A stretch of DNA of 64,000 nucleotides from contig JAAOMT010000003.1 of NCBI GenBank assembly GCA_016748015.1, positions 1,492,373-1,556,372 of the forward strand, written 5' to 3'. The stretch comes from Geosiphon pyriformis uo1. Its lineage: Eukaryota; Fungi; Glomeromycota. Of this stretch, positions 1 through 64,000 are shown one piece after another. Below the pieces are notes generated by a model that was not told where the DNA came from, did not search any database, and saw only the letters and a program-made list of their open reading frames with translations. Positions within the stretch are counted from its first letter, which is position 1; each line of letters starts with the position of its first letter. The translations under genes and the position numbers were made by a program.

Positions 1-2251
1 TTTGCAAACAAGCGCCAAAGCCTCAAAGAAACTTAAAAATAATAAATCAAAAACAGCTTCTTCTCCTACTACAAACGTTTCAACAGCTGAAATGTCAACT
101 ACGATGGAAACAGGTAATCGATCTCAATCACCAATAATCACACCAAAGTCATCATATTTTGTTCATTCCCACTTGGATCCGTCTGTTCTTGCTTCAACCA
201 CCGAATTTTCAAGAAAGGGTAGCAAAGAGCATCAAACTACTGATTATTCTGAATTAGCAGAAACAGCCGTTGGTGTCCGAGAGATTGCGAAAGAATTGGG
301 TGAGTCTTCAAGCCTCATGGAACAGGGTCGCGTACATTATTTTCCTTTGAAATTTACGGATTCTTTAGCATAGGGTTAAATTCTTAATTTTAGAATCCAA
401 ATTTCGATTGACATTCATGACTGCCATCCTAAGGAAACAATTTCTCATCTTAAAGTTCATTTTCAGGTCGAGCTCATATTCAGTTAGTCATAAAAACTGT
501 CATGATCGTGACGAAACCAGGGGACCTTCGCCTAATCAAATTCACCCGAGAGCTTGCCATGTATTTGATTAACACTCCAAGATATGGTAAAGATCATGGC
601 GTTACCGTATTCGTGGATCAACGTTTCAAAGATGAGAAACGTTTCAAATATAAAGAACTCTTACAGAACTGCCCTTTGGTCAAAGAGAATCTAAAATTCT
701 GGACAAGCGAATTATGTGCCTCTCGATCAGAAATTTTTAATCTCATTTTGACAGTGAGTTTAAACCTTTGATTTCTTAGTTTCTTCGAACTTCTGACATA
801 GCAAAAAGTTATATTCTATTATTAAATTTGTTTCAATAGCTGGGCGGTGATGGAACAGTTCTATATACTTCATGGCTTTTTCAAAAAGTTGTACCACCAG
901 TTATGCCGTTTCATCTGGGCTCTTTGGGTTTTCTCACCAATTTTAATTATCAAAATTACCCTGGACACCTCACCAATGCTATGGAAGAAGGTATTCGTGT
1001 CAATCTAAGGATGAGATTCACATGCACAATATATCGACGTGTTGTCGCCTCAGATAATAAGATGAAGGCGAAAAGATGTGGAGAAACTGGCAAAATTATA
1101 ATGGAAAATTTAAAAAATGGGAACGGAAGTTGGGATGCTGTAGAGAGTGACTCGAAAATGGATTCAGAAAAATTGGCCCATCGATGTGAACATGATAAAG
1201 ATTTACCTTGTTTCATCACGCAACCCGTTGGTACACATGAAGTATTAAACGATTTGGTAGTTGATCGTGGTGTTGGTCCGTATATGAGTCTATTGGAATT
1301 GTTTGGTAAGTTTCTTTGCATTCAGTTATTAAGTAAGATGATTAGGGAAATATCTGGTTAATATAATTGTTGGAAACAGGGGATAATGAACATCTAACAA
1401 CTGTTCAAGCGGATGGTTTGGTGATAGCAACTCCAACTGGTTCCACGGCTTATTCAGTATCAGCTGGTGGCTCACTAGTTCATCCCGAGATTTCTGCTCT
1501 TTTAATTACACCAATTTGTCCTCATACCTTATCATTTCGACCGATGTTATTGCCTGATACAATGGAATTACGAATTTGTGTTCCATTCAATAGTCGAAGT
1601 ACAGCGTGGGCAAGTTTTGATGGACGAGGTCGTGTTGAGTTGAAACGTAAGTCTCTATTCAAGTTAATCCTGTATATTTCTTTGAAAACCTATATATATT
1701 TGATATAATATCATTAAACCATTAATAATTCTATTCTCTTTTTCAAATACTTGAAATCACTATTGATTTCTTTATGCATTATAGAAGGAGACCATATAAA
1801 AGTCACTTCATCAAGGTTTCCATTTCCAACTGTGTGCGTTGATTCGCAATCAAAAGATTGGTTTAATTCTTTATCTCGTTGTCTAAAATGGAATGAACGA
1901 GAACGTCAAAAAGGTTTTGTTTTTGTGGAGGATGACTTGACTGACAATGAAAATGAAGAAAAGAATGATATTTCTGGCGATGAAAAGTCCAATCTCTCCA
2001 GCAGTGACGATACATCAACAAAAGTCGGAGATTATAACGAAAAAGAAGATAAAACTAAAGTTTGTTCTGGTGATAATACTCATAATCGTCAGCATATTGC
2101 CAAAATAAATTATCATCACGAACAACGTGCGTTCGCGTGTGTTGGCCGACATGACAGCAGCGAGACTGCCAGTGGGAGCAGTGAAAACAGTAGCGGCAGT
2201 GAAGAAGAATGGCGGGTTGTGGGACGTGGGAGACAACGTAAAAAAGAGTAA
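1..2251 (+). CDS. ATP-NAD kinase (UTR1/YEF1-like), 5'-partial; exons ~<1-299, 467-753, 840-1305, 1380-1646, 1785-2251
   Basis: Spliced translation gives GGDG (GGCGGTGATGGA at ~843), [20 protein letters not shown] and [39 protein letters not shown], all NAD kinase motifs; GT-AG introns join the ORF pieces in frame. Confidence 0.95.
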
Positions 2252-2789
2252 AGCATCAACAGCGAATAGAAATCCTGTAGATATGTAGAAAGTTTTTTAT
2301 ATTTATGGTGCAAAATTAATATGTAGCAGAAAATTTTCTTTTCTCCTAATCGAGTTTCTTTTAACTCTTGTACATTTCTTTTTTCTTTTGTATCAATATT
2401 TAGCATTCTTCACAATCATCATTCTTCATAAAAATCTTTTTGTAATTTATTTTCGTTATAGGCTGGCAGCAAAAGGTCTGAAAACGAAAATTTTGAATTG
2501 ATGCAATTAAAATTACATTCAAGATCATTCCAAAGATAAAGGTAAAATTAAATGAAATCAAAATTTCATTATTAAATAAAATATTTTTTTAAGTTATTAT
2601 TTTATTATATATATAAAAAATCGATTTATTAATAATTAAAAATAAATCATAACATAAAATAGATGCTTTGAAATTTTAAAAAATTAATAATCATATTAAT
2701 AATTTTAAAAATACTATGTATTTAATTTTTGTTTTCGAAAAGTATAATATGATAATATTTTATATTATTCGCATTGTTTTTCTTTATTT

Positions 2790-3657
2790 ACTAGGATTAA
2801 TTTTTACTTCCGCAGCCTTGGGAAGATATTAAATAGCAATTATTGCCTTTCGGGAAGCTGGGCCTGGTGGTTTCTGCAATGTTGAATTACATTCTTTAAA
2901 AGTATGAATAAGAGATTTTTAAAAAGTATAAAATTTTACAAATCTTCAAGCTTCCAAACTAATTTCAATATTTCAAACTGTGTTTCTTCATTTTTCACGG
3001 GATTATAACCCAAAAGCAGTTTTTTAAAAATGCCGTCGCCATCAGGCCGACAACTTGGGAGCATTAAATTTTTAGGACCAATTATTGTTTTATGTTTCGT
3101 TGTCAACCCCTCTCTAGCATAAAACATATATTTGGTATTAAAGCCTCTAATAAAAATATACCAAAAGAATTTTAATCTCAGAGTAAAGATATATTTGAAA
3201 TTTCATTTGCTATGTATAAATGTAAATTAAAATAAGGAGGAATACACTTTAATTTTTCAGGATTTTATTATTAGAACCGATTATTTGAATATTTGTATTA
3301 CTCTTCCTTTTTATGAATTCATATTTCCGCAGTGAATTAATAATAAACTGGCAATTGATGGGGCGCATGTTCGTATTACTGCTGCGTCTTTATTTTTAAT
3401 CTTTTGAACCAAGAATATAAAGTGATTGAGAGTTTTCTATCCAAAGGTATATTTTCATAAATGTCTTTAAATTATTCTCAAACGTCAAATATTACCAAAT
3501 TGTCAAAAGCTTTTGATCTCACTGGTAGACGGCATATTTTTAAAGTTAGTAGACTAAATTATCCGCCTTTAAACCGATATATTGAAGGAAAACCAGACAA
3601 ACCCTTTGCAAAAAATATATCGTTAATGAAAAATACATTGATTTTTTGAAAACTCAT
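2790..3657 (-). pseudogene. Heavily decayed coding remnant, possibly of the lipase-like family
   Basis: Broken signal-peptide-like start (MSFQKINVFF..), FIINSLRKY resembling the family's first helix, FYAREGLTTK resembling VYARGKELTRK of the 20.4 kb copy, and ag|AATGTAAT resembling the family's last-exon start. Many stops; weak similarity. Confidence 0.3.
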
Positions 3658-6499
3658 CTTGAGGATATTAAAATAGCATTAGAATATTTATCGACAATTC
3701 TTGAAAAAGCGATTAATCAGAAAAATGGGGTTAAACATAGCGTAGAAACTCAAATTGATTTCTCGAAATTTGTAAGTGGCTACTTTTCATTTATTTTCCG
3801 ATGGTTATTATTCTCTATTAAAATTAATTTTCTTTTTTTAAAGGACATAGACGGTCTTATTGAACTATCCAAAAGAATATTCCAAGGAAAAAAAAAAGTT
3901 GACCAAGACCTTTTTTTATCTCAAGGTTTAGAAATAAATCAAGTTTTTCTTTTTTATGAACCTAAATTTATCAGTTTGCCCAAATTTTATTAAATACCGC
4001 ACACACATACACACATATCTTATCTTCCCAATAGTATAGTTTTCAAAGTCTGTTACTAACACATATAAAAATAAGATTCAATTTTATGACATTACTTTTT
4101 TAAAATATTTTATTAGTTCAGCTTTCAATATAGTTTTTTGATTAATCTAAAACTACTATAACATTTAAATTTTGTGTTAAAGATCATGAAACTTAAGAAT
4201 GAGAAATATTGAATACAGTAATCCTACCAACGAGAAAATTAGAAATCACGTTGAGTGATTGAAGATAAAAAATTAAATCTTTTGAATAGATTAATTTTTG
4301 TATGTATATTATTCAATATAAACCAGGCTTCCAGGTCTGTGATTTATTTCTTTTTTGTCAAGAAATTGTGTTTTTTTCTGAATTATTTAATTTTATTTTC
4401 ACTAATTGTAATAAAGAACACAAGAATTGGTTTCAAATCAATTATTAATTTTTAAAATAATTGATGAAATAATTTGGAAAATTGTCATGCTAAAAAATAA
4501 ATAAAATGTATTTCTGCTATTATTGTTACATAATTTTATGTCAAATTTTTTAAATTATAAATTACTCTTATCAGGTATTTTTCTATTTAATAAAAAAATA
4601 AATTTGGTGGTTGTTCAATAATAACTATTGGTTCTAAACCTTGTAATAGTTTTTAAGATTAATTAAAAAAAACTGTATACCAATTTGAAATATTAAATTT
4701 CTAATAACAAACTAATTGGTGTTACCAAAAATTGTTCAATTTTTTTTACTTTTCAATCTAATTTTAACAAATACAAAAGAAAAATATAAATTGGTCAATT
4801 TTAATTTGCACGTAAAAAGTCTTAAGAGTGTAATTAATCAAATTTTAATCGATATTTTTAAAGCTTAAGCAATTTTGTTTGTATATTTAAAAAAAGTAAA
4901 GAACAAAGTTAATAATATCAGTATTTAACATAATTAAAAATAAATAAATATTGAAAGTTTTTTATTTTAGATTGAAATATTCAAATGTAACAATAAAACT
5001 ACAAAAAAAAAGAATATTATGCAACTTGAAAATAGAATTAATAAAGATTAAAAATTTTGAAAATTATATATATATATATATATAAAATGGACAATCAGAT
5101 TTGTAGTTAAGTTAATAACTTAGTTATTAATCACATTAGCAATGAAGTTAATAAATAATTCTAAAAATAAAATAGTTAATTAATATAATATAAACATTTA
5201 ATGTATATATATATTAATAAGATAATTATATTATTGCTAAAACTTTATATCACAAAAACAAAAAATATAGTTTCAATTTAATAATAAAATATTTTTATGA
5301 AAGCAAAAAATTGTGAAGTTATTAAAATTAGAATTAATCAAAAAATAGTTGTATATTAATAAAAAATATTGATAAAAAAGTTTATTTAGTTTCCAAATTT
5401 GGTTAAAAAAATGAATAATTTGAAAAAAAACATATGTTTAAAATGATAAATATTGTTAAAACAAATAAGAATAATCAATTAATATTCATTAATTTAAAAA
5501 AATTTTAATTGTAACTGTAAATTAATAAGAATTAATATAAAATAAAAATGTATATTATAGAATAATTTTTTACTTAAAAATATACAATATTTCAATTTTG
5601 GCTTGTAAATTTATTGATTGACCTTATTAACTTTCGCTATGAAAAGTTTTAGACGAAATTTCCCATTAATCATCCGCTATATATATTTAAATTCTCAAGA
5701 GTTCACCCGTTTAAATTATTTTTAATGTTATGTATAAATTGGTTATTTTGGTATAAATAATATTTTCTTGGAAAATATTAAATATTGACATGTTGATCGT
5801 CCGAAATCTTGATTCAATACGATCTTCAAATTCCATATCAACATTTTATGTTTATGTAAAGGATTGAAAATCTAAATTCAATAAATCACAATACTCGAAT
5901 AATCAATAGGTTTTTCCTTTTTTCTCAAGGATTTCACGAAAACTCAAGCTTTCAATAGCCAAATTTCTTATAATTAGCCATTAGAAAAGAATATGCTAGT
6001 TAAAAATTTAATAAATCCTGTTCTATTATTTTCAGGTAAAACATATATATATTTATGATTTTTATACCTTTCAATATAAGCAATTTTGTTTACTTTAAAT
6101 GCCGTGCGTAGAAATAATTAAAAAAAGGAATGTTTTTGGTTTTAAAATTTTCAAGAAAGCTATTATTATAATATAATTAATTCTTATTATTTAGATATAA
6201 TAAAAATCTTTTGAGACTCTAAACAAATCCTGAATAATTTATTTTTTATAAGAAATTTATATAGATGGTAAGCAATATTAAAATAAAATTGATATGCAGA
6301 TACGTCTTAGAAGTTCTAAATCAATATTTATAAATATTTTTTGGGGGCTAACTATTATATTATAATTGTAATCTCAAGTATCTCTTAATAATTATTAAGA
6401 ATAAACCATGGTTTCGTATTGTTAGATTTTCCTCAATATCAAGTAAAAACTCAGGTTCTCTCTCCCAAAATAAAGCATCTCTAATTTTAGTGAGGCGCA

Positions 6500-7954
6500 A
6501 TGATTCTCAATCATTTTTGGGAAAAAAAGAAAGGGTTCTTTGCAAGACAAATTATATTTCTTTTCATCCTTATTCTAGTTACTCTCGAAATTCTTATCAA
6601 TGAAGTCGAAAAATATTACTTAACTAGAGCAAAATTATCTGAAAATAGGTTAACCTGGTTAAATAATCAAGACTTTTCTTATTTGTGGCCAGCAACACTC
6701 CAAAATAATAAGACCTTAAGTAAACGTGAATTAATAGCAGCTGGCCCTTCAAGAGGTTTCGGTGGCAGCTCTAGAAAGAAATCCCCTCCTAAAACACTAG
6801 TTACTGATCCGGAGATTATAAATTTATTAAAAACAATGGCGTTGTGGGCAAATATGCCGTATTGCACTCCTAACCAGAAACTTGCAAAAGATTCCTTGGG
6901 ATTCATTTGTAAGAAATTTCTTTTTGAAGTTTGTAATTATTTGATTCAAGGAAATATTATTTTCAAAGCTTAAACTTTAATAATAAAATTTATTTTGCAA
7001 TGAAAAAGTTGATATTTCACAACAAACAATAGGAAAGAAGGAAGGAATCGTAATATATTTCCGTGGTAGGTTTAGTAAAACTTCTCATTGATTCACTATA
7101 ATTCAAGCTTCAATATTTTTTCTTTAAATTAAGGACCTGAACTTACTAGAAAGCAATGGAAGGCCAGAAAATTTAATTTAAAATCAGATCGTGGAAAAGA
7201 TGCTTGGCCAGTAGATTCCCAATGGTTTGACGTGGCCAAAAATGGAGCCTTGGAAGTATTGTCACAGCGAATTGTAAACCTTACTTCCGAGCTTACTGGT
7301 GATACACTGTTCACATACTTTACAGGCCATGGAATAGGAGGAGGTAATTTATATGCATTTTGTGTAAAAATATAACAAGGCAAATTAATTTTTATGTTTT
7401 TTGGATGATAGTATATGCCATATATTTAGCTATGTTAGCTGCAATGTGGGTAAAAGAAGATTTAATAGATCGAATAATACGAAATGGTAAAAAAATAGAT
7501 GTCACAGTTGTTACATTTGGACAACCAAGAGCGGGAAATTTTGATTTTGCACAGCGTGCAAATGCTTACATGAGGTCGAAATTTCTCAGAATTTATCGTG
7601 TGACTTACTCAAATGATCATGTGCCACAGCGACCATATTTAGAGTCGACTTCAAAGCCTTGGTTGCATACCGATCGAGAATATTGGATTTCATTGAATTG
7701 TGATTGTTCGCAAAAAAAAGAGCCTGAATATGAACTTTTTGAATGTCCAGGATATTCTAATACTGATTCTAAAAAATACGGAGAAAATAAGGTAATTCCC
7801 TCAAGGTATTTTTTTTCGAGAGTTTAACTTTATATTTATTTTCTGACAACTTTAATAGGAATGTAATCTTGGTACTGACGGTGCAAGTAACACAGCTAAT
7901 TATGGTCCATACTTTGGAATCACTTTTGGAAAATGCGATATGCTTTTCCATTAA
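6500..7954 (+). CDS. Secreted Lipase_3-fold protein, predicted catalytically dead (L1); exons 6500-6908, 7009-7065, 7134-7343, 7412-7791, 7859-7954
   Basis: Hydrophobic N-terminus, KR site, ANMPYC helix, IVIYFRG, FTGHGIGG (Gly at nucleophile, 7331-7333), VVTFGQPRAGN, RVTYSNDHVP, NCDC, terminal ANYGPYFGITFGKC (Asn at the catalytic His position). Open frame throughout. Confidence 0.88.
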
Positions 7955-10900
7955 TTTGATTTGTCTTAAAATCAAGTATTATGTAAGTGAGACGATTATC
8001 TAAAGAAGGTTCTAGAGTTATAATAACTTTATATTCTTATGAGAATCCTTTTCAATCTAATAGAATCTGATTTCATTTAAATATGTATCATTTTTACATT
8101 GACCCAAAAATTCAAATTTACAAAATAGAAATCGTATAAAAGCCAGTTGCAACACTATTTTAATTTATTCAATGAAATCAAAATTATTATTATAATGTAT
8201 GACGATTTTGAAAAAATTTTTATTGACATAAAACAGTGGTAATATTTGTTTTATATCGAACCAAGCCTTATGAAATTTTTGATATATTTATATATTAATT
8301 ATTTTAGCATAATAATGAAATACATTTTTAGAATTAAATTAATTTCTAATGCCGCCTCATTTAAAATTTATAATCGTCAAAAAGCTTTATTAACAATATC
8401 TTTATAAAATATTGTTAAAATAATGTTTTTTTTAATGTATTTTAATTCATTCAATAAGTAACATATATTTAAACAATTATTGTTATATTTACAAATTTAT
8501 TTTTATAAAATTTTGATATTTATAATAAAATTCAATATATAAGTTTTTCATTTAAATTAATAATTATTGAAATTTTTTAATTTTACAACAGATTTTAAAT
8601 TTAACTTTTGGAAAATAAATTGCTATTTAATAATACTAATTTTTAATAAAATGTTTAAAAAATTAAAAATAAATAACCTTTTTGTTAAAAATACTGTATT
8701 TTTTTTATTGTCTATTTAAAAATAGTTTTATATTATTAAATAAAATTTATATAATATATTTTTACATTATTCAAATTTCAAAAATAATATATTAATATAG
8801 TATTTTAAATTTGAATTATTATTTATGTTAACATATTCGAATATATTGATATTTTATAAATACAAATTTTTATTAATTGTAATTTCAATATGAATGTTAA
8901 AAATTTGATTTATATTAAAAATAACCACCCGAGTGGTTGGTTACGTGTAGAAAATGCATGATTCATGTCTATAGTAACTTTAATGTGACTAGTATAGTCA
9001 ATGGAAAGACCACATCTGTCAAAACAATAAAAAAATAAAATCACTGCAACTCAAATATATAAAGAAAATCAGTAAAAATTAAATAAAGCTCAAAATTTAA
9101 ATGACCTAAAATTTTAAATCTTTGGACCAAATTGCTTTCGCGTGAAAGAAATATTGAGCCTTGATAAAATTTGATAATTCTAACAAATAATGATACTATA
9201 TATATGCCCATATTTAATTTTCTCATAATTTATGTTTCACAATTGATTGCAATTTTAGAATCTTTTGAACCATTTTTTCTTCGATTTAATAAATCAAAGA
9301 ACCCTGATCCTAATTTCCAAGTACAGTTTCCTTTCTCCACTATCTTCTACTTTATCACTATTTATGGGGGAATTACTTCCCGTTCAAAAATTGCTTTCCG
9401 ACGCCCCGAAGGGGTCGTAAAGACGGGATATTGGTTTAGTTTGCAATTAGCAATAATCTAGCTTCGGATAAATCCTCACTAGCGTAGATAATGCCCGTGC
9501 ACAAAGATAAGGATAATTAATAGATTTATCCAATAATTTATAAGGATCGATGAAAAACCGGTTGGACTTCGTGAATTGTGGGATATTTTGGACAGGATTT
9601 TCATGAAATTATCTTTATTAGGAAGAAGAAAAATGGGACACCAACTGTAAATGGGGAAAACGCCACTAATTTTGTTTCGTATCAGGCCTGATGACTATTA
9701 GAATTTGTTTCCTAGAACAAAATATCCCAAGAATGAACAATGTATTTGAACGTAGATTTTCAATATTTATGTTGCTAAAATGCCATCTATTTATAATTAT
9801 ATCGGCAGATGCTGGGATGCAAAAGATTTCAAACATTAAACGTATTCAAGGTTTACTCTTACTAAATTAAAGCAATTAATGAATTCCCTGAACATGAAAA
9901 CCAAAGAAAGTTTTCAAATAATGGTCTCTAATTTTTAGAAAAATTTGAAGAAATGAGTTGGTTTACGTACAAACTTTAACTTAGTACACTTTCTCCAAAA
10001 AATTCAATTAAAAATACTTTAGTAAATAATATAAATAGGGAAATTTAAAATCAATTTTATCTATAAATAACGAGTATGGGATAGTTTGCAAGATTTTTAA
10101 ATTTACATATTCCATTTTCAAGAAGTCAATTTGCAATCTCCTTTAGGAATCTACTAATAATATTTCGAATTTAACCACTTTTTAAAGATTCCCCAATACT
10201 GAGTGAATTAAGGCTTTTAATTCTAATTGAAAGCCCGCCGCACAGCTTTACCAATTAAAAGAGAGTCTAAATTAATATAAAAATTTGATAATTATAACCA
10301 ATAAAGCTTTCAATTAAAAATTTTCATTTTCTGTTTGAATATTTTAAAACTCGATTGAAAAAGAGGAGGTGGAACATATATTGTATTGAATAAATTTGCA
10401 CCGATTATTTTTGATGACAAAATATAGTTTTCCTTAAACATTTCTTTCATCAGAAAACAAGAGCTTTTATTTTATTATGAAGTCATAGAATGACAGAGGT
10501 ATTTTCTTTGTGTAACTTTTCCACTGACAAACCTTCCCATTTTAGCTTGCTCGCAAGCGCGAGTATCTTTATGATGTAAACTATCCTCTCATGACTATTT
10601 CATGCACATAGAGATTCAAAAGATGGAGTCGTAACATTAAGACTTCCTGATATACATAAAAGGGAACATACCAATTACCGAGCCCGGAAATTTAAGGCTA
10701 AGTATTCATCGCCCTAAAAACTCGTAAACAATTGTTGAATGGTTACGGTAGGCTGCATTGGATATGAGGAGACTAAGGCCCTTTAGGGCGTTGTTTGATG
10801 ATAGCATAAAAGGATTCGGCGAGATGTTCCTGGATCATGTGTTAAATATGACTTTATTTTGAAATTAATTGATTTCATTATTGAAAATTTGCTATCATAA

Positions 10901-12105
10901 AATTTGTTGGTATTCAAGTTTCCAATTTTTAGTAATCTAAATTGAAGAAAAGACGATCACAAGTTTATATATATGGTTATTCCCAAACCTAATGAAATAA
11001 GAGTTTGAAACCTTCATCCGGTGAACCTTAGTAGCGAGACGATATATAACGTAATTTTGGTTCATCTTTAGTGAAGTGAAAGCACTGTTTGATACTTTTT
11101 AAGATTTTAGAACTTACCATAAAAATATTTGTTTATTATGACTCAAGATTGAGGACAATAACTTTTAATGATTTCTTCAGGGATAAGTTTAATAATTAAT
11201 AATAAAGAAATTATCCGTGACTTCCAACCAAAGATCGATTTGATAACACTTTAATATGAGAATCTCTTTTTTTTATGACTTCAAAAGCCGATAAATTTTT
11301 ATTTTACAATTAGGATTTCTTTGAGATTGAAAAATTGAGTAAAGCGAAGATAATGATGGCCTTGATGGTTGAGCTAGCTAAATTTATTTGCATCTCCATT
11401 TAATAATTGAAGAGCCAATATAGAATGACCACTTAAATTTTGACTAGCTTGAGACTTGATAATATTGTCCTCAATTATAAACAATGTAATGACAACATCG
11501 ATTTTTCTATTGGTGCATTCGTTTTATTGTCAAAAAGTCTCGGAGCCCTCAATGTCGTAAGCTTTTGGATCAATTTAAAGATTGTCTTAAAATATTTGCA
11601 GCGAGTTTCATTAGCAATAAGGATAAAATTAATATGAATTATCACAAAGAAATCCTATAGATAGATAAGAAATTGTTTTTGAACCAGGAAGCTTTGAAAA
11701 TCGATTATTCTGTTCTTGTTATTCTTAAAATCATGAATTTTGTCAGGTGCAGAAACAGTGAGTTCAGCAAAGAACACACAAAAACTCCTTCAATAGAAAT
11801 AAAAAATGTAAATGTGAGTTTAAAAGTACATCTTTGTAATCAATTTAACCCTCAGAATCAGAAAGTAAAGAAATTTACATACCCCACGCATCCAGATTCA
11901 TCTTGAATTGAATCTGTTGAATTATTAAAAAAGTCATAGTTCACGAATGAATTTGTACCACCATCTAAATTTGTGATACGAAACGAAATTCCTTATTCCT
12001 CAAATTCCTTTATCAACTACTTCACAAATCTCTGGCAAAAATATTTCGCCTCCTTTAAATTTCACATCATACACAGACCCAGTTGACCCATCTTCAACAT
12101 ACACA

Positions 12106-12804
12106 ATGCAAATTAGCTCATCAAGCAAAGTTCTTCTCATTGTCTCTATCGCTTTGGTCATTTTTTTCTCTCTGATACTCCTCTTTTGCTTTATTTTCTC
12201 GTTTTTCCAAAGACGAAATAACAAGATTATGAATCGTAATCAAGGCCAAAATAATTTTGATAAGTGGAGCAGTCATTTGATACCATTAGCAGTAATTTCT
12301 CGAGCTCATGAAATCGACGAAATGGAAAAATTTTCAATAGCTTCTACCATGCTTAGCGAATCAAGCAGTGAAAAAAAATCAAAAAAGTTGAAATCATTGC
12401 ACATTTTAACAAAAGTGAAACGAATAAAAACTTATCCAAAATATAATACGGTCAGTATAGCTTGTCAGAATGTGAAAATTATTGATGCCGGAAGGATGCA
12501 AGGAGAAAGACACAAACCTTTACAAGTTTTAGAAATGAAGCAATCAGAGGAAGTTAATCAAAATGAGAAGGATATCCAAATATTTTCGATCTCTCAAAAT
12601 ACATGTGTGAGTCGGACGGTCAATATTCTTGAACCAGCTGTTGTGCGACAAAATTTTATTTTAGCCGAGAGGGACAGTTGTAAAACTGTTGATCTATCGG
12701 CGACGATGAAAAGAGATGAAAAAGAATATTTAAATGAGTTTTGTGATGAAGAAGTTCCATCTATCACTATAGTTGATATCATCAAAATGGTGGAAACCGA
12801 ATGA
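12106..12804 (+). CDS. Hypothetical single-pass membrane protein (232 aa)
   Basis: Long ORF in AT-rich DNA with one strong TM segment (VLLIVSIALVIFFSLILLFCFIFSFF) followed by basic QRRNNK. The frame stays open upstream to 11977 with S/T/P-rich sequence. Confidence 0.6.
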   Translation: MQISSSSKVLLIVSIALVIFFSLILLFCFIFSFFQRRNNKIMNRNQGQNNFDKWSSHLIPLAVISRAHEIDEMEKFSIASTMLSESSSEKKSKKLKSLHILTKVKRIKTYPKYNTVSIACQNVKIIDAGRMQGERHKPLQVLEMKQSEEVNQNEKDIQIFSISQNTCVSRTVNILEPAVVRQNFILAERDSCKTVDLSATMKRDEKEYLNEFCDEEVPSITIVDIIKMVETE

Positions 12805-15800
12805 AAATCCTACCATTTATCCTCATGCTGGTCATGGTTTTTTGAGATATTTTCGGATTTTTTTTTGTAATTTATCAAATTATAAGAATTTGCCGAATAA
12901 CTTGGGCAATCGCGGCATTTTTCCTTGAAAAGAAATGCAATAAAAAATGCGTTGATAAATAAATTGAGGACAAAGAATAATTTTCAAATGAACGAGATCA
13001 AAAGAAACGTTATTTCAAAATACTATTCCCTCCAATGCTTACGAAGAAATCATTGAAGTCTAAATGACAATATCATTGCGTAAGGTTATTTAAATTTCGT
13101 AATATAAAAATATTTTTAAATCCTTATATCGATTTCATTTTTTACGAATAATTTTTTTAGAAAATTTAGAACCAGAATTTCGGATACCAGTTTATAATAT
13201 AAAGAATTCTAACATTCAAAGATTGATTGCCAATCAGTAGTGAGTCTAAACTACTACCAAATAATTTTTGATAAGGTTTGAAATAAACATATGTTAAGTA
13301 ATCTGAAAAAGTTTTTAGAAAGAATAAGTTTTTTTTGCCAATTAAAATAAGTAAAATTTTTAAATTGTTCATATATTTTCTCATTATTTAAAAATTATTA
13401 AAATTTGTGTAAATCACTTGGAAAATAAATTTCTTAAAAATTTTTACATTAAATATTAATTAAAATTGGTATTTTACAACGCAAGTTGTTGATTTTTTTC
13501 ATAAAACTATATTTTAATTGAATACAAAAAGTTAGAATAATATGAATTATTGGTACATTTCGAAAAAAATTATCATGAATATCACAACAAGAAGGTGGAA
13601 TATGCGTTTTTATTGGTCAAATATAAAATATATATTTTATTTTATTTTTTATTAGTTTTAACAATGTGTAACCCAATTGTTATTTAATACAATACAACAG
13701 TAAATGTTCTAAATTAGATGTCATTTATGCACTTTTTATATGTAACCAATTACCTAAGCCAGTTGAGGCTAAACTATAGTGAATTTACAGAAACAAACTT
13801 ATCTAATACACTAATATTTTGCATAATAGCAACTAAACTATTGCTACCAGAAACTAAACCAACTATGTAGCAGTTTTGTTTATATTAAACTTAATATTAA
13901 AAGTTTGAAGCTTTCAAAGAATTATTATTCTAGCAAAAATTTTTTCAATAACAAAAGAACTTTAATTAACATTAAACATATCATCATTAAAATACAATTT
14001 TTATTATATTTTACTTTTAGATTAATTATTTTTTTGTTCAAATTATTAACAACTTTTTTAAAATGTCAATATTCTTTTAATTATAAGAATTTTTTCTTTT
14101 ACTTTAATATTCAAAGAAAAAAACACTCACTAACTTTGTAGTTAAAACAACCAAAAACCAGTAAATTCAATAATAGATCTAACTAATTCTACTAAAGCCA
14201 ACTTGAAGCTAATTACAGAATTAACAATAATAACAAAAGACAAAACCAAAAGAATTACAGTTTTAAATAAAATTTCGCATTAATAATATGATTTTTCAAA
14301 AATCTTCAGACTAATTAAAGACTTAAAAAAAGACTTTAAAGAATAAAAAAAGGACATTTTGCTTTTAAAAGCCAATTAATTTGAATTTTAATATCTAACC
14401 ATTTTTAATAGCCAAAAGTTTTTTATTAGATATGATTTTTTCTTAGGATATTAGTCTTAACAATAGTATTATCTAATTTAGCTTGAAAACAAAAATATAT
14501 TTTAATTACTAAGTAGAATTGAAAGATTAAAAAATAAAACAGATATGATTACATACTTAGAAAACAAACTATTAATTTTAAAACAATATATTTAAAAAAA
14601 AATTATTAATTTAGCTTTAAAAATATTTCTTAAAATGATAATTTTTTTAATAAAAACTAAGCAACAAACCAAACCAACATCAAAATTGAAATAAATAACA
14701 ACATATTGCTATTAATTAACAAACTTTAACTTAACACTAAAAACTTTCCCAAAAATACTTAAGACATTTCTAATATTATTTACTCTAGTGGCTAACAAAA
14801 CATTATTCAAAACAATAGCAGCAGAAATAAAAAAACCATGTTAAAACTAAAATACACTCTTAATATAAGATAATTTAATTTTAACAATTTTATTAAATAC
14901 CAAAATAAAAATTATTTACTCAAAAATTTTTTAACAACCCATAAATATTTTCCAGATATCACAGTATTTCTAAAAAACAAGGAAGAAGAAAGTGTTTTAG
15001 TTTCTATTGAATTAACTTAATTTTTAAGATTAAATAAATTAATAAACTAATTAGTTGAAGTTGCATATAAAAATGCGATTTGTTTATTTTTTAAACAAAT
15101 AAAAATTGACTAAAATTCAATGTATTAACTTAATTATATATTAATTAGAACTAACTTGGCAGATATGTTACTGCTACTATTACCTAAATAAAGAAAGAAA
15201 CTGTTGTTTACAACCAGATTAAAGCCAATATTTCATTTTTTATAAGAAAAATGATGAAATTACTTTGATCCTTTGGTTTTTTTAGTTATTTGAACAAATA
15301 TAAGAAGAATAATAACTCGACTATTAATTGCTGTTAAAAGTTCTAAAAAATTTTTATGAGAGTGGTAATTATACTAGAACTGGTCTTAATCGACTACTTA
15401 AAAAAATTTCAGAATAAGAAAAGACTTTATTCAAAGCCAAAAAAAGCTCTATTGATAGCTAAAAACTGCTTTGTATTTATATTATTTAAAAAAAACATCT
15501 TCAAAAAAAACTGCTTAGTTAACTCTACCATAAAAAAACTTCTTAAGTATTAGAACTGGTTAAAACAATAAAAAAAAGTGTGTGTTTTTTTTGTTTTAAG
15601 AGTAATCATAAAAATATAAAAGAGAAAAATTTCTATTTTATTTTAACTTATTAAATGATATTTAATTAAATTTCAATTTTATTTAATTAGTAATTATTTT
15701 TATCAATAAACAGCTTTAAATGCACGTAATTTGAATTTTAAAGCTAATAAACCAGATTTGTACAATGTATATTAATTAAAAAAGCACACATAGAATCAAC

Positions 15801-16522
15801 AATACAAAACAAAAATTTGAATGTAAAATAAACAAAGACCAAAAGTTTTTTTGGAGTGTTAAAGAATAAATATGATAACATAATTTACATTGAGATTTCA
15901 CATAAATATTGAACCTATAGTTAAAACATTATCATATTGTATAATGCAAAAAACTACATTCAAATTTATATAACACAGCTATTATTAATAACTTAAAGCA
16001 AAATAATAGCACATAACTATATTAACTTAATGACTTTTTATTGTTGTAATTATATTTGCCACAACAAACAGTTGTAACATAAAAATATAATCAGATTCAT
16101 TAATCTATGCATAAATACAAAAGATTTGTGCATTGTAATTAATTTATTTAACAATACAACTTTTTGATTACATGAAAAAAAATCAAAACCTTTATTTAAT
16201 TAACAAATTAACTTTTAATTTGTTTATTAAAATTCATTACAGCAATTCTGTTTTAATTTTTATTAATTTTGAGTTTAAATATTGCTTATGTGTATATTAA
16301 CCAGTTGATTACAATAAATCAATAAATATTTTGATTTTTTTAATTTGTATGCAAAATCAACAACTTTGATCTATTATGCATATTTCTTTTGTTCATGTTA
16401 CAAAAATCAATTTTTTTCTTGTTACAAATATATGATTTCATTTACATCTTGCCTTTTTCACGATTTAATACTTACTTTATCATTTTTTCAGATTGTAACA
16501 AAAAGTTTTTGGAAATCTACAT

Positions 16523-17045
16523 TCAATTATTTTGGCAAAATAAATTATTCTTTAATAATTTAAATGAGCAAGTTTCAAAATTTTGATTTCTTACGTTTGT
16601 GACGGGCGTATTAATGATCCCAAGGTCGTCTTCTATATTCTCATGAGAATCATAATTTTTTTCACATAAACCCTGATCAGAAATTATGAATAAAATGTCA
16701 GAAAAATCAATTTCTCTAGGCTGATTGAGGTAAATATTTTTTATGATTTTATTTATGCCATTCGAAAAAGAAGCTTTAATAAATTGAATTTTCTTCACCC
16801 AAAAAATTAGGCATGCTCTTAAATGAAGGGGAAGGATAATCGATCTAATGAATTATTAAGCTAGAGTCCTTCATTTTGGGTTTTGGTGAACTTTCTATCT
16901 TATTAAAAATTAATTTGTCATTTTCTGACCCATTGAATGATTTTAAGGAAGCGTCTTGTTTATAAATGAATGAAACTGGCGTCTTAAAAACAAAAGTATT
17001 TAGATGAAAAGACAGTAAAATATAAAATAAGCTACTTAGTTTCAT
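16523..17045 (-). pseudogene. Truncated 5' fragment (signal peptide plus acidic pro-region) of a secreted gene, probably lipase family
   Basis: MKLSSLFYILLSFHLNTFVFKTPV signal-like start and N/S/D/E-rich segment like the pro-regions of L2/L6/L8; stop at 16845, then runs into AT-rich DNA. Confidence 0.45.
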
Positions 17046-17390
17046 TTTTTATTGACTTTAACGGTTGACTTGAAGTAAAACACTTTTTTTTCGCATTTTA
17101 AATTTTTCGTAGTACTAAAACATCTCATTGTTTATTTGCTCCCCGTCAAAGACTTTTAAGGCAGGGGTTGTTCAGTTTTTAGTTGGGTTTTTATTACCAA
17201 ATTAAGAAGTGATAATTCGACTCGCCTCTTGGTTCCTGATTATGGTCTATCAGTCGAGATCCAAGATTCATGAAATCATCGTTAACTGAAAATGATTGCC
17301 AAGGGATGAAACGTAAAGGATTACTTTTAAACGCGTTTATTTTTAATGAACAAAAATTAAAAATTCTCAATAATTTATCATTACTAGTTA

Positions 17391-18911
17391 TTAAATTTTC
17401 GCCTTTTGTTTTTGACATTTTCCCATCGTAACCCCGAAATAAGGACCAACATGGTTTACTAATGAAGCATTTATCTGTGAATTTATGCATCCCTACATAA
17501 TATCATATGAATACAACTCAATCAACAAAGTTTTAGTTTATAGCTATCTGAACTCAAAAGCCTTGATATTCCAAAACACTTACATTACTTTCACCAAGCA
17601 TGAATGGACAGCTATATGCCTTTTGATTATCTTTTTCTTTTATCCAAATCTCCTTTCCAGGATGTTGATATTGTATTTCTATATTTTCCGCAGGATTTTC
17701 AAATTTAACTGGGTTTCGAGGAACATAATCATCTGCATAGGTCACTCGCCAAGTATTAACCATACTTTCAGCATATAAGACGAACTCCTGATTTCCAATA
17801 CGAGGCATTCCATATGTGTAGACATTTGTCACAATTGGTCTTGAAATAAGTTTGGTTTTTTGAATCGCTATAGCGGCTAGTAAGGCATAAACTGTATGAA
17901 AAAACCGAAGAAACTTGATTAGCTTCAAAAAAAAGTAAGAAAGAAATGAAATGAAACGAATAAAGCAATGCTTTTATCTTTCAATTACCACCACCCATGC
18001 TAAATCCAGTAAAATTAAAAGTATAGCCCTGGGTGAACTTTAACACTATGTTATTCAAAACATTTAATAAACTTTTTACGGCGGCAGGACTAAAACTCTC
18101 CGAAACTAATTTATTAATTTTCACATTTGCTTCTTGTTCAAATGGTACGAGATTTGTTTGATCATGAATGTATTTTTGGAGTTTTTTTTCATCTCCATAA
18201 AAGGCGATTGTAAGTACACCTTTTTCCACGGACGGTAATACGAGAACTTAAAAGCAACAGAATAAATTTTCAAACTTTAATTTACTTAGATGATTTAAAT
18301 TCTGAAAAACTGTGATTCTAACCTTTGATATTTTTGTTTATAGAAATTATTTTGCTGCTGCAAAAAACCTCGTTTGCAATTTGAGCATTTCTCTTTAGTA
18401 TCTTCAATAACTTGTCATCTTTTGAAATTGGCCGAGCATTCTCATCGAAAATAGGATTAATAAAATTTTCTGATATTGTTAAAGGTTCTAAAATATTGAA
18501 GTAATCTTTTGATATATTCTGCTGCTCAACTGGTAAATTTATATTTTGAAGGTTTAGAAGTGGAACTGTAAAATATGATGTAGATTCGGAAATACTGAAA
18601 TCATTTTCGTATGAATTTGGTGTTTCCGAATTCAGTATGTTGCTTGATGACAAGTGATCGTTAGGTAACTTGTTTTGGAAGATTTCTAATGCTAATTTAT
18701 TTTCATCTGATTCTTCATTAAAAATTTCGGAATCATTATTGAAGAGTGTCTCGGTCTTATTTTTGATTGAAAATAAAACTTCATTATAAAAGCTTGGGCT
18801 ATAGATATTTTCATCTCTTTCTGAATTCCTTTTATCGTTTTTTGTCATAGGAAAGGCGCCAGTTTTTAAAAATACTACTACCACCAATAATAACCATAGA
18901 CTGATTTCCAT
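17391..18911 (-). CDS. Secreted class 3 lipase with Ser-Asp-His retained (L2); exons 18911-18323, 18246-17989, 17891-17584, 17492-17391
   Basis: Signal peptide MEISLWLLLVVVVFLKTGA, long acidic pro-region, ANEVFC, FTGFSMGG (Ser at 17999-18001), YTYGMPRIGNQEF, RVTYADDYVP, NHVGPYFGVTMGKC. Intact frame. Confidence 0.9.
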
Positions 18912-19600
18912 CTTTATCAGTGTAAATCGAGAGGATTAAGAATTGATAGAATATCTGTTAGGATTTTCTCTTCCCAATCCTCGTTCCTATTTCAAGTTTT
19001 ATTTACAACTTTGCCATAATAATTCAAAACTATTCAGGAGATTGAAGATTAACTTGGCTCGAACTAATTAATGAGTTGATAGAAACGGCAAACGTTTAAG
19101 ATGTTTTTTTTTATTAATTACAAAACTTTATCAAATGAAGTAATTATTATTGAACGTTTCATAACTTATCAAATTATTAAGACTCACATTACCTGCATGA
19201 TTATTTAAAAGCCAAAGGGAAATACATGTACATAAAAATAAAAAAATTTTCCGAAATTTGTTTCGTGAACAAATCGACAAAATATTCAAACATCCGAAAA
19301 TCTTTGCCGATAGGAATTTAAAATGAATAACAGATAGAAAAAAACACTTATGAATTTGATAAATAAAAAACCTAGAAGAATGTTTTGCATGAAAATTAGA
19401 TGTTGAAGAAGCTGTGAATCTAATCAGGTTTTGTATTACTCATTAAATAATCTTGATTCATGATTTTTATCATATCGTTTAAATTATTTTTTTGAATTGA
19501 TTTTTTTCTTCAACTACATCTATTTGAATTTTAAATTACCATATTGCTAATTTTTTAGTTTTCGAATATTCGAAATTATAAAAAAAGACTCCTGGATTCT

Positions 19601-20956
19601 TTAAATAGGATATAAATTATGACATGTTCCAAAATATGGTCCATAATGTGCCGTGTTACTTTGTCCTTTCGTTGAAAGATTACAATCCTAAAAATAAAAG
19701 GACTAGTTTTTTGAGTTATCTAATTATTTCAGAAAAATTCTTCTCTTTCAAAAGAATATAATTTTTTTTTAAATATTACCACATTTTCAATAAATTCTTT
19801 ACTTCTTGTGCTTCAAGGGCATTCAAAAATTTCATAAGGCTCTTCGCTACTTGAATAAACCTGGCAGTCACAATTTTTTAGCTATCTAATACTCTGTCTC
19901 ATGATGCATAATCTTCAAGCGGAGCATAACTTCTCGTTGTTGTTGGGGAACGTGATCGTTTGTATGAGTGACGCGATATATAGGAAACAATTTGTTTATA
20001 AAATTAGCGTATTAATTATTAGCCATCCTTGGTTGACCAAAAGTGACGACAGTTACATCTAAGCTGTTTCCTGATTGATTTTTTGTTCTAAATTTAATAT
20101 TTAAAGATACTGAGAATGCCATCATTGCGAGTAAAACTGCATATACTGGATCAAAAAAATAAATAAAATGAAATTGAAATAGCAAGTAATATTTGTTTAA
20201 ACAAAAATATTTTAATTTTACCTCCACCAACTCCATGCCCAGTAAGAATTATTTTATAAAGTTTTTCCCTTTATATATTTGCTCAAATTGTTAATTCTTG
20301 CAATCATTCTATCCTTGATTTTATTAGTTTTCAGCCGTAGCCACTCAGAATCCACAGAGATTTCTTTGTAAGGTTCAAATTTTGTAAAAGAAAATTTTCT
20401 TGCATCCCATTGTTTCCTAGTCAATTCCTTTCCCCTCGCATATACAATTATCGCCTGTAATTCTTCATCTATCACTGCATCAGCTGATTCAAAAAATGAT
20501 TATTAACTTCCTGAAAGTGTCATTATGGTGGGTCTTGAAATAGAAATAAATATTTTAGAAAATACCTATATATTTTGGCTCGTCACCATCTATATAATAA
20601 TCTGAAAAGCAGTAAGCTCGGTTGGCATGATGCGCGATCATTTTTAAAAAACTTAAGGTTTCTACATTGGTGACCAATTTTTTGTTCGACAAATTTTTTA
20701 TACTTTTGCCAAACCCTCGTGATGGCCCCATAGCAGTTTTTCTTTCGTGAATTGGGGATGAATATGTGATTGAAGGGGAATTGTCCTAATCTTTTTATTC
20801 AAGAAATTTCGATTTGAATTTTTCTGTGAAATTTGGGTCTCGTTTGATTTCAAAGAAAAAACTCTTGTGCAGATTGTAAAATAATTAAATTTTTAAGAAA
20901 TATTAAAATGAATGTTGCGGTAACGATAAAAAACTTAAAAGAATCCAAAATTTCAT
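19601..20956 (-). pseudogene. Lipase_3-fold pseudogene, Gly-type (L3), close paralog of L1
   Basis: GPSRGFG..LVTN..ANRAYC, ELTRKQWDARKF, LTGHGVGG, VVTFGQPRMAN, NCDC, AHYGPYFG; several stops and frameshifts. Confidence 0.88.
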
Positions 20957-22365
20957 AATGTGAGAAAATAAATGTATTAATATGATAGGAAATCAGAGAA
21001 AATTTTACACTCCAAATTTTTTACCAGCCTGGCTAGAATCGAAGACTATTTTGTATTTTTAATGACCGGTATCGGATAAACACTCTATGATTACTTAATG
21101 ATGTTCTTTTTTCACAATGAAAAGGTTATCGCGCGGAATTATTGCTTTATCTTTCGTTTAATTACCGTGGAGATGTCCTGTCTACTAACTTTTGAAGATA
21201 ACCACGTAGGCAAAATTTTATTTAGACATTTTTACTGCCTTATTTTTAGCCCATAGATATCTTTGAATGTAACCTTGATTATAAAAGAATTTTAAGCCCA
21301 ATTTATTTCAGACGCTAAAAATCTATTCTTTTTAGACGATAAGAAAATGATTATTTCAAACTTCAAATGAATTTTTAAGTAATGAACAATTTAAGCCGAT
21401 GGGCTGCTCGAAAATGGGAATTCATCCTTTGTACAGAGGTCAACTAATTTTCTAGAAACCCAAATCAGATTTGTGATAAAAGATTTTATGATAATCTGAA
21501 GAAAATTTAAAATGTGTCCTCTTTTAAAAATCTCTGATTTTTTAAAATACCTATTTACTCAAAAAATGAAGTAATCAATGTATTCTTGGCTGAAACTGAA
21601 CATGATATTTAACTCACCTTTTCAATATTTTAATATCACAAGTTATTCCAAGTTGATAGTAAAATAAAAGAAATAAAAATTAGTCCAAGCTCATAGGAAA
21701 ACCCTAGCTTGTTAACTTGAAGGTGAGGAGGAGACAAATTTATTTATTCAAAATTTGTTATTTTTCCTCATTCATGAGGGATAATAAATATTCCAGATAG
21801 TTATATATTTCTATCATTAAGTTTAAAAAAATATTTGTTCCCGAAAGGCTTTAGTTGTATTGGAAGTTTTTTATATTGCCTTTTTTTACTTCATTGATAT
21901 AGTTTTTTGGGAAACTATAAAACTTTCTCATATTTGATAAATTTATGGAAACTATCCAAAGAGCTAATAAAGTTTGCCTGCAGATATTCTGTTGGACCGA
22001 ATCTAAATTCTAAATTCTAAATTCAACCTATACATGTTATAAAAATATATTCTTATGTCATTTGGAAGCGTTATTTGCCATTTTAATGCGAGAACTTACA
22101 AAAGAGAAACGTCAAGCTACATTTATAAGTATTTGGAAAATCTTGAAACAATTGATCAATTGATCCAGTTTCTAAACTTCAGATAAAATTTTAATTAAAC
22201 TAATAAATGTATATATTCTTAATCTTATCGTGAAAACTTCCACTTTCCTAAAAATTAAATCCAAAAATTCGTTTTGTTTTCACTTGATTTCTTTGATTTA
22301 CGCCGCCGTTTGGTTTTACCTGTTTTTATAAACTATTAAAGTTAAAGCAGCTGAGATCAAAAAGT

Positions 22366-23319
22366 ATGAGCCCTGTTTCCTGAATGGAAAATTCTCAGAA
22401 TCCGGATCAATCTTTTGGTATTAAAATCATCGATACTCGATCTAATTATAGTTCCTGAATTATAAATTTATTAAATACTATAAACTTCAACCTAGAAACA
22501 CCTCACATAAATTTGAGACTCAACCAAAAGGGTTTCAAATTAATCAGTTTTCATCACAAGACTCAAACCTTTTTCAAGATTTTGACCACAAAATTCTTGC
22601 ACCAAGTTTAACTTTGGTCCAAACACAAATAAATCAAGAAAACTATTAATTTGAAAAAATTTCAACCACCATCTTCTAATCATATTTTACCAGATAATAA
22701 AATATACGAAAAACCAGAGCGCCATGCAAACTTTGCGAAATCAGATTATTGCCTTTCCGAAAGTAAAAGTGATTTGGAGGTGGAATTCATGATATATTTT
22801 ACCTTTTTAACAGTTTTTATTTCAATCCTTTTGACATTAAAGCCCCGAAACCATTTATAGGACTCGCAAGCTTAGTAGAGATGGGCAAATGGTGTAAACA
22901 TGCCAAAAGAAAACATTATTGCTTTGAAACCCCAAAACTTTTATAGTATTTCCTTTGAAACTCGATTGACTCGGCCACAGATTGATGAGTTCCTAGAACT
23001 TTCGGGTGTTACAGGGGCACTTTTTAATCGACAAATTTAGGAGGAAATTCAGCCAGCATTTGGGATAAAATGCTTAGTAATGGGTGGCCTATTCGGATCA
23101 TTGGAGATAGTTTCGCTTGTGGTAAGATCTAAATAAGTTTCTTTGTTGAACTTTGAATTTAGATAGACCTATTAAACCATATTAGTATTGTAATTATAAT
23201 GACCAAAATTTAGACCTTATTTTGGCACCTATATGGGCAATTGCTTGGGAGAAAATCTTTTTAAAAAATCTCCAATACCACTTTTTAAACCTATTTTTGG
23301 ACCTCATTGGTCTTTATAA
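22366..23319 (+). pseudogene. Internally deleted lipase-family pseudogene (L4)
   Basis: RHANFAKSDYC helix at ~22720 and terminal PYFGTYMGNC at ~23215. No nucleophile-elbow or TFGxPR exon is recognisable; stops present. Confidence 0.7.
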
Positions 23320-23597
23320 ATTAAAATTGACTGCAGTGAAAATATTAATTGAATTTTTTTATTTTATTCCTTTTTCTTAATATTATATAAACCTAAATTA
23401 TCCCATTTTGCGATTATTAAATTTCTTATATTAAATAAATCATTACAAATAACCAATAATTTGAGTTAATCTAGAATTTCTTAAAATTTAATTCTTTGCG
23501 TGGATTTCTTTGAATATCGTACCATTTGAATATTCATAATTCACATTTTTATTAAAATAAATCTGCTGAAAACTTTTTAAGAGATATTTTTAATGGT

Positions 23598-24985
23598 TTA
23601 AAAAGAAGGCATAGACGCGAAATTTGCGCAATCTCGGAAAGTTGTTTGAAAATATGGGCCATAATGAACTGATTCCCCCCTTCCATCAGTTCCGTAGTTG
23701 CAATCCTGTTATTATAAAATAAAATATCAAAAATGGTACTTCTCGCAAGCAAAACTTAAATAATTCTTACCATACTCTCTCCAACTCTGTCAAGATCATG
23801 ATTCTAAAACGCGGGACACACATACACTTGAAACTGGCCCGAATTTGTTTCATTTTTCATATATCCCTTATCATTTTCTGCAACAACTATACAATTGCAA
23901 TCTCTTGTAATCCAGTATTCAATTTCATAATTTTTGGTTGATGAGGGACATGATCATTTTCATGAGTTACCAGCAAAAATTTTATTTGGCTCCTATTGAG
24001 ATATTTTATAAATCTGATGTCTCCAATTTTCGGTTCACTAAATGTTACAACTGTCCAGTTGATTGTTTGATTTTTACTTATAGTGAGCGGAGTTGTTGAT
24101 GCTACTTGTGAAAACATCTTTCTGCATAAGTGCAGTCATTATTGCATATACTAAAAAGAAGTTTTTTTTTTGAAATAAAGCCTTGAAACTTTAGTGAAAA
24201 TCTAATTAAAAAGTTTTATCACAAATTGAAAATAAGCTACACCTCCCCCAATTCCATGTCCAGTCAAAATTATTGTAAGATCTTCATTTTCATTTTTTCC
24301 CTCGTAAAATCAAGAATCGCCTTTTCAACTCAAGATTTCATCCCAAATGATATGTTCCATCCTTCAGTATTCATCAAAGCACCCGGAGCTTTATCATTTT
24401 TCCCAAAATAGTGATAGATTAGGACGATGACGTTTCCATTCCTGGCGTGAAATTTTCTTGTATTTGCGAAGGAAATAATCATTTGACTACTCTTTGGAGG
24501 TTCTATGTAGTCAGCTATATCGTAAAGTGGAAAACCAAGAATATAAGGACGCTGTATATTTTTAATCAAAAAATTACTTGATCGATATTTAATCATAATG
24601 AGAATATCACAAAAATACTACATCGGAAATTCCTTTACCAATTCGATTATCTTGAGGAAAACAATAAGCACGATTAGCATAGGATGCCATTCTTTCAAAA
24701 AAAATTAAGATATTTGAGTCAGTCACTTCAAGTCTTGGGGGTGGAACTTTCCTTAAACCCCGAAAACTTTTCAAAACAAAATCTTTGGGATTGTATCTTG
24801 AATCGGAAAGAAGAATTGGATGTGATTCTTCTAACGATTTAGGAGAGTCAGACTTTTTATTATCAATTAACTTTTCTAAATTTTGTATTCGATCATTTAA
24901 TGAGATTCCCTCTTCATTAATAGCAATGAAGGTTTAAAATCTGTGAAAGCCTAATTTTATGTGGGATTATTTTCAGAGATCCATA
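23598..24985 (-). pseudogene. Lipase_3-fold pseudogene, Gly-type (L5)
   Basis: MASYANRAYC, LTGHGIGG (24253-24255), VVTFSEPKIG, VTHENDHVPHQP, YWITRDCNC, last exon DCNYGTDG..VHYGPYFQ; multiple frameshifts and stops. Confidence 0.87.
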
Positions 24986-25489
24986 AACCTGAATTTTATG
25001 TTATCGAATTTTGTAAATGAATTATCAGTTCCAGAACTAATTAATCAGGAAAATTGAAACAATTGGGGTTTAATTCAGTTTTATATTAATATCAACTATA
25101 TAGCCAATCAATTAGACCTAATATTGATCATTCAATTGTTTGGTAATTAAATTTGTTCTTTAATAATTCATAATTTACTTTAAACTTCTAAAATTTGATC
25201 TTTTCTGTTAATTATATAAACAAAATTATTCTTCTTTTTTCTTATAAATTGTGTCAATAAAATTAAATGACTTGAATAGTAATAAAATTATATTATAATA
25301 TATTTATAAGGTATTCTTTTATTTTTTAGATTGAGACTATTATCCCAAAATTCATCCTCTTAATTAAATATTTTTTTTGCTTTCTTTCTTTCTTATTTGA
25401 TTTTCTTATTATTCTCTCTGCTATTTGCTACCTGTTGTTTTAGCAAGTAATAATATTAAACCAGTTTGAACTTTTAAGGACGCTAAAAA

Positions 25490-27067
25490 TTATTTGCAAT
25501 TGCCCATCATTACTCCGAAATATGGACCATTGTGTATGTTTGCATACTCGGGATGCTTAATTGAATAATCCGGATTAGAATTAAGTGAACAGGTCTATAA
25601 AAAAGTTGGAAATGATTAAATGTTTTTTTTACTGTAAAACTATCTAACATTATGTATAAAATTTCACATACCCAATTCTCTTTCATTTTCTCTTCATTAT
25701 AGCAGACTTTGGTGATATTTGAGCTGACGATGAAGTATTCTAATGCATGATGCTTATATTTTCTATTAATTATCCATGCTTGCCACTGCACTATCCTGTC
25801 AAACCGTTGCGTAATCCTGTAAACCATTAGTTTTTTTCGTCCAATTAGAGTATTGATATAGTCTGCAAAAGCCCTATTGCCAGTACGATATTGGCCGAAT
25901 GTAAAAACTCGAATTTTTGCATATTTGAATGTTCTCATTGTGGCTAATGCGGCTAATAAAGCATATGCTGGGGCCAAAAAAATCTATTATAAGTATTTAT
26001 AGTGCAAAGTTAAACCAAGAAAACAACAAGTGCAAGCTGATAATTTTATACCAGCACCAATGCTATGACCTGAAAAGTGAAAATCGGGCGCTAAATCCTT
26101 GCCGACAAGTTGCTTTAACTTTATTAAAATCTCCTTCTGAGATATTAAGAAGGCCTTATAAGTAAGTTCGTGAACAAAGGCATTATTTACATCGGAATAA
26201 ATTGACTTGTGAAAATCTTTTTCTTGTTCATTTGCTGGCCACTGAATTTGGTGATCTTTCTTTAAAAATTGAGGCAACATTTTTTCATCACCCCTAAATG
26301 CCACAATGATTTTGTTCGTTTGATCTTTAATCATCTTGACTTAAAAAAAAGCAATTTAAATCAAACCTAATTTTTAAGCAAGAAAATGTCAAATAAAATA
26401 GCAAATAAAATGACGTGGCAAAGACTCACAAAAAACTCCTCCCACAGACTGTGTAACGCAATAAGCTGACTTTGCATATATCGCATATTGCTTGAAAGTA
26501 TCTAAAAGATACTGAGACTCAACTGATCTTCGATTACCAAAAATGTTATCAAATAACAGATCCCTGGCTGCTTTTGGATCCTCATTCTCATTGCTTTGTT
26601 TCTCTGTTGCTATTAACATTTCAGCCAATTTTTTATGATTGTAAGGTTAAACACTAAAAAAATTGGAAGTGTGATTCTTCACCTTTATAAAAAAATGTTT
26701 CAGAGGAATCTTTATTCGAGCTACCCGTCAAGTCGCTTGATACTTCATGTTCTAAGTATAGGGATGAACTTTCTAAGAAATTCTTATCCAGCTTATTTTT
26801 ATTCCAAGCGTTTTCACTTGCATCGTCAACAGAAAGACTAAAATCATTCAAGTCCAAGCTCTCCTCTATCGAGAAAAACACAGCGTCATCTTTATTATGT
26901 TCAGGATTGTATCCAAGGCCTTCATCCAAGTTTGGTAAAGTGATTTCATTTTGTTGATATGCTTTGAGAATAGATAGTGAAATAACTTCTTGATTAGATA
27001 AAAAAATTGTTGAATAAGTTAATAAATAAAAAAGAATACGGAATAATTTTTTAATTTTCGGTTCCAT
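25490..27067 (-). pseudogene. Class 3 lipase with intact triad but a frame disruption in the pro-region at ~26645-26660 (L6)
   Basis: Signal-like N-terminus, YAKSAYC, IVAFRGDE, FSGHSIGA (Ser 26062-26064), VFTFGQYRTGN, TQRFDRIV, IHNGPYFGVMMGNC. Exon 1 is split into two out-of-frame ORFs. Confidence 0.8.
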
Positions 27068-27829
27068 TTTTAAGGGTTTTCGTTGTTTAAGATTGTGAAC
27101 AATAAATAATTTATACTTCTTAGAAAATGGATAACATCATGTGATCGATCAATAAATATCTTTCTCAAATCAATAAAATTTTTCCTTAGGCAAATATAGA
27201 GCTGAGCAATCTCAAAATCAGCCGCTTAAAGAATGATTTTCACGTTTTTAGTGATTTTAATCAGAAAAAGCTTTATTTAAAGTAAGACATATACTAAAAA
27301 ATAACCCACTCTACGCTTATAATTTAAGAGTCTATGCAAGATCAATTATGAGATGTGGTTTTTTCAAATTTTGAAGCATTTCATAATCATTATGTGAGGG
27401 TGCGTAATATTAGAGTGTTCTAATTCTTGACCGAAAACCCTAAATAACACTTAAAAATAAGACCCGATTACGTTAAACCGCATTGGTGACCCTTTACTCA
27501 ATTTATTCGTGGCTATAAACTAAAGTTTTGCGCCACCAACCACAAAGATAATTCAGTTGTCTATTTGCCTGATGCAACTGCGACTGAATATTTGTACGTT
27601 CGATTGAATATCATATTGAATGCAAAATAGAATTTCAACAGTGGCAGGAAATCTTTTGAGAAGCAAATTCAAATTAAATATATCGTTCAAAACTTTCCTC
27701 TGAATATACTGTTAATAATGGAAAAAAATCTAGAAACTTATTTGTAATTCAAATAGGCAAACACCTTGTCTCAAGCCCAATTACCTCATGAATTACGCTC
27801 CTATTTCCGGCTTTCATTCTTCATAATCT

Positions 27830-30414
27830 TCATCTTTGGTTTTTTTTTGCGCCACAGTTCAATAAATTTTGAGGTGAAATCTTTTTCAGAGCACGGCCGA
27901 TTACTTTAAATCTTAATTTTTGTTTCTTTACATTTCTTGTCGGGGATGGTTCAAGATTTCTTTGATTCAAAGGACCGGTAGAGTTTGGAGGGTTATTGGG
28001 GGATAAGTTGCCATTATGGGACTCTTTTTTAGCGTTGTCTAAATTTTCTGCATGAAAAGTACGTTATTATTTTGAGAACCTCTTTAGGATCTGTAAATCA
28101 CAAAATTTACCATCTATTATAACCCGGTTTTTATCTATTCTTGGTTCATAAGCAATTTTTGAAAAAGTCTTTTCTTCGTTTTGCTCAATGGAAATAAGGT
28201 TTGCTTCAATTTTTTCGCTATCAACCTTGGTGATTGAAGTATTTGGAATAGGTTTCTTAAAATTGTAAAATTTTGCCGTCGATTGACTGGATACTTTCTC
28301 CAAGCCTATTGGGTGACTAGGAATGTTTCCGACAACAACTAATGCAGTTTGAAGATGTAAAAGCATATCAGCGAAAAGATTCATTACAAAAAATTGAAAA
28401 AGGTTCATACTATTTTTCGAGATCTCAAATAAAATTTTAACCACCTTTTAAGGATTCCGACGAGAAATCTTTCTCGATGCTATTTTTTCCTTTGCACTCT
28501 TGAATCTTTTCGCTATTCTGCGAACTAAATGATTGATCAGATCCTGGGAAATCGTTGCTAAATATCTTTGGATCACTTGCCCTATCTTGGGTAATAGTAT
28601 CCTCCTCTTAAGGAAGAAGATATAAAATTAAGATTAAAGTTTAATTGTCTAAATTTACCAAATGTCGCAATCTACAAACCTATGAAGCAATTTTGATCCA
28701 AATCAATGTTTTTCTCAGATTTTGTCGAGGCTTTTATTTGGTTCGCACAATTAGAACATGTTTGACCTTGAGTTGACAAAAGAATATCAAAGCTATTTTA
28801 GCCTTTGATCATAAAAAATCAAAAGACCAAGTTTCATTTCCTAATTACCTATCAAATTCTCATCATGATAGATTGTGTCGACTTGCGTCTCGATTCTGAT
28901 TTTGATGGTCGCAGACGAGTCTTCTAAAAATTCTCTCTGATTAGCCGGCAAAGATTCTAAAATAGAAAGAAATGAAAAATCCTTCATAGATACACGCGTT
29001 CAATTATGTTTAGCCCTTTGAATTACCTTTTTTTGCTTCCGAATCGATAACATTATGATCATTGTCATTCCCAGTACTCGGAATCGAGGTCACAGAATTA
29101 AGCTCGATATGACTACAAGATAATTTTTTTCCTGATATTTTGCGTCGCTTACTTATTTTATTAAAAAATTCTGTTTGATGATTATCTTCAGCTTCCTCAA
29201 CTTGACGAAAAATTGCAGCCGCTCGATTATGAAGTCGCAAATCCTCATCCCAAAATAATAAAATTTGAAAAATCTCTGCAGCCTTTGGCCGATTCAAGTA
29301 ATCTCCATCCCAACATCGCTTCATTAGCTCAACAAATAATGGTGGTGTTTCTTTATGTACATCCGGGCGAAGCCCATCGCATATGCTGATGACCAATTGG
29401 TCGTCATAAGGAACTTTGCAAAATGGTCGTTTCCCATTGCTGGTCGATTCCCACATAAGAATACCAAAACTGTAAATGTCAGCGGCTTGTGTGTATTCGA
29501 ACCCTTCCAAGACTTCAGGAGCTATATAAGGGACCATCTCCTTTAGGTATTTTTTTCCTTTCATATTTATTTGGTCTAAATATGATTGGGCGTTTTGATG
29601 TTCGTCATCGATGTGGATTAATGGTGTTCCATGTACTAGTAGTTCTCCAGAATTCAGGCCTCCATGAACCAGTCCATTGTGATGCAGAAATTTCAAATCA
29701 GAGGCAATGTACAAAAGATTAGCAATGATATTCTTCCAGTTCCAATTGCCAAATCCTCGATATATGTAGTTACTTAAATTTTCTGGCGTGAGGTTAGGGA
29801 CATATTGAATTACCATTATATAGCTACTATTGGCCGGATTTCGGGTAACTCCAAGGCATTGAAAGGCCCTTGCATGAACTTTGATCGATTCAATTATCAA
29901 TGATGTCTAGAGAGAATGACAGTAGCATTAATAAGAGAATGGGTCCTGGCATCTTTATTTGATAAATTACCTCATGAATAAGCTCTTCATCTTTGTCTGT
30001 GACATTAAAAAGTGGTTTTAATGCAACCTCAATACGAAAAGAATTTCGCTGCGATCGATTTTGAATAGTGAGCAAGTCAGAAGAGCGATTTAAAGTCCAA
30101 ATTGCTTTATACACTGTTCCATAACCACCACATCCGAGGATTTGGATGCCATCCAAACGATGAAAATCAATCCACTGAATAATGTCATTTTGATTGAGGG
30201 CCGTAAGTTGAGTATGTTGTATAAATTTATCAATCTCCCGATTACCACTGGACCAGTTTGAGAAAGATGCTGCCAAGCGTCGGGCATTACATGGCTGACA
30301 CCACGCGTCGCCAGTCTTAGGTTGATAGCAATCCCCACAAATTCCAAATCTCAATTGTTTTCGTCTCTTTGCATCGGTTGGAGCAAGAAAATCACCTTGA
30401 AAATGTTTAGGCAT
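27830..30414 (-). CDS. Glomeromycotina-type tyrosine-kinase-like pseudokinase, ~708 aa; exons 30414-29971, 29906-29027, 28956-28849, 28766-28680, 28606-28445, 28338-28111, 28047-27830
   Basis: CGDC..WCQPC..WSSGNREIDKFIQ N-terminus, GCGGYGTVYKA, VALK, YIAPEVL, ADIYSFGILMWE, KRCWD. Catalytic loop reads VHGGLNSGEL and no DFG/DLG is present. Five further GT-AG-joined exons stay in frame. Confidence 0.85.
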
Positions 30415-31262
30415 AACTTCCGGTAAAATTTTAAAGGGAGAAAAATTTAGAGTTGTAATTTTTAAAGCTAAAATTTGCTTTTCAATGGCAAAGTGATAAC
30501 TATCCAATCAAAAAAACAGCTCATAAATTTTTGTTCGGCTTAGACAAAGCCAAATGTAGGTGCAAGGATCAGAAATTTAGAAATATACCAAACAAAAATT
30601 CGGAATAGAGAGAAAAACTTTAATAGCCTCTTCTAAATTTAATGTTTCCAATATGCTTGGAATCTTGATTTGAACAACTTATGAATTCTTTTGATATTGT
30701 CGTAGAAAATTATTTAAATAATAAATTTTTTTTATAGCTGACATTAAATAAGCATCTATTTTGGTAGAACATATAAATTCTGTTAGTCTCAAAGCGTAAT
30801 CAAATAAACTGCATAGAAAAAAGTATTCGAAACAGAAAGATGAAATGCCTCATATTAAATTGAATCGACTTTCAGGACCTTGATCTGAAATTCTAGATAG
30901 AACAGCAAAGTTAATGAATTACTTAATCATTTCCCTTCGTCTACAAAACGCCCAATTCAATTTGTCAAACTATTTTTGCAGAAGCAAATCCTAAGCTACT
31001 TTAAATTTTAGGGTACTTTTCTTTCGCTCGTGTATCTTTGCCATAATTTGAAGATGTTTCAGATGATAGCTTTTCAGCTTATTCAATAGAAACAAGTAGA
31101 TTTTCATATCCAAATTCATTCCCCATACTTGCATATCTTCCTAATAAAGGACTGATTATCACTAAATTCGTTCCGAAGATCTATTTCTATTTGCTTTTGT
31201 AATAAAATAAATATCAAGCAGCATCGTATAAAATTTGGATTAACAAAGATAATACATGTCTC

Positions 31263-32791
31263 ATGTGGAAAATGGCATTGTTCGTTATCATCGAATTATC
31301 AATTGGTTCATTATTTTTATTTTTTTCAATCTTACAAAAACAAGCTGTGGAAGCCTCTGCAATCGAAAATCGATACTCAACCCGGAAAACAAATTCATTT
31401 GAAAGCTCTTTCAACGAGCGAGATGATTCGAATATTTTTCAATATTCTTTGATTGATAAAAATTTGGGCCTTAAAGAAGAATTTATCGCTAGTGAAGGCT
31501 CATTTATTGATTTATCTAAAGAACAAATTAGCCAAAATCCGGATGAATTAATCAAGAATGCTCTGTCATCCGTGGAAAGCACACAAAATCAATTCAAGAT
31601 GATTTCTTTAAACACAATAGAGGATTTAATTGTTAAAGACACCAATGACAGAGACGATATATTTTCGGATACCCCATTGAGTATTTCTTTTGAGCCAGAT
31701 CAGACCTCAAAGTTGGATATTCCCAAAGAATTGAACCAAAATGACTTTATATTGGAAAGACTTCGTTTTTTCGCCGAAATATCAAACACAGCGTATTGTG
31801 AACCGTCCAAAATCAAATTTCAAGTTTTAGGTAATTTTTTTTATAAATTTATTTCATTTCTCTTTCTGAAACTTCTCACCAAGAATCTTAATACAGCAAC
31901 ATCACCATCACAATCATCGGATGAAGTGATCATCGCGTTTGGTGGCTTGAAATCAGATTTGATCGACTACATTGAAAATAACAAGACCGCTCAAATCCGG
32001 TATCCTGCTTTTGAAGAAGAAAAGAAATATCAACAAAGGGTATACCTTAATTCGGATAAGCAACTAGTTAACAAAGCAATATACGAAATATGGGCTTCAC
32101 GACAGCAAAGTTTTTTCGAGAATATAAAAGAATACTTAACAATTAAAAATTCCGGTTATCGATTTGTGGGACATGGACTGGGTGGAGGTAAAAAAATTTT
32201 AAATCATAATTCACAGATTATTTTTAACCTGAAAATTTTAAATTTTTAAATTTTTTGAAAACCAGCTTTTGCAGTATTTGCGGCACTTTCTTTCCTCGCT
32301 CATTTTCCCGGCCGAAATATTGCGGTTTATACCTATGGAGAGCCACGTATTGGTAATAATGAGTTTGCTATTTATATAGCAAAGCTTATGGGTGATCAAA
32401 AGCTTAAAGTGTTTCGCTCAACTCGTACCGATGACCCAATTGTTCATTGGCCTCAGTGGACCAAAGTAAAATGGGGCGAAAAAAAAATTTATCAAGACAA
32501 GATGGGATAGATGATAAGCCATTTTATAATCATCATGGGACTGAGTACTATTACGATGCTGATCAGAAACGAACATTTAAGTGTGATACTGGGCTTGTTG
32601 GAAAAGAAAATCCGGTTGGTTTTTGTTTTTTTAGCAAGAGTTCTGTTTACTTGAAACTTTCATCTTCTCATTGCTTTTTGGTATGAAAAAAGTATTGCTC
32701 CAATCGAGATCAGATTGGTCGGTTAAATTTCAAGAAAGAATCTGTTCCTTATTTTGGAGTGTCCATGGAAAAGTGTCTTCACTTTGAATAG
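31263..32791 (+). CDS. Secreted Lipase_3-fold protein, predicted dead, with one frameshift in an A-run at ~32479-32487 (L7); exons 31263-31830, 31897-32187, 32266-32615, 32693-32791
   Basis: Signal peptide, acidic pro-region, ISNTAYC, FVGHGLGG (Gly 32175-32177), YTYGEPRIGNNEF, TRTDDPIV, HHGTEY, KESVPYFGVSMEKC (His lost). Confidence 0.8.
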
Positions 32792-33093
32792 GTCCCAATT
32801 ATGCAAAAAAAATTTAAATTCACTCTGATAATGTACTCGTTAATTATTTTATACCTGTTTTAATCTGTGAAACGGCAAGAATTTTAGGAACTTTTTTAAA
32901 AAATTCCATCAAGCTCTGTGTTTCATATTTACTGTTTACTCAATACAGGAGAAGTCACAAAATAATCAACAAAAGATTGAATTCTAATAAATATAGGAAA
33001 AAAGAAATATTTTTAACAGTTAATAACAGACAATTAAGGAACAGTAATAAATTTGAAATGACATCTCAAAATGGACGAACAAAAAGAGGGAAT

Positions 33094-34609
33094 ATGTTAC
33101 AGGCATACCTTTTCATTATTCTTTTAAGACAATTTTTTATCTTATATATATCTGGTTATGTTCTTTTTGAACATCGCGTCTATGCAAAACCATTTTCGTT
33201 GCCAGTCGAGGAGCCAGCTGTTAGTAAAAATTTGGACTTGAATCAGCTTCAAAATGTACAAATTGATAATTCCGAAGCTTTCAGCGTTACTCCTATACCA
33301 CAACTAGAGACGATGAAGCTTCCTTTAAATTTTTCAAGTATAAATTTCGATGGTAATGAAACATTGGATCAAATGTCACCCTCAGATATTTTTGATGGTT
33401 TTCCAATTAATGAAATTTCTGCCATTTCACTGCTTGACAATGAACCAAAAAAAAATGAACCCGAGATTTCAATGATTCAGTCTCATTCGATCCTCGAACT
33501 TGGAGAACCTAATAAATCAAGCTTCAAAAAGATGGAATCTCACTCCTTAGAATCAGTTTTGGAAAATCACAACTTTATGAATGATGATAGGAATGAAAAG
33601 TCGAAAACAACTTATATTTCGTCACTTACACCAGAAAGTTTATTAGCCGAAAGCAAGTTGGCAAATTTGAATCCTCTTCAATGGTTCAGAGAAGAAATAC
33701 CAGAAGCTGAGATAGACGAATTCAAAAAATTTGCACAGTATGCTAAACAGGCCTATTGTCTCCAAAACAAGGATAAGATTGCAGAGGGCATCTATTGTAA
33801 GTTTTAATATTGATTTTGTCAAAAAGAACTTTAAAAAATAATTATGTACATCTTTTTTTCAAATAGGGAAAGTTCAAAGAGAGCCAAGCTTTGATGACAT
33901 TGTTGTAAATTTTAGAGGAGATGAAAGGGAACTTCCTAACATTGTTACAAAAAAAAGTTTTGATCCTGAGCTTTTTGCAAGGTATTTTCCGAATGAAAAA
34001 AAGCTTTTTAATCAGATTCAGCGGCTGATGAATCAACATGTGGCTGACAAAATCATATTTGTTGGGCATAGCTTAGGGAGTGGTAGGTTAATTTTCAATT
34101 TCAAAAATCCAAAAAATTGGATTACTTTCTGAAATTTATGATTTTTTTTTCCGAGCAATGGCAGTATGGGCCGGAGGCCGAGCAATTCAACGTTTCCCTG
34201 AATCAAAAATTGAAGTTTACACATTTGCCGAACCGAGAATAAGCATCCGATCATATGCCGTCTCAATGAACGAAGCAATCAAATCGAACAAAATCAGTGT
34301 TTATCGATTCACCATGGCAAATGATTTTTGGATTCAACGACCCGATGGCTTTTTTGTTGATGCGATGCATCATGGAACTGAATATTTAATTGAATCTAAA
34401 AACCGAGTCTTTCGATGTCGTTCATTTGTTTATGATGAATCCAGGGTAAGGGTTTCGATTATTAATAATTGGATATATATATATGTTAAATGAATGCTAC
34501 TAAACAAGAAATTTTTTTATTCAAGCTTGGTGCCTCCCTAAGTCGAGCCATAACTGATATTGCACATGATGGGCCTTACTTTGGCTACACAATGGGAAAG
34601 TGCCAATAA
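33094..34609 (+). CDS. Secreted class 3 lipase with canonical GHSLG (L8); exons 33094-33796, 33867-34082, 34156-34446, 34526-34609
   Basis: Hydrophobic N-terminus, YAKQAYC, VVNFRGDE, FVGHSLGS (Ser 34070-34072), YTFAEPRI, FTMANDFW, HHGTEY, AHDGPYFGYTMGKC. Intact frame; alternative ATG at 33058. Confidence 0.88.
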
Positions 34610-34667
34610 CCAATGGATGTTTCACGAAATAGGCAATTTAAATATTTCCGTTGCCGAAATTAATGAC

Positions 34668-34683
34668 GGGGGGGGGGGGGGGG
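34668..34683 (+). repeat. G16 homopolymer
   Basis: 16 consecutive G in very AT-rich DNA. Confidence 0.9.
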
Positions 34684-35139
34684 ATAAAATGGCAAGCTTT
34701 ATCGTTTAATTGGGATAGGAATAAGTCCTCATATGCCTTTATATGCTTTGACAATCTGTTTTTTTATTTTTTAATAAAATATCAAGTACGTTGTGCATTT
34801 ACAATCTGTCTTGTAAAAATGCTCATCAGCTCGTTGCAACCCGATTTTAAATAATGAGGAGCATAAGTTTTATAATTTCAAAAGCAAATTTCAGGAAATC
34901 GTAATATTTAAAAAATTAGCCAGAACGATAAGAATTAAATAATAAATTTTCTAGAATGTATGATTTGAAAAATTCACGAAATATGAATACATGTATCTTG
35001 CATGGATTAAATATTATTCGACTCTTATTAGTTGATAAATGATCTGAAAAGAGGGAAGATTTTTCATACCTTTAATAGCTATAATTTTAGCTTCAAAATA
35101 AGCTTCAGTTAATTAATTGTTCTATAAACATGTTAGCAT

Positions 35140-35560
35140 ACCTTTATGTTTGTTTTGAGATCATTCAAGTTCTCAGTCAAAGTAATAAGGCTTTTGCAGC
35201 CTCGCTGTCATCTGATGAGACACCATCCTTTCGGAGAGTTTAGAATATGAGGTTAATATCCTTGATACAAGGTCAGCCCAAAATATGGAATTAACTTTAT
35301 ATTTGACTCCGGTTAATAAGCTTTAAAAATTTTTAAAGCATAAACTGGGAGTAAAAACAAAAAAGTCCAAAATTGCATGTAAATTTTATAATTCAAGAAT
35401 CTTTTGGATAACTTACCTCCACCAAGACCATGACCCGTAAAATTTATCGTGCTACCCTCTTCCATATCATGAGTTACAACACTTTTGACCCAAGTTTTTG
35501 TTAATACTATCAGCTAGGCCCACGGTATCGAGCTAACTCGGTTTTTCTAAATATCCAATT
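35140..35560 (-). pseudogene. Lipase-family remnant, Gly-type (L9)
   Basis: STINFTGHGLGG|gtaagt at 35416-35450 with the family's conserved phase-1 intron; flanks degenerate. Confidence 0.75.
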
Positions 35561-35839
35561 TTTTTCTCCATAAAGAATTTATTCTCATAAATTTTTCTAC
35601 TTGGCAGACAACCTTAAATTTATTTTGATTCCCAATATTTCGGTATAGTCTAGATTATTAACAATAAAATTGGTTTACAACTGGAAAATTTTCAATAGCA
35701 TTAAGTTGCTATATTTATAGGAAGTCGCATCAATTCTCTTGTTCTAAATATGAAGAAAAATTCCAAGATCCAAAATTAAAGTTTCTTGTAAAAATTCTAT
35801 AATTGAAAATTATGAACCTCATGGTCTGAGTGTCTAACA

Positions 35840-37329
35840 TCAAAGATCACCACCAAGACATTCGCGCATTGTGATGTCAAAGTAAGGTCCATAATGTGAA
35901 GCCATATATCGATCATTCGAGGTAGACTGACCAGCATTGCATTCCTTCATGAAAACATGCGAGCAAAAATTCAAAAATTCAATATTCGAAGCCATATTAA
36001 ATTTGTCAAAATATTAGTTAAAAGTACAAACCAAATTTTCACCCGTCCTTTCATTTCTATTTCCCTTGAATCCACGGCAAACAAAAAGAGCTTTATCATT
36101 TTCAATCAATGACATTGGATTTTTAATTGAACCGTCGCAATGACAATCAGGCTCCGAAATCCAATATTCCAATTCATGATGCTCAAATTCTCCTCTGGGG
36201 TTTACGTCTCGTGGCACAAAGTCATCAGCATTTGTAACTCGAAAGATATTCAAGTGTTTGTTCACATATTCTGCAAACTCAGAAGACCCAATACGCGGTT
36301 GTCCAAATGTCACAACTTTAATATCATAAACAAGCTCCGGAAATTTGTATTGGTCGTTGTGAAGAGCGTGTTTAAACTCTAAAGCTGCAAGTACAGCCAG
36401 GGCTTTGTTTTAAGATAAAAAAGTTTAACAGCTCAAATAATTCCAACAAACATGCGAATCATTGATCTTTTTTATAATACATGATACATTTACATACCAC
36501 CACCAATACCATGACCGGTAAAATAAACAGTTGGCAGAGGCTTTCCACTTATATAAAGGTTTTCGGTGGTTAAAAGGTGGTTAATTTTTCTAAAAAGCTG
36601 TTCCCTAATAAGACGAACCTCCGTATACCATTTGGTATCAATGTAACTGATTTTCTTATTTGGAAGTTTCAAAGAAAACTTCATCAATTGAATATTCCTT
36701 GCTTTCCACTCACCAACAGTCATGACTTTGCTTTTGAAATAGGCAACGATCACTTTATCCAGCGAATCAATGAAAACGTCAGCTATTTAGGAAAAAAAGA
36801 TTTCAGAAGGGTAAAATAATGTTGCAGAGAGTAATGGATTTTGAGCTAAAACAAAACTATTATAAATTATAACTGAACCTTTAATATCCTTTCTCCTTAT
36901 AACTTTTCCCACTTCATTATTATCCAAACAATAGCCCAAATTTGCGTACCTTGCCATATCACGCAAAAATGAGATTATTTGACGATTTATAACTATCTGT
37001 TTTTTTGGATAAAGTGTCAAAGAACGCTTTTCTTTAGCACTTGTAGAGTTTTCATTTTGGCGTTTACCAAGTCTAAGATTATATTTAGCAAAAGAAAATC
37101 TGAGAGATGACACTTTTTTTCCCTTTCGAGTAATCACTAATGTAGTAAAATTATGTATGGACTGATGAGATATTTCTGAAAGTTTATGATCACTTAAAGT
37201 TATTGTCTTTAACAATTCAAAGTTATGAATTTTAGAGAGTTTCGGATGCAACAATCTGCAAAGGATTATTATAAAAATAAATTCCAAGGCGTGTAAAAAT
37301 TTAAATTTCGCAAAATTAAATCCTTCCAT
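35840..37329 (-). CDS. Secreted Lipase_3-fold protein, predicted dead (L10); exons ~37329-36879, 36784-36498, 36402-36032, 35944-35840
   Basis: Hydrophobic N-terminus, two KR sites, YANLGYC, GEWKARN, YFTGHGIGG (Gly 36508-36510), VTFGQPRIGS, RVTNADDFVP, DCHC, SHYGPYFDITMREC. Intact frame. Confidence 0.9.
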
Positions 37330-38639
37330 GGATGAAACAAAAACTTTTGAGTCTTCAGATCACTGCCTAGTTTATTATATTTTTCTGTGGTAATTTTCAA
37401 TTTTAGGGGTTTAATGTATCTAAGTAGCACTATTTATTTACAGTGATATTGAGTAAAGAGAGATTTGTATTTTGTTTCAGACATTAAAGAAAGTTTTTTA
37501 TTTCACTCCTTTAATGTTCTTATATAGTTTAAAAAAATATATGACCCTAAAAATTTTCGATTTCCCTGACCTTTTTACTTTTAAACTTGATAAAAACAAT
37601 TTCATATAAAAGATTTTATAGTTGCTGAAAAGAAATTTAAAATATGAACTAAAGAGCTCAAATGCCTCCAAAGTTTTTGAATCATTTTTGTATTTATTGC
37701 TAATTCAATAATTCATTCTATTTACTTTAAAACGTTATAAACCGATTTATACAATGTACCGCATTATAAAGATTACATGTTGTTGAAATCCTTATAGGTT
37801 TTACAATTCCCGATAGTAATAACCAGATATATGTGTTAGTTGAAATTATTGGAAAAAGTTTATTTATTTAAATGAGTTTTAGTATATTTATTTGAATTGT
37901 TTTCATTTTTTAAATTTGACTCTATTTTGGTATGCAAAATTCAGTTATGAATTATTAGAAAAAAAGTTCCTGTCAATATTTCAAACAACAGAAAAAAAGT
38001 TTAAGATTAGTTTTTTTTGGTGAAATTAATGTTTCTGAATGGGTATTTTTACAATTAATAAAATAATAAGGCTTTTGCTTACATTTGGGTTCTGTATATA
38101 TACATTGAATTAGTGATGTATATGTCTCAACTTTTTGCCAATGTGCAAAGAATATTTGTCTTACAGATCAAGAAAGGGGTACATTTTTTCAAATCAAGGC
38201 CTTTAAAATCACAATATCTATTGTTTTTTTACCACAATTTTAAATTTTTCCTTGAAAATGAGCTACTATCAATCTATGACACTTCAAAAACTTTGGAATC
38301 AGTCTTTTTTTACAGAACTGATTATAAATGGACCGAATCCTAAGAGAAATTATGAAAAATTATGAAATTGAACAAGTAATTTTGTGTGAAGAAGATATTA
38401 CCAAAATATATATTATGACGTGTTATTTTTTCAGACGAAACGAGCTTAGAAATGAGAAAAGAATAAAAGTATAATATCATATTGGAAAATTAATAATGTA
38501 ACTCCAACTTTCAAAAGTGGTCGGAGCATCGAAATGTTTTGTAGAAAAAATTTGAGTTTTGCTAGTATTTTTTGACAAATACAGCAAAATTCTATTTTAA
38601 GTTTTTTTACCATTTTACAAAACAGTGTGTTCATTAGTA

Positions 38640-38900
38640 AGAAAACATTTTGCGTTTCAACAAATAATACACCAATTCATACTTTGAATGCAGTTGTAAA
38701 ATGGTTCGCAAAAAAACTATTGATTGGCCGGCAACCTCTCCCGACTTTAATCCCATAGAAAATATCTGAAAATTAATAAAGAATTATATTCAAAAGTGCA
38801 AAATTTTTCCAAAAACTGTAAAAGAACTTAATACTGCTTGAAAATAGAAGTGGTCTAATTTTAATACTTCACTTTTTTGGAAAGTTGTAGATTTAACACT
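38640..38900 (+). mobile_element. Tc1/mariner (IS630-Tc1) transposase remnant
   Basis: Degenerate QQ.N.PIHT..WF..IDWPATSPDFNPIENI* matching the Tc1 FQQDNAPxH / WPxxSPDLNPIENxW motifs. Confidence 0.85.
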
Positions 38901-39139
38901 GAAATAAAAATATTAAATCATGCATATATTTAATAAAATTCAAGTATTGTTTTCTAAAACAACTGTACATGCTAATTATAACCACAATAGTTTTCTATTA
39001 AAACTATATATGCTAATTTTAAAATATATTTTAAAAGCTATATTATATATTGTTGCCGTTAAAAATTATTAGATTTATATTCATAATATTGATTTCATTT
39101 CTTTTAATTATGTATGGACTAATGATATTATATATTTTT

Positions 39140-42100
39140 TGAAAATAAATTTTTGCTTTAAAAGTATTTAACAAATCTTTATCTATTCAAGTTTTTATGC
39201 TAATTGCCAGAGTACTTTCGACAAGGTTAAAACTATTTATCTAAGTCAATCACGCGCTGGAGTATCAAGAGGAGACCGATCTTTGTACACTGCTTTGTCA
39301 GATTTCCATGACATTTGATTATGTTTTCGTCAGATAAGCTCTTATCTAGAAGATGTTCTTGGTGGCTGTCAAATATTGTGATACAAAATCCAAAATTGGC
39401 AGTTCGCGTGATAATAAATTTTGCTTTTGACTAATTCGCAAATCTTCTGAACGAAATTATTTTATTTTTAATCAGATAATAAACTAGGAACCCAACTTAT
39501 GCTGCTTGAAGAGCATAATGAATTCTTTTAATGATTTTGCTATGAAAGCTTTCAAAATTTTATGGAGAAAAAGAATTATCCCTCCAATATTTATATACTT
39601 TGCATTTCACATTCGGTCGCATGAAAATTTTGAAGGCTGGACAGTTTCTCATAAAGCTTTAAATATTCAAAATTTCTACAAACAGAATAAAAATCTCACT
39701 TCTCCCATCGTAGTTGATTGGAAAAATCAAAATATAGTCCCTTTCCATTTCAATCGAATCACAAAACGATCTCAATCGCTTCCTAAAACCTTGATGGATC
39801 CTGAAAAAAGTTTAATACCGGTTTATAAAAATTTGGCATACCTTGCGAATGACGCCTATTGCGATGCAATAAGTGACCCCATAAACGGTTTGATCTTTTT
39901 AGAATAAAACAATTGATTTAGGTCAACTTCATATTAAACAGTATTTTTAACCAATTGTCATTAATTTTTACTGTTTAGTCGATTACGGATTTCTCGAAAC
40001 CAAAACTGGTGGTGCGGCTTTAGTTGTGTACTTTGCAGGACCAGTAATTATTTGTCATTTCCTGAAATAGTATGTCAAAATCAAATTCACTAAATAGGAA
40101 TTTCTTGACTTTTTTTTAGAAAAGAAAAAAAATTTTCTGGCGCACTGAGATTGATAGACAAATTTTATTTCAAGTGAAAGGCTTCCCAACATTTGACGAT
40201 GATGCCCGTGTTAATAAACCGTTCTTGGAAATTATTGAATCCGTGTTTCCCAGCATTTTAGAGAAGATGCGGGAATTGCTAAAAATAAAGCCCGAGACGA
40301 GGCAAATTTTTTTCGTTGGACATGCTATTGGTGGAGGTTTGGGGAAACTAAGAAATTTTTTTTTAGTTTCAATAAGGGAAAATCTGAAATAATTTATATT
40401 CTGAATTATCAGCATACGCCTCAATCGCTGGTCTTCGATGGGCTATTCAAAGATATGAGATTACTCAATTAAATTTATGGCCTGAAATAAATATGGATGA
40501 AATGGGACAACATATTATCACATTTGGAGCTCCAAGAATTGGGAATAGCCGATTCAGTAGATTTGCAAATGGCGTGATTGACCATCATCGCATAACCCAT
40601 GGAAATGACCATGTACCACAATCTCCTTTGGATCCATTGAAGTGGAACCATTTTGGGTTTGAAATCTGGATTGAACCATTAGAAAATTGCGATTGTCCCG
40701 ATGATGCTAATTTTCATCGATATTCCTATTGGGATTGTAATAATCAAATTCTTCAAGGTACACAAAGACAAATATGGATTGAGAACTGGGCTAGTGAGAA
40801 TATGGTAAGTTTTATCCAAAGAAAATTTTTAAAACCGATAAAATTTGAAAGAATTTTCTCTTTAGGAGTGTAATAAAGGACAATCAATCATCAACGTTCC
40901 AGATGATTTGTTCCATGATGGGCCTTATTTCGACATTAGAATGGGTGTTTGTAGTTAAGTCATTTAGAAATTCTTGAAATTAAAATATTGACTTTATTTT
41001 TCAGATGAGTAACAGACCATCCAATAATGCGCGCAATTTTACTATATAAAATTTGTTTTTTAATATATTGTTTTTAGCGACCCATTTATGTATACATTTC
41101 GAATTTTAAGTCGTTCTTTCATTAAATAAAAAATTAAATAAAGACGAATCTGTTGTTATCAAAAATAACCTGCAGGTCCAATTTTAAGGTTGTTAGCATT
41201 AATGCGCTCTTTAAAATTCTTTGCAGTCTTAAGAAATTGTCCTAATTTTATGTCACTCGTCTGTTTATTGTGGCTTAATTCGCTATTTGAAAACAAAAAT
41301 TTTTATAAAAGTTTTCATCACATCTTGAAGAGAGAAAGAATATTGAAAAAATTCTTTCAAGAGCTTCATTATTCGTCTTGTAACATATTTTATATTTTTA
41401 AGCGTTGGAATTGATCTCCGATATAATTGCTTTGCGAATCAAGAAATTTATTTAGAAAGCAAGAATTATTTTTTAAATGTCCTACTTTAAAATGTTCTCA
41501 TTTGAAAATATTAATAATACTTGAATTTGTTTTTAGACATCAACCAGAGTTTTTTAATCGAGTTTAATAATATGACTCATAGGCCAGTTTGACCATGTTC
41601 TCAAAATTCATATCTTCACATCTTTGGTCATATGATGAGAAAATTAATGATAATATAAGCAAGAACATGTAAAATAAAAAAATTAGTTTTACGATTATGA
41701 AAACAAAATTTTATCGAATCTGACATTAAAATTATTCAAATTTTTTTAACATTAAAGCCACTGATAAAATGAAGGATGTTAAGCTAAAAACGTCTTTATT
41801 TATATTCTATTTGATGCTGCTGTTCACATGTTATCAATTTATATAACTCCCATCTCTTGACGCTGTTTATGTTTTATTATCAAAAAATAATTAATATATT
41901 TACCTTGGTCAAATGGAAGTTTTTCTAAAAATACATTTTACTAAATTTTCTTTGGCTTTAAGAAAGCAATCTTTTGTATCTTCCATCAATAATAAAGGCT
42001 ATATTTGATTTTAATAATAATAGAATTTAATAAACCTTAGAAAATCTCATAGAATAAGATTTCGTAAACGAACGAACAGCACTGTATCAAAAAACATAAA

Positions 42101-42620
42101 AAAGCTAAAAGGCCCCTAACAAATCTTATTCATCCTAAACTCACAGCAAGCAAATTAGAAATTCCTGCTGAAATTTTGCAAATATAGGTGCTGCTTATTG
42201 GATCAGATTTCAAATTTTGCCTATTGTTTGCCGTAAAATAATATTGGTAAATTTCTTTGAAGATAAAAATATTTTTAGGTAATTACTTAATTTCAAATTG
42301 AGATCTAAAAATGAATTAAACATTTTATATATTTTCTTGGTTGACTCAAAATCCTTCTTTCATAAGCGGATATTTTTACTAAAAACTTGGAAACTAACGG
42401 TTTATATTCACAAAAGAACAATGAGGCAAGATCAATTTATCGCACATCTTTAGAATGGGATAACAACAAGCTAGTTGGTGAAATTTGGTTGTAAAACATT
42501 CTTAAATGATGCCTTCCTTGGTCAGTAAACCGTTCAAGAAAATACTTCAATATAAAGATTCAAATTCCATTTTATTGAAAATGAAATTGGGGAGGTAGAT
42601 TTTCAGTTATTGATATTTCA
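39140..42620 (+). repeat. Direct segmental duplication, copy A (copy B ~52830-56395)
   Basis: Colinear similarity through the upstream region (caagaggagaccgatctttg), L11/L14, the intergenic region and L12/L15. Confidence 0.92.
39518..40958 (+). CDS. Secreted Lipase_3-fold protein, Ala-type predicted dead (L11); exons 39518-39887, 39979-40043, 40120-40336, 40413-40804, 40866-40958
   Basis: KR site, LANDAYC, VVYFAGP, FFVGHAIGG (Ala 40324-40326), ITFGAPRIGN, RITHGNDHVP, NCDC, FHDGPYFDIRMGVC. Intact frame. Confidence 0.9.
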
Positions 42621-43110
42621 GATAGATAAATATCACTTATTTAGAAAAAAGAATTATGGAAGCATATGCAATTCTAGCTGTCATGCAATCTAAATACATG
42701 GCGATACATCGGAGCGCCTCGAATTGGCAATTTAAACTTTGCAAAATTAGTCAACTGATTTTCAGCCCACATTCATCGAGTGACAAACGCCAATGATTGG
42801 TTATCACGAAAAATGATGCCTAAAGGGCTATTTTTACATTCCAAACCGGAATATTGGCAGGTAAGAGTAAATCAATGCTAATGCCAAGAATATTATATCA
42901 GATTAGGAAATTCATAGGAAGAACCCAGGGTGAGATTGATGAGAGTCAAGTAATATGTGAATTAAACTTATTTAATCAAAACATTTTCCTTGCTATATTT
43001 CCCAATCTTTCTATTAAAAAATTTCAGCTTTTTTAGACTTTTTCAGATTGTTTAACTTAATTTAGTCTTTTTAATTCATAATGTTCTATTCTGTTAGGAA
43101 CGTAGTTTAA
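41770..43110 (+). pseudogene. Lipase-family pseudogene (L12)
   Basis: Degenerate FTK.Q..ARSIY exon, eroded elbow (GAAAATGAAATTGGGGAG|gtag), AYAILA, IHRVTNANDW..HSKPEYWQ; many stops. Confidence 0.75.
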
Positions 43111-43129
43111 GAACAGTAGATTTGGAAAC

Positions 43130-43740
43130 TGTTGAAATTGAATGAGTAATGGAAACGAGGAAAAACGATCAAAATTTTCAAAGATTTCCGGCAACATTGT
43201 TTTGTTTATATTGAATCTACAACTTATGATAATATTTTGGTCGTACTTGATGTGTCAGAGATATGTTTACACTTTCCAACGCGACTTTCCGAATCTCCCA
43301 TTTAGTGCAGGATAATTTTTCTTCAATGAAATAAACAACCATAAAATTGTATGTTTGATCATAGATCATTTTTAAAACCTGAAGCTATTTTAGGTAAATT
43401 AATACTCTTGGAATTATTGGTAATTATCAAGATTTTATGCGAATATACCTTCTAATTTTGGCCTAATAACTTTCACCTCAATAGGATGACTCTCCTTTTC
43501 AGGGCATTAGGCACTATTCGCGTATTGTGCAAGATTATGCATTAACACTTTAAACTCGAAGTTTAAAAATATAGGTCGATACGATGGAACATCTCAAGTT
43601 TGAGAAATTTTGAATAGGTGGAATTAGGAAGATTTTATTGAACAGTAAAGAATTATATTGTGAGAATATTTTATATTGAATGGAATACAACTTAAAAATA
43701 AAAATGAGACAAAGAAAATTTGATCATTTGAAAGAATGAA
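43130..43740 (-). pseudogene. Lipase-family 5' pseudogene fragment (L13)
   Basis: HNLAQYANSA*C..KVIRPKLE|gt and MVVYFIEEKLSCTKWEIRK match exons 1-2 of L10/L3. Confidence 0.72.
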
Positions 43741-45339
43741 AGGTACAGATATTTGAAAAAATATTTTTTGTGAACACATATTTATTCTTTATTTTATGTA
43801 GTTGCGACTTAATATCATAATGAGTTGTTTTGATGAATGAGTCTCGAATCTTTATTACAAAAACATTTTGAATCAACAAATTCTGATCGGAAATGATACA
43901 TTATTAATAGTATTAAATAAAGTTTCTTTTATCTCTGTTATGCAAATAAATCTTATCAAGAAAGCTTTTGAAATAATTATAAGAATTTTTCAACCACTCA
44001 CTTCTCAAATTATTCAAGGCATTACAACAAATTAAATCTTTACCAAATTTCAAAAGCGTTCAATTATATCATGGCTATTGCTATTTTGATTGAATTAATG
44101 AGGAAAGGGTAAATTCGATTAAAGGTCTAGTTTATGAGAAATCAATCTGATAGGCGTTAAAAACTTATTTTTAAGAAGAATTTTCAGACGGAATATCTGT
44201 GATTTTCGATTTTTTATTTGAGTTAAATCAATTTGTCAATTCTAACCAGATTTAAGAAAACCTGTTTCTTTAGGGATGTGACGGACAAAATTGATCACAA
44301 AGTAAAAGATTTTATTTGTCTATACGATTGTGAAAAATGTAAATTTCTTGCAATTTATAGGCTATGTTTTACAAAACGATTTAAAATTAGTTTGTTGGAT
44401 TTTATCATATTCATCATAAACATTTATTTTTCCCTGATTTCTTCACATATAAACTTTAGGCCTGAATTTTTACTAAATCAACAAAGATTTGGTGTCACAG
44501 ATAAATTCGGATTGTTTATGTAATAACGTGAATAAAATTTTTATGACTATTTCTATGAAATTTATATCTTAATAACATATTCAATGAATCATTTGCAGTA
44601 AAATTCTGAGATTTATTTTTAGGCTAAGAGGTTAACTAATAAAACATTTACATCTAAATGAAATATTCAAATTAAAAAATTGAGAGTATACAGTATAACT
44701 TTTCTCTGTGATAACCAAAGAAAACTGTAAAAGGATTAAGTATTTTTTCGTGACAATTAAACAAGCTTAAGCTTGCTAAAGCATGTGATATGGAAATTTC
44801 AACCAAAACTTATTTTGCAGCAAGGAAATTTTTTACTTGCGGTTCAATTGTGCTACAATTTAATCGGTCTAGCCTTCTGAAAAAGTTTGGAAGTTATATT
44901 TTGTTTTTAAGAGATTCTGATTTGCGCATACTAAAATTTGGCGATTGGGAAATTCGTTGAAAACGATGCAACTCTTCAATGGCTTGAGAAATCCACACAG
45001 AGAAATACCAATATTTTAATAATGAATATCTCAAAGTTTTCAGAGAATCCAAGAAGGCATAAACTAACTGAAATGAAATGAGAGGATCTACAATAAAAGT
45101 TATCCAATAAATCAATTGTATTCTTTTTAAGAAAATGTAAAATTTTATGTTATGTATATAGACCCATTTTTAAAAAAACTTGATATTAAACTTTTTAGAT
45201 GGTCGAAAATGTTTTTTCCATCTTAGAATATAGAAATAGAGGCTTTTGACGGCATCAGATTTCTCCAAAATGAGTTGTAGAGAAAAATGAATGCCAATAG
45301 AATATAAGAATTTTACGTTCATTTAAGAAATTTCTTAAA

Positions 45340-45560
45340 TTTTTGTAAATCTGGAACAAGCATTTGAGCTATTATCAAATTCACCAGAAATTGAAAGTTT
45401 TAATGCACAATATAATTTTGTCTTCTGTTATCAAATGAATTGGAAGTAACTAAAAACTCTGAAAAAATTTGAACTCTATTAAAATTAATTTTTGAAATCT
45501 TAAAAAAATTTTCGCTTATTTTCTTTCAATGAAAAATTTACACATACAAATTTAATTTTC
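45340..45560 (+). pseudogene. Sel1-repeat remnant (related copies at ~48390-48665 + and ~61030-61240 -)
   Basis: AFELLSNSPEIESFNAQYNFVFCYQ..EVTKNSEK.FELY, a degenerate Sel1 consensus. Confidence 0.65.
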
Positions 45561-45569
45561 AAAGAAATA

Positions 45570-45820
45570 TATTGTGAATGTCCGGAAAGCGTCTACTCAC
45601 TTGTATATGGATGTTATAACATCTATCTATTGGATGAACATCCGGTATAAAATTCGAAAAATTATATATTTTCACTAAATGATAAGTATTTAATATAAAC
45701 ATCTAGCCAATTTTTAGGAATACAATGCTCGTAATTACGAGTTTGACTTTAAAAGAGAGTCAAGTTATTTCGGAAAACCAAATGACCTTCGCTATGGTCC
45801 ATATTTTGAAATTCCGTGAA
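45570..45820 (+). pseudogene. 3' two-exon fragment of a lipase-family gene
   Basis: ECPES..DEHP|gt...ag|EYNA..DLRYGPYFEIP*, matching the family's final intron and GPYF terminus. Confidence 0.7.
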
Positions 45821-46835
45821 TTTCAGAAAATTTAACTGGCAAGAAGAGGTTTATTAATTAAATATCTTATGCATTTAATTTGTTTTCTTGTTATAAGTTT
45901 TTTTAAGGTTTTTTACTTCTGTTATCTGTTAATTTGTTACTCCAACCTGTGACATAAAAATAGTGCTTTTTGTAAGAGTGTCAAATTTTAATTTATTATT
46001 TTTTATATGAGCAATTGCACATTTTCGAAACAAAAACCTGAAATGCATTTTCTTGGCTATTTATTTACTTTTTAAATTAAAGTTTATATTGAAATAATAA
46101 AAAACAATTAAATCAAGTAATTGTTTTCGTATTATAATTTTTTATTAAATATCGCTTCACTTTAATTATCTGAATTATTAAATTTATATCTGGATAATTA
46201 CTGGCCAATTATCTGAATTATCTTTAATGACAAAAAACAAAGTTTTTATTATTGAACTAATTTAAAGCGAATAAAAAAATGTAGCCTTTTTCCAAAAACC
46301 ATTAAACTTGTATAATATTATCATTAAATGATAAAAGTATTGACTATTGCAAAAAAAAAGAGAAGGTTTTTATTTTTGTTTAAGCTGTAAAGATTAAGTT
46401 TGTACAATAAAAGTAATTACATTCATAATGTTAAAAAAAATTATCAAAAATTTGATTTGCTATAACTAATGATAATATTTTAATTATTTAAAATCTTATT
46501 TATGAATATTTTGCGAAATACAAATTATTAATAATTTATGAGTTATAATTTGCAGGTCATTTTACAACTTAAAAACAATTTCAATATTATATGATCGCAA
46601 ATGAGTTGTTACATTTGAAGAAAAATAATATTTGTTTTTTTTAACCAATGTATTTTATTTATTTTTGGCGAGATATTCGAATTACGCCATTTTTTTTCGT
46701 GTTCAGTTTCTTCTGTGGGCAACCGTACAGTTAATTCAACTTCGGATTAATGGGAGTAATCTAGAACAGGTTTTCGATTTTTGTACATTTCCTTTGGAGT
46801 AAACTGAGCCTGAGGATCACCACAACTTGCCGAGC

Positions 46836-47648
46836 TCAAATAAACGTATGGTCTATCTTTCTCTCCTTTTTGATGACCTTTTCGTTTTCGAGGTTAGCCA
46901 GCTGAATCTTGGCATTAAGATCATCACCCGCTGCAGCTTTCTTGTACCAATATAATGCCCGTTTATAGTCCTTTTTTGTACCCTGTGCCTCTCGAAAGCA
47001 CTCGGCCAAATTAAATTGAGCACAGGGAAGACCAGCCATGGCTGCTGTTTGATACCAATAGAAAGCTTTGACAGAATTTTGCCGAGTACCTAATCCTGAT
47101 TTGTAAAAGCATCCGACGTTATTTTGGGCACCTAAGTGACCAGATTCAGCTGATCTAAGAAACCATTCTAATGATTTTTCCATATCCACAGTGGTTCCTA
47201 TTCCATGATGATAACACCTTGCAAGCCGATATTGAGCATGTCCATTACCATCATTCGCAGACATCCGATACAATTTGAAAGCTCTTTCTGGGTCTTTTTC
47301 CACGGCAAATTCAGTCTCGAAACAGATTCCAAGGAATAAATGACCATATGAGTAACCATTATCGGAGGCAACCTCGTAAGCTTCAAATGCCTTTATCGGA
47401 TCAAAACATTCCTTGATATACTGATGACAGAATCCTAGGAGGCATCTAAACTGTCGAACGTACTGTGTTCTAATCGTGAGTTTTTCAATTAGAGATTCCA
47501 GTGAAAGGTTATGACTTTCAAGCTGGTTTTGGATATCAAGCGCGATATCACAATAAGTTACCCCACGATTGATCGAGTCAAGGAAACTTTTTGCGATCTG
47601 GTTGAATGGACCATTGGTATAATTTTCTGGATGGAGATTTGAAATCAT
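46836..47648 (-). CDS. Sel1-like repeat protein (270 aa, intronless)
   Basis: Tandem AQY.LA.CY..G.GT..D..KA..WY..AA..G repeats. A 1-nt deletion relative to the paralog shortens the C-terminal tail. Confidence 0.93.
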   Translation of the reverse strand: MISNLHPENYTNGPFNQIAKSFLDSINRGVTYCDIALDIQNQLESHNLSLESLIEKLTIRTQYVRQFRCLLGFCHQYIKECFDPIKAFEAYEVASDNGYSYGHLFLGICFETEFAVEKDPERAFKLYRMSANDGNGHAQYRLARCYHHGIGTTVDMEKSLEWFLRSAESGHLGAQNNVGCFYKSGLGTRQNSVKAFYWYQTAAMAGLPCAQFNLAECFREAQGTKKDYKRALYWYKKAAAGDDLNAKIQLANLENEKVIKKERKIDHTFI

Positions 47649-48299
47649 TTGAATTTGATGGATTTTTTGTTATTATTAAGATTTGATGATTTTTGGTTTT
47701 CGTTTTATTATTGAAATTACGGCTTTTTTGTTATCATTTGAATCTAAAAAATCAACTATATTTATAGAGGATTCTTAATAATTCCTAAATAGGCGCGTAA
47801 ATAATGAAAAGGTACAAGATCCAAGTTGCTGGAGACAGTGAGAAAATTGTCTATTTTCGGTTAGATGTTTCTTTGTAACGTTGTAGATCTCGGGGTCAAA
47901 ATTATTAAAATTGTTGCAGCTGGGTTGAGATAAAGCTTAATTTTTGAGCACAATTTTTACAGGAGTAAAATGATGATCATACAACAGATATGTTTTGATA
48001 CTTTATTACCAAAAAGATTTATATTTAATCTTGATAACAGATTGTATTTTTAAAATAATCCTCTACCCATTAAAAAATGTCAATGGGTGTAACTATTTTT
48101 AGAAATTTGGTTCATATTCTAACGTTGCGGGGCCTAGACTTTTCGACAATATGATTTAGATTATAAATCCTTTTTTTCTATAATATTACTTTAATAAGCA
48201 ATCAGATTATCTAAGCACTAATAAAGTTGACGATAAGGGGGAGAGCTATTAACTGCTTTGTTTTTTGTTTTTCATTTCTTGAGAACTAGTCTGTAATTA

Positions 48300-48665
48300 T
48301 TTTAAAGAAATTTCTCAACTTTTTGTAAATCCCCCGAAAAATTCTATACTGGATGGAAATTTCCAGGTTTTGGTCTTTTTGGACAAGATGAAATTCTGGT
48401 AAATATGCACTGGAATGTTTTTATAGAAACCCTCAGATGGATAACCAATCAAAACCTGGTAAAAGCATTTGAGCCATTATCAAAACTCAACAGAAATTGG
48501 AAGGTTAAATGCACAATATAATTTTTTATTCTGTTATCAAATGAATTGGAAGTAACTATAAACTCTGAAAAATTTGAACTCTATTCAAACTGATTTTTGA
48601 AATCTTAAAAAAATTTTGCTTATTTCCATACAATAACTAATTTACACATGCAGAGTAAATTTTTC
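48300..48665 (+). pseudogene. Sel1-repeat pseudogene remnant, divergent from the 46.8 kb Sel1 gene
   Basis: GKYALECFYRN...KAFE...AQYN..FCYQ...FELYS, degenerate; direct repeat of 45358-45560. Confidence 0.6.
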
Positions 48666-49959
48666 TAAAAAGTATTATATTTTTGAGATATTGTATTTTT
48701 TTTGGTTAACAAATTAACATAAATTCTAAACTAAAAATGAGTGGGATTTGAAAGTCTAACAGGTTTCAAGAAATGTTGATCAGCTTAACCTTAATTTACC
48801 TAGCCCGAAACAAGTTCATTAATAAAATTTTTTGAAATTCTTGCTTTTTATCCGTTATTTAGCATAATGATATAACTTAAAAATTGAAAGAATGAAAGTT
48901 AAATATTTTGAAGCTTTATACCAATATACATTACAATAATATATTTTGAATGTGAAACGATAGAATTATTCTGAATTCAAGTGATAATTATGTTTAATTG
49001 ATTGGTAAAATAATATAATTCTCGAGATACAATAAAATAACACCATAAAAAGTATTCAAGTGCTGCTTTTTCCCAAGATTTGAAATACAAATGTCCAAAA
49101 CTTTAATTGCTTCTTTGTTTGATTGTGGCTGAAAATGTTATTTATACGGGAATTTTATATTTGGATTATTTGTGTAAAATAAAGAATAAAGAGAAAGATA
49201 TTGATAAATATAGAACCTATTTTTGATACGAATCAAACAATAAATTAACTAATTTTAGAGCTAGTTTGTACTCCATCATCAGCGATTTTATTATATACAC
49301 TATCAAGACTATGGTTACTTGTTTTCCAATTTAAAATCAAAGTTAAATCTTATTTATTCAAAAAATGTATAGAAACAAAGATAAATTAAGTTGATACTTA
49401 AAACTTCTGCTTCACTAATATTTTGTCAGAATCAAAAGAAAAAATTTCAAATAATTCTTAATTTTTTCACATCAGAGATTTAATTTACTATATTCAACAA
49501 CTATTTCGTAAAATGGTGCTTACCTATGAAATAAAATGTTCCCTTTTTCTTTAACAATGTTTTTTTGAGAAACCAGAACCATTCCCTCAGCCAACTGCTT
49601 TTACAGAGATGTTAGATTTGACATCATCAGTACAACAATGTTATATCAGTACAACCTTAATATTTCAGAGTCTGATTTTGTTCATCTGCACCAGACATTT
49701 CAAACAATTAACTTTAGTTTAGACTTAATAGACCTGAGCATCTCTTCTATGCCTTCTGCATGTATTTCAAAATGTTCAGGAACATATTTGAGAACATCCA
49801 AAATTCTCCAATTCTGTTACTGGGCGTCTGTGTAATATTTCATGATGGCCTTGAAGAACCATAAAAAAATTATTCGTAGTGAAACATGCAAACTTTAAAA
49901 ATGTAAAGAAACTTGTTGTAAGCATAAAGTAGAGCACTACCAACAACAATATTTTGGTC

Positions 49960-50240
49960 AAGGATCTTCAACCAAACACACACAAAAGGAATAAGCAAAA
50001 ACTGATGCGTCTAGGCAAGTTGATTGAAAGATTCCCAGCTAACCATCGGCCATATGTTATGGAGCTAATACAGATGCAGGTTTCTGCCTCTGGAACTGGC
50101 GAGGGTTTTCAAGCATGCACACAAAAGGGGAATCAATAAAGATTGATGTATCTAGGAAATTAAATCGAAAGATTCCCAGTCAAGCATTGGCTATATGCAA
50201 TCCGTAAAACTATGGAGCCCATATAGGCGTAGGGGTTATT
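49960..50240. repeat. Two diverged tandem units with a 141-nt period
   Basis: tctagg..gaaagattcccag..atatg..tatggagc recurs; gattcccag starts at 50030 and 50171. Confidence 0.8.
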
Positions 50241-53218
50241 TCATGCTCCTTATAATTGTGGAAATATAAATGACCTTCTGTATTAACATTATTGTATAGA
50301 AACCTTAAAAAAACATGCTTTTTCTTGCTGTGAGAATTTTAGACCTGCCAATCTAATAGCCGAGTTGGAAGGGGTTTTTTAAATTAAGCAATCTTTTCTG
50401 CAAAGATATAAGCGATATTTTTAGAGGATCTCAATGAAAAAATGATATCTAGCGGTCATTGTAAGCTGGAAAGAAAGAGGAATTATTCATTCAAAGTTAT
50501 CAATTTTTGCAAAAGCACGAGATTAAGCAATTTAAAAGAAAGTTTAGAACTGGAAAAAGTTTCTTTAACAGGTGTTTGGATATATAGAAGGACAATAAAG
50601 TCAGAAATTTAATTGTTCATGAGCTTTTTGCTGAAACTCCGGATGATTTGCCAAATTTTCAATAGGCCAATATACGTTAATTGCCACAATTTCCTAAAAA
50701 ATATAATGCAAGTGGAAAATCTTTACACACAGTTTAATCATGTCCAATTTTAATCACGTCCAATTCATCAATTAACCCTTCAAGAATCTTGTGCAACACA
50801 GTTTCTTTCTACATCATTTTCGACCTTTTCATAAGATTCGACTTTTCATTGTGTTAAAAAACTGTGCGCTTTGAAGGTAAAACTTAAATAGTACCTAAGA
50901 AAAATGTTATTTAAAAGCAAAAATTTGTTTTCTAACCTAACGTCTTTATGTTTCTATAGGATTCACATTTCAATTTATTGATAAAATTATTAATTTCGAA
51001 ATAGTTGTAAACTTTTAGATAAAAAAAAGTCCCGTTTTTGAAGATAATTGAATGCTTAGGACCAAAATGAATTATGAAAATATCACAACACATTTTAATC
51101 CATTTTAACACATCTGTGAACAATTAATGTGTATTGAGTAATTTCAATGTAAATTTAATAAACGTGAAATTAAAAAATAATACAACCTTTTTATACATAT
51201 CTTTTTCCTGCAAAAAATGCGTCCAAAAATAAAAAGTGGAAAAAAACCTTTTGCATGTACATATTAAAAAAAATAAAATAATCACATTAAATATTTATAT
51301 TTTTACAACATAAAATATTACTCATGTATGTAAATAAAATTTGGTATTTACTTTTGTAAAAATTAAAAGTATTTTTTTTTAAACATACCAGCATCAGCAT
51401 TTGGTTAAACTTTTTTTTTTTTAAAAGAATTTTTTATTTTTTTACATAAATATATGTTTGAATTTGTCAAAAAAAAAAATTTGTTTTAAACCAAGTTTTT
51501 ATTAAGGGTTTTTTATAATTAATTCATCGAGTGCTTACAAAAGTAAACTAACAGAGTTTTAGTTAGAAAAAAGTTAAAACAGCATTAAAAATATATATAA
51601 AAATAGAATTGATATTAAAATAAAAAAAAGAGTTATTAATAAAAAAGTTATATATATACTTTTTAATAAATTATAATATTAATAGATTGCAATCTATAAT
51701 GTAATTTAAAAAAATAATTAATTTAATAATTAATGAATCAACTAAAGAATAATGATGCATTTATAAATAAATTAAATGAATAAAAAATTGATAATTTTGA
51801 CGAATATATTACTTTATTGCTCATTATATATTCTCTGAACTTCTTTTGGCTATTTTATTTACATATATATATTTTATTGTTCTTTTCCCTAATTTTTTAG
51901 AGTTTATATTTGATTGTAAAAATAAAATATGCGTTTTTTTTTGCATTTCATATTCTCTTATTTTAAAAAAGTAATAAATTTGGCATCCCATTTTCTCTAC
52001 TAAAGCTTGAAATTTTGTAAATAAAATTTTTTGAAAAGACAGTGTTGACAAAAACAAATTTTTATTAATTTATTTTATGTAAATCGGTAAGTTCATAATT
52101 GTTTTTATAACTAAAAGCAATTTTCTCAAATCGGACATAACAAAATGCAACTTTTATTTAAAAATAAAAAGCACCAATATTGTTTTTCTCCAATTCCAAA
52201 TGTTAATTAACAAATTTTAATTTTTTTACTTCATAATTTAAATAATATTGAACTTTCAAATTTATATAGTATTTTATTCAATGACTTAATATTTTAACTG
52301 TTCTTAGTTTGAAGTTTTTCAACAATTTATTTTTTTTCTCATATTATTTATTTATTATTATTACTTAAGTAAACTTCAATAATACCTGGTTTTGTTCATA
52401 CTATGGGTACAACATGTCTTATTATATATTGTGTACATTGTTGGGAAATATGATGTTTTAGAGCAATTTATCAGATGTGTTAACTATGTTATTTTTATTA
52501 TTTCTTATATTAATTGACTTTAAATAGCCATAGCAATTAAATATGACATATTAAATTTATCTTAATAGCTGATGGCTAATTAATTTATTATGAATGTGTA
52601 CTAAAATTGATTTTTTCATCTGCTACATTAATTGAAAGAGAAAATCTGTTTCAAAGATTTTGAACCTATTAAATCAACTTTTTTTTTAGATCAAAAAATC
52701 TAATTTTACTCGAGAGCATCCGAATGACAATATTATGATATACAAAAATTATTACTGGATTCTGGATATTTTTGGCAATTCACGTATCAACCCCTTCTTT
52801 GGATATAAGGTTCTTTCTGTCTTTCAAACGGAAAAATAAATTTTACTTAGAAAGTATTAACAAGTCTTTATTCATTCAGAGTTTTTTTGCTAGTTGCTAG
52901 GGCACTTTCCACAAGGTTATAACTATTTATCTAAGTCAATGATGTGCTGAAGTGTCAAGAGGAGACCGATCTTTGCACACTGCTTTGTCAGAAATTCAGC
53001 AAGATTTCCATGGCATTTGATTATGTTTTCAAGGATTTTGCATAAGGAAGGCTCTTATTTAGAAGATCTTCTTGTTGGGTGTTTTAGATTTTGGTATAAA
53101 ATCCAAAAATGGCAGTTCGCGTGATAATACAAAAATAAATACATAAATAAGTTTGATTTTGGCGGATTTCTTATTTATCTCGAAACATAATAAACCGCCG
53201 ACAAAAAATTAGGAACCC

Positions 53219-54673
53219 ATGTTATGGTGTTTGAAGAGCATAATGAATTCTTTTAAAGATTATGCCATAAAAACTTTCAAAATTTTGTCAAGAAAAGAAA
53301 TTTTCGTCTCATTATTTATATACGTTGCATTTCACTTTTGGGCGCATGAAAATTCTAAAGGCTGGATAGTTTCTCATAAACCTCTACAAATTCAAAATCT
53401 CTTTAAACAAGATGGAAATCTCACCTTTCATATCGTAGTTGATTGGAAAAATCAAATGAGAGTTCCTTTCCAATTCAAACGAATCACCAAACGATCTCAA
53501 TCGCTTCCTAAAATTTTAATAGATCCTGAAAGATCTTTTTTACCACTTTATAAAGAGTTGGCATACTTTGCAAATAATGCCTATTGCAATTTAGAAAATG
53601 GATTTATAAACGGTTTGATCCTTTTAGAATAAAACAATTGATTTAGGTCAAAAACTATTTTTTGCTATTTATCTTAAATTTTTACTCTTCAGTTGAATTC
53701 GGATTTTTCTCAAGTACAGGCTTTGATACGGCTCTCGTTGTGTACTTTGCAGGATCAGTAATTATTTGTCATTTCCTGAAATAACATGTCAGAATCAAAT
53801 TCACTAAAAAGGACTTTCTTTATTTCTTTCTTAGAAAATAAATAAATCTTCCTGGCCTAATGTGATTGATAGGCAAATTTCATTTCAAGTGAAAGGCTTC
53901 CCAATATTTGACGATGCTCGTGTTAGTAAACCATTCTGGGAAACTACTCAATCGGTGTTTCCCAGAATTTTAGAAAATATTCGGGAATTTTTAAAAACAA
54001 ATCCAAAGACGACGCAAATTTTTTTCACTGGGCATGCTATTGGTGGAGGTTTGTGAAACTAGGAAATTTTTTTTAGTTTCGATAAGTAAAAATCTGAAAT
54101 ACTTTTATATTTCTGAAATACCAGCATATGCCTCAATAGCTGGTATCCAATGGGCTATTCAAAGATATGAGATTAATCAATCGAAGTTATGGCCTGAAAT
54201 AGATCTGAATAAAATTGGTCACCATATTATCACATTTGGAGCTCCGAGAATCGGGAATAGCCGATTCAGTAGATTTGCAAATAACGCCATTAGACATCAT
54301 CGCATAACTCATGGAAATGACCATGTCCCACACTTTCCTTCGGATCCATTAAAGTGGAACCATTTTGGGTTTGAAATCTGGATTGAGCCATTAGAAAATT
54401 GCAATTGTCCCGATGATGATGTTAATTTTTATCCATATTCCTATTGGGACTGTAATAATCAATTCCTTGAACAAACCCAAAGACAAATATGGCTTGAGAA
54501 ATCGACTAGTGAGAATATGGTAAGTTTTATCCAAAGAAAATTTTTAAAACCGATAAAATTTGAAAGAATTTTCTCTTTAGGAGTGTAATAAAGGACAATC
54601 AATCATCAACGTTCCAGATGATTTGTTCCATGATGGGCCTTATTTCGACATTAGAATGGGTGTTTGTAGTTAA
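53219..54673 (+). CDS. Secreted Lipase_3-fold protein, Ala-type predicted dead (L14), paralog of L11
   Basis: KR site, FANNAYC, VVYFAGS, FFTGHAIGG (Ala 54036-54038), ITFGAPRIGN, RITHGNDHVP, NCNC, FHDGPYFDIRMGVC. Five exons, intact frame. Confidence 0.9.
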
Positions 54674-55518
54674 GTCATTTAGAAATTCTTGAGATTAAAA
54701 TATTGACTTTATTTTTCAGTTGAGTAACAGACCATCCAACAATGCGCGCAATTTTACTATATAAAATTTGTTTTTTAATATATTGTTTTTGGCGACCCAT
54801 TTATGTATACATTTCAAATTTTAAGTCGCTCTTTAATTAAATAATAAATTAAATAAAGACGAATCTGTTGTTATCAAAAATAACCTGCAGGTCCAATTTT
54901 AAGGTTGTTAGCATTAATGCGCTCTTTAAAATTCTTTGCAGTCTTAAGAAATTGCCCTAATTTTATGTCACCCGTCTGTTTATTGTGGCTTAAATTCACT
55001 ATTTGAAACACAAAATATTATAAAAATTTTCATCACATCTTGAAGAGAGTAAGAATATCAAAAAAATCCTTTCAAGAGCTTCAATATTCGTCTTGTAACA
55101 TATTTTATATTTTTAAGCGTTGGAATTGATCTCGATATAAATGCTTAGTGAATCAAGAAAATTATTTAGAAGCAAGAATTCTTTTAAATGTCTTACTTTA
55201 AAATGTTCTCATTTGAAAATATTAATAATACTTGAATTTGTTTTTAGAAATCAACCAGAAGTTTTTAATCGAGTTTAAATAAGGTGACTCATAGGCCAGT
55301 TTGACCATGTTCTCAAAATCCTCACATCTTTGGTCATATGATGAGAAAAATAATGTTAATATAAACAAGATCATGTAAAATATAAAAATTAGGTTTACGA
55401 TTATGAGATTTTTTTGAACAAGACTCTTCTAACAATGGAAAATAAAGATATTAAGAACATTTAATCGAATCCGACAATAAAATTATTTAAATTTTTTAAC
55501 TTTAAAGCCACCGATAAA

Positions 55519-56395
55519 ATGAAGGATAGTAAGATAAAAGAGTCTTTATTTATATTTGATCCTGGTGTTCGCTCACTATTAAAAGAATTAGCCTAAAATG
55601 AATATAAGACCATCTCATGTGATCAATTTATATAACTCCCATCTCTTGAAGCTGTTAATGTTTTTTTATCAGAAAATAATTTATATATTTACCTTGGTCA
55701 AACGAGAATTTTTCTAAAATCTATTTTACTAAATTTTATTGATTTTAAGAAATGAATCTTTTGTATCTTACATCAATAATAAAGGCTATATCTGGTTTTA
55801 ATAATGATAAAATTTAATAAACCTTAGAAAATCCCATAGAATCTCATTTCTAAAAACGAAAACAGAAAAAGCTAAAAGGTCCATAAAAAATTTTATTCAT
55901 CCTAAACTCACTGCAAAAAAATTAGAAATTCATGCTGAAACTTTAAAAATATATCTGAGGCGTATGAATCAGATATCAAATTTTGCCTATTGTTTGCCGT
56001 AAAATGATATTACCAAAGTTTTTTGAGGATAAAATATTTTTGGTAATTCCTTAATTTCAAATTGTGATTTAAAAATGAATTAAACATCTTATATATTTTC
56101 TTAATTGACTCGAATATTTTTACTAAAAACTTGGAAACTACCGGAGCCGTTGTTTATTTCCGAGAGCCTATATTCACAAAAGGACAATGGAGTGCAAGAC
56201 CAATTTATCACACATATTTAGAATGGGATAACAACACGCTATTTGGTGAAATTTTGATGCAACATATTCCTAAAATGATGCCCTTCTTGGTCAGTAAACT
56301 GCTCAAGAAAATACTTCAATAAAAAGATTCAAAATTCATTTGTTAAACATGGAATTGGAGGAGGTAAATTTTCGCGTTATTGCTATGTCAGATTA
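55519..56395 (+). pseudogene. Lipase-family pseudogene, Gly-type, 3'-truncated (L15), paralog of L12
   Basis: AVVYFREPIFTKGQWSARPIY and KHGIGG|gtaaat at 56345-56368; stops upstream. Confidence 0.78.
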
Positions 56396-57379
56396 GAAAG
56401 AACCTTGAATTTCACCAAAAATTCAAAACAATAAATTCTTCAAAACACTTGAAAATTAATTATTTTCATAATTTTAGTTAAAAACAGTTATATTAAAATC
56501 ATTTATGAAAAGACTAATAAATCAAAAATATTACAACTTCAAATTTCTTTAAGAGATGACTCTAAAAATCCCATGGAAATTGTATATGACTTCAATGGAT
56601 TAATTAAGAATAAATAGGTTCATTCCAAGTAACATTTATTTAAGTACGAATTTTTTAGGTGAGACTTCTGCGTTTCAAGATAAATGTAAATTAATTATTT
56701 AAACTTGATTTTATTAAATTAAATATCATTTAATACTTGCCTTATTTTTTTAGAAAAAAATATTAAGTTAATTTCAATTTGCTATTATTGCAGTAATATT
56801 AAGGCTTTGTTTTTTACCACTAAAAACATTGTTTAAAATTTAAGTTTTTTATCAATCAGAATATTGGTTTTGGCGATCTTTTTTTTCAATAATTGGCTTG
56901 CAAGAAACATTATAATCATAGAAATTATCATAAATAATCAATATGTTTTATAGTTTGGATAATTGATGCTTTAAATATCTTATGTTTGTTAATAGTTAGG
57001 ACTATAACCCTATCAAAAAGAAATGACAGATTAGAAAGGAAAGTCAAAACACAACTAAGCTTCCCAAAATAACATTAATAAGCAAACGCTTTGCAGTTAA
57101 TAACTCTGACACTTGGAAGAATCAAAGTAATCATTTATTAAATCATCATAAATAAAGAAATTATTGCAAATAACCAATTTTTCATCTATTTCAGACTATT
57201 TTATAATTAAATTTCAAGTGTTTACTGATTTCTACAACTTTATTAGTACTTAGATAATTTGAGTTTTCAGATCTGAAAAGAGGGGCTTAAATCAAAAAAA
57301 ATTTCCCTATTAAAATAATAATATATACTTTTATATCTTTGATAGCATCTTGTGTCTCTTTGGAATTAAGTCTTTTTTT

Positions 57380-58550
57380 ATGGAAAATTTCATTCAATTT
57401 ACAGTTATTTGAGAGCAGCAATAGCTTTTTTTTGAATCATTTCCTGAATACATTTAGGTGTATGCTTTTCACCAATTGTAGTGCTCTTTCCTTTAAACAC
57501 TTCAAATTGCACGAGATTCAGATATTTAATATTATTTCAAGGTCTTTCTCTGAAATAATTTCCCATGAATTTGATAGCAAAACTGTAAATATTCCTGTGC
57601 ATGGTATGACGCGACGAGTTCCAAATTTCGGGCGCTAAGTAGTGAATAACACCATGTATATTATTGGGCTGGAAAGAATAATTGGCAGGATGACAGAGTC
57701 TAAGGTCAGTAATGACAACTTTTAAGGCACTTGATTTTAAAAAGAGATGTATTGACAGAATTTAAGTTTCTATGCACTTTTTCCACTAGTTTATGTTTGA
57801 AAAATTGTGAATATTCACAACATTTAGACCAAAGGGGACCTTTTAATATACTATAGCATTCTGAACATTTCGGCAACCTCCGCTTTAAAAATATTACACT
57901 TTTATTACAAAACGAACCTTTAGGTGATCCATTAATGATTTTACAAAATTTTCCACATTTCAGCTACTTAAATTCATCTGAAAACTGGTTAAAGAAAGCT
58001 TCAAAATCTAAAAATTCTCCTTTGGAATTATCTAGACATTTAAAACCTCAATTTTGCAATTATAAAATAAAACGCTCCAGGTTATCCTAATTAAAATTAG
58101 GAAAATTCCTTTTAAGAACTTAATTTATTTACATAGGCTTTTAGATAGAGTTTAAATCTTTTTCTGAATCTCTTGCTGTTCCCATCCTTTTTTATATAAC
58201 AAAATCCAAGATTTGATTGTGTTTTTGTGTTACCCGCCTCTGCTGCTTTTGAATAGAATTCAAAAGTTTTTCCTCATTTTGACGTCATTCTCCATTATTA
58301 CAACAAATAACAAGATTTTTATTGTGCATAAATTTCTTGCTTTTGCTACTTTTAAATAGCGTTTAAATGCTTTTTCTTCATTTTTTTTGATTGCGCTTAA
58401 GATCCTTTTTGAAAAAATATCTAAACTTTCTTTGATAGCAATGAAGTTTCCTTTAAGAAAATTGGGAGATAAAATTGCGTTTTCACTTGATGAAGTAAAC
58501 GACATGATTTTCAAACAAGGCAAAGGATTATTGAACTTCAAATAACTTGT
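57380..58550 (-). pseudogene. Decayed Sel1-repeat plus TKL kinase gene
   Basis: EKAFKRYLKVAKA and FEFYSKAAEAGNTKTQSNLGFCY (Sel1), followed by KCSEC..LWSKCCE, VHRNLNSVN, VITDLRLCHPAN, IHGVIHYLAPEIW, NIYSFAI (kinase subdomains VIb-IX). Frameshifts; N-lobe missing. Confidence 0.8.
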
Positions 58551-59145
58551 ATAGGGAAAGAAGGATTTCTATATTAATTCAATCTAAATCACATTTCTGA
58601 AAAAGGCTAAGACTTGCAACGTTAGAATATGAAAAAAAACTTTGAAAATAGGCAGTTCCCGGATTTGATATTTTTTTAACGGATAGAGGATTATTTTAAA
58701 ATATAGCCTCTTATCAAAAAAATTCATTTTTTAATGATAAATTAGCTGTCACTTTGAAAGACAATATAAATAAAATCTTGAAACATATCTGTTGTTATTA
58801 TTATCATATTCCTGTAGAACTGAGCTTTATCTAAATTGGGCCGCAACAATCTTAATAATTTAACCCCGAGATCTACAACGTTACAAAGAAACAATACTTA
58901 ACAAAAATAGACCATCTTCTCATTGTCTCTTCAGCACACAATGCGGGGTATTACTGACAAATTGGCAGAACTCGGATCATGTACCACCTTTTCTTTGTTT
59001 TGTGCCTATTTAGGGATCAATGAGAAGTTTTCTATAAATATAATTGATTTTTTAGATTCAAAAAATAACAAAAAAACCATCTAATTTCAATAATAATATC
59101 AAAAAATCCATTAAATTTCAAAATAAAGAATCATCGAATTTCAAA

Positions 59146-60045
59146 ATGATTTCAAATCTCCATCCAGAAAATTATATCAATGGTCCATTCAACCAGATCG
59201 CAAAAAGTTTCCTTGAGTCAATCGATCGTGGAGAGATTTATTGTGATATCGCGCTCGATATCCAAAACAATCTTAAAAGTCACAACCTTTCCCTGGAATA
59301 TCTAATTGAAAAACTCACGATTAGAACACAGTACGTTCGACAGTTTAGATGCCTCCTAGGATTCTGTCATCAGTATATCAAGGAATGTTTTGATCCGATA
59401 AAAGCATTTGAAGCTTACGAAATTTCCTCCGATAGTGGTTACTCGTATGGCCATTTATTCCTTGGAATCTGTTTCGAGACTGAATTTGGCGTGGAAAAAA
59501 ATCTAGAAAGAGCTTTCGAATTGTACCGGATTTCTGCGAATGATGGTAATGGACATTCCCAATATCGGCTTGCAAGGTGTTATCAGCGTGAAATAGGAAC
59601 TATTGTTGATATGGAAAAATCATTAGAATGGTTTCTTAGATCAGCTGAATCTGGTCACTTAGGTGCCCAAAATAACGTCGGATGCTTTTACAAATCAGGG
59701 TTAGGTACTCAGCGAGATCTTGTCAAAGCTTTCTATTGGTATCAAACAGCAGCCAGGGCTGGTCTTCCCTGTGCTCAATTTAATTTGGCCGAGTGCTTTC
59801 GAGAGGCACAGGGTACAAAAAAGGATGATAAACGAGCATTATATTGGTACAAGAAAGCTGCAGCGGGTGATGATCTTAATGCCAAGATTCAGCTGGCTAA
59901 TCTTGACAAAGAACAGGTCATCAAAAAGGAGGAGAAATATGCACCAAACGGTTATTTGAGCTCGGCAAGTTGTGATCCTCAGGCTCAGTTTGCTCCAAAG
60001 GAAATGTACAAAAATCGAAAACCTGTTGTAGATCACAAACGGTAA
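59146..60045 (+). CDS. Sel1-like repeat protein (299 aa, intronless)
   Basis: Same Sel1 repeats as 46836-47648, with the full-length tail. Confidence 0.93.
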   Translation: MISNLHPENYINGPFNQIAKSFLESIDRGEIYCDIALDIQNNLKSHNLSLEYLIEKLTIRTQYVRQFRCLLGFCHQYIKECFDPIKAFEAYEISSDSGYSYGHLFLGICFETEFGVEKNLERAFELYRISANDGNGHSQYRLARCYQREIGTIVDMEKSLEWFLRSAESGHLGAQNNVGCFYKSGLGTQRDLVKAFYWYQTAARAGLPCAQFNLAECFREAQGTKKDDKRALYWYKKAAAGDDLNAKIQLANLDKEQVIKKEEKYAPNGYLSSASCDPQAQFAPKEMYKNRKPVVDHKR

Positions 60046-60844
60046 TTCCCGTTAACCCGAAGTTGAATTAACTGTACGGTTGCCCACAGAAGAAACTGAA
60101 CACGAAAAAAAATGACGAAATTCGAATGTCTCGCCAAAAATTAATAATATACATTGGTTAAAATGACAAATATTACTTTTCTTCAAATACAACAACTCAT
60201 TTGCAAAATCACCTGCAAATTTTAGCTCATAAACTATTAATAATTTGTATTTCGCACAATATTTAAAAATAAGATTTTAAAATAATCATTAGTTATCATT
60301 AGTTATAGCAAATCAAATTTTTGATAATTTTTTTTAACATTATGAATGTAATTACTTTTATTGTACAAACTTAATTTTTACAGCTTAAACAAAAACAAAA
60401 ATTCTCTCTTTTTTTTATAATAGTCAATACTTTTATTATTTAATGATAATACTATACAATGTAATAGTTTTTTGAAAAAAGATAACCTACAAAATATATT
60501 TTAGGTTTTTATTTCAAAAATGTGCAATTGCGCGCATAATAAATAAGAAATTGAATTTTGACACTCTTACAAAAAGCATTATTTTTATCTATAGGTTGGG
60601 ATATTAAATTAACTGATAACAGGAGTTAAAAAATTTAAATTTAACTAGAAAAATTACAACAAGAAAGCAAGTTGAATGTAAAAGTAATTTGATTAATAAA
60701 CTTCTTTTTGCCAGTTAAATTTTTCTAAATGCACGGAATTTCAAAAATCTCGAAACTACTATGTTCACATTTCAGATTTTATTAATCTCAATTGTTTTTC
60801 TCTTTTAACATATCATTGGTTTCGAGGTTCTCACAATGTTTCAT

Positions 60845-61022
60845 ATTTTTTCAAAATATGGGCCATAACGAAGGTCATTTAGTTTCCCGAAATACTTTGA
60901 ATCTCTTCTTATCATTTTCTTAAAATATATAATTTTTCGAGATTTATACCGGATGTTCGTTCAATATGTGGCTGTTATAGCATTCATATACAAGTGAGTA
61001 GGTGCTTGCTGGCCATTCACAA
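60845..61022 (-). pseudogene. Inverted copy of the lipase 3' fragment
   Basis: Minus strand reads DLRYGPYF at ~60850-60880 and EHP|gt at ~60950. Confidence 0.65.
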
Positions 61023-61383
61023 TATTTTTCCTAGGAAATTAACTCTGTGCGTGTAAATTTATGACTGAATGAAAATGAACGAGAATTTTTGGGGGTTCCA
61101 AAAATCGATTTTAATAGAATTTAAATTGATTCCCATTTGATAACAGAAAACAAAATTATATTCCAATTTATAGTGAATTTGATAACAGCTCAAATGCTTT
61201 TTCCAAATTTTGATTGGTTATCTATATGAGGGTCTATCCCCAAGTGAAAACTTTCTCTGAAACTCCATAAATGAATAAATACATTCTACAATTTTATATT
61301 TGCGATAAATCTCTATGATCACGCTCCTGTTGAGAGCTGATAACAGATCAAATTTTTGGCAATTGTAACGAAAATTTGGGACG

Positions 61384-62430
61384 TACTCTAAGTACCAAAA
61401 GTCACGCCCAATTTTTTATTAAAACAAAATTTGAATATATATTTAATTTATTCTATTTATTAATTATAAACCTGATTTTTTTAGAATAATTAATATTTTA
61501 TTGACTCTCCCTCTGCATCTAATACTGCTTCAATTCTTCGTGGCATTGAATCACAACTGTTTGGAGAACTGATACATCAAATTTTCACCATCCTAGTCTT
61601 AAAGCAGTTTTGAGTTCTTCTATAGTTCTTGGAAAGTTTTATGCTTTCGAATATTGTCCTTTAACAACTTCCATCTATTTTAAATAGGGTTAAGGTCCGG
61701 AGAACTTGCTGGCCAATCCAAGGTTTTGATTTTTTTTGTTCTTCAACCAATTTTTGACATCTTTTGCAGTGTGAATTGGTGCGTTGCCTTGTTAAAATGT
61801 TATACTTTTTCCAACCAATGGATGTGCTGCATTATAAAATGATATAAGATTATTTTCCAAGATTTTTAAATAGGTTTTTGCTGTAATTTTTTCATTTTTT
61901 TTTATGTTCATCACACAATACTAATCGATTTTTGATTTCTCCCATAAAACATCTCCAAATCATTAATGATTGTTTACCACTTTTAAAACTTGGTGCTAAA
62001 TATTCAGCAATATATTTCTTACCTGTATTACACCATACATTGACTTTTTAAGATTGTTTTCCAATTTCTATACTTATTTCATCAGAAAAAATGATTTGTT
62101 GCCAATTACTTGTAGTTTTATTGTTTTCTGACATGAAGAGCTTCTTTACTGCTATATAAAATTGAATTTCAGAGTTGCGAAATATTCTAACAGCGGTTGT
62201 TAAACTGCAATCCAATCATAAGTCATTAGTAACTTGTTTTGATAATAAAGTTTTTTTGTGTTTGGTAGAACTTGTGACTGTACAGATTGTGTTAAGTTTT
62301 CTATTTTCTCAATCTCCTTATACTTGGCAATAAATTATCGTATTGTGGTATGGCTATAGTTTATAGTTCTTGGAATTCATTAGGCATTCATATTATCCAT
62401 GTATGCTCGTATATTTTTTCAATAACATTA
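61384..62430 (-). mobile_element. Degenerate Tc1/mariner element
   Basis: WQQIIFSDE, LAPSFKSGKQSLMIW, QGNAPIHTAK..WL, DWPASSPDLNPI with stops. Possible TA-flanked end TACTCTAAGTACCAAAAGT at 61384; no partner TIR found. Confidence 0.9.
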
Positions 62431-64000
62431 GTTAATTAAAGTGAGTAGTTACTATATTTTGCAATAATATTTCTATAATATGTTTATATAAAATTATGAA
62501 AGTAAACATTAAAAACAATTATTAATATAGAAATATTTTAAAAATGGTTATAATTTATAAATATGTTTAAATGCAAAATATTTAGCTATAATTGTTAATA
62601 ACAAAAACAAATTAAATTATTGATTTTAACAACAAAAATTAAAAAAGAAAATTTTTTAATAACATTAATAATATTTTATTGGTTGATTTTTTTGTTAATT
62701 AATAAAATCAAATAATAATTAATATATTAATAATAAGAACTAATTAAAGCTTGGTGAGTTAATAATTAAATTTATGACTTCACAAAAAAATAATACAAAA
62801 ATCAATAAAGATGAAAAATAATTTATTTAAATTACTTAGTACAGAAAATTACAAAAATAAGATATTTAACAATATAAATTTTGTATAAATAAATTGTAAT
62901 ATTACAAATAAAATTGAAAATGTAAATAATGGTTTTTTTATTGGTGTTTTTCATATTATAAATTAATTTATATTTTATAAATTAATTAATTAATACCAAT
63001 TAACAATTAATTATTTGATTTCGATGTTGAAAAAGCATTATTAAATTAAGAAAACATCGTAATTACATTATTGTCCCAATTTTTATTAAACAATAAATTT
63101 AAATCTTTTTAATTAATTATTTCAAAACATTAGACTTTATGTATAATTTTTTAAACCTAGATAATAAAGCGAAACTTTATGTGTTACTATTATATTTATA
63201 AATTTTTATTTAACCACTTTATTAGATTGATTAATACAGTATTTTTAATTTTATTTAATCTTTTTTTACTATTATTATCCAGACTTGTTTATAATGCAAA
63301 TTTCCAAACATTTTAATTAAATCAGCAAATCAATTTTAAAAACAAACTTTTTAACCAAAATATATAAGTTGATATATTAATATTAATATTAATAATCAAT
63401 ATAAAATATATAAGTTTTGTGAAATTAATAAATGCTAAATTTACATTTGCTCAAAAATTTTGAAATTATATAAAAAAGAAAATAATATATTTTTTCGCTC
63501 AGAAATATTTTTACAAGTTAATTTTAACTTTTATTATTTTCTAATATAACACTCATTTTTTTGGTTTGCTTTCTTACTTGTAATTAATATTTAATAATAA
63601 TAACAAAATTATTAATATTAAATAAAAGAGTTTATTAAAAATTAATTATCTACATAACTTTTTTAAACTAAACATTATTCCAAATCAGAATAATATGCAA
63701 TAAAATTGGTCAAAAAATATTTTAAACAAGAAAGCAAATTAAATAAGTAAGTATTTCAATTAATGTAATTAGGTTTATAAAATTATAGTTGCTGAATTTT
63801 TTTAAGTTGAGAAATAGTTTGTAACTATTAAAAAAAATAATATAGTCATTATAATTCTATGGCTTAATTAGAATTTTTAGATTCAATAACAGATAGTACT
63901 CGTTTTTCAATAATTGTTTATTTAAAAATATTTTTATTAAAGTTAACAATAATACGAATCAAAAAAGGGAAAAAATTGCAATTTTTTATTTTAAATATTC

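Follow-up and report, generated by a model that had tools for sequence, protein, structure and literature searches.

The closest described relatives of the proteins considered here are the class 3 lipases (PF01764) of Thermomyces lanuginosus, Rhizomucor miehei and Rhizopus, with which they have in common the fold, the disulfide-rich and apparently secreted architecture, the order of motifs (FRG, G-H-x-x-G-G, T/S-F/Y-G-x-P-R-x-G-N, N-D-x-V-P and H-x-x-E-Y-W-I) and an Asp and a His at equivalent places. In the family from Geosiphon pyriformis, however, the nucleophile is mostly Gly or Ala, the oxyanion Ser/Thr is replaced by Pro or Lys, the His motif is one residue longer (H-x-G-P-Y-F), and one genome holds hundreds of paralogs, many of them with long N-terminal linkers.

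Non-catalytic use of such folds has been described in several settings. In plant EDS1, PAD4 and SAG101, a class 3 lipase-like domain has a non-catalytic use, with a triad that is lost or can be dispensed with, in part or entirely. The match of our family profile to these proteins is remote (1e-7 to 1e-5), and the Geosiphon proteins, which are much closer to the fungal lipases, lack the C-terminal EP domain, are predicted to be extracytoplasmic, carry conserved cysteines and number in the hundreds instead of three. An extracellular alpha/beta-hydrolase fold with Gly in place of the nucleophile Ser is also known from neuroligins and other non-catalytic cholinesterase-like adhesion proteins, which act by binding; these are metazoan, have few paralogs and belong to the carboxylesterase type B branch of the superfamily, a branch other than that of the Geosiphon family. 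The obligate biotroph Blumeria graminis, a powdery mildew, has a very large family of secreted pseudoenzymes, the RNase-like effector candidates (RALPHs), which are confined to its lineage and diverge fast and which, like the Geosiphon family, keep an enzyme fold but have lost the catalytic residues (PMC6464244). Their fold, however, resembles RNase T1 and their host is a plant, and any role of the Geosiphon family in symbiosis would be putative.

Results

Lipase-like genes in the window

We analyzed a 64-kb stretch of the G. pyriformis genome, hereafter the window. This fungus houses Nostoc cyanobacteria and belongs to Glomeromycotina but is not arbuscular mycorrhizal; the arbuscular mycorrhizal setting that an initial sequence-only reading invoked needs correcting, since the partner is Nostoc and not a plant. 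The window holds 13 lipase-like gene copies, most of them without the lipase Ser (Table 1), and not the 14 implied by the original numbering from L1 to L14. A six-frame motif scan recovered exactly the 12 readable nucleophile elbows listed in that reading, at the same places, nine of them without Ser (seven with Gly and two with Ala). As had also been noticed, the elbow lies at an exon end, which is true of every copy in the window. Removal of the phase-1 intron that follows (G/GT ... AG/CN, with slashes at the splice sites) brings back the Ala or Val usually found behind GG, so that the lack of Ser is no artefact of splicing, and the NCBI protein models agree with the elbow reading here.

Table 1. 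Lipase-like copies and the duplicated blocks in the window; elbows are from the six-frame scan
Feature	Position	Strand	Elbow	Elbow position	Nucleophile Ser	State
L1	6500..7954	+	GHGIGG	7325-7342	absent	intact; Asn at the His position (N-Y-GPYF)
L2	17391..18911	-	GFSMGG	17990-18007	present	intact; open frame of 418 codons
Broken copy	19579..20700	-	GHGVGG	20223-20240	absent	all exons recognisable (fragment map)
Broken copy	23601..24800	-	GHGIGG	24244-24261	absent	broken (fragment map)
L6	25490..27067	-	GHSIGA	26053-26070	present	open; Asp and His present; first-exon junction provisional
L8	31263..32790	+	GHGLGG	32169-32186	absent	gene status doubtful
L9	33058..34609	+	GHSLGS	34064-34081	present	intact; Asp and His present; open frame of 440 codons
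Relic	35316..35513	-	GHGLGG	35418-35435	absent	lone elbow exon, without exon 4 or tail
L10	35840..37329	-	GHGIGG	36499-36516	absent	intact; Asp and His kept
L11	39518..40958	+	GHAIGG	40318-40335	absent	intact; 5 exons; Asp and His kept
Broken copy adjoining L11	42024..42878	+	destroyed			exon-4 remnants spread over several frames
L14	53243..54673	+	GHAIGG	54030-54047	absent	intact; paralog of L11
Truncated 5' fragment	55811..56431	+	KHGIGG	56345-56362	absent	copy of broken gene 42024-42878, cut where the duplicated block ends
Segmental duplication	39142-42623 vs 52833-56393	direct				82% identity (window self-BLAST)

Four Ser-less genes have open spliced frames, as proposed (L1, 377 codons; L10, 410; L11 and L14, 378 each). 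The claim that they keep TFGxPR, the Asp of ND/DD-x-VP, the cysteines and the GPYF end was borne out, but the catalytic His is not present in all of them: the full terminal motif is H-x-GPYF, which carries this His and is kept in L10, L11 and L14, whereas L1 has Asn and L8 lacks the residue. Hand and scripted splice models give L1 five exons (6500-6908, 7009-7065, 7134-7343, 7430-7791 and 7859-7954); L10 has four, with exons 2 and 3 fused and two possible alternative donors for intron 1. Exon 4 matches PF01764 with 43.5 bits in L1, 46.6 in L10, 40.7 in L2 and 22.4 in L9. Among the copies that retain Ser, L2 combines a signal-like N-terminus and a long Ser/Asn/Glu-rich linker with F-Y-G-D where FRG-T/S is expected, and L9 also has a long N-terminal linker. 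L2 and L9 are each 99% identical to a database protein (P0027 and P0063, respectively), L6 matches part of the fused model P0066 with 99% identity, and L11 is 99.7% identical to P0009.

The remaining Ser-less copies are in poorer state. In L8, a single 328-codon 5' exon reaches the elbow, introns 1 and 2 are missing, the 5' ORF has no Pfam match, the 3' part requires two short non-consensus introns, and the exon-4 match ends at HMM position 68. The copy at 19579..20700 has frameshifts upstream of the elbow, and its exon 4 contains in-frame stops, one of which splits the HMM match; that at 23601..24800 changes frame within the elbow exon and again within exon 4, with a partial exon-4 match (HMM positions 15-64). 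Of the nine Ser-less elbows, five thus belong to copies that are broken (20232 and 24253), reduced to a relic (35427), truncated to a 5' fragment (56351) or doubtful as genes (L8, 32169), and the array accordingly evolves by birth and death. The segmental duplication carries L11 and its broken neighbor in one block and L14 and the truncated neighbor in the other; intron 4 and exon 5 are identical between L11 and L14.

The family in the genome

The strict elbow pattern occurs across the whole genome 228 times with Gly, 39 times with Ala and 40 times with Ser (33 AGY and 7 TCN codons), and the reversed-pattern controls gave 0 matches; the number of Ser-less elbows is far beyond chance. Gly or Ala occupies the nucleophile position in about 87% of the strict elbows, and the Ser-less family comprises at least about 270 genes. 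A genome search with PF01764 returned 783 first-look candidates. A sample of 58 elbows from elsewhere in the genome contains about 40 without Ser, almost all of them followed by an exon 4 that is full-length and uninterrupted, and the top 150 representatives include 111 Gly, 15 Ala, 3 Asp and 25 Ser.

Fold and retained residues

The Ser-less family keeps the Rhizomucor/Thermomyces lipase fold and the cysteines but has lost the Ser as well as the oxyanion Ser/Thr that follows FRG. Against the lipases of Thermomyces and Rhizomucor, the family profile reaches 1e-31 to 1e-26, and the alignment pairs lipase Ser146 with the family Gly and Asp201 with Asp. The AlphaFold2 model of L11 has a core pLDDT of about 87-98, and its nearest structures in Foldseek are Rhizopus and Rhizomucor lipases.

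In the key columns of 50 family proteins, the Asp was found in 50 of 50 and the catalytic His in 43 of 46, despite an average column identity of 18%. These near-invariant residues, which the initial reading had not noticed as such, would exceed the needs of a purely inert scaffold and are compatible with retained chemistry, which keeps alive the reading that the Ser-less proteins are still enzymes, with the Asp-His pair serving as general base towards water or a substrate group within the room freed by Gly, or with catalysis of a non-hydrolytic kind. Tomato methylketone synthase 1 (Ala-His-Asn) is an alpha/beta-hydrolase-fold protein that performs a non-hydrolytic reaction without a nucleophile, and cofactor-free dioxygenases of this fold rely on a His-Asp dyad. 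The best-conserved blocks of the protein, those around the pocket (elbow, Asp and His), and the rare GHD elbows, with Asp at the nucleophile site, point in the same direction. However, F-[RK]-G is followed in the 50 proteins by Pro or Lys and never by the Thr of canonical Geosiphon lipases; in the columns conserved at 90% or more, any Ser, Cys or Thr is one that true lipases conserve as well; Asn stands at the His site of L1 and of about 9% of relatives, in frames that are still open; and Asp and His may persist merely because they hold the C-terminal loop. We therefore consider retained catalysis unlikely, although it is the foremost of the alternatives.

Divergence and selection

Recent paralogs show dN/dS of 0.41-0.65 with upper confidence limits below 1, including 0.57 for L1 against a paralog in L011 and 0.41-0.50 for L10 against two paralogs, also in L011 (dN/intron divergence of about 0.4), all of these being NG86 estimates that are rough in a genome of 28% GC. 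Thus, dN/dS lies below 1, and the claim of a maintained family rather than simple decay stands, given frames that remain open at about 30% pairwise identity and a Gly held across four codons. The description of this family as diversifying is apt only in the sense of very high divergence and variable lid-side blocks.

Such divergence could also be expected of a hypervariable recognition or effector/decoy repertoire directed against proteins or cell-surface molecules (of Nostoc, other microbes, or self and non-self), with the lipase fold serving as a secreted scaffold and not as a lipid binder. The hundreds of fast-diverging arrayed paralogs, in which the core is conserved while the lid-side and loop blocks vary, the export-like N-terminal segments, the conserved cysteines and the relatively high dN/dS of recent pairs (0.4-0.65) are in line with this possibility, for which the RALPHs would offer a parallel. 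The best-conserved blocks, however, line the old active site and not the outer face, and there is neither demonstrated positive selection nor a known partner, so that we regard this explanation as rather improbable.

In L11 and L14, the youngest intact pair, dN about equals the divergence of the introns and there is little difference between the three codon positions, so that constraint on this pair is weak apart from maintenance of the frame. Nevertheless, in neutral simulations at the divergence of this pair the L11 frame stays open in only 0.02% of the trials, and the adjoining copy in the same 82%-identical block is broken in one duplicate and truncated in the other. All four Gly codons are used (GGA 21, GGT 16, GGG 6 and GGC 1), which indicates that Gly has been held through synonymous drift. 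Hence, although the many defective copies in the window, the L11/L14 pair and the location of the arrays among duplicated segments and transposon relics could all reflect a dead lipase gene that was multiplied by segmental duplication and is decaying, with open frames a sign of youth, a largely functionless family appears very unlikely in view of the simulation, the persistent Gly, a dN of 0.4 of intron divergence in older pairs, and the full open exons and shared motifs of most paralogs, which are less than 50% identical with saturated dS. Selection that keeps the family open is real but modest.

Discussion

A birth-and-death array of a Geosiphon family whose members bind non-hydrolytically in the old active-site groove is, in our assessment, the best and a moderately probable reading of these results. 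The window holds part of a tandem array belonging to a very large gene family, which under this model descends from Mucoromycota-type class 3 (Rhizomucor/Thermomyces) lipases. An early step would have turned the AGY codon of the nucleophile Ser into a GGN codon for Gly. The gene would then have multiplied massively by tandem and segmental duplication, with a later shift to Ala, Asp or Cys in some copies. Retained in the products are the alpha/beta-hydrolase core and the disulfide cysteines, a strained elbow turn that Gly suits well, the Asp and usually the His.

Loss of hydrolysis, export and a binding function are suggested by the motifs, the N-terminal hydrophobic segment and the conserved cysteines. 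With neither the nucleophile Ser nor the oxyanion Ser/Thr behind FRG, the products are most likely not ester hydrolases, and, as far as can be judged from the sequences, the proteins more likely bind something than digest fat. Each protein has an N-terminal hydrophobic segment, as judged by eye, and some also have a long acidic or Ser-rich linker, which probably places the domain on the extracytoplasmic side, in a secreted or an anchored protein. The ligand could plausibly be an acyl chain or lipid, since a genome search for fatty acid synthase I domains found none, itself a weak negative. The conserved pocket and the lid side, the most variable part of the protein, would then make up a repertoire that binds ligands in the old groove with differing specificities.

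Among the proteins looked up in protein databases, the Ser-less family appears so far only in Geosiphon, and every such relative is a Geosiphon "hypothetical protein". Automated annotation had been expected just to call such proteins lipases; public records offer the "hypothetical protein" label and a PF01764 hit and nothing further.

Results

Intact genes that lack the nucleophile serine

A six-frame scan of the window recovered the 12 nucleophile elbows (the GxSxG-type motif of class 3 lipases) listed in the sequence-only reading, at the same positions, and no further ones of that form. Serine is present in three of these elbows, and nine are Ser-less, with Gly in seven and Ala in two. The proposed location of the motif at an exon end also holds: in each copy, the elbow closes an exon and is followed by a phase-1 intron (G/GT ... 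AG/CN, the slash marking the exon boundary). The spliced protein reads G-H-G-x-G-G-A/V, the usual class 3 lipase continuation, and the NCBI models of the window genes and related genes agree. Because the splice phase restores the normal continuation and the NCBI models concur, we conclude that the missing serine is real. A splicing artefact was rejected as its cause, given that every copy has a canonical donor after the motif and the joined codon is Ala or Val, as expected. Also considered and rejected was an intron that begins within the elbow, for example at a GTATTG donor in L10, the NCBI models agreeing with the donor after the motif.

Exon models, which were obtained with a junction enumerator and checked against database proteins, resolve 13 lipase-like copies in the window (Table) and bear out the four intact Ser-less genes proposed earlier (L1, L10, L11 and L14). 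The remaining five of the nine Ser-less elbows belong to dead or doubtful copies. L8 is graded as doubtful because its 3' part requires two short non-consensus introns and the C-terminal His is absent. Single exons or database protein identifiers served as search queries, and joined spliced models were used solely for local alignment and for the estimation of dN/dS. Intron positions vary in the family: L10 has no intron 2, with exons 2 and 3 fused (36493-36786, -), and L8 has one 328-codon exon that begins at the start codon and reaches the elbow (31263-32249, +).

Table. Lipase-like copies and other features of the window
Feature	Position	Strand	Description
L1	6500-7954	+	open gene, Gly elbow
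L2	17391-18911	-	open gene, Ser elbow
Broken copy	elbow 20232		broken
Broken copy	elbow 24253		broken
L6	25490-27067	-	open gene, Ser elbow
Kinase gene	29010-30507	-	Tyr/Ser-Thr kinase, TKL-like
L8	31263-32790	+	Gly elbow; open up to elbow; doubtful
L9	33058-34609	+	open gene, Ser elbow
Elbow exon	35316-35513		lone surviving exon
L10	35840-37329	-	open gene, Gly elbow
Direct segmental duplication	39142-42623 and 52833-56393		~82% identity
L11	39518-40958	+	open gene, Ala elbow
Broken copy	42024-42878		broken
Inverted segmental duplication	45347-48162 and 61210-58581		~82% identity
Sel1-repeat gene	46836-47648	-
L14	53243-54673	+	open gene, Ala elbow
KHGIGG piece	55811-56431		5' fragment, cut at duplicated-block end
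Sel1-repeat gene	59146-60045	+

A class 3 lipase fold with part of the catalytic apparatus

The family has the class 3 lipase fold, lacks the nucleophile Ser and the oxyanion Ser/Thr, and keeps the catalytic Asp, the probable catalytic His and the cysteines. Single exons of L1, L10, L11, L2 and L9 match PF01764 at 22.4-46.6 bits (cut-off 22), and the precomputed Pfam annotation of the database proteins records this domain and no other. A profile of 39 Ser-less proteins matched the Thermomyces, Rhizopus and Rhizomucor lipases in the PDB at 1e-31 to 1e-26. The assignment made in the sequence-only reading is further supported by an AlphaFold2 model of L11 (residues 1-370 of P0009, a database protein 99.7% identical to L11, with 50 family sequences), which adopts the class 3 lipase fold (mean pLDDT 79.6); beyond residue 80 the core is confident (pLDDT ~87-98), and the 80 residues at the N-terminus are poorly defined. 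The best Foldseek matches of this model are the Rhizopus and Rhizomucor lipases (E 2e-13, target-normalised TM 0.64-0.72) and feruloyl esterase A; the ESM Atlas yielded generic Lipase_3 clusters and nothing more specific.

In the profile alignment, Ser146 of Thermomyces lipase falls on the family Gly and Asp201 on the family Asp. The latter (N-D-x-V-P) is invariant in seven window pieces of exon 4, the exon that follows the elbow intron and carries the PF01764 match, and in 50 of 50 family proteins. The last exon encodes H-x-G-P-Y-F-G, and the canonical Geosiphon lipases (FRGT, GHSLGG) share the H-x-GPYF motif; its His is equated with His258 by motif position and by this canonical motif, given that the PDB profile alignment ends before that site. 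Within the window, the His is kept in L2, L6, L9 and both broken full-length copies, and is missing in L8; among family proteins, it is present in 43 of 46. The GPYF terminus, which had been described as retained in the four intact Ser-less genes, is probably the catalytic-His site; its His is kept in L10, L11 and L14, and L1 has Asn instead. The oxyanion site after F-[RK]-G is occupied by Pro (20), Lys (10) or other residues and never by Thr, the residue found there in canonical Geosiphon lipases (FRGT); in L2, L6 and L9, whose elbows bear Ser, the residue directly after the FRG position is Asp. As is characteristic of pseudoenzymes, a catalytic residue has been lost, and the fold and most motifs are kept.

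Across 50 family proteins, mean column identity is 18%, and the elbow glycines and the His preceding the nucleophile are ~95-98% conserved. Conservation is highest in the elbow, TFGxPRxGN, ND-x-VP, EYWI and the His tail, and lowest at the N-terminus, in the lid-side segment that separates FRG from the elbow, and in the loop that comes after the elbow helix. No conserved Ser, Cys or Thr is new to the family alignment; all are kept in true lipases too. Rare elbows reading GHD-x-GG or GHCVGG, with Asp or Cys in the place of the nucleophile, were seen at loci L039 and L005 outside the window and in database proteins P0021, P0102 and P0118. Both Asp and Cys act as nucleophiles in other alpha/beta-hydrolases.

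Several hundred genes in the Geosiphon genome

Geosiphon is a member of the Glomeromycotina that hosts Nostoc and is not an arbuscular mycorrhizal fungus. A first look at its 128-Mb genome gave 783 PF01764 candidates. With a strict DNA pattern (G-H-x-[LIVMF]-G-G plus a G/GT donor), we counted 228 elbows with Gly, 39 with Ala, 33 with Ser(AGY) and 7 with Ser(TCN), whereas each of the reversed-pattern controls gave 0 matches in the whole genome. Genome-wide, at least 267 elbows are Ser-less (87% of those matching the strict pattern), against 40 with Ser. An exon-level census, a sample of 40 loci out of 115 PF01764-match regions, found ~40 Ser-less elbows among the 58 that lie outside the window, almost all preceding an exon 4 that is uninterrupted and of full length.

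When 1.84 billion cluster representatives were searched with a profile, 4093 matched at E <=0.001, and the best 150 of these proteins show 111 elbows with Gly, 15 with Ala, 3 with Asp and 25 with Ser. All Ser-less proteins with a visible name (26 looked up and two homologue searches) are Geosiphon 'hypothetical proteins' in singleton clusters, and the Ser types with several domains belong to insects and other fungi. Within this set of looked-up proteins, the family is seen in Geosiphon alone; the homologue searches, with a profile query and a region query, returned Geosiphon proteins only, among few candidates, and lend little weight to absence elsewhere. Public gene models often fuse two to three adjacent lipase-like genes (P0066, 1149 aa; P0004, 1286 aa; P0001; P0002), so that protein-based family counts for Geosiphon are underestimates.

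Maintenance by selection

In line with the earlier proposal, the family is maintained by selection and is not decaying: pairwise dN/dS values lie between 0.41 and 0.65, with upper limits below 1. These values, obtained by NG86, model-based and locus-alignment estimates, are rough in a genome with 28% GC. For L10 against two paralogs 10 kb upstream of the window, dN/dS is 0.41 (95% CI 0.31-0.54) and 0.50 (0.37-0.67), and dN is ~0.4 of the intron divergence. The corresponding values for L1 and its paralog are 0.57 (95% CI 0.38-0.81) and 0.64. For L11 and L14, dN/dS is 0.65 (95% CI 0.46-0.94), dN is about equal to the intron divergence and the three codon positions differ little; in this pair, constraint is weak apart from maintenance of the frame. 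That maintenance is itself clear. When the 174 observed substitutions were placed randomly on L11, the simulated copies had 8.9 stops on average and remained open in 0.02% of cases, and the gaps between the two genes are in-frame and 3 bases long in exons and 1, 4 and 11 bases long in introns. An internal control comes from the 3.5-kb direct segmental duplication (82% identity) that contains L11 and L14 together with a neighbouring lipase copy; of the two versions of this neighbour, one is broken and the other truncated. Most paralogs are less than 50% identical and saturated in dS, yet open, with exon 4 intact in the divergent ones.

The Ser and Gly codons at the nucleophile position are one transition apart: AGY accounts for 19 of 19 sampled Ser codons, and Gly is encoded by GGA (21), GGT (16), GGG (6) and GGC (1). 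All four Gly codons are in use, so Gly has persisted despite synonymous drift. A single step from GGT leads to each of the rare Ala, Asp and Cys codons. A quick tree was poorly resolved, requiring nine Ser/non-Ser changes of which the starred branches force only two, and supports no claim of gain versus loss; the three Ser copies of the window are on very long branches. The sole well-supported switch is within locus L026 (L026:2063-6747; G000:C590:296431-305512), where a GHSLGG copy groups with two GHGLGG neighbours (SH-aLRT 99), the clearest example of a Ser/Gly switch that took place recently within a single local array. L11 and L14 are 100% identical in intron 4 and exon 5 (40805-41158 and 54520-54873), compared to 96% in the next 200 bases and 71-90% in the rest of the genes, which looks like a recent gene-conversion tract at their 3' ends.

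Discussion

The results outlined here suggest a family of putatively exported proteins that have probably abandoned lipolysis. Under this scenario, the Ser-less proteins would not hydrolyse esters, a ligand would be bound in the old active-site groove, and the lid-side variation would set specificity. Entry into the secretory pathway is inferred from the hydrophobic N-termini, the acidic or Ser-rich linkers of L2, L6, L8 and L9, and the cysteines, eight of which are conserved in the family and which suit an extracytoplasmic protein. Read by eye, all eight open copies have a hydrophobic segment, ~11-24 residues long, behind a short charged stretch; the L11 model has low-confidence helices at residues 2-9 and 15-26. 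Between this segment and the lipase domain, L2 (18323-18911, -), L6 (26654-27067, -), L8 (31263-31900, +) and L9 (33058-33796, +) have 150-250 Ser/Asn/Glu/Asp-rich residues, probably disordered; the N-terminal parts of L1, L10, L11 and L14 are much shorter.

The ligand could plausibly be a lipid: a search of the genome for fatty acid synthase I domains found none, a weak negative given that no positive control gave a signal. Geosiphon appears to be without fatty acid synthase, and its cyanobacterial partner is intracellular. A large, putatively exported family around a conserved acyl-binding groove is therefore an obvious candidate for taking up lipids or recognising the partner. The boldest form of this proposal, and one that we consider improbable, is a repertoire of several hundred members that captures, carries or senses lipids or acyl compounds where the fungus, as a fatty-acid-auxotrophic host, meets Nostoc, or else a new non-hydrolytic Gly-His-Asp enzyme class. 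Either, if true, would provide a direct molecular handle on the uptake of lipids by Geosiphon from its cyanobacterium.

Among the alternatives to non-hydrolytic ligand binding, chemistry based on an Asp-His dyad is favoured by the strict retention of both residues in the Ser-less proteins and, on the whole, seems unlikely. A role in protein recognition or as effectors is somewhat harder to credit. Near-neutral expansion, to be set against the selective maintenance documented here, is very unlikely.

Non-catalytic relatives of alpha/beta-hydrolases are already known, among them the neuroligin-type adhesion proteins, in which Ser is replaced by Gly and which are among the closest known systems to the Geosiphon family. 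Fungal class 3 lipases have the fold in common with the family, but depend on the Ser that most of its members lack. The lipase-like domains of plant EDS1, PAD4 and SAG101 also act without catalysis, but their EP domain is absent from the Geosiphon proteins, which end ~10 residues past H-x-GPYF with no C-terminal EP domain. Another of the closest systems is that of the powdery mildew RNase-like effectors, which are pseudoenzymes (PMC6464244). A full-text search found no paper describing the family or the lineage-specific growth of a Ser-less class 3 lipase fold into several hundred genes; prior mention in the Geosiphon genome paper is possible. Automated pipelines will count these genes as lipases, and the lipolytic capacity of Geosiphon will accordingly be overstated. 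Furthermore, because Asp and His are strictly kept although Ser is lost, the family offers a natural test case for the role of the remaining dyad in a pseudoenzyme.

Other features of the window

Apart from the lipase-like copies, the window contains a TKL-type kinase gene (PF07714, E 7e-28), located between lipase copies, and two Sel1-repeat genes, which lie in the inverted segmental duplication. Open fragments at 61500-62300 (-) have a Tc1/mariner transposase-like motif (NAPIHTAKDV), as judged by eye. Within the inverted duplication, ~1 kb from the Sel1 gene 3' ends, two short open stretches (45718-45816, +; 60844-60960, -) end in R-Y-G-P-Y-F-E, resembling the lipase tail without its His, with no lipase exon near.
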